From positions 1 to 61,787 of the IMG/VR virus record IMGVR_UViG_3300025101_000028: a stretch of DNA of 61,787 nt, one strand, 5' to 3'. The DNA is from a virus (taxonomy: Duplodnaviria; Caudoviricetes). The notes beneath the pieces are model-generated. The model made no database searches and was not told the DNA's origin. It was given only the letters and a program-made list of their open reading frames with translations. Shown here piece by piece: positions 1 to 61,787 of this stretch. Each line of letters starts with the position of its first letter. The first letter of the stretch is position 1. Both the position numbers and the translations under genes were made by a program.

Positions 1-10
1 TTGACCGACT

Positions 11-316
11 TTAGAATCGGTCGCTACCGTCGAGGTTTGTCACACCTGTTGGAAAACCAACGCACTCAAGTTGTGCATGTGTGAGAGGGAATTGAGAATA
101 GTACTTCTGTTTAAGTCTTTTGATCTCACGTTGTGTGTATGTAAGGTGACGTTGTGCATAGGCCACACGGCTCATCATTTCTTCATATGATAGTGTTCTC
201 GTGTCAACATAATTGATGTTATAGATAAGTTGCTCATACTGGGCAATAAGTTTCTGATAACGTACAACGTCGTTGCAAAGGGATTGAAGTTGTTGCTCAA
301 ATGTGATGTTGTCCAT
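11..316 (-). CDS. hypothetical coiled-coil protein (early)
   Basis: 101-aa ORF with AGGAGG RBS directly behind promoter unit 345-398. Confidence 0.75.
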   Translation of the reverse strand: MDNITFEQQLQSLCNDVVRYQKLIAQYEQLIYNINYVDTRTLSYEEMMSRVAYAQRHLTYTQREIKRLKQKYYSQFPLTHAQLECVGFPTGVTNLDGSDRF

Positions 317-344
317 AAAGACCTCCTGTTGAAGTGATGTTTAT

Positions 345-398
345 AATATAATCCGTTTTCGTTTACTTGTCAAACTCAAAACGGACAGAAATTGACCG
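345..398 (-). promoter_or_regulatory. early promoter + palindrome (class A)
   Basis: TTGACA(373-368)-17-TATATT(350-345); CGGACA-GAAAT-TGACCG at 382-398, 8 bp upstream of -35. Confidence 0.85.
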
Positions 399-402
399 TT
401 GG

Positions 403-549
403 TTATTCACCGTTTATGAGCAGACGAATCATTTCATAGTAGAGAATTCCCACTATGGCAAGGCCAAAAGATACAGAACAAAACGACATGATAAGGTGAA
501 AAGTTGGATAGTCTGTATTCTCAAAAAAAGCAAAAATTGAATCGAACAT
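403..549 (-). CDS. small membrane protein, 48 aa (not in ORF track)
   Basis: MFDSIFAFFENTDYPTFHLIMSFCSVSFGLAIVGILYYEMIRLLINGE; GGAGG RBS; own promoter unit. Confidence 0.7.
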   Translation of the reverse strand: MFDSIFAFFENTDYPTFHLIMSFCSVSFGLAIVGILYYEMIRLLINGE

Positions 550-576
550 ATTGTCCTCCGTTGAAGTGATGTTTAT

Positions 577-630
577 AATATAATCTATTTTCGTTTACTT
601 GTCAAATCGTTTTCGGACAGATTTTGACCG
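577..630 (-). promoter_or_regulatory. early promoter + palindrome (class A)
   Basis: TTGACA-17-TATATT; CGGACA-GATTT-TGACCG at 614-630. Confidence 0.85.
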
Positions 631-735
631 ATATTCTGTTTCTTCCCTGACAAACGGAAATATCAATATGCTATACAGAACAATAGCAAGCCATGATGTT
701 GAAAAGCCTAAAGCAATTATGAGAAGTAAGTCCAT
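595..735 (-). CDS. small membrane protein, 46 aa
   Basis: start MDLLLII after GGAGG; one hydrophobic helix; C-terminus reads through the next palindrome and -35. Confidence 0.7.
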   Translation of the reverse strand: MDLLLIIALGFSTSWLAIVLYSILIFPFVREETEYRSKSVRKRFDK

Positions 736-765
736 TTGAACCTCCAATTTGTTGGTGATGTTAGT

Positions 766-818
766 AATATAACCCATTCAAAACTTCTGTCGACCTCTAA
801 ACGGACAGAAAATGTCCG
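766..818 (-). promoter_or_regulatory. early promoter + palindrome (class A)
   Basis: TCGACA-16-TATATT; CGGACA-GAAAA-TGTCCG at 802-818. Confidence 0.8.
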
Positions 819-838
819 AATTTCCCATAGGGAAATGA

Positions 839-892
839 ACCCTATAGAAATGTCAAGTATTTTCAAACCCTATAGAAAAGTCAAGTATTTTT
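839..892. repeat. tandem 25-bp direct repeat ACCCTATAGAAAWGTCAAGTATTTT x2
   Basis: copies at 839-863 and 867-892; same unit recurs at 15291-15347. Confidence 0.85.
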
Positions 893-902
893 CCTCAAAA
901 TG

Positions 903-1010
903 AAAAAACCCCGAACCTCACAAAATCCCTTTATTTTATAAGTCTTTTAGACTTATGGGAACCTTCCGAAGTCGGGGTTTTAGATAGCCTAGAGTCGAAC
1001 TGCTCTAGGT
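903..1010 (-). terminator. long structured terminator / candidate ncRNA
   Basis: AAAACCCCGA...TCGGGGTTTT stem enclosing ATAAGTCT/AGACTTAT hairpin; T-tract follows on minus strand; extra CCTAGAG/CTCTAGG hairpin. Confidence 0.55.
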
Positions 1011-1022
1011 GAAACTAGCAAT

Positions 1023-1265
1023 TTATTTCCTCTGTGGTGGTTGGCATACACCATTTTGTATGAGTGCATGTGCGTTACGTCCGTACCAACCTTGCAACGT
1101 CCATGCATGCCCACTGTTGATCAAGTACTGCCAAGCCTGTACTTTTGCTGTGTATGAGTCCACACCGTCGGGGATTTCCACGAATTCCTCTATGATCCCA
1201 CATGCTGTGTAAAGGTCGGTTATGGCGAAAGGGAAAAGATTTTGTTGATTATTTTCGTTAGACAT
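1023..1265 (-). CDS. conserved-type phage hypothetical protein
   Basis: WQxLIxSGxAWxLQGWYGRxA motif typical of a small phage protein family. Confidence 0.75.
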   Translation of the reverse strand: MSNENNQQNLFPFAITDLYTACGIIEEFVEIPDGVDSYTAKVQAWQYLINSGHAWTLQGWYGRNAHALIQNGVCQPPQRK

Positions 1266-1447
1266 GGGCGATTCCTTTGTTGTGGTGCTAGTTATGTGAG
1301 TGATGTGTTAGGTACGTCTATGAGATTATCTGACAAACGTAATGGTTACTTAGATACATACTGTTTACAGGCTTGTATTGTACTGTGTACAAGGTTTTAA
1401 GATAGCCCATAGGGTAGTAGGGTAGGGGGGTAGGCTCTAGGGTGGTA

Positions 1448-1927
1448 TCAGGGTAGTATATCCTTTGGTAGAATGAAGAAATTTTTCGGGTTGTGGTCGG
1501 GGTAAACTATTCGGTGACATTCCCTGTGGAACATATCCTCCGACCATGCTTGTGACCAACGAGCCTCTTTAGGATATGGGTGATTCCCTATCTGAACAAA
1601 GTACAAGTTTGGATAATAAGTTTCAAGTGTTGAATTCTTCATATCTAAAAACCTGTTAGCCACGTTGGGATATTGAGTGTGATAGCCTGTAAGTATGTCG
1701 TCCTTGACATGGACAATAGGTGTGTAAACTACTCTATCTTCAGGATCAACCTTTATGCCTTGATTGTCTAACCAATTTTTAAAGTCACGTTGCCATACAC
1801 CCATTCTCTTATAGACAGTGTTGTCCTTCCACACATAGATAGGGTGGTCTGAGTTATAAGCCATTTGTTGAAAATCAACATGATTTGGGTTAATAGCCAT
1901 ATGATATAAGTTAGATGAAAATTCCAT
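1448..1927 (-). CDS. hypothetical protein
   Basis: 159-aa ORF, AGGAG RBS, own promoter unit. Confidence 0.75.
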   Translation of the reverse strand: MEFSSNLYHMAINPNHVDFQQMAYNSDHPIYVWKDNTVYKRMGVWQRDFKNWLDNQGIKVDPEDRVVYTPIVHVKDDILTGYHTQYPNVANRFLDMKNSTLETYYPNLYFVQIGNHPYPKEARWSQAWSEDMFHRECHRIVYPDHNPKNFFILPKDILP

Positions 1928-1956
1928 TGTTGTCTCCTGTGTTGTTGTATATAAAT

Positions 1957-2010
1957 ATTATAACCTGTTCTCAATCACTTGTCAAATTCTTATCGGACAA
2001 TTTTTGACCG
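1957..2010 (-). promoter_or_regulatory. early promoter + palindrome (class A)
   Basis: TTGACA-17-TATAAT; CGGACA-ATTTT-TGACCG at 1994-2010. Confidence 0.85.
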
Positions 2011-2013
2011 AAT

Positions 2014-2118
2014 TCACTTATTGTCCTCTCTGTCGTCACGACATTTGCATACCGCTTGCTTTGTTACCACTAGGACAAGGCATATTGCAAACATTATTGT
2101 TACTGTTTCCTCTATCAT
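2014..2118 (-). CDS. small membrane peptide, 34 aa
   Basis: MIEETVTIMFAICLVLVVTKQAVCKCRDDREDNK; TAATG coupling to the upstream gene. Confidence 0.5.
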   Translation of the reverse strand: MIEETVTIMFAICLVLVVTKQAVCKCRDDREDNK

Positions 2119-2315
2119 TATAATCTGTCCTCGTTCACCCATTCGTTTCCTTGCTTGACTTTTATTCCGACAAGTCTCTCGTATGTTCTCGCCTTGTAGC
2201 GAATATGTTGGAATAACTCATTCCTTGTGCCTGTAAACTCTATGTCTCTTTTCTCTCCAGCATAGCGACATATCTTTGTTGATGGTGTGTGTAGTGTGAA
2301 TAAGAATGTTGTCAT
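2118..2315 (-). CDS. hypothetical protein
   Basis: GGAGG RBS behind promoter unit. Confidence 0.7.
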   Translation of the reverse strand: MTTFLFTLHTPSTKICRYAGEKRDIEFTGTRNELFQHIRYKARTYERLVGIKVKQGNEWVNEDRL

Positions 2316-2342
2316 GATGACCTCCGTTTGAATGATGTTTAT

Positions 2343-2386
2343 AATATAACCGATTGATGAAATATTGCAAGGACAAATTATGTCCG
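2343..2386 (-). promoter_or_regulatory. early promoter + palindrome (class B, abutting -35)
   Basis: TTGCAA-16-TATATT; AGGACA-AATTA-TGTCCG at 2370-2386. Confidence 0.8.
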
Positions 2387-2590
2387 TTTTTGTTTTATGT
2401 CCTCTACAAGGATAAGATGATCAATGTTGCATAAAACTCTTTTCTTGTTGGCATGACGACCATTGAGAAACTTTACCCACAGTAAGTCATCTTGATTGCA
2501 TACCCTCCGAGCAATACCGACAACGACACCATAGTCTAACCTACCTCTATTCAAGTCCACTTCCCACGTTACTAAACTTCCTACTTGCAT
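2378..2590 (-). CDS. SH3/KOW-like small protein (array member)
   Basis: MQVGSLV...YGVVV...VKF pattern. Confidence 0.75.
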   Translation of the reverse strand: MQVGSLVTWEVDLNRGRLDYGVVVGIARRVCNQDDLLWVKFLNGRHANKKRVLCNIDHLILVEDIKQKRT

Positions 2591-2757
2591 TTTATCTCCT
2601 CTAAATGATGAAATGGTAGTAAGTAATTCCTACCGTTGATAAGGACATAGTATTGACCACTTCTGTTCTTTGGTTTTATAATAAGCCCGATAGAGCCGTA
2701 ACCAATAAGATAGTTATCGTATCTGTCTATGTATCTGAACAAATCACCTACTTGCAT
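2581..2757 (-). CDS. SH3/KOW-like small protein (array member)
   Basis: MQVGDLF start, GGAGG RBS, ends LEEIKCK. Confidence 0.75.
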   Translation of the reverse strand: MQVGDLFRYIDRYDNYLIGYGSIGLIIKPKNRSGQYYVLINGRNYLLPFHHLEEIKCK

Positions 2758-2942
2758 ATTGCCTCCAAATGTCCTGACCATGCCGATCCTTTCTGTCCAT
2801 TCGGGAGAAGAACCCAATGACTATTCGCATAGCGACGATCTTCTTCTATATAGACCACCAAAGCACCTTTGTAAAAGTTTGTATTATTGATGTTCAAGTC
2901 CATTCCTAACTTGTAAAGTTTTCCCTGTATCAGTGTCCTCAT
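2748..2942 (-). CDS. SH3/KOW-like small protein (array member)
   Basis: MRTLIQGKLY start, ends LEAICK. Confidence 0.7.
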   Translation of the reverse strand: MRTLIQGKLYKLGMDLNINNTNFYKGALVVYIEEDRRYANSHWVLLPNGQKGSAWSGHLEAICK

Positions 2943-2944
2943 AA

Positions 2945-3226
2945 TTATCTCCTGTCCATAACCCAAAATTGATGTTTCGTGGTGGTGTATTGTAGGTATC
3001 CCCACACACCTGTGTTTGGGCATTGTTCTAAACAGAACATTTCCACAAGTGCGTTCTCATATCCGTTGTAAGATTGTAGGTCTGTGACAACATAGAAACG
3101 ATATCCACAAGTGATAAGGTCGCCAATCTCTACGTCGTGAATGGACTTGTTACTTCTCGGTAACTTCGCTATTCTTAATCTCTCATCTATGAGGGCTTGT
3201 TGTTGTGGTGAAAATTGTTGTGTCAT
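2945..3226 (-). CDS. hypothetical protein with SH3-like domain
   Basis: VEIGDLI motif; AGGAGG RBS before MTQQF. Confidence 0.7.
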   Translation of the reverse strand: MTQQFSPQQQALIDERLRIAKLPRSNKSIHDVEIGDLITCGYRFYVVTDLQSYNGYENALVEMFCLEQCPNTGVWGYLQYTTTKHQFWVMDRR

Positions 3227-3257
3227 TGTTGACCTCCTGTGTTTCAATGATGTTTAT

Positions 3258-3310
3258 AATATAACTGATCCACAAAATAATGCAAATGCCAAACGGACAA
3301 TTTTTGACCG
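3258..3310 (-). promoter_or_regulatory. early promoter + palindrome (class A)
   Basis: TTGCAT/TATATT; CGGACA-ATTTT-TGACCG at 3294-3310. Confidence 0.8.
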
Positions 3311-3372
3311 AAACGATAAAGGCTCGTATTTCACGTTTTAAGAGCCTAAATCATTATCGTGGTGTCCTTACA

Positions 3373-3813
3373 CTAGATTAACTTGAAAAAGGCACTATCG
3401 CCCTCTAACGTGGTTGGAATAAGGATGTGCGTGATTACCCCACCATATATCAATGCGTCAATCATTTGGCATCTATAGGCACGTTGTTGATCCTCGACAG
3501 GTTTACCTAACTCGCCATAGGCAAGGTTTTTGAGCTTATTACTTCTCCACTGTGAGTTAAATCCCCACTGCATGACCTCTGTTGCAAAGCACTTGTTTCC
3601 ACGATTGTAGACTACTGCGTATTTTTTACCGTTGTATTCGATATGTTCTGCAAGGACAATTTGTTCGGGTTGTGATATTCGTTGCCAACGACCGTCTTTG
3701 TGCGACCATTTGACCTCTGTGGCGATAATCTTTGTACCATCAAAAATTACTTCTTTGTTGTACTTGTACGGTGTACGTGCCTTGAAATGGGTTGCTAATT
3801 TATCGTAACTCAT
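3373..3813 (-). CDS. hypothetical protein
   Basis: 146-aa ORF, GGAGG RBS. Confidence 0.75.
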   Translation of the reverse strand: MSYDKLATHFKARTPYKYNKEVIFDGTKIIATEVKWSHKDGRWQRISQPEQIVLAEHIEYNGKKYAVVYNRGNKCFATEVMQWGFNSQWRSNKLKNLAYGELGKPVEDQQRAYRCQMIDALIYGGVITHILIPTTLEGDSAFFKLI

Positions 3814-4117
3814 AAGATACCTCCTCTGTATCGTCTATATCGGGTTCGTTTGGTAGTATAACTATTTTCAAGTATCTCTGTGCTGACCTCTCAGACACGA
3901 ACACTTCACCTCTCACTATATCACAAGCACCGTCTTTGAGAGCCTTGTAAATTGAATAGTATTTTCTATCTTCATGTAGGTACTCTGTGACAAAGTACTT
4001 GCCACCGTAGAGTGTGGGTAGTACCCTTGTTTGATGTGCCTTCTGTCGGGCTTTGTCAAAGAATGAGTAACCATTTTCCCTTGACAAGATAATTATATCG
4101 TTGATTGTTTCAAACAT
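3800..4117 (-). CDS. phage hypothetical protein
   Basis: 105-aa ORF, AGGAGG RBS, FF...YFVTE...Y pattern. Confidence 0.75.
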   Translation of the reverse strand: MFETINDIIILSRENGYSFFDKARQKAHQTRVLPTLYGGKYFVTEYLHEDRKYYSIYKALKDGACDIVRGEVFVSERSAQRYLKIVILPNEPDIDDTEEVSYELR

Positions 4118-4254
4118 TATTCCTCCTGTGGTTGTTTTTTATGTTTGTCTTTTCTTGTGTATTTCGATTTATCTCTGTGAGAGCCAGCCTTTCGGTTCTG
4201 TTCGATATGCACTTGATGAATGATGTTTCGTTTCTTAGGGGTTTTTTTAGACAT
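4117..4254 (-). CDS. small basic protein with ArfA-like HxDKxKYxRKxKH tail (not in ORF track)
   Basis: MSKKTPKKRNIIHQVHIEQNRKAGSHRDKSKYTRKDKHKKQPQEE; TAATG coupling to next gene. Confidence 0.65.
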   Translation of the reverse strand: MSKKTPKKRNIIHQVHIEQNRKAGSHRDKSKYTRKDKHKKQPQEE

Positions 4255-4329
4255 TGTTGTGTCCTCTGAATAGAGGTATCCTCAACACTACACTGTGAGA
4301 GAGGACACCGATGAAAAAGAGCAAAGAGA

Positions 4330-5388
4330 TTATTGCCCTGCTGTCAAGATTTTCACTATGAAGTCTTGAACAGAACCTTGTTTGGTCTGTAGACCATGAA
4401 GTTTGGCCACGTTGTGAGTAGCCTCCTCGCCACTGCCCATAGCTTGCCACAGTGTCATAGCAATCTCGGAGGGGAGTGTTGTGAAGTACTCTGCGAGGTT
4501 TTGCAATTGCTTGTCTTTTAACTTCGTGTCAAACGACTTCTTAGCCTTGAATTTCTCGATAAGACTGTTATGGTCGTTAATCTTAAACTTCTTAGTCAAC
4601 TTAACATTACCCTTGTCAAGGATATCTTCGGGAGTGACGACCTTGCAATAGTTTTTAACATAGTCATTGAAAGCCATAGCACCCTCAAAGCCGATAAAAG
4701 AGTGTGACAAGTGATACAAGGTTGTGCCATGTTCGATCTTTCCAACTTGTTGGAGAGTCTGTGACAGACGTTCCCAAGACCTACGACTAGGATAAATCTT
4801 GTTAGGCTCGAATGTATCCTTGTGTTCCAAGTGATTGTGATTGTGGTTGATGAAGTCCCAAATCTGATCTGCGACTTTACCCTCTGCCCAAGCCAACCAA
4901 TCCTCAACAGTAGGCTCTACATCAAAGACAGTGTAACGGTCTAACTCGGCAGGGTCGAATTCGTTGACTTGATACTCTGCACCATGTTGCCCACCGTTGA
5001 CACAAGCGAAGATAAGTGTGTCGGGGTGTAGGCTATGACCAGCAATTTTGCGAGAGTCACACAATTCAAAGATACCTTGTCGGACTTCTAGTGTCGCTCT
5101 GTCTACCTCGTCAAGGAATAGGACAACAGGATTTTTACATGCATTGTCTAACCATTCAGGTGCAAGCCACTGAGTGACGTTGTTGTTTACTTTTGGTAGA
5201 CCAAGCAAGTCACCTTCGGTCATCTGTGAGGCACGACGTTCTACAACAGGTAAGCCACGTTCTTTTGCTATCTGATAGACAACGGTGGATTTACCGATAC
5301 CATGTCTACCACGAAGTAAAACGGGAAACTTGCTATCAAGTACGTGAGGAAGGATATTGTTAATGAGAGTTTTGAAATCAATAGTCAT
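4330..5388 (-). CDS. MoxR-like AAA+ ATPase
   Basis: Walker A GRHGIGKS, DLLGLP, Walker B LFLDEVDRA, DPAELDRY, PSRRSW. Confidence 0.9.
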   Translation of the reverse strand: MTIDFKTLINNILPHVLDSKFPVLLRGRHGIGKSTVVYQIAKERGLPVVERRASQMTEGDLLGLPKVNNNVTQWLAPEWLDNACKNPVVLFLDEVDRATLEVRQGIFELCDSRKIAGHSLHPDTLIFACVNGGQHGAEYQVNEFDPAELDRYTVFDVEPTVEDWLAWAEGKVADQIWDFINHNHNHLEHKDTFEPNKIYPSRRSWERLSQTLQQVGKIEHGTTLYHLSHSFIGFEGAMAFNDYVKNYCKVVTPEDILDKGNVKLTKKFKINDHNSLIEKFKAKKSFDTKLKDKQLQNLAEYFTTLPSEIAMTLWQAMGSGEEATHNVAKLHGLQTKQGSVQDFIVKILTAGQ

Positions 5389-5441
5389 GAAAGACCTCCG
5401 AATGATTGAATGAAAAGATTGTTTGAATGTTTAGTGTTTAT

Positions 5442-5486
5442 AATATAATTAGGTTGGAAGAAAAAGTCAAGGACAAAAAATGTCCG
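5442..5486 (-). promoter_or_regulatory. early promoter + palindrome (class B)
   Basis: TTGACT-17-TATATT; AGGACA-AAAAA-TGTCCG at 5470-5486. Confidence 0.85.
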
Positions 5487-5494
5487 ATTTAGTT

Positions 5495-5698
5495 TTATGT
5501 CGTCTTAAAGCCAATTGTTGGCTTATCCTCTGTTTCTTCACTTGTAGGCTTTGGCATGGGTAGGGGTAGACCACCTAACGCACCTAGCATAGCAAGGGGA
5601 TTGATTGGTGTTCCTGTCGGACTTGTTGTGGATATTAACTTTGCAATCTCAATGATAGCATTGTCAGACAGTGTGATTGTGATTTTGTTGTCGCTCAT
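5495..5698 (-). CDS. hypothetical protein ending in IGF motif
   Basis: GGAGG RBS; Pro-rich linker; C-terminal KPTIGFK. Confidence 0.7.
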   Translation of the reverse strand: MSDNKITITLSDNAIIEIAKLISTTSPTGTPINPLAMLGALGGLPLPMPKPTSEETEDKPTIGFKTT

Positions 5699-5725
5699 AG
5701 CAACCTCCGTTTGTTTGATATAAGT

Positions 5726-5779
5726 AATATAATTGATTTTGAATTGTTTGTCAAATTAGATTCGGACAATTTATGTCCG
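5726..5779 (-). promoter_or_regulatory. early promoter + palindrome (class A)
   Basis: TTGACA-17-TATATT; CGGACA-ATTTA-TGTCCG at 5763-5779. Confidence 0.85.
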
Positions 5780-6055
5780 TTTTCGTTTTAACTCTCTGAA
5801 GAAGAAAGCCGTTGGGGGTCTGATATTATCATTCTCTGCTTTGACATTGATCCAATCTACCTTTATGGGGTATTTGTTGCTACGAGAATAGTTTATCTCC
5901 ACGATAAGACCGACCATATCTTTATGGTTACATTCAAGTAACCTATCGTTCTGTTCGGTTGTGAGAGCGTAGGGAGAAATTGCTACCAAGTCACCTACTC
6001 GAAACTTGCCTTGCCTACCCTCATGTTCTCTATATTTCCATTTTTGTGTTGTCAT
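5771..6055 (-). CDS. SH3/KOW-like protein
   Basis: FRVGDLV...VGLIV...IKVDW; GGAGG RBS before MTTQK. Confidence 0.75.
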   Translation of the reverse strand: MTTQKWKYREHEGRQGKFRVGDLVAISPYALTTEQNDRLLECNHKDMVGLIVEINYSRSNKYPIKVDWINVKAENDNIRPPTAFFFRELKRKRT

Positions 6056-6124
6056 ACTGACCTCCGTTAAAAAAAACTTATTGCCCACCCATACCCGACT
6101 ACTGTGTAGTCTCAACCTTTTTTA

Positions 6125-7360
6125 TTATCCCTCTATCGGGATACCGATAACTTTCTCATTGGTAGAGAAGTATGGATTTTTTGCGTGGTAGTCAGAAGTA
6201 AACCATATTCTCTGACATCTACTTGCTACAGGCTTTGGGGCTTCCATGTCGGTCAACACGATATGACCGTCAAAGCCACCGTTATTGTTGACCCATTCTG
6301 TCGGTGCATTAAAGCAAGTACCACCACACAGTACCCTCTCGGTAGCCTTTCTCTGACCTTTCTTCCACACATAGATTTTAGACTCGTCTACACTAGTGTC
6401 GAAAGGTACGACAGTAAACTCTGCAAGTTTGGAAAGCCCATTCAATTCGGAGAAGAAAGCCTGTAGCATAGCATCCGACACTGAGCCACTTTGGTCGATA
6501 GAGATAGCAATTTTTGCTGTTCTGTTGACCTTCTTACCAGCATGAATGTAGGGGAATCGTGGGTTGATTCGTCGCACTGTAGACCTTTTGTTGCTACGTT
6601 GGGAAGTCTTGATGAAGTAACGTAAAACCTTCTTCCAATCGACCTTTGGGGTTATCATGTCAATGATACGTTCTTGCATACTAGCACCTACCGTACCCCA
6701 ACCCTGTCCACGACTTTGGACTTCTTTAACAGCGTCCTCTACTGCTTGTCGCATACGTTCTTTTGCCATTTGTTTGGTGTCCTCGTCTGCCTCACCCCAC
6801 CCACTGTGGTCGTCCATGCTGTCGGGTTCGCCTCCTCCTTGACCTTGACCATCACCGTCGCCCTCACCTTGCTTACCATGTTTGGGGTCGTATGCACCCT
6901 CTTGATTTTGTTGGTCTTGTTGGAGTTTGGAGTAATACCATTCTGCACTTTGCTCTTTTGGATAGGACTCAAAGATACCTCTCGTAGGAATACAACCACC
7001 TTCGGGTAATTCATCCATAAGGAATGAGTTAATAGCCAAGTCTGTGGCGATATTCCACACCTTAGACATACCTTCGGGGGGTAGTCTACCTGTGACATGT
7101 TCAAAAATAATGTGATAGAATTCGTGTTTGAGAACACCTAGTTTTTGCTTATCAGATAGTCTCTCGAAGAATTCGGGATTATAGACCATTTCAAATGTAC
7201 CACTACCCTCATTGAGGCACACACCAGCCGTAGGTATGGCACTAGTCTGTGATTTATTGATACGTCTTGACAATGCTGCAAAGAACGGTTCTGCTTGTAA
7301 CAAGCGATAAGTGTGTAAGTCCAAATCAAACTTTGGTTTTTTGGTTGGTTTATCAGTCAT
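6125..7360 (-). CDS. putative metallopeptidase-VWA protein (DUF2201-type), MoxR partner
   Basis: HEFYH zinc motif, WNIATDLAIN, DDHSGW, MIDAS-like IDQSGSV, GGT, VLTD. Confidence 0.85.
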   Translation of the reverse strand: MTDKPTKKPKFDLDLHTYRLLQAEPFFAALSRRINKSQTSAIPTAGVCLNEGSGTFEMVYNPEFFERLSDKQKLGVLKHEFYHIIFEHVTGRLPPEGMSKVWNIATDLAINSFLMDELPEGGCIPTRGIFESYPKEQSAEWYYSKLQQDQQNQEGAYDPKHGKQGEGDGDGQGQGGGEPDSMDDHSGWGEADEDTKQMAKERMRQAVEDAVKEVQSRGQGWGTVGASMQERIIDMITPKVDWKKVLRYFIKTSQRSNKRSTVRRINPRFPYIHAGKKVNRTAKIAISIDQSGSVSDAMLQAFFSELNGLSKLAEFTVVPFDTSVDESKIYVWKKGQRKATERVLCGGTCFNAPTEWVNNNGGFDGHIVLTDMEAPKPVASRCQRIWFTSDYHAKNPYFSTNEKVIGIPIEG

Positions 7361-7391
7361 GGATAATCTCCTGTGTTGAAGTGATGTTTAT

Positions 7392-7445
7392 AATATAACT
7401 AGAAATGAAATGATTGTCAAATCGTAAACGGACAATTTTTGTCCA
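7392..7445 (-). promoter_or_regulatory. early promoter + palindrome (class A)
   Basis: TTGACA-17-TATATT; CGGACA-ATTTT-TGTCCA at 7429-7445. Confidence 0.85.
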
Positions 7446-7794
7446 AGTCAATAATTACTGCCTCTGGCTCGTCACGATACCTACTAATAATATCTGTACA
7501 GAATACACGTTGTTCCTGTGACATGTGACTTACAAGCTCTTTGGTTGGTAGCAACCACTGTGGTAAAGGGAACAATCTGCTCGCTATATACTTTGCACTG
7601 TGTAAATACCTAGTGCTACAGATCAATGCACCACATGACATGTGTGTTAGTTTGTAAGTTTTTGAGTGATTATCTTTATAGATTAAAAACGGATAGTGAA
7701 TGTAGTGTACACCGTTGTCGGTTGTCCATTCAAGATTAGTCTTTGTGTACTTATAGTCACCATTTTTACGTTTGAATTTAAGTATACTTCGCAT
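7417..7794 (-). CDS. hypothetical protein
   Basis: 125-aa ORF with GAGG RBS. Confidence 0.7.
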   Translation of the reverse strand: MRSILKFKRKNGDYKYTKTNLEWTTDNGVHYIHYPFLIYKDNHSKTYKLTHMSCGALICSTRYLHSAKYIASRLFPLPQWLLPTKELVSHMSQEQRVFCTDIISRYRDEPEAVIIDLDKNCPFTI

Positions 7795-7999
7795 AGTTAC
7801 CTCGTAATAGATTGTATTGAAGATTGTTGATATCTCGGACTAACTCCTCAACGTCAATGTTATCTTTTATCTTGAAGATAACTTTGTTGTTGACCTCTCG
7901 TATCCATTCGATGTAATCGGGGGGAATGAGAGTTTGCACTGCGATAGAGTTTTTACTATCGGTGACAATTATTTGTCCTGTCTCTACTAACCTAGCCAT
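7778..7999 (-). CDS. hypothetical protein
   Basis: 73-aa ORF behind promoter unit. Confidence 0.65.
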   Translation of the reverse strand: MARLVETGQIIVTDSKNSIAVQTLIPPDYIEWIREVNNKVIFKIKDNIDVEELVRDINNLQYNLLRGNYAKYT

Positions 8000-8047
8000 T
8001 GTGTCAATCCTTACAAAGTAACACAGTAACTAGGTGTTTGATTATGT

Positions 8048-8329
8048 TTATAATATAACTGTTTCAGATTTTTGTGCAACCTCAAAACGGTCAATTTTTG
8101 ACCAAATTCTAAGGTTTGATAAAAAGGTTCGATTGTCACTAATAACTTCAGACAAAGTTTTTCCCTCAATTTTACAAATTTCAGGATACTCGCTTATTAC
8201 CCCCTCTCTATCGGAGGAGTAGATAAGAACATGATAGGAATCGTCTATCACGAGATAACTCCTATCATTACATTCAACAACCACAGCAAAACTACTGCGA
8301 TAATCGTCAATCCATTTTACTATTTGCAT
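8048..8329 (-). CDS. hypothetical protein
   Basis: coupled to upstream ...ICK* junction; reads through palindrome and promoter. Confidence 0.65.
   Translation of the reverse strand: MQIVKWIDDYRSSFAVVVECNDRSYLVIDDSYHVLIYSSDREGVISEYPEICKIEGKTLSEVISDNRTFLSNLRIWSKIDRFEVAQKSETVIL
8052..8104 (-). promoter_or_regulatory. early promoter + palindrome (class A)
   Basis: TTGCAC-16-TATATT; CGGTCA-ATTTT-TGACCA at 8088-8104. Confidence 0.8.
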
Positions 8330-8499
8330 ATTATCTCCACACTTAGATGTAAGTCACGATCTACATTAGCCCAACCGAAATTTCTGCCCTCTCTGAGCCA
8401 ATGGACTTTATATTCTTTTTCTCCTCTAAATTCCCTTATGTCGATAACAATGCCGACACCGAAATAGTTTTCGTGATTTACCAATGTTCCTACTCGCAT
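8320..8499 (-). CDS. SH3/KOW-like small protein, 59 aa (not in ORF track)
   Basis: MRVGTLVNHENYFGVGIVIDIREFRGEKEYKVHW...VEIICK. Confidence 0.75.
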   Translation of the reverse strand: MRVGTLVNHENYFGVGIVIDIREFRGEKEYKVHWLREGRNFGWANVDRDLHLSVEIICK

Positions 8500-8648
8500 A
8501 ATACCTCCAAGTTGTGGGAATACCTAGACCATATAGTAAATCTTCTTTGTATAATCCAATGAATACGAACATCATCCCCCCTAGTATGGGTAACAATTCC
8601 CATGCTTTTTGGGAATGACACGTTCCTCACTAAACTACCCACTTTCAT
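8490..8648 (-). CDS. SH3/KOW-like small protein, 52 aa (not in ORF track)
   Basis: MKVGSLVRNVSFPKSMGIVTHTRGDDVRIHW...LEVLCE. Confidence 0.75.
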   Translation of the reverse strand: MKVGSLVRNVSFPKSMGIVTHTRGDDVRIHWIIQRRFTIWSRYSHNLEVLCE

Positions 8649-8871
8649 CAGACTTCCTCACCAAGAATTGATTGCCCTGTATCATACTCGCCCTTGTTTT
8701 AGGAAGATTTAAATAAACTGCCACAGGTTCTATGCCATTGACATGGTGCATAGCACTAACCACCATAGAGCCTTGCTTTAGCACCGATATAACAACGTGG
8801 TAAGACCCGTCCTTGTGCATTATTATATCGTCAATTTGTGGCTCATATCTGAGTATTTCGTTTATGTTCAT
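8635..8871 (-). CDS. hypothetical protein, possibly SH3-like
   Basis: PQIDDII...YHVVI pattern. Confidence 0.6.
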   Translation of the reverse strand: MNINEILRYEPQIDDIIMHKDGSYHVVISVLKQGSMVVSAMHHVNGIEPVAVYLNLPKTRASMIQGNQFLVRKSDESG

Positions 8872-8873
8872 AG

Positions 8874-9143
8874 TTACTTCCTTATTTCAAATGCTTTTAT
8901 ATATCCTGTCGGGCATGACACCCACACTACTCGCCAACCCCTACACTGGGGTGGGAGTCGTGGTTGTATCTTTCCTTGTAGACCTTCTTCTATCCATACC
9001 TCTACCACTGTACCACCGTCATCAGACCATTTACGAAACGCAAAGGCATTGTCGGTCAATTCGATAACGATAGGTGTTAGTACCTCTACTAACTGGTCAT
9101 AGGTGAGTTTGTCCTTTGGGTTCCAATTATGTTCATAAGCCAT
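8874..9143 (-). CDS. hypothetical protein
   Basis: GGAGG RBS, TAATG coupling. Confidence 0.7.
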   Translation of the reverse strand: MAYEHNWNPKDKLTYDQLVEVLTPIVIELTDNAFAFRKWSDDGGTVVEVWIEEGLQGKIQPRLPPQCRGWRVVWVSCPTGYIKAFEIRK

Positions 9144-9391
9144 TATCGACCTCCAATGATAACTTTAGAAATTTTACCCTTGTCAACGACACAAGTGACG
9201 TTGTTGGGAAGATAGACCTTGTTATCTATTGCGTGTTTAAGGTAGTCCATAAAGATTTGATTGGTAAAATTAGCCTTTACAAGCAAAGCATAGAAGTCAT
9301 GAACATCACCCTCCCATGTAGAGGAGGGGTATAATCGTGCAATAAAGTCCATAGCCTCGTCAAGAGCCTCTTTGAAATTATGATATTCCAT
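9143..9391 (-). CDS. hypothetical protein
   Basis: GGAGG RBS before MEYHN. Confidence 0.7.
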   Translation of the reverse strand: MEYHNFKEALDEAMDFIARLYPSSTWEGDVHDFYALLVKANFTNQIFMDYLKHAIDNKVYLPNNVTCVVDKGKISKVIIGGR

Positions 9392-10208
9392 AGTCACCTC
9401 CGTAGTTTTCAACAAGTTTTTTGCAGAGTCCCAAGAAGTCAGACATTTGTTCCTTTGACCACTTCTTTAGAGCATAGTTAATGTCCTCTGTGGGTGCTTG
9501 TTCAAACCATTCATCTGGAAATGTGTAGGATGATTGGGCAATGACCTCGATAGCCTCGACATTACCCCAATAGTAGGAATAAGAGAACAAGGCACTAGCC
9601 AAAGCATCTGACTTTGTTTTAATCAGTATCCTAGCATTGATTTTGTTATCGCCATATTCGGGCTTGTAACCAAGCAAAGGAATGAACACTTCTTGTCTCT
9701 TACTATCTTCACCAAGAGCGAACACATTAAGATTTTCGGGCAATTCTGCACCAACAGTACAAAGATGCTCTTTGGTAACGTATGAGCCTGCTTTGTAGTT
9801 ATAACCTCTATCGGTAACTTTAATAAGTGAAGCAGGTGTCAGACCATATTTAATAGCTATTTCAGACCATAAGTGTCTCCACACACGATTGGCTTTGATG
9901 ATAAATTTTTTATCTTTTACCATTTGTGGACAATCCCTACGGTTATGCCCTGTTTCACGACAGTAGCCACACTTTTTGGGCTTTTTAGCAACCTTTGTGC
10001 CTGTCTTTGAAATGCCTTTGCGTTTTTCGATATACTGCACTGCGTAATTGCCCTTGAAGTCACGTTCGTGAATAGGTTTATCTTTGACCTGTTCGTAAAG
10101 AGCGATCATGTCGGGACACTTTACAAGTGTGTGTCCTTGTGTACCACAGAACTTACATGTTGGTGCTGACCGTCCATAGTTTGATTGTTTTCTTGCATTT
10201 ATAGTCAT
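9378..10208 (-). CDS. double CCHC zinc-knuckle protein
   Basis: CKFCGTQGHTLVKC and CGYCRETGHNRRDC (CX2CX4HX4C twice). Confidence 0.8.
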   Translation of the reverse strand: MTINARKQSNYGRSAPTCKFCGTQGHTLVKCPDMIALYEQVKDKPIHERDFKGNYAVQYIEKRKGISKTGTKVAKKPKKCGYCRETGHNRRDCPQMVKDKKFIIKANRVWRHLWSEIAIKYGLTPASLIKVTDRGYNYKAGSYVTKEHLCTVGAELPENLNVFALGEDSKRQEVFIPLLGYKPEYGDNKINARILIKTKSDALASALFSYSYYWGNVEAIEVIAQSSYTFPDEWFEQAPTEDINYALKKWSKEQMSDFLGLCKKLVENYGGDYGIS

Positions 10209-10240
10209 AAAGACCTCCGTTTATTGTTGAATGTAATAGT

Positions 10241-10294
10241 AATATAATTGTTTCTTGTTTGTTTGTCAAATGCGAAACGGTCATTTTTTGTCCG
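10241..10294 (-). promoter_or_regulatory. early promoter + palindrome (class A)
   Basis: TTGACA-17-TATATT; CGGTCA-TTTTT-TGTCCG at 10278-10294. Confidence 0.85.
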
Positions 10295-10490
10295 TTTCTA
10301 TTTTTATTAGCATATGAGGTTGGGTTTGTATCCTGTTACCGTTATGTACGTTCTGTATTCTGATATAGCCTTTGAATGAGCCTGTTCTTTCAACACCTTT
10401 GCCCAATACAAGCCAAATCTCATAGCTGTGTGGAGTGTTAAATGCCCTATGTTGCTTTCTATACACCAAGTCACCTGTTTTTATTTGCAT
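10281..10490 (-). CDS. SH3/KOW-like small protein
   Basis: MQIKTGDLVY start. Confidence 0.75.
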   Translation of the reverse strand: MQIKTGDLVYRKQHRAFNTPHSYEIWLVLGKGVERTGSFKGYIRIQNVHNGNRIQTQPHMLIKIETDKK

Positions 10491-10687
10491 AACTCCTCCA
10501 ATCCGATAACGACACCATGACAATAGTGTCCAAAGTCATTACTTTTACCTGTTAATCTTCCCTCTTTGAGCCACTGTACTTTATAGGGAAAAGGGTTCTT
10601 TTCCCTCACTTCGGTAATGATGCCGATCCTGTCTGTTTCGTAGGAAATTGTTACCAAGTCACCTACACTGTGTTTTAGTTTGGACAT
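10481..10687 (-). CDS. SH3/KOW-like small protein
   Basis: SVGDLV...IGIIT...YKVQW...LEELCK. Confidence 0.75.
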   Translation of the reverse strand: MSKLKHSVGDLVTISYETDRIGIITEVREKNPFPYKVQWLKEGRLTGKSNDFGHYCHGVVIGLEELCK

Positions 10688-10714
10688 AACGTCCTCCGTT
10701 TGTTTGATAATTGT

Positions 10715-10758
10715 AATATAACTCATTCATCATATTTGTCGAGGACATTTTTTGTCCG
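10715..10758 (-). promoter_or_regulatory. early promoter + palindrome (class B)
   Basis: TCGACA-16-TATATT; AGGACA-TTTTT-TGTCCG at 10742-10758. Confidence 0.8.
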
Positions 10759-10935
10759 TTTTAGAAAGTCGGCTCTCATATTGGCAGCAACCATGTCGTT
10801 GGTTACAATGGTCACACAAGACTTCACACAAGTAAGGTCGTATTTATAATCCTCATTGAGAGGACACCACCAAATATCTGAAATTATCCACATAGTCTGT
10901 GTCACCAAATCCCAACACAAGTCACCTATATTCAT
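10723..10935 (-). CDS. SH3/KOW-like small protein
   Basis: MNIGDLC start, GGAGG RBS. Confidence 0.7.
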   Translation of the reverse strand: MNIGDLCWDLVTQTMWIISDIWWCPLNEDYKYDLTCVKSCVTIVTNDMVAANMRADFLKRTKNVLDKYDE

Positions 10936-11188
10936 AATTGTCCTCCAGTACACGTTTGAACATGTAGAAGTTTGTGTCTATTCGCCACCAACGATTATTC
11001 TCATAGAAATGATAAATAGCACTGTCGTAGTCACCCTCATCATCTCGAAATGTTTCGGTTGTCTCGTCACAATCGTTCCATGTGACCTCAATACTTATAA
11101 AACCATCCTCTTTACAATAGAAGTGTTCTTTGATTAGACCGATAAAAAGCCCATCAATTGTGTCTGTTTTTATTAGTGTGCCCACCAT
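10922..11188 (-). CDS. SH3/KOW-like protein
   Basis: MVGTLI...IGLI...IEVTW. Confidence 0.7.
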   Translation of the reverse strand: MVGTLIKTDTIDGLFIGLIKEHFYCKEDGFISIEVTWNDCDETTETFRDDEGDYDSAIYHFYENNRWWRIDTNFYMFKRVLEDNYEYR

Positions 11189-11200
11189 AGTAGTGTCCCC

Positions 11201-11539
11201 CTATTGGTCTGTCTTGCGTTTACTATCACCAGCATTATTGACAGTGACGGTCTTGAATTTGATATCGTTAAGTCCACCCTTACGTTGGTTGTTCCAACCA
11301 CGATTTGCCTCCCACTTCTTCTGATAAGTGTCTGCGTCACTCTCTGAATCGAAGGCTAATATAGAAATACAGGCTTGCTTACTCTCACCTGAGACACAAC
11401 CCCTGTACCTAACGTGTGTCTCTGTGCCTAATTCCTCGACACAATCGGGACACTCATTGATGTACCCCCCCACTCGTTGCTTTTCTGCACTCTGACAATC
11501 GAATTCGTCCTCACAATGTTTGCATGTTCTAGTCATCAT
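11201..11539 (-). CDS. zinc-ribbon hypothetical protein
   Basis: CKHC...CPDC. Confidence 0.75.
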   Translation of the reverse strand: MMTRTCKHCEDEFDCQSAEKQRVGGYINECPDCVEELGTETHVRYRGCVSGESKQACISILAFDSESDADTYQKKWEANRGWNNQRKGGLNDIKFKTVTVNNAGDSKRKTDQ

Positions 11540-11566
11540 TACCTCCTGTGTTTGAATGATGTTGAT

Positions 11567-11620
11567 AATATAATCTGTTTAATTTTATTTGTCAAATCCA
11601 AAACGGTCAGAATTTGACCA
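11567..11620 (-). promoter_or_regulatory. early promoter + palindrome (class A)
   Basis: TTGACA-17-TATATT; CGGTCA-GAATT-TGACCA at 11604-11620. Confidence 0.85.
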
Positions 11621-11849
11621 CTTTAATATGACTTCTCCATAGGTCGCCATAGTCGTATTCACATTGGTCATTATCAGACCAAAGAACAGCAAAGGAAGAA
11701 TAATTTTTTTCGTTAGTAGTGTCCTGTCGGAATTCGTGTGCAACAACCACACCCATACAGCCGTAGTCCTGTGATTCCTCTCTGTTCCACATGACCAAAG
11801 AGCCGACTCTGACTAACTGTTCTTCATCAATTAAATCACCTACTTGCAT
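11607..11849 (-). CDS. SH3/KOW-like protein with duplicated N-terminal motif
   Basis: MQVGDLIDEEQLVRVGSLVMW. Confidence 0.75.
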   Translation of the reverse strand: MQVGDLIDEEQLVRVGSLVMWNREESQDYGCMGVVVAHEFRQDTTNEKNYSSFAVLWSDNDQCEYDYGDLWRSHIKVVKF

Positions 11850-11998
11850 ACTGCCTCCAATTCATGATCATCATACCAATTGCTTATACAATTATCTATC
11901 CGTATCACATGAAAGTTTATACCGTAACCATCACCATGCTCGTCTATTACAATACCGAAGAAGCCTTTATAATGCTTTACCAAAGAACCTACTCGCAT
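11840..11998 (-). CDS. SH3/KOW-like small protein
   Basis: MRVGSLVKHY...LEAVCK. Confidence 0.75.
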   Translation of the reverse strand: MRVGSLVKHYKGFFGIVIDEHGDGYGINFHVIRIDNCISNWYDDHELEAVCK

Positions 11999-12201
11999 AT
12001 CACCACCTGTTCTGTGATTTCCCAATAACCTCTGTCTATCTCGAACAGGTAGTCCTCTAATTCCTCTAAGGAGGGGTTGTCGGTGCAATACTCTGCGAAC
12101 CACTCTCTGATAATCCTCTCGGCTATTGCATGGGTTTTACATAGATAAACTATGTTATCGTCACCACTGTATCTGATTTGTAATGTTATTATTGTGTCCA
12201 T
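11989..12201 (-). CDS. acidic hypothetical protein
   Basis: GGAGG RBS; ends VVICE at the shared junction. Confidence 0.7.
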   Translation of the reverse strand: MDTIITLQIRYSGDDNIVYLCKTHAIAERIIREWFAEYCTDNPSLEELEDYLFEIDRGYWEITEQVVICE

Positions 12202-12228
12202 AAGAACCTCCGTTTGTTTGATGTTTAT

Positions 12229-12282
12229 AATATAACTGTTTAGTTTAATTCTGTCAAATGCAAAACGGTCATTTTTTGACCA
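12229..12282 (-). promoter_or_regulatory. early promoter + palindrome (class A)
   Basis: TTGACA-17-TATATT; CGGTCA-TTTTT-TGACCA at 12266-12282. Confidence 0.85.
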
Positions 12283-12439
12283 CTTCTAAATTGATTTCGT
12301 TCTCTTGATATTCTAACCCACAAAGCCACTTGACAGACCATAGTTTTTTGAAAACAGGATTTTGTTTTACAATCAAGCCAATGCTGTCGTTATCAACGGC
12401 TGTTTCCTTATATTTTACTAAATCACCTACTTTGAACAT
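12269..12439 (-). CDS. SH3/KOW-like small protein
   Basis: MFKVGDLVKY...IGLIV...VKW. Confidence 0.75.
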   Translation of the reverse strand: MFKVGDLVKYKETAVDNDSIGLIVKQNPVFKKLWSVKWLCGLEYQENEINLEVVKK

Positions 12440-12582
12440 AATAACCTCAATTCTGTTATCCACATTTTACCCTCGCCAGTACCGTCTATGTAGTGTACTA
12501 TCCAACAATCGACATTTATCTGTCTTGTGATAACACCTACATCATCACAATAATCTATCACTAAATCACCTACTTTGAACAT
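12427..12582 (-). CDS. SH3/KOW-like small protein, 51 aa (not in ORF track)
   Basis: MFKVGDLVIDYCDDVGVIT...IVHY...LRLLCSK. Confidence 0.75.
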   Translation of the reverse strand: MFKVGDLVIDYCDDVGVITRQINVDCWIVHYIDGTGEGKMWITELRLLCSK

Positions 12583-12749
12583 GTTACTTCCTTCAGAATG
12601 TTAACTGTCTCTGTTCTTGTACCTAGATCAGGCCAATGTACATCTACCCTAGTGTGTCCATTGTAGTCCAGCATTTCATGTACCTTAACGACTACCCCAA
12701 TCCCACAGTGTCGTGGTGATTGGTGTCTTACTAATGTTCCTACTTGCAT
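12570..12749 (-). CDS. SH3/KOW-like small protein, 59 aa (not in ORF track)
   Basis: MQVGTLVRHQSPRHCGIGVVV...VDVHW...KEVTCSK. Confidence 0.75.
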   Translation of the reverse strand: MQVGTLVRHQSPRHCGIGVVVKVHEMLDYNGHTRVDVHWPDLGTRTETVNILKEVTCSK

Positions 12750-12775
12750 GTTGTCTCCATTTGTTTGATGTAGAT

Positions 12776-12829
12776 AATATAACTGTTCCGAGTAACCCTG
12801 TCAAGCCCAAAACGGTCAATTTTTGACCA
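12776..12829 (-). promoter_or_regulatory. early promoter + palindrome (class A)
   Basis: TTGACA-17-TATATT; CGGTCA-ATTTT-TGACCA at 12813-12829. Confidence 0.85.
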
Positions 12830-13028
12830 CTTCCAATACTTCTTCGGCAAATACGGAATAGACTTGACCTTGCATGTCTCCGTGTATAATTCTAATCCTA
12901 CGAAAGCCCACAGGTCTTTCTCCCCCATAGCCACAATCAGCATACACCACTAGTCCTACAGTATCCTCGTATCCCTTATAAATGCTTTTCCAAACCTTTT
13001 TTATCCTTACTAAATCGCCTACTTGCAC
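12816..13028 (-). CDS. SH3/KOW-like small protein
   Basis: GTG start, QVGDLVRI. Confidence 0.75.
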   Translation of the reverse strand: MQVGDLVRIKKVWKSIYKGYEDTVGLVVYADCGYGGERPVGFRRIRIIHGDMQGQVYSVFAEEVLEVVKN

Positions 13029-13189
13029 AATACCTCCAGTTTTCTAATATCAAATTCAATTCGTTCCCCAGTGTCTGCTATGCTGATTACCACGTTGTAA
13101 GGGTTCCATTTGTCCACAATGATAGCCAGTTTTCCAACTTTACTTTGACTAAATGACTGTCGTATCCTTACCAAATCGCCTACTTGCAT
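13019..13189 (-). CDS. SH3/KOW-like small protein
   Basis: MQVGDLVRIRQ...GKLAIIV...LEVLCK. Confidence 0.8.
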   Translation of the reverse strand: MQVGDLVRIRQSFSQSKVGKLAIIVDKWNPYNVVISIADTGERIEFDIRKLEVLCK

Positions 13190-13314
13190 AATACCTCCAA
13201 ATGACCTCTGTATACCCACCCAAAGCAACACTTTACCAAGTTTGGTTCTATCTCTATGATAATACCGACTTTGGTATTGGGATATGTTGTCTTTACTAAC
13301 GAACCTACTCGCAT
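13180..13314 (-). CDS. SH3/KOW-like small protein, 44 aa (not in ORF track)
   Basis: MRVGSLVKTTYPNTKVGIII...LEVLCK. Confidence 0.7.
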   Translation of the reverse strand: MRVGSLVKTTYPNTKVGIIIEIEPNLVKCCFGWVYRGHLEVLCK

Positions 13315-13478
13315 ACTTCCTCCAAATAATAATCGCTATACCACCCTGTTGATTGGTCTTTGAGCCACAGGATATGCACCCTACCACCTGCTCTGTGTGT
13401 TATTATGCCTAATTTGTACTCGCCACCATTTAGACGTTCTCTTATAGATTGCCACCTTACTAACGAACCTATTCGCAT
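13305..13478 (-). CDS. SH3/KOW-like small protein
   Basis: MRIGSLVRW...LGIIT...VHILW...LEEVCE. Confidence 0.75.
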   Translation of the reverse strand: MRIGSLVRWQSIRERLNGGEYKLGIITHRAGGRVHILWLKDQSTGWYSDYYLEEVCE

Positions 13479-13663
13479 GTTACCTCCACTAATTGTTTTG
13501 TATGAAAATGCCTTGTTATAGACATGTTTGTTATGGGAGAGATTTGCCACACACCCCCACTCATGTAGTAGGTGATGATGTAGATTTCGGGCATGACCTC
13601 GCTGTTGTATCTGTTAATTGCTCTCACCAGTTTACCTACTTTTAAATTCTTTTTGTTTCTCAT
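13469..13663 (-). CDS. SH3/KOW-like small protein
   Basis: LKVGKLVR...LVEVTCE. Confidence 0.75.
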   Translation of the reverse strand: MRNKKNLKVGKLVRAINRYNSEVMPEIYIITYYMSGGVWQISPITNMSITRHFHTKQLVEVTCE

Positions 13664-13821
13664 AATTTCACAACGTCATAAGTACACTTTGCACATATCT
13701 CACCTGTTTTAATCCAGTAGATAGTGTATGAGTTATAACGCAGATTGTAACGCATTACCATACCTATGTCCTTTCTTTCTAAGTATCCATGTAAATGGAC
13801 TAAATCTCCTGTTCTGAGCAT
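13660..13821 (-). CDS. SH3/KOW-like small protein, 53 aa (not in ORF track)
   Basis: MLRTGDLVHL...IGMVM...YTIYW; GGAGG RBS; ATGA overlap. Confidence 0.75.
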   Translation of the reverse strand: MLRTGDLVHLHGYLERKDIGMVMRYNLRYNSYTIYWIKTGEICAKCTYDVVKL

Positions 13822-14000
13822 TTTTCCTCCTTTGTGAGTAAATCATCTTCAAATTCAACTGTTTCGTGTGTTCCACCATTATCGAAAAACCACCGAATAC
13901 GGTAGTAGGGATAGCCTACATTGTCCTCAAAGTCAACCTTGACTATTATTCCCATAGTCGCTATCTCCCACTTTGCCCATACTAAATCTCCTACTTGCAT
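13800..14000 (-). CDS. SH3/KOW-like small protein
   Basis: MQVGDLVW...MGIIV...YRIRW. Confidence 0.8.
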   Translation of the reverse strand: MQVGDLVWAKWEIATMGIIVKVDFEDNVGYPYYRIRWFFDNGGTHETVEFEDDLLTKEEKCSEQEI

Positions 14001-14164
14001 ACTTCCTCCACATGTTCGTTATGATAATGGTGTGTTCTCATAGTCTTTACGTTGTAACCTGTAAAGATCCACGATCCATTTGTTTTTAGACAGATCACGA
14101 TATTGCCCATTTGCCAATCGGTGTGCCTATTGTGTGTTATTATATATAAGTGTCCTACTTGCAT
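13991..14164 (-). CDS. SH3/KOW-like small protein
   Basis: MQVGHLY...VEEVCK. Confidence 0.75.
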   Translation of the reverse strand: MQVGHLYIITHNRHTDWQMGNIVICLKTNGSWIFTGYNVKTMRTHHYHNEHVEEVCK

Positions 14165-14349
14165 AACACCTCCAAATATTCTTCTGTCCACCATGTCGGT
14201 TTATCATCATTAATAAACTGCACTAAAAATGTTAGTTTGCCATAGCCATGACCTTTTTGATCCCAAATCTTTGATCCGACAATAAGACCTAAAGGACGTC
14301 GCTTTGGTAGATAAAAATCTTTTGTTCTTACTAGATCACCTACTTGCAT
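14155..14349 (-). CDS. SH3/KOW-like small protein
   Basis: MQVGDLVR...LGLIV...LVQF...LEVLCK. Confidence 0.8.
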   Translation of the reverse strand: MQVGDLVRTKDFYLPKRRPLGLIVGSKIWDQKGHGYGKLTFLVQFINDDKPTWWTEEYLEVLCK

Positions 14350-14519
14350 AGTACCTCCAAACGACTTCGTGTCCACCAGCTTTTGTGTCCACTAGGGAAT
14401 AGAACCTCATACTTCCAATCGCCATTGTGGTGGACACCTGTGTCTATTATAAGACCAATAGCACCACTTTGACTAGGATGAAATGGGTTGTTTATTTGTA
14501 CTAAATAACCAATTTTCAT
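14340..14519 (-). CDS. SH3/KOW-like small protein, 59 aa (not in ORF track)
   Basis: MKIGYLVQI...IGLII...YEVLF...LEVLCK. Confidence 0.75.
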   Translation of the reverse strand: MKIGYLVQINNPFHPSQSGAIGLIIDTGVHHNGDWKYEVLFPSGHKSWWTRSRLEVLCK

Positions 14520-14549
14520 AGCACCTCCAAAAATAAATGATAATTATAC

Positions 14550-14599
14550 TTGACAATATAATATAAATGCGTTATAATGTCAAGGACAGAAATTGTCCG
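14550..14599. promoter_or_regulatory. overlapping divergent sigma70 promoters + palindrome (class B)
   Basis: minus: TTGACA(14583-14578)-17-TATATT(14560-14555); plus: TTGACA(14550-14555)-17-TATAAT(14573-14578); AGGACA-GAAAT-TGTCCG at 14583-14599. Confidence 0.8.
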
Positions 14600-14792
14600 T
14601 TTTCTTAAACCAACGAGTTTCACAATGAACTTTCCTATTACTTCCCACTTGTCTCAAGTAGACACCGTATTTACCGTAGCCACCAATGTCTACGACCAAA
14701 TAAAGTGTGCCGAGTATCGGATGAATTCTCAAACTATTTTTGAGATTACCGACCAACAAGTCTCCGACTTTAACATCTTTTCGTTCAAGCAT
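14580..14792 (-). CDS. SH3/KOW-like small protein
   Basis: VKVGDLL...LYLVV. Confidence 0.75.
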   Translation of the reverse strand: MLERKDVKVGDLLVGNLKNSLRIHPILGTLYLVVDIGGYGKYGVYLRQVGSNRKVHCETRWFKKTDNFCP

Positions 14793-14810
14793 ATCGCTCT
14801 CCTTTTATAT

Positions 14811-14854
14811 AATATAACACATGGGAAAAATAAATCAAGGACAAAAAATGTCCG
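14811..14854 (-). promoter_or_regulatory. early promoter + palindrome (class B)
   Basis: TTGATT-16-TATATT; AGGACA-AAAAA-TGTCCG at 14838-14854. Confidence 0.8.
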
Positions 14855-14857
14855 TTT

Positions 14858-15028
14858 TTATATTTTTACAAACCAACGTGGTGGCATACGGGAAACCCTT
14901 CCTGTTACTATGTTCTTTACTCTTATAGTCACACCTGATAACTCGCCTATAACAATATAAACGTGCTTGTCTCTCTTATGATTTGTAAAAGTTAATAAGT
15001 CACCGACTTGATAGTTACACATTTTCAT
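14858..15028 (-). CDS. SH3/KOW-like small protein, 56 aa (not in ORF track)
   Basis: MKMCNYQVGDLLTF...VYIVI...; GAGG RBS. Confidence 0.75.
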   Translation of the reverse strand: MKMCNYQVGDLLTFTNHKRDKHVYIVIGELSGVTIRVKNIVTGRVSRMPPRWFVKI

Positions 15029-15055
15029 TATTCACCTCGTTTGTTGTTCCTTTAT

Positions 15056-15099
15056 ATTATAACATGTTCGAGTAATCAGACAAGGACAAAAAATGACCG
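15056..15099 (-). promoter_or_regulatory. early promoter + palindrome (class B)
   Basis: TTGTCT-16-TATAAT; AGGACA-AAAAA-TGACCG at 15083-15099. Confidence 0.8.
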
Positions 15100-15102
15100 T
15101 TT

Positions 15103-15480
15103 TCAAACAATTACCAAATATTCCCTGTCGATTCCTAATTGACCAACGTCATGGTATCGTGTGTCACACCATTGGACAATCCAAAAGCCCTTGTGATTTT
15201 TGCTCTCAGCGACAACAAGTCCAAGACCAAGTTGTGGAACTGTTCTGTGTTGGACTAATTGGCCAATGGACATTTTTTGTCCGTTTTCGTACCCTATAGA
15301 AATGTCAAGTATTTTTTTCTCGAACCCTATAGAATTGTCAAGTTTTTGACATGTCAAGGGATTTTTGCTAATTTTATTTGTTTTCCACTTTGTAAACTTC
15401 CAAGCTGGGGACTTTGGTTGTACTGTGTTTAGTCCAGCTCTTTTTAAATACTCTAGTATGCTATCTATTTCTTCTGTCAT
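15103..15480 (-). CDS. ORF ending in an SH3-like domain (internal ATG at 15273), reading through the boundary repeats
   Basis: GGAGG RBS before MTEEI; C-terminal MSIGQLVQH...LGLVV...IVQW. Confidence 0.6.
   Translation of the reverse strand: MTEEIDSILEYLKRAGLNTVQPKSPAWKFTKWKTNKISKNPLTCQKLDNSIGFEKKILDISIGYENGQKMSIGQLVQHRTVPQLGLGLVVAESKNHKGFWIVQWCDTRYHDVGQLGIDREYLVIV
15267..15283. promoter_or_regulatory. last palindrome copy (no adjacent promoter)
   Basis: TGGACA-TTTTT-TGTCCG; no full copy seen beyond this point. Confidence 0.75.
15291..15357. repeat. tandem ACCCTATAGAAWTGTCAAGT repeats + TTGACATGTCAA palindrome
   Basis: copies at 15291-15315 and 15324-15347 match 839-892. Confidence 0.85.
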
Positions 15481-15501
15481 TTTGTTTTTTCCTCCAAATA
15501 T

Positions 15502-15530
15502 AATATAACACAAAATTAACACTTTGTCAA
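15502..15530 (-). promoter_or_regulatory. sigma70-type promoter without palindrome
   Basis: TTGACA-17-TATATT. Same class at 21063-21091, 25287-25314, 27507-27535, 28523-28551, 32906-32934, 34878-34906, 35883-35911, 40864-40892, 47193-47221, 52087-52115, 53175-53203, 55967-55995, 56066-56094, 56311-56338, 58925-58953. Confidence 0.75.
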
Positions 15531-15533
15531 GTA

Positions 15534-15839
15534 TTATCGGGAAAAAAGATATGATTTAGTAACATTAGGATGGTCGTCTATATAATCTTCTATATCACTA
15601 TAGCTAACAATTTTTTTTAATTGATCTAATATCTCTTCCCAATATTCAACAGCAGACATGGTTTGCATAACTCTCTGCCTGTACTCAGAGCTTTCTGCTA
15701 AGCTTGAGTCTTTCACTTCTTCCCACACATCTAGATAATCCCACCAAGCACACATTAATTGTTCATCAATGAACAAATAATAAAGAACAGCTTGTTCTTT
15801 TGTAAGGTTTTGATTGATCGTTGGTTTTTTAAGATCCAT
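15534..15839 (-). CDS. hypothetical helical protein
   Basis: ORF, likely start MDLKK. Confidence 0.65.
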   Translation of the reverse strand: MDLKKPTINQNLTKEQAVLYYLFIDEQLMCAWWDYLDVWEEVKDSSLAESSEYRQRVMQTMSAVEYWEEILDQLKKIVSYSDIEDYIDDHPNVTKSYLFSR

Positions 15840-16116
15840 CACAATCTTCTTCACTATTAATTTGAAAGAGGTCAGGGGGTAGTAGTGGGGCAGTAGGGTG
15901 GCAGATCTCCACCACACCGTTGTGGATCATTGCATCTAGTGCCTTGCAAGAGACCAATAGGGTAGTACCATCCGTGTAGGTAATCTCGTAGTTTGCTCTC
16001 CATGAAATTATAGGTACCTTGGCATCGAGTTGTCCAACCTCAATTACCTTGGTTATCACACCAATCCTATCATGATCTCTAATCAGAGTTCCAATCTTTA
16101 ATGCGTTCTTTTTCAT
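15829..16116 (-). CDS. SH3/KOW-like protein
   Basis: LKIGTLI...IGVIT...YEITY. Confidence 0.7.
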   Translation of the reverse strand: MKKNALKIGTLIRDHDRIGVITKVIEVGQLDAKVPIISWRANYEITYTDGTTLLVSCKALDAMIHNGVVEICHPTAPLLPPDLFQINSEEDCDGS

Positions 16117-16798
16117 GCATTAGAGCCTCTCTAATTGTTTTTCTAGGTAAAACATCTAATCTACTAACCATCACCATTTGTGACATCGGCATCATACTGC
16201 CCTCATAAAAATTTGGAACCAATGGTATCGCTGTGACAATTCCCACAACTCTTCCAGCACTATCAAACACAACGGAACCGGATGAACCTGGCCATGCAAA
16301 TGATTGCATAATAATTTTGCTCTGATTTGAATCTGCAACCCATCCGTGTATGACAACATGACCAAGGTCACCCGGGAACCCGGAGTAGTAGAGCTCTTGT
16401 GCTGTTAGGCTGCTTTGTCTATTTACAAGATAGGGTGATGATGGCGTATTATCAAAATCACCATAAGGTTTTAGTATTGCAACATCTCTATAAAGATCTC
16501 TGTAGATAACTCTACAGGAAACAGTGTTTCCGTTTTGTTCTTGTAGAACATATTCTAAATTAGCATCGACAACATGTGCTGCTGTTATGACAAAAAATTC
16601 ATTATAATAGTGAAATAAGTTCCCTGAGCCGTGTCCTATAGCTTCATCATCCGTCATGACAACAATCTTGACGGATGTGGAGTGTGCTCGATTAATTCCT
16701 ATGTTCCAGCTATTAACTACCTTGCTTACTTCAAATTGAGAAACCTCGTCATCTCCATAATAGAATAGCTTACAGCTTAATAAAAATAACAACCACAT
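16079..16798 (-). CDS. trypsin-like serine protease, probable lipoprotein
   Basis: triad motifs ITAAHVV, DVAIL, PGSSGS; N-terminus MWLLFLLSC. Confidence 0.88.
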   Translation of the reverse strand: MWLLFLLSCKLFYYGDDEVSQFEVSKVVNSWNIGINRAHSTSVKIVVMTDDEAIGHGSGNLFHYYNEFFVITAAHVVDANLEYVLQEQNGNTVSCRVIYRDLYRDVAILKPYGDFDNTPSSPYLVNRQSSLTAQELYYSGFPGDLGHVVIHGWVADSNQSKIIMQSFAWPGSSGSVVFDSAGRVVGIVTAIPLVPNFYEGSMMPMSQMVMVSRLDVLPRKTIREALMHEKERIKDWNSD

Positions 16799-16825
16799 GT
16801 AACTTGTTCCTCCACCTCTCATTAA

Positions 16826-16832
16826 TAAATAG
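16826..16832 (-). promoter_or_regulatory. putative late promoter motif CTAHTTA
   Basis: CTATTTA in loop of CCTCTC/GAGAGG hairpin; same motif at 19490, 23673, 25936, 37083, 39348, 46615, 48597, each about 20-45 nt before a late-type gene. Confidence 0.55.
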
Positions 16833-16848
16833 AGAGGAGTATCGGTTA

Positions 16849-17187
16849 TTACTTTGTTTCTCTATTATAATCATCTTGAAGTCTTACAACATCATCTATT
16901 TCAGGTGTTGAAACTTCTATTAGCTTCACATGAGATGAGTTAGGGGCACAGAATCGATGAATTGTCTTAGGTTGTATTCTTAGCGAATCGCCTTTTTCCA
17001 AAATCTGTATGTGTTTGTCTGCTCCTTTGACAATCAAGGTGCCTTCTAGAACATATATAGACTCATCTTTTACTTCGTGGTATTGAAGGGATAATTGGTG
17101 ACCAGCATTTATGTAAAGAATTTTACCTAAGTATTTGTCATTAATAGCCCAACGAATTTCATGTCCCCATGGCTTTTCAACTTTCAT
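16849..17187 (-). CDS. cupin (mannose-6-phosphate isomerase type II-like)
   Basis: KVEKPWGHE, LSLQYHEVKDE, IHRF, EVSTPEIDDVVRLQDDY. Confidence 0.88.
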   Translation of the reverse strand: MKVEKPWGHEIRWAINDKYLGKILYINAGHQLSLQYHEVKDESIYVLEGTLIVKGADKHIQILEKGDSLRIQPKTIHRFCAPNSSHVKLIEVSTPEIDDVVRLQDDYNRETK

Positions 17188-17200
17188 TTGTTCTCCTTTG

Positions 17201-17767
17201 TTAATTCCACAACACATAATCATCTACAATATTAACAGCGTTGTATCCATCAAAGTATTGCAGGTGTTCGTTGTTTGCGGTTGTTATAATTTTTTTATTG
17301 TCTAGCTTTATAAGATTAGCTACTTCATTGTTATTCAAATGATTTAAGTCTTGAAAAATTGTCACATCACTTGGAATAGTTTCATTATAATATAGTTTTA
17401 TTTTTTCGTAATTAAACTCGGATAGTAGTTTAAAACTATTTTTATCTATACTGTTGTTTATAGTTACTAGGGTCGCACTAGCTCTAACAATTGGTTTATC
17501 TGATTTTGTAGATAAGTCATTGATTGTTTTTGTTTTTTTATTTATAATGCCATTATAAGACTCTTCTAGAAGTTCTATATTATTTTTTAAATAATACCAG
17601 ATGAAATATAAATTTTTAATATTAAAATTCAAGTGTATTCTTTCTTTATCTAACAAAAAATACTCAAACAAGCTAAAGTGCGAATAAGGAATCCAAACCT
17701 CGTCATCTTTTAATATATAATTTATTAGTTCCTTGTAGTTCTCTTCAAACTCAACGTCAAATTTCAT
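17201..17767 (-). CDS. hypothetical protein (AT-rich)
   Basis: long ORF, TGATG coupling. Confidence 0.7.
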   Translation of the reverse strand: MKFDVEFEENYKELINYILKDDEVWIPYSHFSLFEYFLLDKERIHLNFNIKNLYFIWYYLKNNIELLEESYNGIINKKTKTINDLSTKSDKPIVRASATLVTINNSIDKNSFKLLSEFNYEKIKLYYNETIPSDVTIFQDLNHLNNNEVANLIKLDNKKIITTANNEHLQYFDGYNAVNIVDDYVLWN

Positions 17768-18192
17768 CAAGACTCCCATTTTGTTGTTTGTTCTAGCATG
17801 AACTTGTAGCACTCTTTTTGATCTACATCAATGCCTTCTCTAGATAAGAAGTCCAAACCAGTCCTCCAGTGATATAGCAGTGCTTGTATTTTTGTCATCT
17901 CATCAGATGGTCTTGATTGGCCGTTTCCAAAATGGTCATAATGTTCCCAAGCTTCACCAAGAACAGGAATTAATTCTAAAAGAGTCAACCAGTTGGTCTT
18001 TCTCCTTTTGTACATGACATGAGCAATATAAAAGTACTCATCATCAACAACCCAGTTTAACACAATAAAAGTTCTCGGGTGTTTGTTAGTTTTAATAATC
18101 TCACAGCAAAGATGCAAATCTAGTTCTTTTAAAATTCTATTGATTGCTTGTTTTATCTTCCTGCTGTTTGATGTGCTTGATAAAGTCATCAT
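17767..18192 (-). CDS. hypothetical protein
   Basis: GGAGG RBS. Confidence 0.7.
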   Translation of the reverse strand: MMTLSSTSNSRKIKQAINRILKELDLHLCCEIIKTNKHPRTFIVLNWVVDDEYFYIAHVMYKRRKTNWLTLLELIPVLGEAWEHYDHFGNGQSRPSDEMTKIQALLYHWRTGLDFLSREGIDVDQKECYKFMLEQTTKWES

Positions 18193-18394
18193 ATCCTCCA
18201 ATTAGCCTCTCACTACCATCAGTGTTCTCAGTTATAATAGGAACAGTTTTGTGGTCATAAGTTTCTTTTATATGATTAAGAACCCTTTCCTGGTTATCCA
18301 TTGGGTAGTAGTGAAATTCTAGTCCTTTTTCTTGCATAAAGTTTATAGCTCTTAAGCAGAAAATACACCATTTTAGTCCATAAATATTATACAT
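18137..18394 (-). CDS. glutaredoxin
   Basis: CIFC, HKTVPII, LIGGYDD. Confidence 0.88.
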   Translation of the reverse strand: MYNIYGLKWCIFCLRAINFMQEKGLEFHYYPMDNQERVLNHIKETYDHKTVPIITENTDGSERLIGGYDDFIKHIKQQEDKTSNQ

Positions 18395-18396
18395 GC

Positions 18397-18672
18397 TTAT
18401 CCTTTTAGTAATTGTTTTGTGTTTCTATTAATCTTTTCCATAATGTGAGATGGTGAACCTACAACTATTAGCTCTGTAAAGCCGCTAATTGCTGCCATTT
18501 TTACATTTGAAAATTTTATGTTTGGGTCCAGACCAAGATTCAATTTGCCTTCTTTTAAAAGGCCATTATGTTCCATAGATTCGGTAACCATAACTATATG
18601 GTTTGGATTTACTATAGCTTTATTAAGATACCACATTGAATCCACATTCGAGATCGTAATCAGTTCTAACAT
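18397..18672 (-). CDS. hypothetical protein, FlbD-like small beta domain
   Basis: IVNPNHIVMVTE...VVGSPSHIMEKI. Confidence 0.6.
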   Translation of the reverse strand: MLELITISNVDSMWYLNKAIVNPNHIVMVTESMEHNGLLKEGKLNLGLDPNIKFSNVKMAAISGFTELIVVGSPSHIMEKINRNTKQLLKG

Positions 18673-18907
18673 TTTTAACTCCTTGTTTTTTAAAAACCCA
18701 ACGGGTGTCAACGCAATACTCTCCGTCATTAAAAAGAATAATGCATTCGCTTGAACCAAAGTAGTCTTTAAACACACCTACTTTTGGTTCTTGTGTTATT
18801 GAAAAAGTAAATGGGATGTGCATTTGTCCATCTTCTTCTTCTCTTGTGTACAAGACTCTATAAGATCCTGTTGGCACATGGACCAAATCACCCATCTTGA
18901 ATTTCAT
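18623..18907 (-). CDS. SH3-like hypothetical protein
   Basis: FKMGDLVHVP. Confidence 0.7.
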   Translation of the reverse strand: MKFKMGDLVHVPTGSYRVLYTREEEDGQMHIPFTFSITQEPKVGVFKDYFGSSECIILFNDGEYCVDTRWVFKKQGVKNVRTDYDLECGFNVVS

Positions 18908-19184
18908 TTTCTTTCTCCTCTAGTTTGGCTCTTGTGTCTTGAAGGCCGTTAAGAATAAGATAACAATCTTCTAGTATTTGATCGGCCTTTGCTAGTTTGA
19001 CTCTAGCAAAGTGAATGGATTCGATGTTTTTCTTTGGGTCTCCAGTACCAGTGTCTAGTTGGTTCTGAAGGTTGATAATTTCTTGATACGCCATGTCTAG
19101 ATCTATAGCTGCTCTGGACATAATTTCAGCAGTTTCTGATTCCACTTGGTCTAGCTCTACTGTGTATGCAATTTTAACTCTCAT
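18888..19184 (-). CDS. hypothetical coiled-coil protein
   Basis: GGAGG RBS, heptad pattern. Confidence 0.7.
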   Translation of the reverse strand: MRVKIAYTVELDQVESETAEIMSRAAIDLDMAYQEIINLQNQLDTGTGDPKKNIESIHFARVKLAKADQILEDCYLILNGLQDTRAKLEEKENEIQDG

Positions 19185-19185
19185 C

Positions 19186-19449
19186 TTAACCTCCTAAGTT
19201 TTGATATAATGTGTTTAAAACTAGAGCAACAAATCCTGTTCCGATTGTCCATATTACTTTTGACATTGAGTCTTTCCAGTTTTCTATTGCCCTAAGTCTT
19301 GCATAAATCCCTTGGTCGGGATTATAAATAGCTTCATTGATTTTTTTTACGTCCTCGTGCATTTCTTCTTGCTTTTCTGCCATTCGTTCTAGATTGTTTT
19401 TCATTTCAATTATAGAAGTTAACAGGTTTTGCATTTGTTCATCAGTCAT
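19186..19449 (-). CDS. coiled-coil membrane protein (holin/XhlA-like architecture)
   Basis: coiled coil + GIYARL + C-terminal TM helix. Confidence 0.6.
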   Translation of the reverse strand: MTDEQMQNLLTSIIEMKNNLERMAEKQEEMHEDVKKINEAIYNPDQGIYARLRAIENWKDSMSKVIWTIGTGFVALVLNTLYQNLGG

Positions 19450-19460
19450 GTGTTGTTCCT

Positions 19461-21032
19461 TTACATTTTAACCACAGCGTGATTTGTTGTAATTAGTGTT
19501 GAGGCAACAGAAACTGAATTTTGAATTGCAGAGATTGTAACTTTAACGGGATCAATAATGCCTGTCTCGAAGAAGTCTTCTATATTATTTGTCATAAAAT
19601 TATAACCTTCAGTCTTAGATGAACCTTGGACCTTTTGAATAATCAAGTCAGGTGACTCTCCGGCATTCAAAGCCATTTGTTTTAAAGGAGCAGTGCAAGC
19701 ATCAATAACAATTTTAAAGCCAAGTTTTTGCTCTGATGTAACATCCATAACATGAACTTGGTCTGCTATCTTTGCTAAAGCAGAGCCACCACCAGCAATG
19801 ACACCCATCTGTTGTGCGGATTTGACAGCTTCAAGAGCATCTTCAATGCGATGTTTCTTTTCAATCATTTCGATTTCGGTAGACGCACCGACACGAATAA
19901 CAGCCACACCAGAAGCGAGACGCGTAATTCTTTCTTGAATACGTTCGCATTCCTTGAGGTTGTCCGTGTTTTGGATTTCCACTTTAAGAACATCAATCTG
20001 TTTATCAATGGCTTCATAGTCACCTTTACCTCCAACAATAGTTGTCCATAATTTAGAAACAGAAATAGATTTAGATTGACCAAACCAACCTAGCTGGACT
20101 TCTTTGATTTGTTTTCCATCTTCTCTTGTTACAAATGTAGCGCCAATCGATGTGCAAAGGTCACGAAGAATGTTTCTTCTTTCTTCTCCATATCTTGGAG
20201 CCTTGACAGCAGCAACCTTGAGGGTTCCTCTAACTGTGTTCATAATAAGAGCGGCAAGGGCTTGTCCTTCGACCTCGGAGGCTACTATCAATAACGGTCT
20301 AGACTCCCTTGCCACAAGTTCGAGTGTTGGTAGTATTTGTTCTACCTGTTCTATCTTCTCATCAGTAACCAAAATGAGAGGGTTATCATATTCTACTGTT
20401 CCACTTCTTTCATTAGTTATAAAAGCGTTCGCAAGGAAGCCAGAATCAAATCTAAAGCCTTCTATTAAGTCCAAGGTGGTCTTAAGGCTCTTCGCTTCTT
20501 CAATCAACACAGAACCATCCTTGCCTGCGGAATCAACAGCTGTTGCTATAAGAGTTCCAATAGATGAATCATTATTAGCTGAGATGGTTGCGATGTCTTT
20601 TATATCTTCTTGAGAACGAATCTGTCTTGCTTGTTCTTTTAGTGTCTCCACTATCTGTTCGCATGCTTGATCCATTCCTCTCTTTAATTCTGTCGGTGAA
20701 ACACCTGTCGCAATGTATCGTTGAGCACCTCTAATCATTTCTCTTGCAAGGACGGTTGTTGTTGTGGTTCCGTCTCCTGCTTGGTTGGCTGATTGTTCTG
20801 CTGCTTGCTTTACAATCGTTGCTCCAACGTGTTCTAATGGGTCATCTAGCTCAATGAACTTTGCGATGGTTACTCCGTCTTTTGTCACCACAGGCATGTC
20901 TTCATCCTTGTGATATAGAATTACGTTTCTTCCTTTTGGTCCGAGTGTGCTTGCAACGTTATCAGCAAGCGTATCAATTCCTTTTAATAGAGCTTCGGAC
21001 AAAGCACTACCGTTTGAATAAGTTTTTTTCAT
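19461..21032 (-). CDS. groEL: chaperonin GroEL
   Basis: TLGPKGRNV, TKDGVT, AGDGTTT, KAPRYGEERR, GIIDPVKV; no GGM tail. Confidence 0.97.
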   Translation of the reverse strand: MKKTYSNGSALSEALLKGIDTLADNVASTLGPKGRNVILYHKDEDMPVVTKDGVTIAKFIELDDPLEHVGATIVKQAAEQSANQAGDGTTTTTVLAREMIRGAQRYIATGVSPTELKRGMDQACEQIVETLKEQARQIRSQEDIKDIATISANNDSSIGTLIATAVDSAGKDGSVLIEEAKSLKTTLDLIEGFRFDSGFLANAFITNERSGTVEYDNPLILVTDEKIEQVEQILPTLELVARESRPLLIVASEVEGQALAALIMNTVRGTLKVAAVKAPRYGEERRNILRDLCTSIGATFVTREDGKQIKEVQLGWFGQSKSISVSKLWTTIVGGKGDYEAIDKQIDVLKVEIQNTDNLKECERIQERITRLASGVAVIRVGASTEIEMIEKKHRIEDALEAVKSAQQMGVIAGGGSALAKIADQVHVMDVTSEQKLGFKIVIDACTAPLKQMALNAGESPDLIIQKVQGSSKTEGYNFMTNNIEDFFETGIIDPVKVTISAIQNSVSVASTLITTNHAVVKM

Positions 21033-21080
21033 TTGGCCTCCATGTTTTAAACTTATGTATATATTATAACCGCATTTGGT

Positions 21081-23648
21081 TTATTTGTCAAGTGATTCTT
21101 GCAAAATTTCTAAAATTAATTTATCAAGCTGTTGGATTGATTCGGAAAGTTCGCTGGTTTTTAATTCTTTGTCCTGTTTCATATCAATAATTGCTTTTTG
21201 TAGATCTTTCTGATTATAGTCAACTTGATTGGCGGCAATTAAATCTTTCTCACTTACCCATTTTGTTATGTTATCTCTAAGATTTGTTAATGAACTAAAG
21301 GCTAACTCGACTTGAGCATTTATTTTGTTCATAATTTTTGTTGAAACATCAGAAAATTCTGTTTCCTGTAGGAAGGAAAAGTCAAAATCACAAACGAAAG
21401 CTCCCTTGTTAACTAAAGAGCCCATATCAAATTTTACATCTTTCTTTGTTAATTTTCCTTGGACTGTTGGGTCGTTAGGTTTTACACCTATACTTGGTGC
21501 GATTACTTCATCTGTTGTAGGGTCTTTTGTGATTGGTCCACTGTAAACAATATAAATTTTTACAAATGCTATTTTATCATCCTTTCCAGCTGGTACAACT
21601 TGTCCTGTTTCTGTTAATTTGTGCTTTATTGCAATAACATACTCCATCGGATCTTTAAGATTAGATTGTGCTTGTTCAAATTCTGTTCCATTGATAAGTT
21701 TAGAACTACCAAGCACTTCCTTGTTTCCAACATTGTAAACATAATCAGAACCCCCTAGATCTCCTCCGACTTGTTTTCCACCAGCGATTAAAGCAAGAAA
21801 AGCCTCAAACATAAAACCTTTTGCTCCTGGTTCTTCAGTTTGAAAGAAATTGTCATTTAAGATTTCTAAACCAACAAATTGAGAAAATAAGGTAGAAATG
21901 TCTTTAGATCTATCAAAATCTCCTGTTTCTTTAAGACTTTTATTAACACTTTCAAGAAACTTACTATAATTAATAAGTTTTTGTTTTAAACTTGTATTTG
22001 GATTGCTCCCACCAGCTTTTATCATCATATTTTTTACTTGATCATCTACTCTTGCTGTCCCAGAGGCTTGTGCCGTACCTACTTTCCACCCAGTTGTTGC
22101 GCCTCGTTTTGTTCTAACTTGACGACCAGAGGCATAATATTCTGTTGCTTTGATCAAGTTGCTTAAAAAAGTTAAAACTTCTTTTTTTTCATCTTCTTTA
22201 TCATCAAATCTTGGATCTGCATTTATAAAACTATATGATGATTTTAAGGCTTTTTTTATATCTTCGGGACTTTTAGTTGAGTTTTTAATTAAGGTAAAAA
22301 TATCTTCTGTCTTTAAGGCATATACATCCTCTGTTGATATTTCTTTCAGCAAGTTTTCTTTGATGATACCAAATGACGAGAAAACGTCCCTTAATGTCAT
22401 TGAAACAACGTTTTTACTTTCATCACTGATATTTAAATTATCAACAGACATGTTGGAAAACACATCCTTACTAATGGTATCGGATGTTTCAAGTTCTTTT
22501 ATTTTTAAGCCTGCATCTTTTAGACTAATCGGTTTTAATTTTCCCACAAATAAAGCAGATGCTTTTTCTTTTAAAACATATTTTATAAGCTCATCTTTAT
22601 GAGCATCTTCTATATTTGGTATTTTGTTGTAGTTTGTTTTGTTTAAAAGTGGTACTAAGTAAAAAAAGCTAAGTAATTTTGCTTTTTGTTTAAGATCCTC
22701 GTTGCTAGATGATGTTAAAGTTTTACCTACTGTGTTGAGAAACGTGTTAGCGCTGCTGACGGGACTCGTTAATTTGGACCACCTCTCCCAATTTAGATTA
22801 TTAAAATATGCCTCGTCTGCTTGTAAGAGAAAGTTTAACAGCTTCATAGATATAGAGTCTGTTGTGTCTACCGATGAAAATCTCGCGTTAATACTGTCAG
22901 ATGTAAATTTAATAGTATTCAAAGTCTCTTGATATTGTTTTTTTGCTTGTTGTTTAGCTTTTTTTTGCTTTTGAACTGTTGTGTACGCAGTTTTGGCATC
23001 GTCTACTTTTGGTTTATTTGTTGCGATCCATTTAGTAATTTTCTGAATATTATCACTGGAGTAGCTTTGTAAGACAGCATCCTCTAATTCAGTTAAATTA
23101 AGATTATATGTTTTTGCATTTTGTAATAATTCGTTGTATTCTCCAACTTTTTTGTTAAGAATTTGTTGTTCTCTGGCTTGTGTCTTCGCTTGTTTAGCTC
23201 TTTCATCAGCTAATCTCTTTTCCTCTCTAGCTCTTTGTGCAGCTAATTTTTCCTTTTCAGCTTTTTTTAGTTTTTGTGCAGCTTTAAAACCTGGGGTTTG
23301 TTTCAAATCCTTTGCTGAAATGCCATGCTTTTTCTTATCTAGGCTGCTTATAGCAGTAAAGACATCCGCTTTTCTTGTATTTTTTAAAACATTTTGAGCC
23401 ACTGTTTTAAATTTAGCATCAGTGTCTTTATGAAAAGCTTTATCAAAGTCTTTTATATCTATTTCATCCGTTTCTGGTGCTAACGCTGCAAATTGTTCTA
23501 CACCTTTTTTGTTTTGTGGTTTAAATGCTTTTAGCCCAACACCTAGTCCTGTTGTTAAACTAGGATCATAACTTCCATCGTCTTTTATTGTAATTTTAAA
23601 CTCTTGTAGTAATTCCTCAATCAACTTATCTAAATCATTTATGCTCAC
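21081..23648 (-). CDS. large putative virion-packaged protein, possible C-terminal PD-(D/E)XK-like domain
   Basis: LDKLIEELLQE at N-terminus and LDKLILEILQE at C-terminus; KGFMFEAFLA...SD...SSKL pattern. Confidence 0.6.
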   Translation of the reverse strand: MSINDLDKLIEELLQEFKITIKDDGSYDPSLTTGLGVGLKAFKPQNKKGVEQFAALAPETDEIDIKDFDKAFHKDTDAKFKTVAQNVLKNTRKADVFTAISSLDKKKHGISAKDLKQTPGFKAAQKLKKAEKEKLAAQRAREEKRLADERAKQAKTQAREQQILNKKVGEYNELLQNAKTYNLNLTELEDAVLQSYSSDNIQKITKWIATNKPKVDDAKTAYTTVQKQKKAKQQAKKQYQETLNTIKFTSDSINARFSSVDTTDSISMKLLNFLLQADEAYFNNLNWERWSKLTSPVSSANTFLNTVGKTLTSSSNEDLKQKAKLLSFFYLVPLLNKTNYNKIPNIEDAHKDELIKYVLKEKASALFVGKLKPISLKDAGLKIKELETSDTISKDVFSNMSVDNLNISDESKNVVSMTLRDVFSSFGIIKENLLKEISTEDVYALKTEDIFTLIKNSTKSPEDIKKALKSSYSFINADPRFDDKEDEKKEVLTFLSNLIKATEYYASGRQVRTKRGATTGWKVGTAQASGTARVDDQVKNMMIKAGGSNPNTSLKQKLINYSKFLESVNKSLKETGDFDRSKDISTLFSQFVGLEILNDNFFQTEEPGAKGFMFEAFLALIAGGKQVGGDLGGSDYVYNVGNKEVLGSSKLINGTEFEQAQSNLKDPMEYVIAIKHKLTETGQVVPAGKDDKIAFVKIYIVYSGPITKDPTTDEVIAPSIGVKPNDPTVQGKLTKKDVKFDMGSLVNKGAFVCDFDFSFLQETEFSDVSTKIMNKINAQVELAFSSLTNLRDNITKWVSEKDLIAANQVDYNQKDLQKAIIDMKQDKELKTSELSESIQQLDKLILEILQESLDK

Positions 23649-23649
23649 T

Positions 23650-24531
23650 TTACTCTCCTTGTTTTATGTCTGTAATTAGTTGTTTCAAGTCCAAACCGGC
23701 ACAATCTATTTTGTTCTTCTTTAAATGGAAGTGCGAGATAAAACCTTTGTATTGTCCTCTAACAGCAGGTGCTGATGTTGTTGAGGAGTTTGGCGTTTCC
23801 AAAGGAATCCCTGTTGCTTCGTTAATAGCTTTCATCAAAGCCTTGAGAGCTTCCAATTGTACATCATAGAAGCCCAAAAATGGCTCTAGATAGCTTCCGT
23901 GAACTTTCTTCTCTTTCCACACCGGACGCTCACCAAAACCATTCTTAACGTACCATTTCTGGTGTTTAGGATAATAAGCGTTTGCAATCTCCACACCAAT
24001 AGAATTGGTATTCCACTTTGTTCCACCAGCATGATAAGCTATGTGGTTCATATCAAGAATCTGATAAATAGTTCCATCGTTGTCTATAAGGAAGTGAACC
24101 GACAAGCCTCTGTTCTGAAGCACTCTGAAGCATGATTTGGAACTAAGACATACATCCCAGTGGCATACAAAGTTTGTTGGAGTTCTTTTCTCCACAACTT
24201 TCTTGTAGCCTTTAGTTAGTTTCATCCCACCTTTCATAAAAGGAAGAACAACTTTTGGCCAATCAATATCATAATAATCATTGTTGTATATAATACTGGT
24301 ATTCTTGTGCTCAGGTACTTGTTCCTGTAAAAAAGGAAGAGCCGATTCTCTGTCGGTCCAGACCCTTCGATAGGTTCCAGGTCCACAAAGTCCATCGGCT
24401 TTAAGTCCTATTGATTTTTGATACTTGCGTATCGCTTCGGTAAGTTCCTCATCAAAAGAGGAACACCCGAACCAATCGGGTGTCCATCCTAGTTTTAGTG
24501 CTGAGGACTCATTGTAAAATTCTGCGTCCAT
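23650..24531 (-). CDS. endolysin: peptidoglycan-binding domain + N-acetylmuramoyl-L-alanine amidase (Amidase_2)
   Basis: YQKSIGLKADGLCGPGT; VCHWD, SVHFLID, AYHAG, SIGVEI, SHF. Confidence 0.9.
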   Translation of the reverse strand: MDAEFYNESSALKLGWTPDWFGCSSFDEELTEAIRKYQKSIGLKADGLCGPGTYRRVWTDRESALPFLQEQVPEHKNTSIIYNNDYYDIDWPKVVLPFMKGGMKLTKGYKKVVEKRTPTNFVCHWDVCLSSKSCFRVLQNRGLSVHFLIDNDGTIYQILDMNHIAYHAGGTKWNTNSIGVEIANAYYPKHQKWYVKNGFGERPVWKEKKVHGSYLEPFLGFYDVQLEALKALMKAINEATGIPLETPNSSTTSAPAVRGQYKGFISHFHLKKNKIDCAGLDLKQLITDIKQGE

Positions 24532-25227
24532 TTAAATAACCTCATCTGCTAATCCATATTCGACAGCTTCCTCCGCAGTTAGATAAACATTGACTTTTTG
24601 ATCAAGCATCTTCTTTAACTGTCTCTTAGTAAGTAGTGTTTCCTTGCATAAAGCGGCTATGTAAGAGTCTTGAATATTTTGAATCTCTTCCATTTCATTA
24701 ACAAGGTTATGAATGGTTCCCATTGAACCAGCAGAGACAGCATGGATCATGACACGACAGTTTCTCATAATTTTACGCTTACCTCTTGTGCCACCGGCAA
24801 GAATAAGAGTTCCAGCAGACATGATCTTTCCCATGCCAATTGTTTCAATGTCACGGTTCTTTTTTGTTAGACGCATCATATCATAGATAGCCATCATATC
24901 ATCAGCAGAGCCACCATAGGTTGACAGATAGAATGTTATATCATCAAGCTCTTCACCTTCTGGAAGTCTTTCCTTTGCTTTATCTACGCGCTTTTTATCT
25001 CCGAGCAATAACAAAGCTGAGACAATATCTGCTGCTCGTTCTTCGTTAACATCACCATACAACATAAATGTTGAAGGCATTTCTTCTTCAGGTGGGCCGC
25101 CCATCATTGCTGCCATAAGTTCTTTCGCTTGCTCCATCTCTTCTTCAGATGGGATGTCCTCTCCTTGTTTCTGTTTATCATCATTGTCGATAATAGTTTT
25201 TTTGGTTTTTTTCTTTGTGAACTTCAT
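24532..25227 (-). CDS. clpP: ClpP-family protease
   Basis: LSTYGGS, MSAG (Ser), VMIH (His), YLTAEEAVEYGLAD. Confidence 0.9.
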   Translation of the reverse strand: MKFTKKKTKKTIIDNDDKQKQGEDIPSEEEMEQAKELMAAMMGGPPEEEMPSTFMLYGDVNEERAADIVSALLLLGDKKRVDKAKERLPEGEELDDITFYLSTYGGSADDMMAIYDMMRLTKKNRDIETIGMGKIMSAGTLILAGGTRGKRKIMRNCRVMIHAVSAGSMGTIHNLVNEMEEIQNIQDSYIAALCKETLLTKRQLKKMLDQKVNVYLTAEEAVEYGLADEVI

Positions 25228-25324
25228 AAATCCTCCGTTGGTTAGTTCTTTAAAAAATAAAGGACAAGTGATTAGCTTGTCCTTATAATATAACACATTT
25301 ATTAATTTTGTCAAGTAAAATTAA

Positions 25325-25897
25325 TTACTTTTTTCCTAAAGCCTTCTTTAGACGAGCATCAGCACGTTTTGCTTCTTGAAGTCTTTTAGCAACTCGTTTT
25401 GCAACAAGTTTAACAACTTCTTTTTGAGATGGAACGTAAGAAATTCCACGAAGTGCTTCTTGAAGCATTTCTTCTTCATTTTCTTCACCAGCGTCATCAG
25501 CATCAAGTTCCATAGGTGCATCATCTCCACCCATATCCATATCCATGTCATCTTCACCCATATCCATATCATCACCACCTGCGGCTCCACCAAGAGCATC
25601 AGCGACTTGTTCAATAGTTTTGACTGCTTCCATGAATTGATCTACCAATTCTTCATCCAACTCAACATCGGCATCACCCATGTCTTCATCTTTGTCAAGA
25701 TCCATGTCTTCGTCCTCTTCTTCGTAAAGAGCTTCCATAGGTTCATCGTCTTTCATGTGAGCTTCATCACCATAAGCCTCTTCCATTTTGTCTTCATCAT
25801 CACGAGAATATGATGAGTCCATTTCGTTTAGTGGTTTAATACTAGCCAAGCTCTGGAAACGACGAACTTGGGCTTCAGATAATAATTTTTTGCGCAT
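25325..25897 (-). CDS. highly acidic protein, scaffold/internal-head-like
   Basis: LLSEAQVRRFQSLASIKPLNE leader, D/E/M-rich middle, LQE sites. Confidence 0.6.
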   Translation of the reverse strand: MRKKLLSEAQVRRFQSLASIKPLNEMDSSYSRDDEDKMEEAYGDEAHMKDDEPMEALYEEEDEDMDLDKDEDMGDADVELDEELVDQFMEAVKTIEQVADALGGAAGGDDMDMGEDDMDMDMGGDDAPMELDADDAGEENEEEMLQEALRGISYVPSQKEVVKLVAKRVAKRLQEAKRADARLKKALGKK

Positions 25898-25960
25898 AAC
25901 TTAAAATCTCCTTTAAAATAAATTATTTTTCACTATAAATAGGTCTTAAAAACATAAAAA

Positions 25961-26284
25961 TCACAATTCTGGGTGTTCTTCTGCAATTAAATCAAAGATA
26001 TTCTCAAGTTCATCATCTTTGATACCAAATTTTGCCATCAAATCGTCTGCTTGTTCATCTTCTTGTTTTGTTATTTTGATGTCTCGCTTGCGACCAATGT
26101 TGTTTTCGTTTTTGTATCTTCTGATGAAGCTCATAAGATCTTTATCATTGTCAGACATTCCCGAGACACACGCTCTAAAGAAGTCGGCTTGAGTGATATT
26201 TTCTCTCTCAAGCCTAATTTTAAGTTGTGCATGTCTTATGTCAGTGTCAGTAAATTGAATTTTCTTCTTTTTATGTTCAGACAT
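25961..26284 (-). CDS. putative ribbon-helix-helix DNA-binding protein
   Basis: KKIQF-strand, HAQLKIRL helix, TQADFFRAC helix. Confidence 0.5.
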   Translation of the reverse strand: MSEHKKKKIQFTDTDIRHAQLKIRLERENITQADFFRACVSGMSDNDKDLMSFIRRYKNENNIGRKRDIKITKQEDEQADDLMAKFGIKDDELENIFDLIAEEHPEL

Positions 26285-26287
26285 ATA

Positions 26288-26713
26288 TTAATTAGTACCT
26301 GTTGAACCATATCCACCTTTTCCTCTTTCAGTTTTTGAAAGTTCAAAGGCTTCTTCAAATTCAACTTCGGGATAGGGCATTATAATAATTTGCCCTATTC
26401 TCTCGCCCACTTCGTACACAGGTGAATTGTGTGTATTTATTGCAAACTTAAACATTATTTCTCCACGATAACCAGAGTCAATAACTCCAACAGCGTTTCT
26501 AAGATAATGTGCAGTTCTAGAGATAGAAGAACGTGGGAAAATTAATCCCACATGTCCTTTTGGTATCTCCATGGCCAACCCTGTTCCGTATACATAATTT
26601 CCGTGCTTGTCAAATGTTTGAGACACAGCGTACAAATCCATACCAGCATCACCAGGTTTAGCATACTTTGGAATTGTTGCACCAGCATCAAGTTTCATTA
26701 CTTTTACTTTCAT
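26288..26713 (-). CDS. dut: dUTPase (trimeric)
   Basis: AGMDL, PRSS, GVIDSGYRGE, RIGQ, RGKGGYGSTG. Confidence 0.96.
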   Translation of the reverse strand: MKVKVMKLDAGATIPKYAKPGDAGMDLYAVSQTFDKHGNYVYGTGLAMEIPKGHVGLIFPRSSISRTAHYLRNAVGVIDSGYRGEIMFKFAINTHNSPVYEVGERIGQIIIMPYPEVEFEEAFELSKTERGKGGYGSTGTN

Positions 26714-26879
26714 CTTTCCTCCTTATACCTTCGCGGTGTATATCTATTTTGTTTCCGTTATCAAAAAACTCAACTATGAACGATTTCGGAAACGAACCTT
26801 GAGAAAGTACAAGGCCCAATCTTTTCGAACTATGAGGGTAATATACTAAATCACCTATCTTTATTACATTTACTTTCAT
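26688..26879 (-). CDS. SH3/KOW-like small protein
   Basis: IKIGDLVY...LGLVL...IVEF. Confidence 0.7.
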   Translation of the reverse strand: MKVNVIKIGDLVYYPHSSKRLGLVLSQGSFPKSFIVEFFDNGNKIDIHREGIRRKDESKSNET

Positions 26880-26982
26880 TTTTCCTCCAATAATAAGTTA
26901 TGTAAGTTCCCACAAGGGGAAGGGATGTCGCCAAGGCGAACAGAGCATTCCATTCGCCATGACAGTTGGTTAGATGTTCCAT
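26851..26982 (-). CDS. small membrane peptide, 43 aa (not in ORF track)
   Basis: MEHLTNCHGEWNALFALATSLPLVGTYITYYWRK...; fills the gap between neighbours. Confidence 0.5.
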   Translation of the reverse strand: MEHLTNCHGEWNALFALATSLPLVGTYITYYWRKNESKCNKDR

Positions 26983-27167
26983 TCCACATCCCTAGTTTTT
27001 AAGAATTCTAGCAAAGGCTCATTGTCTTTAACATTCAGATCGCACTCCTTTAAAGCAAACTCTTGGTAATCAAAAATCAGTTCAATACCATCATTTGTTT
27101 TGTGAATTGCTTGTAAATGGTCCAACCAAACCCAATAAGTTCCATTAACTGCTGTTATTTTAGTCAT
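26970..27167 (-). CDS. hypothetical protein
   Basis: TAATG coupling. Confidence 0.65.
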   Translation of the reverse strand: MTKITAVNGTYWVWLDHLQAIHKTNDGIELIFDYQEFALKECDLNVKDNEPLLEFLKTRDVEWNI

Positions 27168-27475
27168 TATTCACCATCCTTTTTAACAATCTTGTTAACT
27201 GTTTGAAAGAGGTCAACAAATTCTGCCAAGTTTACATCATCATCAATCATCCGATAGATCTTCATTGCCATCTTTTGTTGTTTAGCATCAAGCCATTCTT
27301 GTTCTTTATAGTTTTGCTTAAGATCCTTCATTTGATCTTTGAACGGTTGCATAGCCTCGTTCAGTTCTTTAATAGATTTGATAAAGTCAATCATGTGACC
27401 AGCTTCATCTTTATCTACATCGTCATCATCCCATTCGGCAACCATAACGATTTTGTCTTTTACATCATTCCACAT
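27167..27475 (-). CDS. putative dsDNA-binding protein (GapR/T4 DsbA-like)
   Basis: FIKSIKELNEAMQPFKDQMKDLK...LDAK...AMKIYRM helical pattern. Confidence 0.5.
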   Translation of the reverse strand: MWNDVKDKIVMVAEWDDDDVDKDEAGHMIDFIKSIKELNEAMQPFKDQMKDLKQNYKEQEWLDAKQQKMAMKIYRMIDDDVNLAEFVDLFQTVNKIVKKDGE

Positions 27476-27547
27476 ACTTCCTCCTTATTGGTTATTGTGT
27501 ATTTGTAATATAACATGCCCTCAACAATTTGTCAAGGGACTTTTTTT

Positions 27548-28492
27548 TTATTTCCAAGTTTTTATTTTTTTCCAAGTTGCTTTCTTATCTTTAACGTTTT
27601 TAGCTGCTCCTAAATCTAGATGAGCTGCGATTGTGTCTAAATCAAGGTATATTAATTTATTTTGCAGAGCGATTAATCGTTGTTCAAGCTTGTTTAATCT
27701 AACTTTAACAGATGATTTTGGTGCTGTTCGAAGCACAAACTCGGTCAATGGATAAAACAAATCAGACCTTAGCTTTAAAGGAGAGGTTGAGTTGTATGAG
27801 CCACCAAACTTCTTCATCAAGTTAATAACACCAATTGTGATCTCAGACTGTCTAGAACCGGCTTTGGATGTGTTACTGTGCCTAATGCTATCTCTAATGC
27901 CAGAATAAGCATCAGATGCATCTAAATCAGATATTTTTTCTGCTTTATATTCCAAAGCTGTCGTGTCGATCACTCTTTGTACATCTACAGCTGTGGTGTA
28001 GCCTTTATCTTGTGGTAGGTTTAACACAACCGAATGTCTTTCCCAATCTTTTATTGCATGTTTTCCTTTACCTTGGCTTAAAAAGTAAGTAGTTTCATCT
28101 TGTTTAGAATTAAATTTTACCTTATCACATAATATCTCATTTTCTCCCATAGCATAAGCAGCGAGAGTTCTACCTTGACCATCAATAATAAACCACCTGT
28201 TGTCATTTTCATATTGTCTTTGTGCTATCACCACTCTACCAAATTTAATAGAGCAAGGGTTACTTACCATTTGCTTAAGTTTTACGACTCTTGCTGGGTC
28301 AAAAGGGTCCCTTTGTGTTTCCTCATCAATATGCAAAGTTGATATATTAACATAGTCACTTTGCTGTGGGTTAATTCTTTTTGCCCAGTCAAAAGATGCT
28401 TGACTTTTACTGTGTTGTTTTTTTAATTCGTTAAAACAGTCAATAGAAACAACACTATTGCTGAATCTGTTTTTAATTGTAAAAATTGTCAT
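27548..28492 (-). CDS. ParB/Srx-like domain protein
   Basis: LHIDEETQR...VVIAQR...FIIDGQGRTLAA. Confidence 0.7.
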   Translation of the reverse strand: MTIFTIKNRFSNSVVSIDCFNELKKQHSKSQASFDWAKRINPQQSDYVNISTLHIDEETQRDPFDPARVVKLKQMVSNPCSIKFGRVVIAQRQYENDNRWFIIDGQGRTLAAYAMGENEILCDKVKFNSKQDETTYFLSQGKGKHAIKDWERHSVVLNLPQDKGYTTAVDVQRVIDTTALEYKAEKISDLDASDAYSGIRDSIRHSNTSKAGSRQSEITIGVINLMKKFGGSYNSTSPLKLRSDLFYPLTEFVLRTAPKSSVKVRLNKLEQRLIALQNKLIYLDLDTIAAHLDLGAAKNVKDKKATWKKIKTWK

Positions 28493-28547
28493 AAGACCTC
28501 CGTAGTTGATTTTACATTATATAATATATCACACTTTAGTTTTTTTG

Positions 28548-29420
28548 TCAAGAAAAAAGTGCTTCTTTTGCCCAAATTTGTGTTTGATTTTGCTGAGGGA
28601 TGGACAAGCCTCCAAAGTGTCTTGCTTGAAAATATTCTTTTCTAGTCCAAGTGTTTGATAATAGCATATTATCACAACATAAAGAAAACCTTATGTGTTG
28701 TCTCATCCATTCTCTGAACGGGTGAAACTCAAACTTTTCAATACAACCTGTATGAATATTAGATGTTGGGCAAGCTTCTATGTGAATCCTTTTTTGTCTT
28801 ACTAGGTCAACCAGTTCTCTATCTGCAAGAACAGACAAGCCGTGTCCAATTCTTTGAGCATGAAGATGCTCAATAGCTATTTTGATCTCACTTGATGGTC
28901 TTCCTTCTCCAGCATGAACAGTTCTGCCAAGACCAATCCTTAATGCTTTGGTAAAGGGACGAGAATAGTCCATAAGACCCCATCTATGCTCTTCCAATGG
29001 TGAACCAGCCAAATCAATCCCAACGACTCTAGGACGCGTTTTTGCGGCTTTAACTAAATCATCTAGAACTTCTGGTGGCTCACCGTACAGACCACAAAGG
29101 ATTAAATTAAACCTTGGTTTTAAACCAGCAACAGCAGCATCAACAACAGATTCTATTTCTCCATTACAATGTAATTGAGGAGCAAATCTAATCTCTGCTC
29201 TACTGGTGCCGAACTTTGTAAGGTCATCACATAGCTCTTCTGTGATTCTTGTGATTCTATCAAGCTCCTGCATAACAGATAGTGTAGTGCTAAACGAAGC
29301 AAGAGCTTTTTGTATTCCCATGTTTGGATAGAATTTAACATCAGGAAGGTTGCCCTCGAATAGTTCCTCAAGAGTTGTGGATCTTATTGAACCATCGAGG
29401 TGAATATGTAAGTCAATCAT
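28548..29420 (-). CDS. add: adenosine deaminase family protein
   Basis: DLHIHLDGS, EIRFAP, GIDLAG, TVHAGE, RIGHG, EACPTSN, CDN. Confidence 0.92.
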   Translation of the reverse strand: MIDLHIHLDGSIRSTTLEELFEGNLPDVKFYPNMGIQKALASFSTTLSVMQELDRITRITEELCDDLTKFGTSRAEIRFAPQLHCNGEIESVVDAAVAGLKPRFNLILCGLYGEPPEVLDDLVKAAKTRPRVVGIDLAGSPLEEHRWGLMDYSRPFTKALRIGLGRTVHAGEGRPSSEIKIAIEHLHAQRIGHGLSVLADRELVDLVRQKRIHIEACPTSNIHTGCIEKFEFHPFREWMRQHIRFSLCCDNMLLSNTWTRKEYFQARHFGGLSIPQQNQTQIWAKEALFS

Positions 29421-29428
29421 TTATCCTC

Positions 29429-32400
29429 CTATATTAAGATTGCCCAAGTTTTGTTTAGAGACCCATAGGTTGAGAAACCCCAGTCTAATGAATGTTTTGG
29501 TCTTAGCATATAAGGTCTGTTAAGTGCAAGAGAGTCAATGTTAGGATCAACGCCCCAACAACGTATCTTAGTTTCAACAGAATTAGAATCAACAACCTTA
29601 ACTGTGTAAAAGAACTTTCCATTCTTTGACTTCTTCTTGACAACTTCGCGAACAATACCCCAACAAAACATCAAATCGGGATCATATTCAGAAATGGGTG
29701 GTACGCCTTTGGAGTCAAGTTTGTCCATAATATGTTGAGACATCACAAGAGATACAGGAAAAATACCTGTTAGATCTGCTAGGAAGCCTATCCTCTCGTC
29801 TTCTGTAAAGGAACCTTCGGGTCGATACTTTTCGATATTATCATCAAACTTCTTACGATTTTTTGGACGATCAACAATAGCAGCAGACCAAAAGTGCTTG
29901 TCACCTGTAAACCGTTCGTCAATCAAATCATTTAATGCACCAGCTCTACAGAGAACATCAAGGGCTTTCTTGTTTAGTTTTGAGTACTTAACATCATCAT
30001 GAAACAATAATTCGTCAATTGTGTTAAATGGGCGATTACATATCACCTGATCAAAAGCAGCATCACCAAAGCCTTTGATACCTGTGAGAGGTGCAATGAG
30101 TACATCCTCACCTTCAATCTTCCAAGTAGACTCAGAATAGTTGATGTTTAGAGGTTTGATTTTGTATCCATGCTGCTTTGCAAGGTTGATTGCTTTCTCC
30201 TTGCGAGACTCAGGCTCTTTGTCCAAGAATGATGCAACCCACTCGGCTTTGTAGTAGGTGCACAACCAAGCGCATTGATAAGAAATAATAGAGTAGGAAA
30301 CAGCGTGAGACTTGTTAAACCCATAACCGGAAAAGTATTCAAAGGTTTGCCATAGTTCTTGGGCAGACCTCTTGTCGATATCCTTTTGTACGCAGCCTCT
30401 GATGAACTTCTTGTGGATTTTGTCTTTAACTTCATGTCCTTTACCTGTTCCTTTCTTTGTTAAGATTTTACGGAGAAGATTTGCTTCATCCATTGTAATG
30501 CCATCTCCAAGCTCATGAGCCAGTCTAGCAATTTGTTCTTGGAAAATAAGGAAACCATAAGTTTCCTCAGTAATATCACGCACCGTATTGTTTAAGTAGT
30601 CAACCTCATCTGGATCTTGCACTGCTTTTATATAAGCCTTGTCAACACCAGCTGATAGAGGACCGGGACGATAGATAGAAGTAATAGCAGAGAGGTCTAC
30701 AATAGATGTAGGTTTAGTTCTCTCTGCTAATTTTTGTACACCACCTTCTGTGAATTGAAAAACTCCGACCCATTGACCATTGTGAAATACATTTTCATAC
30801 ACGGTTTGATCATTGAGATCAATTGTGTCTGGGTGGACATGTTTGTCATAAAAGTCTTTAACATCTGCAAAGGTTGGGCTCTCAATACCATGGTGTCTAC
30901 GAAGTATCTTTGTAATACAATCTTCAATCATACGCAAGGTTGACAAACCAAGTATATCGAACTTAATGAAACCCATAGGTTCTAACTGTCTAACATTTTG
31001 ACCTTCGGACCAAGGAGTTTGTCGGACACCTTTGGATGATATCAAAGGCATGTATCTATCTAGCTGCTCTCCAATAACAACACCACCGGCATGTCTAGAA
31101 CAAGAACGATAGGACCCATGAAGAGCCTGAACGTGCTCTTTGACATGTGGATACTTCTTGAAAAACTTTTGAAGAGATTCGGAAAATTCAATAACTTCAT
31201 CAAAAGTCGGAGTATAAACACCAGCTTTGATGCCATGTTTTTTCTTAGCAGGTGGTGTTGCCTCTGCCATCATTTTACCAGTAACAGAGTTAACCTCCAT
31301 GAAAGGAATCTCATAGAACTTAGATATGTCCTTGATAAGGGAACGAAGCTGCAAAGTGTTCCAATTGGAAATAGGCACAACAGTTGAGCTACCCCATTGA
31401 TCAATCATAATGTCCTTAAGAACCATAGGATCGGATACATCATAATCAATATCAGGATAATCAGTCGCATCTGATCTGAGGAAACGTGAGAATAGAAGGC
31501 CGTACTTAATTGGATCAATTTGAGTGATGCCCAAACAATAAGCAACAAGAGAACCAGCCGCAGAACCACGACCAGGTCCCGATAATTGTACTTCATTTGT
31601 TTTATCCGCGATTGCTTTCATTGTGAGAAAGTATTTTGAAAAACCACGATCCGCAATTACTTGCAACTCATGTTTCAATCGTTTCTCATATAAATAAATA
31701 GGTGATGATGCTCTTCCTTGCTTTTGGGTAAGACCTCTTTTTTGAAGAATAGAGAATAAACCTTTACCAGCAAGTCGTTCAAGGTATTCATCTTCGTTGT
31801 ATCCAGCTGGGACAACAAAGTCGGGAAGCCTTACCGTTGTGTCGGGAAGAAAGTCTTCGCAACGTTCCATAGCAATGTGGTGAGTCACTTCAATAGACTG
31901 GCGAATAAGATCGTCATCATACTGTTGTTCACATTCTTCAGAATATTGTTTGTAAGACTCCCACATTTGTTGTCCGTTCTTTGGATACAATTCGTATTCC
32001 ATTTCTTGAACAGAAGTTGGAAGATTCATATCAAGCCATTCGGGCTTTCCTTTACCAATCCAACCAAGTCGCTTGTATAACTCACGGTCTTTCCAAGCGG
32101 TTGGAGTTGGATAGTGAGAGTCACCAGTGGACACAATTGTCATGTCGTATTCCTTAGCGATTTGAATAATATATTGGTTCAGCTCGTGTTGTTCGGGAAC
32201 TGCATTCCATTGAACTTCAGGATACCAACGGTCACCAAATATAGAAAGCATCTTGTCAGTAACTTCTCTCATAGAATTCAAAACAGCCTCAGAAGACTCC
32301 TCACGGTTCTGCCAGTAGCAACCAGCATAGACACCACCAAGACAAGCAGAAAGTGCAATCACACCCTCTCCATACTTCTGTAATAAAGCATAGTCAATAC

Positions 32401-32875
32401 GTGGTTTGCGATAGTAATAGTCTCCGTGATAAGACTCTGAGACCATCTTGAATATATTGTTAAGACCTGTTTGATTCATAGCAATTAGAACCAAATGGCG
32501 AGTTCGATTGATGTCAGACATTGACTTTCCTTTAGACTCTCCTTCTGCTTCAATGTTGGTGCCAGATCTATCAGCATTAATAGACTTGGCTTTCTTTTTG
32601 TCCTTCTTCAATTCCTCAAGCTGTTCTTTCCATTTGGGAACTGATGGTATAAAGTAAGCCTCAACGCCAAAGATTGGCTTGAAACTCTTACCTTGCTTTT
32701 TCATCTTCTTTGCGTGAAGAACTTGATAAGCAAAGCCGTTCATGTTACCATGATCAGTAAGTGCAAGAGCTTCGCATCCGTTTTCGAATGCGAAGTCCAT
32801 ATGTTCTTGCGGATAGCCAAACCCGTCAAAGGGCGAGCCTACACCGCTATGTGCGTGTAAGTTTACAAATTTCAT
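29429..32875 (-). CDS. dnaE: DNA polymerase III alpha subunit
   Basis: PHP motifs LHAHS, TDHGN, DSHY; GRGSAAGS, PDIDYD, HAGG, KFDILGL, YGFNKSH. Confidence 0.97.
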   Translation of the reverse strand: MKFVNLHAHSGVGSPFDGFGYPQEHMDFAFENGCEALALTDHGNMNGFAYQVLHAKKMKKQGKSFKPIFGVEAYFIPSVPKWKEQLEELKKDKKKAKSINADRSGTNIEAEGESKGKSMSDINRTRHLVLIAMNQTGLNNIFKMVSESYHGDYYYRKPRIDYALLQKYGEGVIALSACLGGVYAGCYWQNREESSEAVLNSMREVTDKMLSIFGDRWYPEVQWNAVPEQHELNQYIIQIAKEYDMTIVSTGDSHYPTPTAWKDRELYKRLGWIGKGKPEWLDMNLPTSVQEMEYELYPKNGQQMWESYKQYSEECEQQYDDDLIRQSIEVTHHIAMERCEDFLPDTTVRLPDFVVPAGYNEDEYLERLAGKGLFSILQKRGLTQKQGRASSPIYLYEKRLKHELQVIADRGFSKYFLTMKAIADKTNEVQLSGPGRGSAAGSLVAYCLGITQIDPIKYGLLFSRFLRSDATDYPDIDYDVSDPMVLKDIMIDQWGSSTVVPISNWNTLQLRSLIKDISKFYEIPFMEVNSVTGKMMAEATPPAKKKHGIKAGVYTPTFDEVIEFSESLQKFFKKYPHVKEHVQALHGSYRSCSRHAGGVVIGEQLDRYMPLISSKGVRQTPWSEGQNVRQLEPMGFIKFDILGLSTLRMIEDCITKILRRHHGIESPTFADVKDFYDKHVHPDTIDLNDQTVYENVFHNGQWVGVFQFTEGGVQKLAERTKPTSIVDLSAITSIYRPGPLSAGVDKAYIKAVQDPDEVDYLNNTVRDITEETYGFLIFQEQIARLAHELGDGITMDEANLLRKILTKKGTGKGHEVKDKIHKKFIRGCVQKDIDKRSAQELWQTFEYFSGYGFNKSHAVSYSIISYQCAWLCTYYKAEWVASFLDKEPESRKEKAINLAKQHGYKIKPLNINYSESTWKIEGEDVLIAPLTGIKGFGDAAFDQVICNRPFNTIDELLFHDDVKYSKLNKKALDVLCRAGALNDLIDERFTGDKHFWSAAIVDRPKNRKKFDDNIEKYRPEGSFTEDERIGFLADLTGIFPVSLVMSQHIMDKLDSKGVPPISEYDPDLMFCWGIVREVVKKKSKNGKFFYTVKVVDSNSVETKIRCWGVDPNIDSLALNRPYMLRPKHSLDWGFSTYGSLNKTWAILI

Positions 32876-32915
32876 TATTATCCTCCGAGATATTTTGATG
32901 TATATATTATAACAC

Positions 32916-32945
32916 AAAACCCCTTGTTTGTCAAGGGGTTTTTTA
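32916..32945. terminator. terminator hairpin containing the -35 of the dnaE promoter
   Basis: AAAACCCCTTG-TTTGT-CAAGGGGTTTT. Confidence 0.75.
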
Positions 32946-32947
32946 TT

Positions 32948-33763
32948 TTATTTCAATACTGCTACAATTTCTTTTACTGGTTTTCTTCCATCTTTTTTGC
33001 AAGAAATGTATCTTGGTGCTTCGATTATATTTATATCAAAGTCTTTATAAAGCTCTAGGGTTTCATTGCAATGTGAGTTCGAGACTATCACTGTGCAGCC
33101 TAGACCATACAGTCTCTTACACTCTGTTATTAGTTCTTTCTGTTCTGTCCATCCAAAGCCTCCGACATATCCGTTAAATTCTTTTTTAGGGTTTTTAGTA
33201 TCAACATAAGGAGGATCTAGATACACCAAATCTCCTTGCTGTGCTATTTGTAGAAAATCTAAATATTCCATGCAAGAAAAATTAATGTCCTTTATTGCTA
33301 TTGAGAAAGCCTTTGCTTCACTTAAAGGCAAAACATCTCCTTTTCTACCGGAGCCAAATGGTACATTTGAAAAACCGCTCTTATTGATTCTAAATAAACC
33401 ATTAAAACAAGTTTTGTTTAAATAAACTGTTCTAGCGGCTTTCTCGAAACGACTAGTGCTTAACCAATCTTTCTCTCTATCTTTGTTCCTTATAATATAA
33501 TAGTTCTCTTTGGACTTGTCTATATTATTAGCAAGGGTGCAAACTTTTTTGTAATCATCTCTAACACATTCAAAGAGATTGATTATTTCTGCATTTAAGT
33601 CATTTAGGAAAACGTCTTTAACGTTCACACCAGAATGTAAATAAGAACCTAGTGAACCGGCAAAAGGCTCTAGATATCTTTTGCAATTAGAATCAAAAAA
33701 AGGTGATATCTTTTGCATCACCTTAGATTTGTTTCCTGCCCATTTTAATATTGTTTTAGTCAT
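32948..33763 (-). CDS. dam: DNA adenine methyltransferase (D12/Dam class)
   Basis: LKWAGNK, EPFAGS, FNGLFRIN, YLDPPY. Confidence 0.93.
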   Translation of the reverse strand: MTKTILKWAGNKSKVMQKISPFFDSNCKRYLEPFAGSLGSYLHSGVNVKDVFLNDLNAEIINLFECVRDDYKKVCTLANNIDKSKENYYIIRNKDREKDWLSTSRFEKAARTVYLNKTCFNGLFRINKSGFSNVPFGSGRKGDVLPLSEAKAFSIAIKDINFSCMEYLDFLQIAQQGDLVYLDPPYVDTKNPKKEFNGYVGGFGWTEQKELITECKRLYGLGCTVIVSNSHCNETLELYKDFDINIIEAPRYISCKKDGRKPVKEIVAVLK

Positions 33764-34328
33764 TTTTTAGCTCCTCCAATAGTTTAGTTAAATTACTAAT
33801 AGTTGTTACATACAATTTTTTTTCTTGTACAAATTCTCTTATCATGTTGTAGTATATGTGTTGCTTATATTCTTCTTTATTTTTATATATGCCCACAATA
33901 GAACTGCATTCATCAAATGATAACAACTCGTGTTCACCACAAAGTACTAAGATGCAAGCTTTATCATAGTGTTGTAGTTTTGGAAACCAGCCCCAAAGCT
34001 TTTCATTTGCTGTGCCCGACGAATAAAACTGGTAGTTTTTGCACTCTATATACATGTCCAATTCAGGGATATACCCATCCGTATCAAAGTATTGTTTAAT
34101 AACAGTGGATGGCAAGTTTCCTATTCTTTTGCCTTTTGTGTATTTTGGAAATATTGGCTTTATCGTTTCTCTGCACAGTGTTTCTGCGAATTTGCCAGAT
34201 TTGATACCAAATTGTTCCATAATAAGTTTAGCATTTTCTTTGTTCTTTTTTCCTCTTTCTTTGGTGGAGAGGTTAGGATTGTCTAACCTATATCTTTTCA
34301 TTTTATTATAAGCATTAATTATTTTCAT
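33756..34328 (-). CDS. PD-(D/E)XK nuclease, putative restriction endonuclease
   Basis: GKFAE, DTDG...YIECK, SSGTANEK; coupled to dam. Confidence 0.7.
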   Translation of the reverse strand: MKIINAYNKMKRYRLDNPNLSTKERGKKNKENAKLIMEQFGIKSGKFAETLCRETIKPIFPKYTKGKRIGNLPSTVIKQYFDTDGYIPELDMYIECKNYQFYSSGTANEKLWGWFPKLQHYDKACILVLCGEHELLSFDECSSIVGIYKNKEEYKQHIYYNMIREFVQEKKLYVTTISNLTKLLEELKND

Positions 34329-34855
34329 TTTTCCTCCAATAGTTTTTTGTTAATAAATAATATTTTTCTATACTCTTTGTGTACTGGTTCGGTGATAAAG
34401 TCTCTTATATCTAACTTTACTTTAGCTTGTTGTGTAGGGTATTTAATTTTTTGCTCATAGCAAGTTTTAAAATTTTCTTTAGTCCATCCTAAAACACTAT
34501 ATTTAGCGTTATTTAAGAGTAAGTGTATCATAGTTCCTAGTTTCATAGTTGCAATATATAGTATTTCACCAGTTGGTATTTTATCAGTTTTACCTTTGCT
34601 TGTTACAACAAACACCATATCAATGTTCTTATCTTCTTGAGTAAGATTATGATACTTACCAATATCAAACCACTGTGTGTTTCCTTGTTTTTTAAATTCT
34701 AACTTTCTTTTGCCTTGTAAAAAGTCATACAAAGGCTTGCTTTCAGGTTTACACTCTAAACCTTCAACTGTGAACACTTTCTTTAGAAGGTATTCTTTAC
34801 CACCTTTTCCGGATAAGTTAGCAAGATTAGCTTGCTTTTCATTAATTTCAATCAT
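34325..34855 (-). CDS. putative PD-(D/E)XK nuclease
   Basis: GKGGKE...YD...LEFKKQ pattern. Confidence 0.5.
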   Translation of the reverse strand: MIEINEKQANLANLSGKGGKEYLLKKVFTVEGLECKPESKPLYDFLQGKRKLEFKKQGNTQWFDIGKYHNLTQEDKNIDMVFVVTSKGKTDKIPTGEILYIATMKLGTMIHLLLNNAKYSVLGWTKENFKTCYEQKIKYPTQQAKVKLDIRDFITEPVHKEYRKILFINKKLLEEK

Positions 34856-34887
34856 ATTTCCTCCAATTGTTTTATATATTGTAACAT

Positions 34888-34914
34888 AAAACCACTTGTT
34901 TGTCAAGTGGTTTT
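34888..34914. terminator. terminator hairpin containing a -35
   Basis: AAAACCACTTG-TTTGT-CAAGTGGTTTT, near-copy of 32916-32942. Confidence 0.75.
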
Positions 34915-34921
34915 TGTTAAT

Positions 34922-35854
34922 TTATTGTTCTTGCATTAGTTCACGCATTTTGAATAATGCAAGCTCTTTGTGTTTTGCTTCAAGCATAATGTCCATTGGT
35001 AGACCATAAGTATTGATGGCACGGACATAAGAATCTGAATGTGCTTGTGGTTTTATTTTAGGGTCATTGTGTTCATCAGATCTTGATTCAGAGTAGTGGA
35101 CCACAGGACGCACATCCACAGGCCAAGTAGCAAAAGCCATGTCGAGGGCTTCTCTTTCGGAGAGTCCTCCAGAGTGCAAATCGTGATGATGATAGTCGAA
35201 CACCACAGGGATATCAATACGTTTATAGATATCATTGTATAACTCCTCTGTGGTGTACAACGATGGTTTATCATCGTTTTCGACTGTTAGTCTTGTTCTG
35301 ACGGCTTCTGATAATCTTTGAAAATTCTTGCAAAAGTTATCAAGGGCCATAGGTTTATCATCATAAGCAGCTCCTACATGGATGTTAATTTTAGCATAAG
35401 GTGTTCTAGGTAGACACATTAGGTCAAAGATCTCACCATGAATCTCCAAGTCCCTAATAGTATTTAGTATTACAGATTCTTTTGGACTGGTCAACTTGTT
35501 GAAAGGTCCGGGGTGAGTTGTGACACGGATGTTGTTTTCCGCAGCGAATAAACCAACTTCATATAGAGCTTCAGCAATTGCATCATAGTCTGGTAATTCG
35601 GTTAGTTGATATTCAGAAGCCCAAGGAATGAGATCCGAGGACATTCTGTAGAAGTGAATATTGTTTTCCTTGTTCCACTTCATAATTGTAAGCAAATCTT
35701 TTGAGTTAAGAAGTGCAAGTTCGGAAGCATAAGGCAAACCTTTCTCTTTGAATGTTCGCTTGATCATGCTTCGGTTGGTGGTTATGCGTTGCTTCTTTGG
35801 TCTCTCCGAGAAACCTTTGTTAATGCATGCGTAACCCAAGTTGTAATTAGTCAT
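34922..35854 (-). CDS. uvsE: UV damage endonuclease
   Basis: LGYACIN, FYRMSS, HPGPF, NIHVG, LTVENDD, FDYHH, HYSES, AHSD, MLEAK. Confidence 0.95.
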   Translation of the reverse strand: MTNYNLGYACINKGFSERPKKQRITTNRSMIKRTFKEKGLPYASELALLNSKDLLTIMKWNKENNIHFYRMSSDLIPWASEYQLTELPDYDAIAEALYEVGLFAAENNIRVTTHPGPFNKLTSPKESVILNTIRDLEIHGEIFDLMCLPRTPYAKINIHVGAAYDDKPMALDNFCKNFQRLSEAVRTRLTVENDDKPSLYTTEELYNDIYKRIDIPVVFDYHHHDLHSGGLSEREALDMAFATWPVDVRPVVHYSESRSDEHNDPKIKPQAHSDSYVRAINTYGLPMDIMLEAKHKELALFKMRELMQEQ

Positions 35855-35928
35855 AAATCCTCCGTTATTTATTGATGTTAATAACATAACACGCTTCGAA
35901 AGATTTGTCAAGTATTTTTATTTAATAT

Positions 35929-36480
35929 TTATTTAATTCCGAAACCAGCTTTTGGAAAAACCTTTTTTACTTCTTCATCTGGGTCGAATACACCATGTCT
36001 TACATATTCATTTTGAAGAATAGTTTCATGACTTTTCATAATTTTCTCTCTGGTGTCATAACGATTAAGACCTCTCTCTCGAGCAAAATCATAAATCTCA
36101 CCTATGTCTGGTTCTTCTAAAAACGATGATCCTCTGCCGTCCATAAGAAATTCATAGTGAAGATCATACTCAGGACTATCAAAGTGTTTTCTCATTGGGC
36201 CGTCAATATCAAGTGTTTGCATATTGGCTGGGTTAGCCTCTATATCAAGAGGTTCACCTATAGAATCAGCTAATTCTATTGCTTGACTAAGACCGCCCGG
36301 TGATGAACCGATTGTGGTAAGCTTATCATGAAATTCTGGTCGGTTTATTGGTTGGTCTTCATCACCAAATGCTCTTACAAGCCCAATAGGATACTCTCTT
36401 CGTTTGTCAAAGACTCTTTGGTTCATACTTTTGTATTCTTCCATTATTAATTGTTCAAGTTTTTGCTTTGTTAATTTCAT
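35929..36480 (-). CDS. leader-family protein (paralog of 36482-37060)
   Basis: MKLTKQKLEQLIMEEYKSM start. Confidence 0.8.
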   Translation of the reverse strand: MKLTKQKLEQLIMEEYKSMNQRVFDKRREYPIGLVRAFGDEDQPINRPEFHDKLTTIGSSPGGLSQAIELADSIGEPLDIEANPANMQTLDIDGPMRKHFDSPEYDLHYEFLMDGRGSSFLEEPDIGEIYDFARERGLNRYDTREKIMKSHETILQNEYVRHGVFDPDEEVKKVFPKAGFGIK

Positions 36481-36481
36481 T

Positions 36482-37060
36482 TTATTCTCCGTATTTTTCT
36501 TTATATGTTCGTAGATCAGCACCAAATTGTTTTTCTAGTTGTTTTTTAAATTCTTTATTTCTCACATAGTCTGATTTTGGTGCGTTTACGTTCATGCCCA
36601 TCATCAATTTTCTATAATTGCCCATAATTTTGTCATATGTTTCTTGAGGATCAAGTCCTTTTCTTTCTGCAAACTCAGCCACTTCTCCGATATCTGGTTC
36701 TTCTTCAAATGCACTTGCACCTCCATCCAAAATAAAATCGAAATGAAGCATGTGGTTATCATCAAACTCCTGATCTATGTTTCGTTTGTGTGGTTGTATT
36801 GTTTTCATGTTATTTGGGTCAACCTTTATATCAAGAGGTTCATCCATAGAATCAGCTAAACTTTTTGCTTGATTGAAATCATCACCGGCAAGGGTTGTTA
36901 GTCTGTCATGATATTCTGGTCGGTTTATTGGTTGGTCTTCATCACCAAATGCTCTTACAAGTCCATCTGGATGTTGTTTTCGTTTATCAAAGATTCTTCG
37001 GTTCATACTTTTGTATTCTTCCATTATTAATTGTTCTAGTTTTTGTTTTGTAAGCTTCAT
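36482..37060 (-). CDS. leader-family protein (paralog of 35929-36480)
   Basis: identical first 20 aa and shared GLVRAFGDEDQPINRPE. Confidence 0.8.
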   Translation of the reverse strand: MKLTKQKLEQLIMEEYKSMNRRIFDKRKQHPDGLVRAFGDEDQPINRPEYHDRLTTLAGDDFNQAKSLADSMDEPLDIKVDPNNMKTIQPHKRNIDQEFDDNHMLHFDFILDGGASAFEEEPDIGEVAEFAERKGLDPQETYDKIMGNYRKLMMGMNVNAPKSDYVRNKEFKKQLEKQFGADLRTYKEKYGE

Positions 37061-37548
37061 TCTTCATACTCCTTAATGTTAATAAGTAGTTTGATAACAG
37101 CTTGTTCAATCTCTCTAGCTGTGATTTCTGGTTTCTTTTTTATTAAAATTGGTGGTTTTTCAATCTCCGTCTTAAATGGTGCGATTGTGCCACGCTCAAC
37201 CTTGGTACCTTTAACTGTTGTTTTTTGTGGAATCTTTTCAATTTTATATCTTTTGTGGATAATTGTCTGTGATACAATCCTAGACTTATCATCATAAAGA
37301 AATATATTGACTTGATAAGTATCTTCTCCTTCGAACACAATTGTGTCGAGGTACCAATAGCCTTTCATCATGGCACACTCTCGATTACCCATGCCTTCAC
37401 AATCAGCCCAATTAATAACCAGCATGTCTTTTTTTCTTGCGTGAAAATCTTTGTCAATAAAAAAATGAACCACAGTTGTTTCCAATTGTGTTTCCATTGG
37501 AGCATAAACTGTAGTGCCAAAAGCCAAATTAAATAAAAACAATAACAT
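37057..37548 (-). CDS. putative secreted protein
   Basis: short signal MLLFLFNLAFG. Confidence 0.7.
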   Translation of the reverse strand: MLLFLFNLAFGTTVYAPMETQLETTVVHFFIDKDFHARKKDMLVINWADCEGMGNRECAMMKGYWYLDTIVFEGEDTYQVNIFLYDDKSRIVSQTIIHKRYKIEKIPQKTTVKGTKVERGTIAPFKTEIEKPPILIKKKPEITAREIEQAVIKLLINIKEYEE

Positions 37549-37556
37549 AGCTCTCC

Positions 37557-37853
37557 TTAAAACTCTAATTTCATTTTACTTAGCTTAGAAATTAAAATTT
37601 CTTTTTCTGCTTTGTACATGTCTATACTTTGCTTGTGTCTTAATATATTTTTTTCAATGTTCTTGCAAACAAAATTTTTAGACCCTAATCGTATTCCTTG
37701 TTCTAACATGTTGTTTTCTAATTCATGAATGTATTCTTTGGAATTACTTATTCTTCTATCTAATTCTTGAATTTCATTTAAGCAATTGTTATACTCCCAT
37801 TGTGGCGTAACACCACTGTTATCACAAACCTTTTTCCATAAACTGTTAATCAT
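37557..37853 (-). CDS. hypothetical coiled-coil protein
   Basis: ORF with RBS. Confidence 0.65.
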   Translation of the reverse strand: MINSLWKKVCDNSGVTPQWEYNNCLNEIQELDRRISNSKEYIHELENNMLEQGIRLGSKNFVCKNIEKNILRHKQSIDMYKAEKEILISKLSKMKLEF

Positions 37854-38175
37854 TACTAACTCTCCTTAAATTCTGTTCGGTAATATACCTATATTTGTTA
37901 TTTTTTTTTGAAATCAATAGCTTGTATTCAATTATGTAATATTGTTCTCTTTCATCAACAGGGTAGTCAACACCATAGTCTTTACATTGATAAAACATAA
38001 CTTCACAAACCAAACCATAGTCCCCTTTCATCTTATACGAAGCAGGGCCATCTTCTGATTTAAAACAAATTTCGACCAAATCTCCAACTTGGAACTTAGG
38101 TCTTCTGTTTTTCGGAAGCTTGTCAACTTTTATTTGGTGAAAGTATTGTTCGACGTCTCCATCCCCCTCTACCAT
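37846..38175 (-). CDS. SH3/KOW-like protein
   Basis: PKFQVGDLVEI...YGLV. Confidence 0.7.
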   Translation of the reverse strand: MVEGDGDVEQYFHQIKVDKLPKNRRPKFQVGDLVEICFKSEDGPASYKMKGDYGLVCEVMFYQCKDYGVDYPVDEREQYYIIEYKLLISKKNNKYRYITEQNLRRVSND

Positions 38176-38509
38176 ACATTTTATCTAATTTGGTTTTTGT
38201 TTGTTGTGCCATATTAGACGCAGTATTGATAATTTCATCTAGATAAGGGTCTTTACCCCCATCATAATAAATAGTAAGGAAACCCCATTTCATCTTTACT
38301 TGAACGATGTATCTTCGTTCTTCTATTCCTAGTTGTCTATTTCTGTCAAGAAATGCTTTTGTAACAAAAGCCATAATTTCATCATAATGGCTCTCGGGTG
38401 AATAATCATAGCAATTTCTATAGAGACTGATACATTCTAATTCGTATTCACTGTCTATGTGATGGCACATCTTCTCAGTCCACACATAATCGTTTTTATA
38501 TTTATTCAC
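38123..38509 (-). CDS. conserved-type phage hypothetical protein
   Basis: VQVKMKWGFLTIYY resembles the common QxKEKxGxLRxY phage motif. Confidence 0.7.
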   Translation of the reverse strand: MNKYKNDYVWTEKMCHHIDSEYELECISLYRNCYDYSPESHYDEIMAFVTKAFLDRNRQLGIEERRYIVQVKMKWGFLTIYYDGGKDPYLDEIINTASNMAQQTKTKLDKMYGRGGWRRRTILSPNKS

Positions 38510-38946
38510 TTTTTCTCCAATTTTTTAAGTTCATTAAACGTTACAAGATGATTTTCAAAACCATCTGTTATTTCATAGTCGTGATAAGAGCAATCTAGGG
38601 GATCACTCGAAAGCACCTCTTTGATAAGCCAAGGTTTATCAAAGTCACAAACACCCCAAAAAGGGTGCCAATTAACCAAGTCTCCAATTTTATAAATAGA
38701 CCTATCTACGATAGTAGACGGATAATGTTTCTGGTATCCGTTTGATACACCAGTCCCAAGTGAATTATAAACACTGTCAAATGCTGGTAATCGCAAATCA
38801 TCGAGGGTGGGGATATTATTACTGCTAGACAGTCCGTTGACCAGTGTCTTATATACACTAGTGTTCCAAGTTTTAAACAGTTCATTTAATCCCCAATCAC
38901 AATCACAAGGGTCACATTCACAATATGGACACTTGCTACTAGCCAC
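38506..38946 (-). CDS. Cys-rich N-terminus + C-terminal SH3-like domain
   Basis: CPYCECDPCDCDWG; YKIGDLVNW; GTG start inferred. Confidence 0.6.
   Translation of the reverse strand: MASSKCPYCECDPCDCDWGLNELFKTWNTSVYKTLVNGLSSSNNIPTLDDLRLPAFDSVYNSLGTGVSNGYQKHYPSTIVDRSIYKIGDLVNWHPFWGVCDFDKPWLIKEVLSSDPLDCSYHDYEITDGFENHLVTFNELKKLEKK
38706..38885 (-). CDS. nested out-of-frame SH3-like ORF, 59 aa
   Basis: MNCLKLGTLVYIRHWSTDCLAVII...LTVFII. Confidence 0.45.
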   Translation of the reverse strand: MNCLKLGTLVYIRHWSTDCLAVIISPPSMICDYQHLTVFIIHLGLVYQTDTRNIIRLLS

Positions 38947-39001
38947 AACATTCACATGAGCAGCACTTCTCACAATAATTACATTTTTCACAATTTTTCA
39001 T
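38939..39001 (-). CDS. 20-aa Cys-rich metallothionein-like peptide
   Basis: MKNCEKCNYCEKCCSCECCG; AGGAG RBS. Confidence 0.5.
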   Translation of the reverse strand: MKNCEKCNYCEKCCSCECCG

Positions 39002-39002
39002 T

Positions 39003-39320
39003 TTATTCTCCTTTTTGAATGAATTTTTTTGCATAATGGAGAACTTCCTTCTCCAACCTTTCTTGATTTTTTTCAAGTTGCTTCAATCTGTCTTCCATTA
39101 ATTTAAATTGAACTTGACGGTCAACAGAAGCTGAGCCGTTTTGGTTGTCCATGTGAGCAACAATTTTTTCTAACGATTTGTTAGCATCGTCCATCTTGTA
39201 TTCCAAGGCTCCAAGTCTCATTTCTGAGTCCCAAATCCACACAAAACAAGGCACAATAATGATAGATAATAATACAGTAAAGCCTTTCCACGCATAATCT
39301 GCGATTTTTGTTTTTTCCAT
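39003..39320 (-). CDS. membrane-anchored coiled-coil protein
   Basis: GGAGG RBS before MEKTK; TM helix then heptads. Confidence 0.7.
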   Translation of the reverse strand: MEKTKIADYAWKGFTVLLSIIIVPCFVWIWDSEMRLGALEYKMDDANKSLEKIVAHMDNQNGSASVDRQVQFKLMEDRLKQLEKNQERLEKEVLHYAKKFIQKGE

Positions 39321-39354
39321 GACATAATTCCTCCCTAGTCTGGTTAATAAATAG

Positions 39355-40254
39355 TTACTCGATGTGCCCAGTGCCCACCACTTCCCAAATTTGTAAAGTC
39401 TCCATATAGGAGTTGTTGATACTAGTCTCGACAATATCAGTTTCAAAGCGCTCAATGTGTATTGCGACCAATGACCATGTGGGATAATTAAGATATTGAG
39501 CAGGAATAAACATTGCACCATTGTCTGGTCCAAAGCAAGATACTTGACCCAACAAAGATGATCCATCGGATGAATAAATGCCTAAAGTTATCATCATTCT
39601 GCTGCTTTGCCGAGCAGGTGCCCAAGTTACAGTAAATCCTGTTCTTCGAACAGCGGCTTCAAAAGCATAAGAAGGGTCAACCCAAAGCATTGTGTAAGGC
39701 TCAATATAATCAAACCCCTCAACGGTTGTGAATTGGAACGAGCCTTCACTTGTTTGCACCATGTAATTCGTGTTTCTTTGTAAATGAGACTCCCAAATGC
39801 TTTGAGAGACATAAACACCCGCTCCGCTTTGATAAGCGTCAAATTGGTGATTTTGGCTCGTTATTTGAACAGTTTGTCCAACCTGTATTGGTTGTGTAGA
39901 TGGCACACCTTGATATAAAAACTGTGTGCATTCACCATCAGCTAACATCCAAGAATTCCATGAATCTGAAATGGGTTGGTGCACTTGTAGTTCATACTCA
40001 ACAGTTAGTTCTTGAGTCTCTCCCATACAGGCAGGGCATGCAACTTGTCGAAGATACATTGTTGATAACCCTGTAACTCCTGATCTGTCTTGTTCGGCGA
40101 CTTGATCGGTATCTTGTTCGGTTGATGGTTGACCAACGATAGCAACGGGTTGTCCTGGTTCGCCAACACCAATTGACTGTCCTGTTTCTTCTTCTAGTCT
40201 TTTTATAATTGACACATCTGAATCGCATGCCCACAATAGTAATGATAATAACAT
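39355..40254 (-). CDS. putative lipoprotein
   Basis: MLLSLLLWAC lipobox. Confidence 0.75.
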   Translation of the reverse strand: MLLSLLLWACDSDVSIIKRLEEETGQSIGVGEPGQPVAIVGQPSTEQDTDQVAEQDRSGVTGLSTMYLRQVACPACMGETQELTVEYELQVHQPISDSWNSWMLADGECTQFLYQGVPSTQPIQVGQTVQITSQNHQFDAYQSGAGVYVSQSIWESHLQRNTNYMVQTSEGSFQFTTVEGFDYIEPYTMLWVDPSYAFEAAVRRTGFTVTWAPARQSSRMMITLGIYSSDGSSLLGQVSCFGPDNGAMFIPAQYLNYPTWSLVAIHIERFETDIVETSINNSYMETLQIWEVVGTGHIE

Positions 40255-40865
40255 TATAACTCCAAATTAAATAATTGTTTTAAAAATTGTTTTACAAGGT
40301 TTTCCTTGCACTGTTCTGTTTCGCACTCATGAAGTTTCCAAGAATAAGTTTCTTTGTTGTCCTTGATGGTTTTTCTTAATCTTTTAGCCTCTTCTTTCAT
40401 AACGGGTAGCACTTCTGACAAATCTTGTGGCATAATGCCATATTGTTCAGCAATTTGTAGTAGCATAGCCCAGTCTCCACTTTCAAAGGCCGCCGATGCA
40501 GCTTTGAAATCTAATGTGGTGCCTTTATGTTTATCTGGGTGAGTCGCTAAAGCAACTTGTTTAAATAATTTTTGAAATTTTTGTTTTTCTTGTGCTTGCT
40601 CTTCTTTGTTCAATACTAAAATACCGGCTTCATCAAATTCCAAATCTGGAAAAATTGGCTGTGATATAAATTTTGAAACACGACTTTCGTGTTTTTGATT
40701 TAGTTCTGTTAAATCGATATCGTTATTTTGGCACCATTCTCTGTGCCAGATCTCAAAATCTTGATGCGCTATGCTCAAAACTTCTTCTTGATATGATAAC
40801 TCTGATCTTAAAAACTTTAGTTCCATAATGTGCTTTTTGTACCTTTTTATTTTTATACTATTCAT
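40254..40865 (-). CDS. J-domain (DnaJ-like) protein; start uncertain
   Basis: FKQVALATHPDK...FKAASAAF. Confidence 0.8.
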   Translation of the reverse strand: MNSIKIKRYKKHIMELKFLRSELSYQEEVLSIAHQDFEIWHREWCQNNDIDLTELNQKHESRVSKFISQPIFPDLEFDEAGILVLNKEEQAQEKQKFQKLFKQVALATHPDKHKGTTLDFKAASAAFESGDWAMLLQIAEQYGIMPQDLSEVLPVMKEEAKRLRKTIKDNKETYSWKLHECETEQCKENLVKQFLKQLFNLEL

Positions 40866-40875
40866 TATAACACAT

Positions 40876-41778
40876 TTAATCCATTCTGTCAAGTGCGATT
40901 GATCCAAATTCTTTAAACTTCATTAACCATTCCGGTGGTCTGGTTGTTTTTAAAGCTAAATCAGAACATAAATAGTTTCTATATTTCTCCCAAGAAGATA
41001 AATCATAAAATTCATCAATATCTATTTGATTTTCTGCTTCTAAATCCACAAAAACACTTTCTAAGTCAAACCAACGTGCTGAATATCTTTCTTCAATTGG
41101 TAGTTTTTTGTTTGGTAAACCACGGTGGTCTACCTCGTTTGCAAAATGCCCTGTTCCTTTGCGGATTTGTTTTCGGAACCTCACAAATTCATCTTTACCA
41201 AAAGAAAAGCTAGTATGAACACCTTGCTCCGGTGATTGCCCTTTATGTGTGATAAGAAAATTTTTGGTGGAGGAAATTTTTAGGCGGTGCTCTCGTAACA
41301 ACTGGGGGTCAAAGTATCCATAAGGAAACGACACCCAATACTTGTTTGGATAAATCCACTTTGATACTGTAGCTGACACTTTAAATGCTGACAATGCTCC
41401 TTCAATGACCGACCAAGATAAACAATCTCTTCTGAATCTGTTCTTTGGGTGCACTGGTACATAAAAAATAGGAATTCTTTTTTGTTTTGCTGTTGGTTGT
41501 GGGTCTTTTGACCTCCATGCCCAAACAGGATCTTGTACAAAATCACCAATACGATGTCTCACTAGTGGTGCTGTGTCTTCATACAAACAAACCCATATAG
41601 TCTCACAACCTGCCCAAGCACATTCCATAATAGCTGCTTCAATCATTGTGTAGTTAGGAGCTATAGGCATCATGAAATCAGGCCATTCCATGCCAAAGTC
41701 AAGAGGCTGTCCACCACAAGGAACTATTCCTGCAAGGTGGAAAGATGCACCATTAACATTTTTTGTGTCAAATTCCAT
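40876..41778 (-). CDS. divergent sugar-nucleotidyltransferase-fold protein
   Basis: AGIVPCGG...PDFMMPI...IEAAIMECAWAGCETIWV. Confidence 0.6.
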   Translation of the reverse strand: MEFDTKNVNGASFHLAGIVPCGGQPLDFGMEWPDFMMPIAPNYTMIEAAIMECAWAGCETIWVCLYEDTAPLVRHRIGDFVQDPVWAWRSKDPQPTAKQKRIPIFYVPVHPKNRFRRDCLSWSVIEGALSAFKVSATVSKWIYPNKYWVSFPYGYFDPQLLREHRLKISSTKNFLITHKGQSPEQGVHTSFSFGKDEFVRFRKQIRKGTGHFANEVDHRGLPNKKLPIEERYSARWFDLESVFVDLEAENQIDIDEFYDLSSWEKYRNYLCSDLALKTTRPPEWLMKFKEFGSIALDRMD

Positions 41779-42539
41779 AAATTTGTTCCTTTTTTATCAT
41801 TCCATGACAAGATTTCTTCAATTGATAATTGGTTGTTTTGTTCCTCAAACACTTCTCGATACATATGCTCAATTGATATGGCGTAATGAAGTGTTACACC
41901 TTTTCTATTGTAGCCGTTAGCTCTACCTCTTATGCCCACTTGCTTCATTGTTTGAAGTGTCTTCATTCTTGAGTAGGCTGGTGACCACTCAATATTATTA
42001 AGAAGCCCTTTTTCAACTCTGGAAACGGCACACACATCCTTAACATCAGATCTAGTTCGAGGTCTTGTTGACCGGTGGAATAGGAGAAGGTGACATAGGT
42101 CTTCATCTGGGCTTGGTATTATTTCCCAATCATGTCGCGTACCTGAGTGCACTGCAAACCAATCACAAACCATGAGATAATCTTTAGTTTCTCTGTCAAA
42201 TTCAATAAGTTTGTTGTACTTCACAATCATCTTTTTATTGTCCAGACCAATTATATTGATATGATCTTCGTCTAATCGAAAAGATTGGATGTTGTTGGGA
42301 AACAAGATTAACCCTGCCATTGCTAATAGAAACGAAAGACGATCCCAAGCTTGTGATTTTTTATGTTCGCCACCTTTTTTAAAACCAATAAAAGACAGGT
42401 CCCAATGAGAGGGAACTTTATCAAGAACAAATGGTACGTGTGCGACATCTATTAAGATTGGCAAGTTTTTTTTGTATGCATACAATAAGGCAGTCAACGA
42501 GCCACCAAGAACTAATTCATCAAAATTAAACTCGTTCAC
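41724..42539 (-). CDS. protein with N-terminal Rossmann-like dinucleotide-binding motif
   Basis: FDELVLGGSLTALLYA. Confidence 0.55.
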   Translation of the reverse strand: MNEFNFDELVLGGSLTALLYAYKKNLPILIDVAHVPFVLDKVPSHWDLSFIGFKKGGEHKKSQAWDRLSFLLAMAGLILFPNNIQSFRLDEDHINIIGLDNKKMIVKYNKLIEFDRETKDYLMVCDWFAVHSGTRHDWEIIPSPDEDLCHLLLFHRSTRPRTRSDVKDVCAVSRVEKGLLNNIEWSPAYSRMKTLQTMKQVGIRGRANGYNRKGVTLHYAISIEHMYREVFEEQNNQLSIEEILSWNDKKGTNLWNLTQKMLMVHLSTLQE

Positions 42540-43870
42540 TTACCCCCCAATATTTTTACTTTGATCACTTTGTTTTCTTTGAAAAGAGAGCTAACCTTAC
42601 CTTGCTTGATAGCAGTAAGTTCACCAGCATCTTTATCTTTTACCATATCTGTGAACTCGCCTTGTTCATCTAGAAAGCCTGCCATTTCCATTCCCTTGAT
42701 GGATCTATTAATTTTTCTTTCATACTTGTCCAATAAAAATTCAGGTATAGAGTCTGCTACTCTTAAGATATTTATCATGTTACCCGGATAAGCACCCATC
42801 TTTAGAGCCTCTTTGGTTCTGTCTAAGTCTTGATTAAAAGGAGCAGAAAAGTTTTCATTAATTTCTGAGTCTGTCATTTCATCTACTGGTTTTTCATAGG
42901 GGTCCATTCTTTCACTTGAGTTTATGAATGCTTGAAGATAGAAAGGCATCATCAAATTAACTCTTCCAGCAGCTGGTGCTTTGGATATTGCTTTTACATG
43001 AGGTGCGTGACCGTGCTGTCTACCTCTTTCTTCTGATTTTGTTAAGCCATTGAGATAGTTTATAGCGAAGGTGCTACCATCTAAAGATGTAACATTGTTT
43101 TTTTGTTTAAGACCATCTGCTTGGGCAAGGTTGTAGCATGCATCCCAAATATAATCAAATAAAAAATAAGGCTTGTGTTCATCAGGGATATTATTAAATT
43201 CTCTTGACCCTTTGTACATGTGATCTCTGGTTCCTTCGATTCCTTGTGTGTTTGATGTTCCAAATAGAGCACCGCTTCTGAATTTTGCAAACTGTAGTCT
43301 TTTAAAGTCACCAGGGGCTCCCTTTGACATAAAGGATGAAACTAAGGAAGGTTGGGTTTGTGATGAAACATGACTATCGATTCCTTTTTTAACATTCGTA
43401 AAGTCAGAAAAGAAAACATCAATCAATACTTGATAATCTCCTATCGCATCAACAAAAGCATTAGCTCGGGATCTTATCTCCTTCACAACAGTGTCAATAT
43501 TATTGCCGTTTCCTATATGCCACTTACCGTCTCTTTTATAAGTACCTTTGTAAAGATAATAAAGTAAGCTAGTTTCTCTAGGATCTCTAACAGGACCATA
43601 GCTTTTTGTCTCTTTATCGTAATCGTATTCTTCATCATCTTCATCATAGCCGCTATAAGTGTCTATGTATTCGCCCGGATTATCTCTAAACCAAGTGTAG
43701 CGATCTTTATCAATTTCATCTTTTCTGTCAGCGAATGTGTTAACGTCAAGTGTTGGTTTTGTTAACGTAGTGTCTATCAATCTTGCAATAACTATTCTAG
43801 CTTTTTCGATTTGGTCTTGTGTGTAAGTTTGTGTGTTTTCTTTTAGCAACCTTTTAATCTTTATTTTCAT
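42536..43870 (-). CDS. putative virion-packaged protein
   Basis: MKIKIKRLLKE start; LFKENKVIKVKI end. Confidence 0.65.
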   Translation of the reverse strand: MKIKIKRLLKENTQTYTQDQIEKARIVIARLIDTTLTKPTLDVNTFADRKDEIDKDRYTWFRDNPGEYIDTYSGYDEDDEEYDYDKETKSYGPVRDPRETSLLYYLYKGTYKRDGKWHIGNGNNIDTVVKEIRSRANAFVDAIGDYQVLIDVFFSDFTNVKKGIDSHVSSQTQPSLVSSFMSKGAPGDFKRLQFAKFRSGALFGTSNTQGIEGTRDHMYKGSREFNNIPDEHKPYFLFDYIWDACYNLAQADGLKQKNNVTSLDGSTFAINYLNGLTKSEERGRQHGHAPHVKAISKAPAAGRVNLMMPFYLQAFINSSERMDPYEKPVDEMTDSEINENFSAPFNQDLDRTKEALKMGAYPGNMINILRVADSIPEFLLDKYERKINRSIKGMEMAGFLDEQGEFTDMVKDKDAGELTAIKQGKVSSLFKENKVIKVKILGGK

Positions 43871-44147
43871 CTATTTTTACCTCTAATAAAAAGTTCTCGG
43901 GCATCATTCTAACTAGTTCTTTGCCTACTAAAATGTCATAACACCACCATTCAAAATAAACCAGTTCATGATACGATTCAACAGATTTGTATGAGTATGG
44001 ACCTTTTGCTACTATCCCTAATTCACTTTTAGCTAAAACAACACCAAAGCCTCTAATCTTCACCAGATCACCGATGGAAAAAAGAGGCTTTGTTATTGGT
44101 TTAGTGGATTTCGTCACATGCTTTGCACTTTTTAGGGTGTCCATCAA
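43854..44147 (-). CDS. SH3/KOW-like protein
   Basis: FSIGDLVKI...LGIV...YDILV. Confidence 0.7.
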   Translation of the reverse strand: MMDTLKSAKHVTKSTKPITKPLFSIGDLVKIRGFGVVLAKSELGIVAKGPYSYKSVESYHELVYFEWWCYDILVGKELVRMMPENFLLEVKIDENKD

Positions 44148-44222
44148 AATAAATTCTTGGCAAGTCTAATCTTTTTACATTTCTACAACTTCCTGCGAAC
44201 AGAAACACCATTGTGTATATTA

Positions 44223-45173
44223 TTAATTGTATTTTTTTATCCATATTTTCCTCCGTTTTTTGGATTCTTGCAAACCAGTATCTGGTTTTGGTGATTGTAT
44301 TCTTCTAGCCGTTTCTTCAAGATATTCAGATATTTTAAAATCATCACCTTGAGATAATTCAAATTCTTTTAAGATATAGATCCTTTCTTGCTTAGAACCC
44401 ATATGGTATTTTCTAATTACTTTTTTTACAGCTTCCTCACTTTCTTGAACGTATCTTCCATTTCTCTCAACGTATGCGTTCTCTGCGACGTCGTCCAAAA
44501 ACTCATAAATTTTTTGTTGCCACACATCGAATGCAACAGACCAAGAAAGTGGTAAATAGATTTGCCCTTCCTCATTGTAAAGATAAAGTATATTATCAAA
44601 AGGTGGGTTGTAAGGCCAAGCATGCGGGCTGTATAGGTTGTTGTGTAAATTTACAATCTCCTTGGTGTAATACCAATCTTTTTGTTGTTCAACGGTTAAT
44701 CCAGTAGTTGGCAAAACTTCATCTGGTTCTAGTGCTCCGGGATGAACGTAAACCATCTTGGGATTAAGTTGGTACCAGCTACCTTTATATTTCTTTATCA
44801 TCCTTTTCATTGGTATTTTTGGATTATATGTGCCTTTCATCCAGCCATCTTTTATGATACCGTCTGCTAGTTCTGGTGAGTTTGCCGCTTCTACTTCTTT
44901 ATTTCTCCAATTATAATCACCTTTTTTCTTTATTTCATCTTGATATTTTTGTAATTCAGTTCTTGTATCTTTTGGTTTTACATCTTCAGGTGTTACATTT
45001 TTCTTTAATGAAGCCAATGTGGCACCACCAACAAGACCTAGAGCCCCTAATCCTTTTATAAAGTTTCTCCTACTAACAGCCTCGTTTAGTGCTTCAATTC
45101 CAGGATGATATATCCTAGGCAACTCTTCTTTCCTCCAGTTTTCAAATATCTTATCTACTCTTTTATATGACAT
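44223..45173 (-). CDS. leader-family protein with internal twin-arginine signal
   Basis: KIFENWR...LNE-AVSRRNFIKGLGALGLVGGATLA. Confidence 0.7.
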   Translation of the reverse strand: MSYKRVDKIFENWRKEELPRIYHPGIEALNEAVSRRNFIKGLGALGLVGGATLASLKKNVTPEDVKPKDTRTELQKYQDEIKKKGDYNWRNKEVEAANSPELADGIIKDGWMKGTYNPKIPMKRMIKKYKGSWYQLNPKMVYVHPGALEPDEVLPTTGLTVEQQKDWYYTKEIVNLHNNLYSPHAWPYNPPFDNILYLYNEEGQIYLPLSWSVAFDVWQQKIYEFLDDVAENAYVERNGRYVQESEEAVKKVIRKYHMGSKQERIYILKEFELSQGDDFKISEYLEETARRIQSPKPDTGLQESKKRRKIWIKKYN

Positions 45174-45870
45174 TTCTAATTCTCCTGTATGCATTCACGG
45201 TTTCAGGCCAAAGGTCAGTTGCTATATCCAGACAAGCCTCAGCAACTTTTTGTATTTCCCATTGTGCTCCTTCGTGTGTCCTAAGATCAATAAACTTTAA
45301 AAGATTATTTAAATTTACTGTTCCGTAATACTCTGTGTATAGGTTTTGTGGAAGTATCATTCTTGCTTGTTCTCTACAAACACCAGCATCAAGCATAACC
45401 TGAAAAGTGTCAAGGCAATCTTTGGTTCTATTTTTAAGTAGCTCTGCACAAGTGAGCTTAGAAAGGTTTTTATAAGCTAACGGGTTTCGTAGATCGTCTG
45501 CGTTTGAGGCTTGTCTGTTTGATTCATGTTGTGTTCTGAATTCGCTTGGGAGATAGAACTGGATGTCTTTGTCTGTGTATCTTCTTGAGATTTCATTGTA
45601 TGACCAAGTACGATGTCTGTGGTGTTGAGAACGAACAAACAAAGGCACAACAAACTTGAAAGTAATAACATTGTGCTCGAGAGTTGAAGTATGTTTGTGT
45701 TTAATAAGATAATTGATAAGCTTTCTGTCTCTATCATTAAGCTTATCTTTCTCCACGCCAAACGAGACCCTTGCCGAGTTGACAATAGTAAGATCACTAC
45801 CCATATGTTCAATATAAGACACAAACCCGATACCATCATTGTAAAGGGATACTGTTTTATCATATTCCAT
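45163..45870 (-). CDS. thyX: FAD-dependent thymidylate synthase
   Basis: IVNSARVSF, HTSTLEH, QHHRHRTWSYNEISRRY, AQWEI. Confidence 0.96.
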   Translation of the reverse strand: MEYDKTVSLYNDGIGFVSYIEHMGSDLTIVNSARVSFGVEKDKLNDRDRKLINYLIKHKHTSTLEHNVITFKFVVPLFVRSQHHRHRTWSYNEISRRYTDKDIQFYLPSEFRTQHESNRQASNADDLRNPLAYKNLSKLTCAELLKNRTKDCLDTFQVMLDAGVCREQARMILPQNLYTEYYGTVNLNNLLKFIDLRTHEGAQWEIQKVAEACLDIATDLWPETVNAYRRIRNVI

Positions 45871-46580
45871 TACCTAGTCCTTTGTAGTTCTAGTAAAACT
45901 TCAATCTGATATCTTAAATTCCTTTTTTCTAATTCTGATTTTGAATTTCTAACTTGTTGTTTCAATGAGCGAATAGACTCAGCAAATGTTGCTTTTGTAC
46001 CACGAACTTTAGTATAATAACCAGTATCATTCATCATTTTATCTAAAGAGTTCCATGGACCTGCCCATGATTTTTTAATTCTATGATCTTCGCCGGGTCC
46101 TGGTGCACCTGTTGGATAGATTGCAATAAAAGGTTCTTGACGTTCTTCACCCGTTGGTTCTACTATTGTCCTAGAATAACCATATGAAAAAGATTCTTGA
46201 TCTGACATAGCACAAGCCTTGTTGGCAACATCAAATAGACTCGTGTCTGTTTTTGGAACGTCAGGCCTAGTCTCATCTTCAAAAACAAGATAAGATTTTT
46301 CAATTTGTGAAACAGATTCTTCGCCTGTTGGCTCTCCTGTTTCTGGGTTCTTTGGTGTTTCTTTATAACCACCTTCAACAACCGTATAAGGGTATCCTGT
46401 TGAATTAAGAAATTCTCTTACCTGTTGGTCTACAGCTCTATTTTGTCTAGCACTTCTTTCACCACGATAAGTGGAGAAAACAGCAAATGTTTTCCCTGCT
46501 CCTATCTTATCTTTGGCTTTTTGAAACGTTGCCATTTCTCTAAGAATCATTTCTCTTAATAATTGTTTAGTCAGTTTCAT
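45870..46580 (-). CDS. SAM lyase-like protein with head-targeting-type leader
   Basis: FSTYR...N, GGYKE, EKSYLV, VANKAC..DQES line up with T3 SAMase motifs (VSAFR, GCYRE, EKTVRV, VARLAC..EQDC). Confidence 0.6.
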   Translation of the reverse strand: MKLTKQLLREMILREMATFQKAKDKIGAGKTFAVFSTYRGERSARQNRAVDQQVREFLNSTGYPYTVVEGGYKETPKNPETGEPTGEESVSQIEKSYLVFEDETRPDVPKTDTSLFDVANKACAMSDQESFSYGYSRTIVEPTGEERQEPFIAIYPTGAPGPGEDHRIKKSWAGPWNSLDKMMNDTGYYTKVRGTKATFAESIRSLKQQVRNSKSELEKRNLRYQIEVLLELQRTR

Positions 46581-46854
46581 CTTCTAATCTCCCATAGATA
46601 TAATTTTCTAAAACTAAATAGTTCTTTTCACCCTTTATTTCAATTTCAATCAACATTCTACGTTCAACAACAACATGATCACAGACTTCGACAAGAATCT
46701 TGCAGTCCTGTGCTTTGTCAAGAACTTTAACCACCAAGTATGGTGACTCTTGTTTCTTATAATCTTGTGGTAGAGCGATAAGTGACTCTTGTTTTTCTTC
46801 TTCATCATCGACAAGTTCAACAAGAACGTGTCTATTGTAAACGTGTGTAAACAT
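46567..46854 (-). CDS. groES: co-chaperonin GroES-like
   Basis: NRHVLVE, LIALP, V.V.DHVV, EIEIKGEKNYLVLENYIYG. Confidence 0.75.
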   Translation of the reverse strand: MFTHVYNRHVLVELVDDEEEKQESLIALPQDYKKQESPYLVVKVLDKAQDCKILVEVCDHVVVERRMLIEIEIKGEKNYLVLENYIYGRLEDETD

Positions 46855-47106
46855 TTATTCTCCTTTTGTGTTTTGTTTTTCTTCTAAATCCGTTTCACAA
46901 TCATCCCACATAGATTTTTTACTTAATGGAATTGCATTTTTGAATATGTTCTCAACACACTCAATGCAGACATCATATAATAAAACATCTCCATCCTTTG
47001 GAGATCCATAGTGATGTGTAATTTCAACAGAGCAGTGATTTTCATTATCGAAAGTTGGAATGACCACTTTTTTGCACAATGCGCAAGTTTGTTTATCTTC
47101 TTCCAT
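46855..47106 (-). CDS. zinc-ribbon protein
   Basis: CALC...YGSPKDG...CIEC. Confidence 0.7.
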   Translation of the reverse strand: MEEDKQTCALCKKVVIPTFDNENHCSVEITHHYGSPKDGDVLLYDVCIECVENIFKNAIPLSKKSMWDDCETDLEEKQNTKGE

Positions 47107-47230
47107 ACAACCTCCAATAAAATTAAACTTGTCACGCAAAGAAGAGTTGCCACAAGTTCTATTCAACACCATAAGTCGAACAGCATAATTATATTATAAC
47201 ACATTATCTATTGTTTGTCAAATGTTTTAT

Positions 47231-47857
47231 TTATTTTTTATATGGTTGTAGTTTAAAACCATCAATATGTTTTGCCAATGGTTTGCTTTTGGGGTGCTTT
47301 TCCACTGCGTATTTGTTATAGTAACCTATTGCATCTTGAGGGTTAGAAAATTGTTTTGATAATTTTGGACTAAAAACATTTACACCATTATAGTCTGTTG
47401 GGTAGAAATTTACAAACCAGTCCTCAGACAACATTTTGTCGGTAATACTTCCATCTTCGTCTTGATTAAGGTAGATTTCAATCCAACCTCCTACTGGTGC
47501 ATATGATGGATCTGGACGAAGTTTAGAGTAGTGTTGGAACCGATTTTGATATATATCATGTGCTTCAAACTCCGAATCACCTCTGGGGAGTTTAAGAAAG
47601 ATTGGTTCATCAATCGCATCTGCTAGTTCTGTGGCATGAATTGGATCTTGTCCGTAAAGTGTGACTAATTTCTCATGATTCTTAGGATTATCAATTTGCA
47701 TTCCACGATCACCTGCTGCTTGTATGTATGTGTCTGTGTTTTTGTAGGGCTTCACCATGTCTTCAGCATCTTGTCTGCGTTTGTCAAAAACTCTTCGACT
47801 CATACTTTTGTATTCTTCTGTTATAAATTGTTCTAATTTTTGTTTTGTAAGTTTCAT
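47231..47857 (-). CDS. leader-family protein
   Basis: MKLTKQKLEQFITEEYKSMSRRVFDKRR. Confidence 0.8.
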   Translation of the reverse strand: MKLTKQKLEQFITEEYKSMSRRVFDKRRQDAEDMVKPYKNTDTYIQAAGDRGMQIDNPKNHEKLVTLYGQDPIHATELADAIDEPIFLKLPRGDSEFEAHDIYQNRFQHYSKLRPDPSYAPVGGWIEIYLNQDEDGSITDKMLSEDWFVNFYPTDYNGVNVFSPKLSKQFSNPQDAIGYYNKYAVEKHPKSKPLAKHIDGFKLQPYKK

Positions 47858-48567
47858 TTTTTTAATCTTTTCTCATAATCTAAATCTTTACGAACCGATT
47901 TTCTTATTTTTTCTTTTTTCATTTGTTCGATTTGTTCATCTGTTATTCTAGGAATTTCAGAGGAATCTATGTTAAAAGAACCAAACCGGCGAGAAGGGTG
48001 TGTTGGGTCAAGTTCAGAGTGAAACTGCTTTCTTGGTCCTTTATCACCTACGTACTGTTTCATCATTTCTTCATCTCTAATCATTTCTTGTCCGCGTTGA
48101 CCCATGAACTCGTACCTTTCGTAACGTTCTTTTTCTGATGGGCTCATGTGGATTCTGTGAATGTAAGGCTCGTCTTCAAAACCATCTCTTCCTGGTGCAA
48201 AAGGATCGTTATCTGAGCTATAAATTGCGTCTTGAACGTCTAGTGTGTCCAAAAGTTCTCTGGCTTGGACAAAGCCTTCCTCATCGCTGTTTAGTAAAGT
48301 TTTTAATTTTTCTTTATTTTCAGGTGATAATCTTGGATTTTGATCAATCGCATCATTTAAATCATTGCCTTTATAAAGATACTTACCTTGTCCATATTTT
48401 TGCATTTGTCTTGGGTCATACTCACCAGAAACATATCTTCTACCAGAAACTTTTGGCACGTTTCTAAGCAACGGTGATTTATATTGATCATCGCCATTTG
48501 TTTCATTAAGAACATTTTCTAATTCTTCTTTAATTATTTGTCGTAACTGTTGGTTTGTGATCTTCAT
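47854..48567 (-). CDS. leader-family protein
   Basis: MKITNQQLRQIIKEELENVLNE. Confidence 0.8.
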   Translation of the reverse strand: MKITNQQLRQIIKEELENVLNETNGDDQYKSPLLRNVPKVSGRRYVSGEYDPRQMQKYGQGKYLYKGNDLNDAIDQNPRLSPENKEKLKTLLNSDEEGFVQARELLDTLDVQDAIYSSDNDPFAPGRDGFEDEPYIHRIHMSPSEKERYERYEFMGQRGQEMIRDEEMMKQYVGDKGPRKQFHSELDPTHPSRRFGSFNIDSSEIPRITDEQIEQMKKEKIRKSVRKDLDYEKRLKK

Positions 48568-48585
48568 CTTATTTCTCCTAATAAA

Positions 48586-48614
48586 AAACCCTATGATAAA
48601 TAGTCATAGGGTTT
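48586..48614 (-). terminator. terminator hairpin with CTATTTA loop
   Basis: AAACCCTATGA-TAAATAG-TCATAGGGTTT; T-tract on minus strand. Confidence 0.7.
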
Positions 48615-48638
48615 GTAAATAACAAGAAAATAGACTTT

Positions 48639-48824
48639 TTACTCTTCGTTTTTCTTAGCTTGAATTTCTTTGCGAAGTTCTTGGAATTGACCTCTGGCTT
48701 CATGAAGAGTCTTTCTGGCACGGACAGCTGCTGCTTTGTAACCATAGGACTTTTCATCCACTTTTTCTATGTCCTCAAGAATGGCTTGAAGTCTTTCAAT
48801 TAATTGTTCTAGTTTTTGTTTCAT
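48639..48824 (-). CDS. histone H1-like (Hc1-type) small protein
   Basis: GYKAAAVRARK...QELRKEIQ. Confidence 0.7.
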   Translation of the reverse strand: MKQKLEQLIERLQAILEDIEKVDEKSYGYKAAAVRARKTLHEARGQFQELRKEIQAKKNEE

Positions 48825-48835
48825 GTTTTCTCCAT

Positions 48836-50692
48836 TTAGTTAATTTCACAAGCACCGCCGGCACACGCCAGTTCGCCTGTAAGGTTAGTGTTGTCATCGA
48901 TTTCGATAACTTTGTCCAAGTCAACTTCTTTTAAAGAAGGCAGTAAGGCTTCATAATCTTCCTTGGTGCAATCTTCAAAAGGAGCTTGTTTGTAAGAGTG
49001 TTCTGAATAGGGTAAGACGGACAAACCATTATAGTTATGTTTGTTATTCCACATCCAGTCTCCAACCTCTTGCCACTCGTCAGGTTTGATAGTAATAGTG
49101 GCCGATACATTATTAGTGTTTTGGCCTTTTCTATGTCCTGTCTTTACCCATTCGAGATGGACTTTCTTTACTCTCTCAAGTAAATCTAATGCTGATTCGT
49201 GCCGCGTAATTGACCCTTCAGGGGCTTTTTGAGGCACAGAGATTACAGCAGTATCGTGAGGTCTAAAATATTCGTCCTCAACTAATTCAGGGTGGTTCAC
49301 CTGAAGGTAAGTGTAAATAGATTCGCCCTTACCTACGCGGATTCTACGTAGATAATAGTCGTTATGCCACGCATGAATTCCAGAACTTGTTCCAAGAGTC
49401 AAGCTTGTTGTTCCTGCTGGTTTTACAGTTGTGCAACGAGAAGCAGGACCTATTCCAATCTGTTTCGCTACTTGTGCATTTAGCTCTTTTACACAGTTTG
49501 CAGCTCTTGGCATATCTAATTCAAGAACTTTTCCGGATGCTATACCGGTCATTGAGACTCCAATTAAATAATCTTTCTCTGTGTTTCTCTTCCAGACAGG
49601 TCGAAGATAATGAAAATCAGTGTAAGCTGCTTGAAGTGTTCCTATGATAGCTGCTGCTTGGGCTCTGTTATCCAATTCATCTTGGTTTTCAACATCAGAG
49701 ACATTGATCTCTGTCAAATTACAAAATTGAAATGGTCTCAGAGAGATTTCGCAACATGGATTACAGCCATAGTCTTTATCATTAGTAAAATAAAAACCAG
49801 GTTCTCCGGCACCAGATGCCTTTACACGCTCCCAAAGCCTTAAAAAAGTCTCTTTGTCAATACGGTGCCTCATTACCACTACAGAATTATTTGCACGTCC
49901 TCTTTGGGGATTCTCCTCCCACCAAGCACCACTTTTGGCTCCAAGCATGGCGTCATCAGTTGCAGAAAATAGCGAAATCAAAGCAGCCCTTCTGATACCG
50001 CCAGCCAATACAGCATCAGCAACATGGCATATAATATCATGAACTTCAAGTGTAGTAAGTTGGTCTCCATTTTCTTTTTGCTCTAGAATCCCTGAGATTT
50101 TCACAAGACACTCTTTTAGTGGTTGTGGTCCGGGTGCTTTACCACCTGATGTTACTAATCTTGCACCCTTTGGGCGAATATCTGAAAAGTCAAAGCGCAA
50201 TTTTGATCCTCCTGTAAAGTATGCCTTCATTAATGCATTGATAGAATCTGACCATCCTTCAATAGAGTCTCCAATAAGAAAACGTCTGGTTCTTTTACCA
50301 GTTGGTTTTTTTATGTTAGGTAGTTTTTCAACATGATGATTTTGAACTGAGTATCCTACGCCAGTTCCACCAAGAAGAAGAAACATTATCTCTCCAAAAA
50401 CTTTCATATGATCAATTGGAGCATAAGCACAGTTAAATATTCTGTTGGGTGATACATCAATAGGTTTGCCACCAAATTGCATGCTTCTCATGGAAGGTAA
50501 CACTTCTTTTCTGTAAACATAACCATAAGCCCAGTTAATTGTTTCTTTTAAACTGGGAAATTTTTTAAAGTGCATTTCTTTATTTCTAGTAACCAATTCG
50601 TTCCAGTTCTCTCTTCTCTCTAGCTCTGGTATGTACCGAGCGTATTTCATGTGGACTGTTATATCCGATAGTATTTTGTTTTCTATAGCCAT
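48836..50692 (-). CDS. nrdJ: class II (B12-dependent) ribonucleotide reductase, monomeric type
   Basis: PSMRSMQF, NCAY, GTGVG, GGIRRAALI, NPCCEI, TVKPAGT, C-terminal CAGGAC. Confidence 0.93.
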   Translation of the reverse strand: MAIENKILSDITVHMKYARYIPELERRENWNELVTRNKEMHFKKFPSLKETINWAYGYVYRKEVLPSMRSMQFGGKPIDVSPNRIFNCAYAPIDHMKVFGEIMFLLLGGTGVGYSVQNHHVEKLPNIKKPTGKRTRRFLIGDSIEGWSDSINALMKAYFTGGSKLRFDFSDIRPKGARLVTSGGKAPGPQPLKECLVKISGILEQKENGDQLTTLEVHDIICHVADAVLAGGIRRAALISLFSATDDAMLGAKSGAWWEENPQRGRANNSVVVMRHRIDKETFLRLWERVKASGAGEPGFYFTNDKDYGCNPCCEISLRPFQFCNLTEINVSDVENQDELDNRAQAAAIIGTLQAAYTDFHYLRPVWKRNTEKDYLIGVSMTGIASGKVLELDMPRAANCVKELNAQVAKQIGIGPASRCTTVKPAGTTSLTLGTSSGIHAWHNDYYLRRIRVGKGESIYTYLQVNHPELVEDEYFRPHDTAVISVPQKAPEGSITRHESALDLLERVKKVHLEWVKTGHRKGQNTNNVSATITIKPDEWQEVGDWMWNNKHNYNGLSVLPYSEHSYKQAPFEDCTKEDYEALLPSLKEVDLDKVIEIDDNTNLTGELACAGGACEIN

Positions 50693-50708
50693 TCTATTCT
50701 CCTTATTG

Positions 50709-52064
50709 TTATTTAGATCCTGATAGTTTTGTGTAATACTTTTGAAGATTTGACAGTTGTTCTTTGGCGTTCAACTGTGGAGGTTCTTCATCACCTCTTC
50801 TTTCTAAGACATCTATTGATACAGTTGACCAATCAACTGCAGCAGGAAAGACCAGTCCATCTGGTCCGTTTCTGTTCTTAGCAATAAATATACGCCCCGA
50901 ATTAGCTTGCTTATCTTGCGGAGTTCTCGATAGTGAAAAAATAAAGTCAGCAACAAAACACTTGTTAAAAGCTTCTGATATGGACTCCATTGTGATAACT
51001 TCAGCATTAAGACCTCCACGGTTTGTTTGAGACGCTGTAATAAAGGCACATTCAAATTCAGTTGCCATACCTCTAAGTTCTTCATAAATACTTTCCAAGT
51101 CGTGCCTCTTTTCTGCTCCATGGGATATTGGTCGAAGCAAATCAGCATAGTCAACAATGACAATATCAGGTAAGATATTTTGCTTTTTTAGCTTCTCTAG
51201 ATGATTCTTTATGGACTTAGTTGAAGCAGACTTGGTTGGGTATTCTTTGATAATTAGTTTGCCTGATACGTCTTGTATCTTTTCTTTTACTAAATCTTTA
51301 GAGTCCATAATATCTCGAAGATCAATTTTGGCAAGACATGAGTCGTACCGAATACCAACAACAGTATCAGCAAGCTCTAAAGTATAATGTACAACCTTCT
51401 TGCCTAGCATTAAAGCTTGTGCTCCAAGATGAACCAGTACCATTGACTTACCAGCACCAGTTGGGGCAATAACAACAGCTAGTTCTTTAGCTCCGATACC
51501 TCCTTTGGTTATTTCGTCTATGCGTTGCCAACCTGTTGTTATTGGCTTACGTGACTTCTTAACGTAACGTTCATCCACATCCATAAACCAATCATGACCA
51601 AAGTTTTGATCATTACCTTTTGACAAAGCTTCGTTGATTATCTTTGTAATTGAGTCATAGTTTCCTTTCTTCACCAAATTTGCAGACTCAAGTATAGCTT
51701 TCTTTAAACATTGTTTCTTGCAAAAGTCAATGGCTTGATCTTTAATATACGCCTTATCGTTGACATCATCTGATTGTATTCTAACTAAAAAGTCCCTTAG
51801 TTGTTTATTGACAGCACCATCATAATTACTATTGCCCTTTTTAATTTCTGTGTGTAAAGTGGCAAAGTGTGGGTGTTGATTATACTTTTCCCTATAATCT
51901 AAAATTATTTCAACAAAAGCTCTAAGATATGAGGAGTCAAAAAATTCCAACTCCAATATCTCTGTTATTTGATCACAAAAAGGTCTATCCTCCATCATTA
52001 ATCTAGCAACGCTTTCTTGAAACTTCTTGCCGTAACCGACAAAAGTGTCTTTATCCTTATTCAT
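50709..52064 (-). CDS. replicative helicase (DnaB/gp41-like)
   Basis: APTGAGKS, YTLEL, IVDYADL, TASQTNR, AKNRNG. Confidence 0.93.
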   Translation of the reverse strand: MNKDKDTFVGYGKKFQESVARLMMEDRPFCDQITEILELEFFDSSYLRAFVEIILDYREKYNQHPHFATLHTEIKKGNSNYDGAVNKQLRDFLVRIQSDDVNDKAYIKDQAIDFCKKQCLKKAILESANLVKKGNYDSITKIINEALSKGNDQNFGHDWFMDVDERYVKKSRKPITTGWQRIDEITKGGIGAKELAVVIAPTGAGKSMVLVHLGAQALMLGKKVVHYTLELADTVVGIRYDSCLAKIDLRDIMDSKDLVKEKIQDVSGKLIIKEYPTKSASTKSIKNHLEKLKKQNILPDIVIVDYADLLRPISHGAEKRHDLESIYEELRGMATEFECAFITASQTNRGGLNAEVITMESISEAFNKCFVADFIFSLSRTPQDKQANSGRIFIAKNRNGPDGLVFPAAVDWSTVSIDVLERRGDEEPPQLNAKEQLSNLQKYYTKLSGSK

Positions 52065-52111
52065 ATTATCCTCCGAATGTTTTATAAGTATAACCTATTA
52101 TCTCTAAATTG

Positions 52112-53068
52112 TCAAGAAATAATTTGTTTAAAGTTTAAAAACAATTTATCTAAATTGATTGTTATCTGTCCGTCGCGCATCAAATACTTTTGAAATTGTA
52201 TTTTATTCCACTCAGGTTCAAAATTATTTAAAGAAAATTCTACTTTTTGTCTCGATGTTCCTGACATTACTGGTTTGTACAGTTGCATGATATCATAATT
52301 ATTTTCTATAAGATCCAATCCAGACAATATATTTTCATGAAGTTTAACCGGTTTGTCCACGTTTCTGCAAAACTCTGCAAGCGATTCAACAGTTTGAACT
52401 TCTTCGTTGCCCATAAAAGGAAAACGATTTTTAATTGTTTTAAGCCCAGCCCGAGGTATGCCTGGTAAGTTATCTGACTTATCTCCTGCAATGGCTCTAG
52501 CAAGGGCAAAATTATTGGGATGAATACCGTGTTCATCCATAAGACTAGACTTATCCACCAGTTTTTTCTGGATTGGTCTGTACAGGTACACTCCATCTCC
52601 GAGCAACTGGAAAAAGTCTCTGTCGCTTGAGACAATATATTTATCCCATTCTCTATATTTATCGTGTCCACAAGCATAAGCGATAATATCATCGGCTTCC
52701 ACATAGTCCACAACGATTTGAATTGTAGGTGTTTCATTTAAGTACTCCACGAGTTTTACATATTGTTCTGCTTTATTAATTTTTTGTTCTGATTCGTTTA
52801 ACTCGACCATACGTCTGTTGAACCTAACAGGTTTTCTTCCAGCCTTATAATCTTTGTTCATTTCTTTGCGTTTAGCGGAACCAGAATGGCCATCCCACGC
52901 AATTATAATCTCGTCCGGTGTAAACATACCACAGACTTTTTGAAGGCTCTTTATAAAGCCTATACAGCCGCCTATTGGATGCCCATCAGGTGCTAGTGCT
53001 GGGTTAACAATATAGTTTCTAAGAAACATATTAAGCCCATCAATTATTAATAATTTTTTATTTTCCAT
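52112..53068 (-). CDS. 5'-3' exonuclease / flap endonuclease
   Basis: LIIDGLN, AWDG, YKAGR, EADDII, SSDRDF, GDKSDNLPG. Confidence 0.93.
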   Translation of the reverse strand: MENKKLLIIDGLNMFLRNYIVNPALAPDGHPIGGCIGFIKSLQKVCGMFTPDEIIIAWDGHSGSAKRKEMNKDYKAGRKPVRFNRRMVELNESEQKINKAEQYVKLVEYLNETPTIQIVVDYVEADDIIAYACGHDKYREWDKYIVSSDRDFFQLLGDGVYLYRPIQKKLVDKSSLMDEHGIHPNNFALARAIAGDKSDNLPGIPRAGLKTIKNRFPFMGNEEVQTVESLAEFCRNVDKPVKLHENILSGLDLIENNYDIMQLYKPVMSGTSRQKVEFSLNNFEPEWNKIQFQKYLMRDGQITINLDKLFLNFKQIIS

Positions 53069-53156
53069 TTGGCCTCCAATGAATGGCAATTGAACCAATC
53101 ACTGGGAGGCCTATAAATACGATTGCAAAAGCAATCCATAAGTTTATGTATTCCAT
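53058..53156 (-). CDS. small membrane peptide, 32 aa (not in ORF track)
   Basis: MEYINLWIAFAIVFIGLPVIGSIAIHWRPNGK; GGAGG RBS; promoter at 53175-53203. Confidence 0.55.
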   Translation of the reverse strand: MEYINLWIAFAIVFIGLPVIGSIAIHWRPNGK

Positions 53157-53213
53157 ATTTCCTCCGATAATATTATTATAACACGTTGTGTGTTTTTTGT
53201 CAAGTAAGTAAAT

Positions 53214-53241
53214 AAAAAAAACCCCTAACACATGTTAGGGG
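53214..53241 (-). terminator. intrinsic terminator after recA
   Basis: CCCCTAACA/TGTTAGGGG + T-tract. Confidence 0.8.
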
Positions 53242-53268
53242 CCAACAACAGGAGCTTAGTTTTTATGA

Positions 53269-54387
53269 CTAATCATCTATGTCATCTGGTATTATATTAG
53301 AACCAGTTGACTCAAATTTCTTTATTAATTCTTCATCCATAATTTTTATTATTAATTTTTTAAACTTATCATCTTTAAGTTTTTCAGTCCACTCTTTTGA
53401 GCGGAACTTTTGTTCTGTTCCTTTCTCATCTTTAACATAACACCATCCGCCACCAACACGATAGGCTGATGATTGCTTGATTACTTCAAGCCAAGACTCT
53501 TCATCCATGATGCCAATTCTATCACCCCAACGAATTTGAAATACTGCCATTCTATCTTGTGTTCCAAAGCGAGACTTCTTAATCTTTGCTTTCACTTCAG
53601 AGCCAACTCGTCTTCCTGATTCATCAAAAACAAATGAGGCCTTGGATTTACGACCTGTAAGCCAGATTCGAAGAGAACTGAAATATTCAATTGCTTTACC
53701 ACCGGGTGCAATGAAAGGTGTAGTCAGGGCTTCGGCGATGTTACTGGTTATATTTGTCTTAAGTTGGTTGACAAGAACCAAGGTGTGTTGACCATTAGCC
53801 AAAGGGATAGTTAGTTTTGGAAATGCTTTAGAGAAGATCCTTGGTTTAACTGCCATTGATGATTGAGGGTTGAAGTCACCTTCAATGTCTTTATCAGATG
53901 GAGTTGCTGCGATGGAATCCCAAATAAAAACAAATTGTTGTTGATGACCATGTTGATCCATCATATCTTCTATTCCTTTAAGGACTAACTCAACAGAAAC
54001 TGCTTGGACGTAAAGAAAGTCACCGTTCATATCAATCCCAGAGTCTTTTAGAAACTGTGGGTCTATTGCTGATTCTGCGTCAAAATAAACAACATATTTT
54101 CCTTGCTTCTGTGCTTGAACTGCTATTTGAACAGCGAGATAGGACTTGCCTACAGATGACAGACCAGCGATTTCTGATATTTTACCAACAGGAATACCTG
54201 CCATCTTTCCTTTACATATAATTGAGTCGAGCCATCGAGATCCTGTTGGTATCCATTCCTTTACTTCAGTTGGATTCTCTTTTCTAAGATCGTGTGCTGC
54301 TTCGATGCCCATAGACTTGTTCATTGATTTTTTGAGATCTGCTATTGAGATCTTTCCGGCTTTTGCCATGTGTATTATTTTTCCCAT
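53269..54387 (-). CDS. recA: RecA/UvsX recombinase
   Basis: IPTGS, GLSSVGKS, FDAE, IWDSIAA, NQ, PGGKA. Confidence 0.93.
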   Translation of the reverse strand: MGKIIHMAKAGKISIADLKKSMNKSMGIEAAHDLRKENPTEVKEWIPTGSRWLDSIICKGKMAGIPVGKISEIAGLSSVGKSYLAVQIAVQAQKQGKYVVYFDAESAIDPQFLKDSGIDMNGDFLYVQAVSVELVLKGIEDMMDQHGHQQQFVFIWDSIAATPSDKDIEGDFNPQSSMAVKPRIFSKAFPKLTIPLANGQHTLVLVNQLKTNITSNIAEALTTPFIAPGGKAIEYFSSLRIWLTGRKSKASFVFDESGRRVGSEVKAKIKKSRFGTQDRMAVFQIRWGDRIGIMDEESWLEVIKQSSAYRVGGGWCYVKDEKGTEQKFRSKEWTEKLKDDKFKKLIIKIMDEELIKKFESTGSNIIPDDIDD

Positions 54388-54475
54388 TGTTATCCTTGTA
54401 GTTGAAAGTGGGAAGCTTTTTATTGTAGGTCAGCTTCCCAAAACCTTTGGTCTTCATTCAGCTCATCTTATGGCT

Positions 54476-54595
54476 CTACTCTTCACTTGTCTCTTCTTCT
54501 ACAACCTCTTCTTGAGGGTTCTCAACTTCTAGTTTTGAAGTATCTTCTTCTTCGTCGCCACATGCGAGAAAAGTTATTAAAAATAAATTAATCAT
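54476..54595 (-). CDS. 39-aa acidic lipoprotein (not in ORF track)
   Basis: MINLFLITFLAC-GDEEEDT...EE; AGGAG RBS. Confidence 0.65.
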   Translation of the reverse strand: MINLFLITFLACGDEEEDTSKLEVENPQEEVVEEETSEE

Positions 54596-54616
54596 TTTGT
54601 CTCCTTTATTTGATTA

Positions 54617-54642
54617 AAAGTGCCCTCATAACGGAGAGGGCA
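54617..54642 (-). terminator. hairpin/terminator after ssb
   Basis: TGCCCTC/GAGGGCA stem followed by CTTTT. Confidence 0.55.
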
Positions 54643-54652
54643 GCCGGCTCTC

Positions 54653-55405
54653 TTAACCTACGAGCTTGTCGAAGGCTGCATCAACAGCATCTTTCTCACC
54701 ACCATACTTGTGTGTTTCGGAGGAACCACCAGTAGAGTCAGAAGAGAGAGCTTCGTTCAAAAGAGCTTGAACGTCGGCTGTTGTTTTGCGATCAAACTGT
54801 GAGCCAATATCAGGAATTGAGTCCAGTAAAGTTTCACAGTCCGCAATGTCATCATCGCAGAGAACAGAGGGACGACGACGAGGTTTAAGGGTGGTCTTAG
54901 GAAAAGAACCAGGAGTTCCGGGTCTATCGTAATTTAATACAATGTCAGTACCAGACTCAACATCTGTGATATCACCATAATCAGGATCTAACACATAACC
55001 AAGAAGGGTTTCGTAAGCTTGCTTTCCGTAAGCCCATATTTTAACACCTTCGGATTCTCTTCCTCGAACCAAAATAGGAGAATAATATCGCTTTCGAACA
55101 AAAAGTTTCTTAGCTTCACGTTTAGCCGTGTCATCATTATTTTCCACACCTTCTTTCCAAAGAGAGGAAGCAAAGTCACAAATTGGACATTCCTCATTAA
55201 AGTTTCTCTTTGGACACATTATACCAGGATTTTTACCAACATTATAATGAAAGTGATATTCTTTAAAAGGGTCACCATCTTTTGTTGGAAGAATTCTGAT
55301 TGTTTGGTCACCTTGTTCAGGTTTCCATTTGGTATCATTAGATTTTTTGTTACCATTCTTTGATGCATTTAATTTTTCTCGCATCGCTTCTAGATTTAGT
55401 GCCAT
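54653..55405 (-). CDS. gp32-like single-stranded DNA-binding protein
   Basis: WKP...IRILP, H, CP...CPIC, YGDITD..SGTD, acidic tail. Confidence 0.88.
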   Translation of the reverse strand: MALNLEAMREKLNASKNGNKKSNDTKWKPEQGDQTIRILPTKDGDPFKEYHFHYNVGKNPGIMCPKRNFNEECPICDFASSLWKEGVENNDDTAKREAKKLFVRKRYYSPILVRGRESEGVKIWAYGKQAYETLLGYVLDPDYGDITDVESGTDIVLNYDRPGTPGSFPKTTLKPRRRPSVLCDDDIADCETLLDSIPDIGSQFDRKTTADVQALLNEALSSDSTGGSSETHKYGGEKDAVDAAFDKLVG

Positions 55406-55617
55406 AATTTTTACTCCTATGTTGTTATTATTGACTTAACTGTCTAAGGCAAAGATACTTTGTATCTCAACCAATGTCGCTTCCATTTACAGTCCTTGTA
55501 ATAGGAAGATAAAGAGGGTCAAGTTTTTTTTCAGGTTGGTTATCTTGACAAACAACACGGAGGAAGTTATTAAAACTTACGTATATTTTTTTTATTTAAA
55601 GTTAGTGTTTAGAGAGA

Positions 55618-55881
55618 CTATCCGTTGATAGTTACTTCTTGTCTTGAAAATGAAGGCTTTTCAATTACAGTATTGTGATTAAAAACTCTCCAACCATTTT
55701 GGTCAAGATCAAAAACTACTTCATGCTTTGTATCTAAGTAACGTGGTTTTACTCCAGAACCTCGAAGAGAGCTAGGAACAGCATTTTCTTTCAAGAAGCG
55801 CATTGTTCTTGTAGTTCCATCTTTCTTTGTGAAGCTTCCGGTGTAAACGTTAGCATTGAGTGTGAATTTATTTGTAGACAT
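55618..55881 (-). CDS. WYL-like (WYL_2) SH3-barrel protein
   Basis: FTKKDGTTRTM...VFDLDQNGWRVF. Confidence 0.75.
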   Translation of the reverse strand: MSTNKFTLNANVYTGSFTKKDGTTRTMRFLKENAVPSSLRGSGVKPRYLDTKHEVVFDLDQNGWRVFNHNTVIEKPSFSRQEVTING

Positions 55882-56095
55882 ATATCCTCCTAGATTTTGA
55901 TTGTCTTAATTAATTTTTTTTGAGATTTGAATTTCGGTTGAATCTCGAAACAACCATCGTGTTATTAGTATAACATGTTCTTAACATTTTGTCAAGTATT
56001 TTTTTTATTTTTTTTTCGGCGATGTAAGAGCAAGCTTAATGAAGCTTTTTGTTTTAAGTGTTTATATTATAACACATTAATTTAAGTTTGTCAAG

Positions 56096-56281
56096 TTATT
56101 TTTTTAAAAAAGTTAAAATCTTTTCTGCTTCGCTTTGAATCTGCTCTGTAGTTGGAGCTGTTGTTTTAGTTCCAGTTTGAATTAACATATGGGTTTGTTC
56201 TGTTAAGATTTCTCTTGCCATATGAAAAGCAGTTAAACGAAGATCTCGTTCATTCTTTTTTAATTGTTCTTTTTCACTCAT
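56096..56281 (-). CDS. hypothetical protein
   Basis: LRLTAFHMAREIL...PTTEQIQSEAEKILTFL. Confidence 0.7.
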   Translation of the reverse strand: MSEKEQLKKNERDLRLTAFHMAREILTEQTHMLIQTGTKTTAPTTEQIQSEAEKILTFLKK

Positions 56282-56354
56282 GTTTACCTCCTTGGTTTGA
56301 ATGTATTTTTAATATAACACGTTTTAAAAGTTTGTCAAGTATTTTTTTTTATTT

Positions 56355-57152
56355 TTATTCTTGAATGTAGTGTGTAAATTTTATAGAATAGAAAAACGAA
56401 CGGTCAGATGCGTTTTCCCAAATTCCAAAAGTTGTTTGTTCTTTTGTTTCTAAATAAGATCTGATTCTTGAAAGAAGTTTGTTATCATTTTCTTTGTCCT
56501 CAGAACTTATACTATAATAATAACATGATTCTGTTATGTTGTCAAGTAAAAAATATAATTTTTCTTGATTTTCTTCAATTTCACCGATTGACACAGTGCA
56601 AATTCTTGATATTTCTTTTGGCTCATGTAGGTTTCCCATAATTGGGTCACTATTTTTGAACCAGTTATAGTTTGCAAGAAAATTAGCAATGGCTGAATTT
56701 ACATTATCGTAGTAAGAGCCAAGAGAGCCTTCGCCCACGATTATTGTTGTCTCTTTATTAGAAACCAGCACTAAAGAGTGTATCATTCCAGACCTTGCAT
56801 ATTCTTGTAGAACATTATAAACAACTCTGTGTTGTTTCTTTTGAGTTGCCGACATGAAAAAAGGATCAGGGACGATGTACATTACTTTAACCTCGCGGTC
56901 TTTGATTTGTTCTAAAATTGCCAAGGTAGCACCAGAAACTCTTGCTGCTCCACAAACAATCAACCAAATGTCTTGGTCTTTTCCAAGTCGTAGCTTATTT
57001 CCTAGTTTAGGGACGCTAGCTTCGTATTCTTCATGCGTTTGACATTCCGGTAACCCTTTGCCGCCGTGTAATTCTATCGTCTTGTGTTTGCCCAAATTTG
57101 AGAGCTTACGACATATGTGGATTCCTGCGTTTCCAAGTCCAATTGTTATCAT
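56355..57152 (-). CDS. divergent tubulin/FtsZ-family protein
   Basis: IGLGNAG, degenerate T4 loop CGAARVSGA, YIVP, LVSN, YYDNVN. Confidence 0.7.
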   Translation of the reverse strand: MITIGLGNAGIHICRKLSNLGKHKTIELHGGKGLPECQTHEEYEASVPKLGNKLRLGKDQDIWLIVCGAARVSGATLAILEQIKDREVKVMYIVPDPFFMSATQKKQHRVVYNVLQEYARSGMIHSLVLVSNKETTIIVGEGSLGSYYDNVNSAIANFLANYNWFKNSDPIMGNLHEPKEISRICTVSIGEIEENQEKLYFLLDNITESCYYYSISSEDKENDNKLLSRIRSYLETKEQTTFGIWENASDRSFFYSIKFTHYIQE

Positions 57153-57616
57153 TTTAATTCTCCTAATCCAAGTTCCTTCGCTCTGTCAACAATATTCTTT
57201 ACAGAAGTAGGATACCATTTACCTCCCTTGGGGGTAGTGATTTCCTGTGCGTTGAGCCAATCTGCTATTCTCTGTAGTGAAGGTTTTTTACCCTGTGATT
57301 GGATTGACTTTTTAGCTTCTTCAATTTTTTCAATATATTGTTTGGCTGTTTCATCACCTTGCTCTTTACGTGCCTTGTGAGCCTTTTTCCTTACTTTTTT
57401 AAGGTTTGGGTTACCAAGCTTAACACCTCGTTCTTTAGCTCTATTTAATCCTTCTTGAACTAATCTAGAATGATGCAATCCTTTTCCATCTCTTCCATGA
57501 GCTTTCATGTGGCATTGATAACAAAGTGTAATAGTTTTGGTACCACCTTTAGATCTTGGAACAACATGGTGTTCATGTAAGTCTTCTGTTACTCCACATT
57601 CAAAACATTTTTTCAT
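57149..57616 (-). CDS. HNH nuclease fused to serine-recombinase-type C-terminal DNA-binding domain
   Basis: CFEC..HEHHVVPRSKGG..LCYQCHMKAH; GLNRAKERGVKLGNP; SLQRIADWLN..TPKGGKWYPTSV. Confidence 0.75.
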   Translation of the reverse strand: MKKCFECGVTEDLHEHHVVPRSKGGTKTITLCYQCHMKAHGRDGKGLHHSRLVQEGLNRAKERGVKLGNPNLKKVRKKAHKARKEQGDETAKQYIEKIEEAKKSIQSQGKKPSLQRIADWLNAQEITTPKGGKWYPTSVKNIVDRAKELGLGELK

Positions 57617-58824
57617 TTTAATTCTCCAAGGTTTTTTCCAACGTTGATATTGACTTTGAACTTTCCAAGTTTGGTGTTCTCGAAGATCTCAACAATTTCT
57701 TTTATTCTATTCTTCTCATCAAGTGGAACATCAAGAACAATTGAATCATGCACAAGGAATGCTACGTTTGTTTTGAGTCGTTTGCAGTATCTGTGAATAG
57801 CACAGGCTCTGTCAAGGAAATTGTCTGAAGATGTAGATTGGATAAGGTAGTTAAGTGCATGGAAACCATCTGAAGGTATTGTTCTTCCAAACGGAGTAGT
57901 GACAACTCCCTCCTCATAATGTTTCTCCAAGACCTTTGACTTATCATAGTAGTCAGTGTCAACTGCTGTTGAAGTTGGGTTATAGAGCCATGCGAAAATC
58001 TTCTTCTTAGCATCAGCTCGTTCAATAGAATTACTAAAAATGTTAGTTTGATTCCAATCATGGATATCTCCTGTGGGTTGTGGGTGCCCGGACAGGTGTA
58101 GTAGGGTTCTTAACTCGGCACCATTAAAGTCAAGTTCCACGAAGCAATCCCACTTAGGCTCTATAATGTCCTTTAGTGAGGTTTTAAGGTTAAGGATAGG
58201 GAAAGACCCTTGGTTGAGCCCCAAGCGACCAGTAACGGTTCCCCAAGGGTTGTAATCAACAAAAGACTTGCCTTCCCAATGAGACTTAACAAGATACATT
58301 GCTTTTTGATCTGTTTTGGCATGGTTTCTCCATTTACCTTTATTAAATCTTATCTCTTGTCGAGCAATTTCTTTGCACATTATATTGATATTGTGTATTA
58401 AACGATAGTTTTGAGGTTTTGGATTGTTATTAATTGTCCACTCTGTTATTTCATTGAGAAGATTGTAGTAATGTTCAATATCTCTCTCGGGTATAAGGTT
58501 ATAAAAGCAAACATCTGATAGGTTTACTTTGGCAGATATGAAAGACTTAAGGTGTGATTTTATTTTTCTTTCCCTTGCCTCCAGTCTTTCTTTTAAATGT
58601 TCTGGGCAAGCATCTTGAATTGTTTTTCCTTGTGCAATTATTTTGGCTAAGGTGATATCTCGGTCTTGAATCAGTTCTGACCAGTCCCATGTTGCTGTAA
58701 GGCTATCAGGTAAGTCTCTAAGTCTTAGTCTACCATCAGCAAAGTATCCCCTGCATTCTTTTTTGTCGTCAATAACCTGAAACACCTGGGGTTGTTGTGT
58801 TTGTTCCTGTTGAGTTTTGAGCAT
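57613..58824 (-). CDS. minimal family A DNA polymerase
   Basis: TVTGRL, motif A ELDFNGAELR, motif B AKKKIFAWLY, NYLIQS, motif C VHDS. Confidence 0.88.
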   Translation of the reverse strand: MLKTQQEQTQQPQVFQVIDDKKECRGYFADGRLRLRDLPDSLTATWDWSELIQDRDITLAKIIAQGKTIQDACPEHLKERLEARERKIKSHLKSFISAKVNLSDVCFYNLIPERDIEHYYNLLNEITEWTINNNPKPQNYRLIHNINIMCKEIARQEIRFNKGKWRNHAKTDQKAMYLVKSHWEGKSFVDYNPWGTVTGRLGLNQGSFPILNLKTSLKDIIEPKWDCFVELDFNGAELRTLLHLSGHPQPTGDIHDWNQTNIFSNSIERADAKKKIFAWLYNPTSTAVDTDYYDKSKVLEKHYEEGVVTTPFGRTIPSDGFHALNYLIQSTSSDNFLDRACAIHRYCKRLKTNVAFLVHDSIVLDVPLDEKNRIKEIVEIFENTKLGKFKVNINVGKNLGELK

Positions 58825-60049
58825 TAGAACCTCCGATTTTCTTTTGCTGCGTTTGTCTGAATTTATTTGCTAAATCTTTAAAGCCAAACGGTTGATTTAA
58901 CATAATTCTTTTTGTCACTTCATTAATATAACTCAAAGCTGATTGTTTGTCAAGTATTTTCTCTAAGTTTTTTGTTTGAAAAATAAGAGTTTTTTTATTA
59001 TTCCCTTCTATACCCCATTCTAAACACTTTAATTCTAAATAATATTTTAATTCATCCTCAATAGGATTATCAGTTATTGTTTCTCTTTTATAAAAATGCC
59101 AACTAGTTTTTATACAATTTTCATCAAATACTATTTGGTATTCATTACTATTAACAAATAAGTTATATTTATTCTTTATAATATTATATAATATATTAAT
59201 ATCTTTATTATAACATTTATTAAAATAAATATTAAACAAAGATTGTAAATTCGTACTACTATAGCCGGTAAGATAAGGCTGTATAGAAGGAGATCCATAA
59301 TCAGGAGTTACCACCATAGGGTTGTTAAAATCAAAAACAAGACCAATTTGTTTTATGATATTTTTGTAATATTGAAATTCAGGAGTGCTTATTATTTCAT
59401 TCCATTTTGGAGAATCCTCAGAGTACTTTAAGTTTGATAGGGAAGCGGCACACCCAGAATTATATATTGATGATTTTCTAGAGACCATCCATGTTGAATA
59501 AGTTAAGGGTTGTTTCTTTTTTTGATATGAACAAAAATTAATAAATTGTTTGACAAATGACTCAAAATGTGTTATACTGGTAATGGGAAAATGTTGACCT
59601 AAATTTGTGTCTGTTGGCACAAGAGCGGTGTCAATGAATTCCTGTATTGTTTGTTTTAAGTATTTTGCGTAAGCGTTTTTAGGAGATTCGTATGATCTAT
59701 ACACTGTCAAATTATTTATAAAAGGGTTGTTCGTTGCACAGTTAGCAAAGGAAGCCTTGTCTAATATATTCTTTAAGTCTCGGAGCATGGCATTACACCA
59801 TGGCATGACTCTGTGAAAGCCTTGTATTGCCAATTTAGGATCAAGAGGTACCAGTAGGTCTTCGTTGGGTTCTATGGCATCAAAGTCCATATCAACAACA
59901 CCGTATAAATGATTTTCAGCAAAGTTAAAGTCCTTGGACATCTTTGGACCAAGGGGACCTTCTTTATAAACATCGTTCTTATAATGAGTTCTGTTATAAT
60001 AAGCAACATAAGAGCTTTTGGTTTTGTTTGTTCCGTTGTATGATGTCAT
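58769..60049 (-). CDS. hypothetical protein (possibly structural)
   Basis: long ORF, likely start MTSYN. Confidence 0.7.
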   Translation of the reverse strand: MTSYNGTNKTKSSYVAYYNRTHYKNDVYKEGPLGPKMSKDFNFAENHLYGVVDMDFDAIEPNEDLLVPLDPKLAIQGFHRVMPWCNAMLRDLKNILDKASFANCATNNPFINNLTVYRSYESPKNAYAKYLKQTIQEFIDTALVPTDTNLGQHFPITSITHFESFVKQFINFCSYQKKKQPLTYSTWMVSRKSSIYNSGCAASLSNLKYSEDSPKWNEIISTPEFQYYKNIIKQIGLVFDFNNPMVVTPDYGSPSIQPYLTGYSSTNLQSLFNIYFNKCYNKDINILYNIIKNKYNLFVNSNEYQIVFDENCIKTSWHFYKRETITDNPIEDELKYYLELKCLEWGIEGNNKKTLIFQTKNLEKILDKQSALSYINEVTKRIMLNQPFGFKDLANKFRQTQQKKIGGSNAQNSTGTNTTTPGVSGY

Positions 60050-60060
60050 GATGTTGATTC

Positions 60061-61787
60061 CTATAATAATTTTTTGATTTGCCAAGAGCCTTTTTGATCT
60101 TTATATAAAATAAATCGAGTGTTGTCGCCTCTTCCCCACTTCCACTTACCATCTTTCTGTTCTGGAGGACCTTTCTGCTCAAACTGGAAAGTTATATTTT
60201 CCATTTTATATTTTGTATATAAATTTTCACTAGTGTTCGTTTTATCAACAGCGTTGTTTTTACTTATAATTTGTATCAAAGGAACTGTTTGAGGACTTGC
60301 GTCGTGAGAGGCTATATTCCTCTCTCCAACGTTTAATGTCATTATAGTGCCTGGTGTCATTCTGTTATTCAGCCATTTTAAATAATATCCACTACTTTCT
60401 TCTGTGTCTAAATCTATGACTGTTCCAGCTGGTTCTTTTGTTGTAACTACTTTAGTTGTTTGAGTGGCCCCAGATGTTGTATCGGCAGTTCTTGCCTTAT
60501 CCAGCCTTGCTTGAATCTGAGCTTTAGTTAAATTTTGATATATTATTTGGTCATCTAAAGAAGCAAACTCTTTACAAAGCTCGGTTGTATCAGGATTGTC
60601 GATCTTATTACTTCCTTTTCCTCTTCTTGTTATCCCATCATCTAAAGCTGAGCTTACCCATTGGCAATTTAAAGTTGTGGTACCATCATGATCTTTTCCA
60701 TCAAACTTATGATTAGCTGTTATTATAACATAAAGACCGGACATTCCAAGTTTATATCCATTTGATTCTTTATTGTACCAGCGACTGTCATCACCAGTAT
60801 AAGGCTCAACAACTATATATTGTCCCGGAACAAACCATGGTGCCATAGTTTGAAAACTGATATCTACATTGTAAACATTACCTATAGCTAAAAAAGCATC
60901 ATTATTAGACATAAACATTCTTTGTTCCCTCAAATATTTACCTTCTACTTTTTTCCATTTCATAGATTTTACAATTGATTTTTTTGTATCATTGTTTTGT
61001 CCTGCCTTTGTTCTAATTACAGGTATCGTACCATCAAGTTTTACAGTCCCGTTTGGTCCCTCATAAACATCAGATATTTCATCTTTTATGTTTTTGCTAG
61101 TAAAGGTTTGAGTAAAAGCTTGAATAACAACAAAATCAGTTAAAGATTCTTCTGATATATTTAGATTATTGCCGTGTTGTCCGTAAGAAAAAAGAGGAGT
61201 AGCACTAGCCAATTCAGTGTCTTTTATACCATTTTTGTATGGAACTTTGCTTACTTGTTTACTGATAAACTTGTTTCTAATTTCATTATTGCTGCTACCA
61301 TAAATAGCAGTGCGGGTTTTGACAATTCCTGTATTTTTTGTATTTTGACCTTTAAAATAAGATACTCTAAAATGAATCCTGTTTTCCAACTCATCAGAAA
61401 AACAAACTTCTGATATCAGCTGTGTAAACGCTTTTTCAACAATATCTCTAAGAAAAACTCCTATAGGTACATAACTCATTTCTTTGGAATAATATTGGTC
61501 ATTCATAAATTTTGAAAAGTAAGATACTGCAATAGGAATATCTCCAATATTTATTTGTTTCGGAGGTGTGTTGCTTGGAGAGCCTGATTGTTTAAAATTA
61601 AAATCAAAAGTTAAAAATTGAGGTTCAAATCCGGGAAAAAACTCAGTATCAAAATCTGTCTCTATTGTACTGTGAACAGATTTTTGGCTTTTGCTAAAAG
61701 GGTCTTTATAGAACATTTCGGACAAAACCATTATTAAGTCTGAGAGTGTGAAAAAAGTAATTGTTCTTGTTGCTTCGTCCAGATCTT
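60061..61787 (-). CDS. putative baseplate hub/tail protein, 5' end outside window
   Basis: frame open to the window edge; YNVDI..PWFVPGQYI..GLYVII..H.F..TTLNC hub-like pattern. Confidence 0.55.
   Translation of the reverse strand, partial: DLDEATRTITFFTLSDLIMVLSEMFYKDPFSKSQKSVHSTIETDFDTEFFPGFEPQFLTFDFNFKQSGSPSNTPPKQINIGDIPIAVSYFSKFMNDQYYSKEMSYVPIGVFLRDIVEKAFTQLISEVCFSDELENRIHFRVSYFKGQNTKNTGIVKTRTAIYGSSNNEIRNKFISKQVSKVPYKNGIKDTELASATPLFSYGQHGNNLNISEESLTDFVVIQAFTQTFTSKNIKDEISDVYEGPNGTVKLDGTIPVIRTKAGQNNDTKKSIVKSMKWKKVEGKYLREQRMFMSNNDAFLAIGNVYNVDISFQTMAPWFVPGQYIVVEPYTGDDSRWYNKESNGYKLGMSGLYVIITANHKFDGKDHDGTTTLNCQWVSSALDDGITRRGKGSNKIDNPDTTELCKEFASLDDQIIYQNLTKAQIQARLDKARTADTTSGATQTTKVVTTKEPAGTVIDLDTEESSGYYLKWLNNRMTPGTIMTLNVGERNIASHDASPQTVPLIQIISKNNAVDKTNTSENLYTKYKMENITFQFEQKGPPEQKDGKWKWGRGDNTRFILYKDQKGSWQIKKLL

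Follow-up and report, generated by a model that had tools for sequence, protein, structure and literature searches.

A conserved palindrome marks one predicted class of host-sigma-type promoters in the variable small-gene block of uncultured phages of about 185 kb

The attC sites of integrons are conserved in their folded structure rather than in their sequence. They require the tyrosine recombinase IntI, and their cassettes have no promoters of their own. In late promoters of the P2 type, an upstream dyad lies near position -55. For phages P2, 186 and P4, the dyad is given as TGT-N12-ACA, and these promoters are activated by the zinc-finger protein Ogr/Delta/B (excerpts of PMC3931495). T4-type phages carry promoter-early stem-loop (PeSL) cassettes, described in the parts drawn on here of Arbiol et al. 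2010 (PMC2839356) and Comeau et al. 2014 (PMC4122927). Cluster A mycobacteriophages have stoperators. According to extracts of PMC9283540, these sites lack symmetry, bind a monomer, occur over the whole genome and have no tie to promoters.

We analysed a palindrome in a stretch of 61,787 nt of phage DNA, whose whole length is called the window. The strict 17-mer is CGGWCA-N5-TGWCCG (W, A or T), and its 15-mer core is GGWCA-N5-TGWCC. More precisely, it consists of two 5-bp half-sites, GGWCA and TGWCC, with centres 10 bp apart and an A/T-rich spacer between them. The strict form has 7 exact matches in the window against 0.00 expected (100 shuffles). With up to one mismatch there are 19, with starts identical to all 19 copies of the original prediction. 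A second mismatch adds three (20996, 28832 and 31960), which is chance level because about 2 are expected. The core is exact in 19/19 copies, all within 382-15283 (0 expected by chance), and is absent from the remaining 46.5 kb of the window. Its reversed-pattern control gave 0 matches in the window. A half copy had also been claimed at 2-7, and the window does open with TTGACCG, the end of a cut copy. So, the limit of the array on that side is set only by the assembly. The elements are the following.

1..7, minus strand: partial palindrome (TTGACCG), an additional copy truncated where the contig ends, after the stop of gene 11-316
345..398, minus strand: cassette; palindrome 382-398, gap 9 nt, TTGACA-17-TATATT, leading to gene 11-316
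577..630, minus strand: cassette; palindrome 614-630, gap 9 nt, TTGACA-17-TATATT, leading to gene 403-549
766..818, minus strand: cassette; palindrome 802-818, gap 9 nt, TCGACA-16-TATATT, leading to gene 595-735
1957..2010, minus strand: cassette; palindrome 1994-2010, gap 9 nt, TTGACA-17-TATAAT, leading to gene 1448-1927
2343..2386, minus strand: cassette; palindrome 2370-2386, gap 0 to the -35, TTGCAA-16-TATATT, leading to gene 2118-2315
3258..3310, minus strand: cassette; palindrome 3294-3310, gap 8-9 nt, TTTGCA-17-TATATT, leading to gene 2945-3226
5442..5486, minus strand: cassette; palindrome 5470-5486, gap 0, TTGACT-17-TATATT, leading to an AAA+ (MoxR-like) gene, 4330-5388
5726..5779, minus strand: cassette; palindrome 5763-5779, gap 9 nt, TTGACA-17-TATATT, leading to gene 5495-5698
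7392..7445, minus strand: cassette; palindrome 7429-7445, gap 9 nt, TTGACA-17-TATATT, leading to a DUF2201 metallopeptidase/VWA gene, 6125-7360
8050..8104, minus strand: cassette; palindrome 8088-8104, gap 8-9 nt, weak -35 TTGCAC, TATATT, long leader, gene 7778-7999
10241..10294, minus strand: cassette; palindrome 10278-10294, gap 9 nt, TTGACA-17-TATATT, leading to a zinc-knuckle gene, 9378-10208
10715..10758, minus strand: cassette; palindrome 10742-10758, gap 0, TCGACA-16-TATATT, leading to gene 10481-10687
11567..11620, minus strand: cassette; palindrome 11604-11620, gap 9 nt, TTGACA-17-TATATT, leading to a conserved Zn-ribbon gene, 11204-11539
12229..12282, minus strand: cassette; palindrome 12266-12282, gap 9 nt, TTGACA-17-TATATT, leading to gene 11989-12201
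12776..12829, minus strand: cassette; palindrome 12813-12829, gap 9 nt, TTGACA-17-TATATT, leading to gene 12570-12749
14555..14599, minus strand: cassette; palindrome 14583-14599, gap 0, TTGACA-17-TATATT, leading to small SH3-like paralogue genes, the first 14340-14519
14811..14854, minus strand: cassette; palindrome 14838-14854, gap 0, TTGATT-16-TATATT, leading to gene 14580-14792
15056..15099, minus strand: cassette; palindrome 15083-15099, gap 0, TTGTCT-16-TATAAT, leading to gene 14858-15028
15267..15283, minus strand: palindrome without promoter, first copy in transcription order, with ATG 15273 in its right arm
15502..15530, minus strand: palindrome-free promoter, TTGACA-17-TATATT with TG extension, the last of the other class before the array

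All genes of the window are on the minus strand. As had been claimed, 18 of the 19 palindromes precede a -35/-10 pair of the sigma-70 type on this strand, the exception being the copy at 15267. The gap to the -35 is 0 in 6 copies and 8-9 nt in 12. A Shine-Dalgarno sequence and an ATG follow within 110 nt in 17/19. The leader ATAAACATCA is exact in only 6/19 copies and similar in 9/19, so calling leaders of this kind usual was too strong.

Beyond the array, 16 promoters without the palindrome had been reported. Taking as promoter-like an exact TTGACA with at least 11 of 12 matches, we counted 17 at 15530-58953, and 0/17 have the palindrome. The two classes meet at promoter 15502..15530. Outside the array, 14/17 promoters combine a TG-extended -10 with an A-rich tract upstream. 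Inside it, the TG extension occurs in 2/18, and the palindrome occupies the place of the A-tract.

The element is also clustered in relatives, in one region of 11-21 kb, including three complete IMG/VR phage records of 184-192 kb. In G001, 22/22 sites lie at 9.5-27.1 kb of 114 kb, and in G007, 13/13 at 78.7-100.2 kb of 192 kb. Likewise, G005 has 25/25 in a 20-kb stretch, and G006 has 15/17 in one cluster across the contig ends. Reversed-pattern controls give 0-2 matches per record. Each phage has 13-29 such promoters, and the palindromes are confined to about 10% of the genome. On sequence grounds, the palindrome marks one promoter class of host-sigma type, belonging to the variable small-gene block in a clade of uncultured phages of about 185 kb. 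The array region would be an early one, an assignment based solely on its promoters of host type and its small ORFan genes.

The upstream reading frames end close to the palindrome, as the original prediction had stated for the palindrome or the adjacent -35. The stop is within the 15-mer in 6/19 copies; in four of these it is the TGA contained in TGACC, and in two it is a spacer TAA. In 4/19 copies the stop comes 16-32 nt after the palindrome's first base, in 5/19 up to 12 nt upstream and in 1/19 it is 66 nt upstream. For 3/19 copies no upstream frame was found. The ATG at 15273 does lie within the copy at 15267, and the small gene starting there is conserved in G001, at 9489.

A palindrome directly after a stop codon could be transcribed from the upstream unit. 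It would then act as an RNA hairpin: a weak intrinsic terminator, an attenuator or an insulating 3' stabiliser. When we folded 110 sites, 71 were able to form a stem of 5-6 bp, with a mean MFE of -6.5 kcal/mol (the median for the palindrome is -6). GTTTT often follows the copies with gap 9, AAAA often precedes them, and a simple terminator scan picks 6/19 window copies, 3 of them in the transcribed sense. Nevertheless, an internal U-U or A-A mismatch interrupts the other 39/110 sites, whose 17-mers have a mean MFE of -2.3. In the majority class, with gap 0, the tail is TTTACA or TTGACA and not a T run. The combination of a terminator grade (MFE of -7 or lower and 5 or more T among the following 8 nt) is found in 0/110. 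A stronger structure (-34.8 kcal/mol) followed by T6 at about 905-985 indicates that the phage is able to encode proper terminator-like elements elsewhere.

The two arms were compared in 267 palindromes from 28 non-redundant records. Eight arm bases are invariant in all of them. The W positions combine as A/T in 149 sites, T/A in 19, A/A in 52 and T/T in 47, so 99 (37%) are non-complementary. These counts agree with those expected for independent arms (about 148, 18, 54 and 48). The covariation score on 95 distinct rows is 0.045 against 0.038 +/- 0.009 for shuffled rows, and 94 of 500 shuffles were as high. An exact-pattern counterpart is present at the syntenic place of G001 for 17/19 window sites, in surrounding DNA only about 78-82% identical. 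The cassette 12776..12829 has no counterpart there, and it is present in L128. Among 28 syntenic pairs of sites, differences affect 0/224 arm bases, 9/56 W positions, 27/140 spacer positions and 19-39% of the flanks. None of the 8 pairs with a change at W is compensatory (7 are one-sided, and 1 goes from mismatch to mismatch). The palindrome is conserved as a sequence and not as a pairing. A hairpin could work with a variable stem sequence and without being phased to the -35, and we consider an RNA hairpin very unlikely as the main function. The 63% of sites able to form a 5-6 bp hairpin may still have a weak structural role in RNA or DNA.

The arrays contain 213 promoter-like sites. An exact palindrome accompanies 178, one with two mismatches accompanies 2, and none has one mismatch. 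The other 33 lack it and are mostly weak or intragenic. The palindrome adjoins the -35 (gap 0) in 117 sites, and the gap is 7-10 nt in 45 (exactly 9 in 34) and 19-20 nt in 16, counts that are not independent events because many copies are related by duplication. Gaps of 1-6 or 11-18 nt occur in 0 of the 178. The spacing falls into three helically phased registers upstream of the -35. Part of this pattern could go back to a small number of ancestral cassettes; among 25 linkers of nine nt there are 20 distinct sequences. A perfect TTGACA is present in 12/152 sites at gap 0, 35/58 at a gap of about 9 and 25/26 at about 20. The -35 hexamer has its lowest quality in the register where the palindrome adjoins it.

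We regard the palindrome as probably a DNA-level operator for a putative dimeric DNA-binding protein acting with RNA polymerase. The original prediction had proposed a master operator for host-takeover genes. Of this, the operator as such, rather than a master role or host takeover, is favoured indirectly by the invariant arms without covariation, the absence of a terminator-grade hairpin, the three phased registers and the register-dependent -35. Half-site centres 10 bp apart across an A/T-rich spacer are the layout expected for a symmetric dimer, and a sequence-specific protein would bind GGWCA and TGWCC in this form. Located on a single face of the helix, it would cooperate with RNA polymerase. 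By arithmetic from gaps of 0, 9 and 20 nt, with the -35 hexamer at -35 to -30, the site centre would be at about -43, -52 or -63. The sequences themselves show the strict conservation, the independent arms, the phased spacing and a promoter class unlike that of the remaining genome, whereas protein binding, the protein concerned and the sign of its regulation are inferred.

As to the sign, we lean slightly to activation or recruitment over repression or shut-off. The array promoters are already near consensus, so a strict need for an activator is doubtful. In the opposite case, a phage protein made after infection would silence the array promoters and stop read-through, as a shut-off repressor or roadblock similar to stoperators. 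The conservation and independence of the arms serve it equally well. Copies with gap 0 are in contact with the -35 hexamer and might mask it, and promoterless copies (15267, G001 9489 and a few intragenic ones) suit a roadblock. Mycobacteriophages are known to have repressor sites in many copies at which elongation halts (extracts of PMC9283540), although stoperators are described there as asymmetric and monomer-bound, and our palindrome is symmetric. Copies placed 9 or 20 nt before the -35 would leave the polymerase unobstructed. Recruitment agrees better with the phasing and with a -35 that is weaker where the palindrome abuts it. We treat this shut-off function as possible but doubtful, and count it as a part of the operator reading.

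Candidate binders were sought by six-frame Pfam searches. In the complete records G005-G007, HTH_3, RHH_1 and HTH_17 gave nothing over threshold, and no repressor-like protein was found. Sigma70_r4 and r4_2, for which the search covered just the five partial records G000-G004, did not yield a binder. Comparison of about 60 window proteins with Pfam or PHROGs did not reveal a regulator. The conserved Zn-ribbon protein 11204-11539 matches no Pfam family at E <= 1. These searches covered few DNA-binding families, so the missing binder is weak negative evidence.

The palindrome had also been proposed as a joint for shuffling genes, a proposal that our comparisons support only in part. Units bounded by promoters are indeed permuted between the window or G001 and G003, and between L060 and G003. 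In the latter pair, 4/4 broken adjacencies are at a cassette, against 1/7 kept adjacencies with a cassette between (Fisher p = 0.015). Some junctions and mosaics fall within cassettes. One L060 cassette (3727-3803) is common to two homology blocks whose places in G003 are 1.6 kb apart. Of 16 syntenic cassettes, 4 resemble a non-orthologous cassette more closely than the orthologue at their own position. Among the products of the phage are a RecA/UvsX-like protein and a gp32-like SSB. Breakpoint mapping in relatives, suggested at the outset as a check, gave more block ends at cassettes than at random bases for L060-G003 (10/20 against 18% coverage, p = 0.0012) and 8/29 against 15% for the window and G001 (p = 0.056). 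Compared with gene junctions generally, there is no enrichment in five pairs (binomial p = 0.88, 0.13, 0.59, 0.43 and 0.32).

These rearrangements would suit a module of the PeSL type: a stem-loop or attenuator in a promoter-terminator cassette. Its chief role in evolution would be to offer about 100 bp of repeated homology, along which the general recombination system of the phage would swap, delete and insert small genes. The architecture agrees with that given in parts of PMC2839356, with a strong promoter of the sigma-70 type, a palindrome, nearby upstream stops and a variable region rich in ORFans. On the other hand, the adjacency breaks between the window and G003 are not associated with cassettes (p = 0.39). 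The other 12/16 syntenic cassettes appear vertically inherited, and five near-identical contig pairs are collinear, with 0 rearrangement events. The stem-loop component fails, with 37% of sites unpaired at W, the low median MFE and no terminator-like site. Exchange driven by homology accounts for neither the invariant arms nor the phased spacing. We find this module unlikely; the likeness to PeSL stands for the promoter, the palindrome and the small variable genes, but not for the stem-loop and terminator.

An integron-like core site, where site-specific recombination would capture and reorder gene cassettes, is even harder to credit. Inverted repeats at nearly every unit boundary and permuted units speak for it. 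However, Phage_integrase or Resolvase matches at E <= 0.1 occur in 0/9 different records, three of them judged 100% complete. The 5-nt spacers vary among copies, a difference that would prevent most pairs from exchanging strands. Mosaic junctions fall in the promoter spacer, away from the palindrome centre. The sequence is conserved and the pairing is not, the opposite of attC. The integron analogy is thus largely refuted, and we do not regard the palindrome as a site of recombination in its own right. With the operator reading, the conserved cassette of about 90 bp would supply the phage recombination proteins with short patches of homology, as a by-product. This homology probably contributes to the reshuffling of units.

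Compared with integrons, the arrays share an imperfect inverted repeat at each cassette boundary and a one-directional series of small genes. They differ in a palindrome conserved in sequence, in recombinase matches in 0/9 records and in a promoter for each unit. With stoperators they have in common tens of copies of one protein-binding site, putative in the arrays, distributed along transcription units and often at gene boundaries, and one protein, putative in these phages, could control many units (extracts of PMC9283540). The array palindromes, however, are symmetric, occupy a region of only about 10% of the genome and keep a phased distance from the -35 hexamer.

The likeness to PeSL cassettes is one of architecture. 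Both are repeated composites about 100 bp long that combine a strong host-sigma promoter with a palindrome, have upstream stops within or adjoining, and carry a Shine-Dalgarno sequence and ATG at the 3' end. Both are concentrated in a variable region of small ORFans, with units that vary in presence and order and with recombination proteins encoded by the phage. In the excerpts of the PeSL reports, the stem-loops are stable, often with a G-run and C-run, can sit in five different ways with respect to the promoter, and their terminator activity was demonstrated. In contrast, our palindrome is invariant in sequence, with 37% of stems unpaired, no T tail and only three positions, which are phased and always precede the -35. 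Those excerpts report experimental proof of crossovers and mini-circles for PeSLs, whereas the breakpoints of the phage arrays are not enriched against gene junctions.

Finally, the late promoters of P2, 186 and P4 differ in half-sites and spacing, and P2 has four of them (excerpts of PMC3931495) against 13-29 in the array phages. The array Zn-ribbon protein 11204-11539, having no Pfam family, has no Ogr_Delta membership either. Nevertheless, in both systems, as far as those excerpts describe the first, a short upstream dyad marks one temporal class of promoters for the host polymerase, and a small phage protein would read the dyad.

The 61,787-bp IMG/VR virus record that forms the window has a CheckV completeness of 34%, and its minus strand carries all long reading frames. 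The 17-mer CGGWCA-N5-TGWCCG (W, A or T) has seven exact matches in the window against 0 expected. With up to one mismatch, there are 19 matches. They lie at the same positions as in the original prediction, which had claimed 19 copies confined to the early region, and this claim is borne out. The 15-mer core GGWCA-N5-TGWCC (the palindrome) is exact in all 19 copies, named here by the start of the 17-mer, and all fall between 383 and 15282. Three further matches with two mismatches, elsewhere in the window, correspond to the chance level. A reversed-pattern control gave no match in the window. Since the window starts with the tail of another palindrome copy, the array runs off the contig.

On the transcribed strand, a copy reads (AAAA)C-GGWCA-five A/T-TGWCC. 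The -35 hexamer follows directly in six copies and after a linker of 8-9 nt in 12. Then come 16-17 nt, TATATT or TATAAT, a leader, GGAGG, and ATG. The -35/-10 pair is present in 18/19 copies, as many as had been expected just upstream of a promoter, and the Shine-Dalgarno (SD) sequence plus ATG in 17/19. The cassettes (palindrome, promoter, and leader) have a mean pairwise identity of 62% in the window, compared with 39% in shuffled sequences. The leader ATAAACATCA, said to be usual, is exact only in 6/19 copies. No promoter follows copy 15267, which contains the ATG of a small gene, as had been noticed. Likewise, many upstream frames do end at the palindrome or the adjacent -35. Their stop lies inside the 15-mer in 6/19 copies (four through the TGA of a TGACC arm), just past the palindrome in 4/19, and up to 12 nt upstream of it in 5/19.

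Outside the array, the window has 17 near-consensus promoters, and none carries the palindrome, in line with the claim made for the later promoters. These promoters make up a class of their own: 14/17 combine a TG-extended -10 with an A-rich tract lying upstream of their -35 hexamer, compared with a TG extension in only 2/18 array promoters. In the window, the palindrome stands in for the A-tract and TG extension of the other promoters. The G+C content of the array block is 0.365-0.418 per 2-kb bin (window 1-16000; 0.39-0.42 in the first 14 kb). It is higher than in most of the remaining window (0.33-0.40).

Relatives were found by two pattern scans of IMG/VR, and six duplicate contigs were removed. 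There are 267 palindrome copies across 28 non-redundant records. Three of these records are complete (184-192 kb). In this clade, a genome carries 13-29 copies. Every long record shows one block of copies. In the relative G001, 22/22 copies lie within 9.5-27.1 kb of 114 kb; in G007, 13/13 lie within 78.7-100.2 kb; in G005, 25/25 lie within a 20-kb stretch. G006 has 15/17 copies in one cluster spanning the contig ends. Its two outliers (42635 and 151279) are intragenic and promoterless, so they give no pointer to an autoregulated regulator gene. Reversed-pattern controls gave 0-2 matches per record. The observation is confirmed and extends to the whole phage clade.

We also searched the palindrome plus -35 pattern in 185,579 species-representative bacterial and archaeal genomes. 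Only 22 stretches from unrelated taxa matched, 21 with one 15-mer copy and one (L206) with two. This is the chance level, with no array and no hint of a host among these genomes. Therefore, the array is specific to the phage clade. The style of promoter and Shine-Dalgarno sequence suggests a host with a polymerase of the sigma-70/sigma-A type. The literature searched describes neither the motif nor the clade; most subscription journals lie outside its coverage, so absence is not proven.

The window also encodes a DnaE-type polymerase, a class II ribonucleotide reductase, DnaB, a split family-A polymerase, and the following proteins:

19461-21032: GroEL chaperonin
24532-25227: ClpP protease
48639-48824: Hc1 histone H1-like protein
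53269-54387: RecA/UvsX-like recombinase
54653-55405: gp32-like single-stranded DNA-binding protein (SSB)

No tRNAs were found in the window, and no Rfam family at gathering scores. A megablast of window 1-15300 against 50,697 phage records had no match, and the DnaE is less than 31% identical to any of those records. Hence, no cultured phage is close.

Repeats were also observed at the array edges. The window has just four occurrences of the 20-mer ACTTGACAWTTCTATAGGGT (0.03 expected), arranged as two tandem pairs at 839-886 and 15291-15343 on the minus strand. Each pair is immediately upstream, in the sense of transcription, of a palindrome (802 and 15267), and the pairs bracket nearly the whole array. 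Its core, CTATAGGG, resembles T7-type promoters. The exact 10-mer core of the repeat was not found in the relatives fetched at that stage. The array edges of G006 and G007 have other direct repeats containing TTGTCAA.

The best-supported reading is that the palindrome is an operator. Counting activating and repressing variants together, we consider it reasonably probable. Its half-sites GGWCA and TGWCC are inverted, with centres 10 bp apart and an A/T spacer between them. Symmetric dimers that bind in two successive major grooves typically recognise inverted half-sites at that spacing. Among 213 promoter-like array sites, 178 have the exact palindrome, none has it with one mismatch, two have it with two mismatches, and it is missing from the other 33, which are mostly weak or intragenic sites. 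The palindrome at array promoters is all-or-none.

The strongest clue to its role is the geometry. The gap between palindrome and -35 hexamer is 0 in 117 sites, 7-10 nt in 45, and 19-20 nt in 16 (n=178). Gaps of 1-6 or 11-18 nt do not occur among the 178 sites. The linkers themselves are varied (20 distinct 9-mers among 25). The steps are close to one helical turn, which places the site on one DNA face, with centres near -43, -52, and -63 by our own arithmetic. Phasing to the -35 would be required neither for termination nor for recombination across a patch of homology, and this argues for an operator. One protein would address this promoter class through the palindrome. As a symmetric dimer, it would sit on the two half-sites on one helix face with RNA polymerase.

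The sign of the operator can be considered from the same data. A perfect TTGACA is found in 12/152 sites at gap 0, 35/58 at a gap of about 9, and 25/26 at a gap of about 20. The upstream, phased position of the sites and the weaker -35 next to an abutting palindrome make us lean towards activation or recruitment rather than repression. A serious rival is an operator for shut-off repression or a roadblock. It would suit the promoterless copies, such as 15267 and its counterpart in G001.

The palindrome could also be read as a hairpin, in RNA or DNA. A selected hairpin should keep its pairing while the sequence drifts, and the palindrome does the opposite. In 28 syntenic site pairs, the W positions differ at 9/56, the spacer at 27/140, and the flanks at 19-39%, compared with 0/224 arm positions, a count that is partly circular because the sites are defined by the pattern. 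In a form free of this circularity, 17/19 window copies have an exact-pattern syntenic copy in G001, where the surrounding DNA is about 78-82% identical. Eight syntenic pairs have a W change. Seven changes are one-sided, one goes from mismatch to mismatch, and none is compensatory.

The W combinations in the 267 sites are A/T 149, T/A 19, A/A 52, and T/T 47, with 37% non-complementary. These counts match our own estimate under independence (about 148, 18, 54, and 48). Likewise, the covariation score is 0.045, compared with 0.038 ± 0.009 for shuffles (95 distinct rows), and 94/500 shuffles were as high.

The predicted hairpins are weak, with a stem of 5-6 bp including 3-4 G-C pairs and a median MFE of -6 kcal/mol in 110 sites. 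In the 39/110 W-mismatched sites, the mean MFE of the 17-mer is -2.3 kcal/mol. At least five T in the 8 nt after the site were found in 18/110, none of these with an MFE of -7 kcal/mol or lower, so the combination occurs at 0/110 sites. The G+C-rich stem and T run of an intrinsic (Rho-independent) terminator are therefore not found at the palindromes. A stable terminator or attenuator stem-loop, as in the promoter-early stem-loop (PeSL) cassettes of T4-type phages, is set aside on the weak MFE, the W mismatches, the missing T tail, and the missing covariation.

A much stronger structure (-34.8 kcal/mol over 95 nt) lies at about 895-990 on the minus strand of the window. The array has a single non-coding stretch of appreciable size, and this stretch holds the structure, which ends with CCCCGA...TCGGGG followed by T6 and has no Rfam match. 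Its predicted fold may be that of a strong terminator or of a small RNA.

The original prediction also saw in the palindrome a joint at which gene cassettes are shuffled. The array block is indeed highly plastic, and the shuffling of small gene units is real. On protein-family maps, cassette-bounded units stand in a different order in the window and G001 compared with G003. The contexts of the Zn-knuckle gene and of families F13, F23, F24, F19, and F40 differ between them. Unit order differs as well between contig L060 and G003, and among G004, L007, and L012.

Some of the breaks coincide with cassettes. Between L060 and G003 (blocks 85-94% identical), the broken adjacencies are at a cassette in 4/4 cases, and the kept ones have a cassette between the genes in 1/7 (p = 0.015). 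Two homology blocks share the cassette at L060 3727-3803, and in G003 these blocks are separated by 1.6 kb. Among 16 syntenic cassettes, four are closer to a non-orthologous cassette than to their positional partner, and one cassette of G001 is a visible mosaic. Compared with random bases, block ends are enriched at cassettes (p = 0.0012 and 0.056).

The negative results on breakpoints weigh equally. Compared with gene junctions in general, block ends mapped in five pairs are not enriched at cassettes (p = 0.13-0.88). The breaks between the window and G003 are not associated with the cassettes of the window (p = 0.39). The other 12/16 syntenic cassettes look vertically inherited. Five pairs of near-identical contigs (L134/G003, L131/L145, L124/L126, L141/L012, and L146/L060) are collinear and show no event. 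So, the idea of a joint is partly supported, as a by-product of cassette homology, and the palindrome itself is only a putative joint. Homology between cassettes, together with the RecA-like and gp32-like proteins, plausibly contributes to the shuffling.

A site-specific recombination system is likewise unsupported in the records searched. The tyrosine and serine recombinase domains were searched in nine different records, of which G005-G007 are 100% complete. PF00589 was found in 0/5 and 0/6 records, and PF00239 likewise. The positive controls of this search matched in 13-14/14 genomes. Moreover, the 5-nt spacers differ among palindrome copies.

The block is also rich in small genes. At least 22 paralogues encode proteins of 44-95 aa with the pattern M-x-V-G-D-L-V ... 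G-I-I ... W ... L-E-V-L-C-K. They give only weak SH3/Tudor-like Pfam hints (DUF1918 in 2/22) and have no solved relative. Similar small proteins fill the arrays of all relatives. Two other genes of the window array form a pair that is also kept in G001 and G003.

2378-16116 (many) and 26688-26879: small SH3-like paralogue genes, with stop and start codons often overlapping
4330-5388: MoxR-like AAA+ ATPase, with its own palindrome promoter
6125-7360: DUF2201 metallopeptidase/VWA protein, with its own palindrome promoter

Several window proteins of unrelated length share the N-terminus MK(L/I)TKQ(K/Q)L(E/R)Q(L/I)I.EE and belong to no Pfam family (35929-36480, 36482-37060, 42536-43870, 45870-46580, and 47854-48567). 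Two adjacent genes of this group (192 and 183 aa) are clear paralogues.

We searched for the protein that would bind the palindrome. Six-frame Pfam searches with HTH_3, RHH_1, and HTH_17 gave nothing over threshold in records that include the three complete ones. Sigma70_r4 and Sigma70_r4_2 had no match in five partial records. When about 60 proteins of the window and nine of the relatives were scanned against Pfam or PHROGs, enzymes were found and no regulator. To our knowledge, other operators (CtsR, CggR, HutC/GntR-type, and other host ones) share letters with the half-site, and none has the same arrangement.

From 106 ORFs that are shared with three complete genomes, we picked three conserved small proteins, which are speculative candidate binders:

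Window 11204-11539, inside the array: Zn-ribbon protein, C-X2-C...C-X2-C
Window 25964-26284: 107-aa protein
G001 39299-39652: basic 117-aa protein with weak HTH_28/HTH_1 matches

The Zn-ribbon protein has no Pfam family at E <= 1 and no PHROG, and in the ESM Atlas only unnamed viral clusters. The AlphaFold models of this protein (pLDDT 59) and of the 107-aa protein (pLDDT 53) are too poor to use.

In 5/6 records, a weak Sigma70_r2-like match falls on a conserved basic ORF of 233-239 aa:

G001 61977-62678 (L189:7977-8678): Sigma70_r2-like ORF, with homologues in G005-G008

Judging from this match, the ORF probably encodes a sigma factor of the phage itself, and it was set aside as the binder of the dyad. 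Such a putative factor would imply a further promoter class for later genes. For the operator proposed originally, the invariant arms, the independent W positions, and the phased gaps stand in its favour. On the other side, no binder was matched in the families searched.

A fuller model can be outlined, although we regard it as tentative and rather unlikely. These uncultured phages of about 185 kb would have a clade-wide regulon of 13-29 promoters. One putative protein would dock on the palindrome at three registers and recruit the host polymerase. Since none of the common HTH and RHH families searched is present, its DNA-binding fold is possibly new. If this is true, newly acquired or duplicated small genes would join the regulon at once through a portable address label plus promoter. 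The portable label would explain the plasticity of the block, and the array would be a protein-addressed counterpart of the T4 PeSLs.

Through the palindrome, gene regulation can be approached in a clean and testable way in a widespread uncultured phage lineage (at least 28 non-redundant IMG/VR contigs, three complete). With 13-29 copies of an invariant 15-mer in each genome, the palindrome is ideally suited as a bait for the regulator. From the three phased registers, the response of promoter output to 5-bp and 10-bp insertions can be predicted. Host-interaction functions may be sought among the more than 20 SH3-like paralogues and many ORFans of the block. Arrays of promoter plus palindrome, known in T4-type phages as terminator-promoter modules, can instead centre on a sequence-specific operator. 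Therefore, similar arrays elsewhere should not be taken as hairpins by default.

Several known systems can be compared with the array. Mycobacteriophage stoperators are, in the available part of their description, asymmetric, monomer-bound, and spread genome-wide (PMC9283540). As far as this account goes, they share with the palindrome the many-copy sites. Unlike them, the palindrome is symmetric, and the array is confined to one block. The P2 late promoters carry TGT-N12-ACA, read by the zinc-finger activator Ogr (PMC3931495). On the portion of that source consulted, both are a promoter class marked by an upstream dyad. Unlike P2, no Ogr-family protein was found here, and the Zn-ribbon protein of the array falls outside Ogr_Delta (no Pfam family at E <= 1). 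The analogy with integrons is rejected. Recombinase domains were found in 0/9 records and, unlike in attC sites, sequence rather than structure is conserved (267/267 by definition and 17/19 syntenic), with the W pairing lost in 37%.

PeSLs are repeated cassettes that combine a stem-loop with a strong early promoter and lie in hyperplastic regions rich in ORFans (PMC2839356, PMC4122927). In the excerpts of these two papers, termination is shown for the stem-loops, which occupy five positions relative to the promoter, as is recombination into mini-circles. Against this partial account, the palindrome differs in lacking the stem-loop or terminator feature (0/110 sites have both an MFE of -7 kcal/mol or lower and a T run) and in its rigid position relative to the promoter. 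From the T4-type analogy of the original prediction, the stem-loop feature thus falls and the cassette architecture stands. As in PeSLs, a sigma-70-like promoter lies in a repeated intergenic cassette of about 100 bp ending with SD and start codon. The array cassettes are likewise composite, repeated, and plastic and, within what these excerpts cover, PeSLs are the nearest described architecture.
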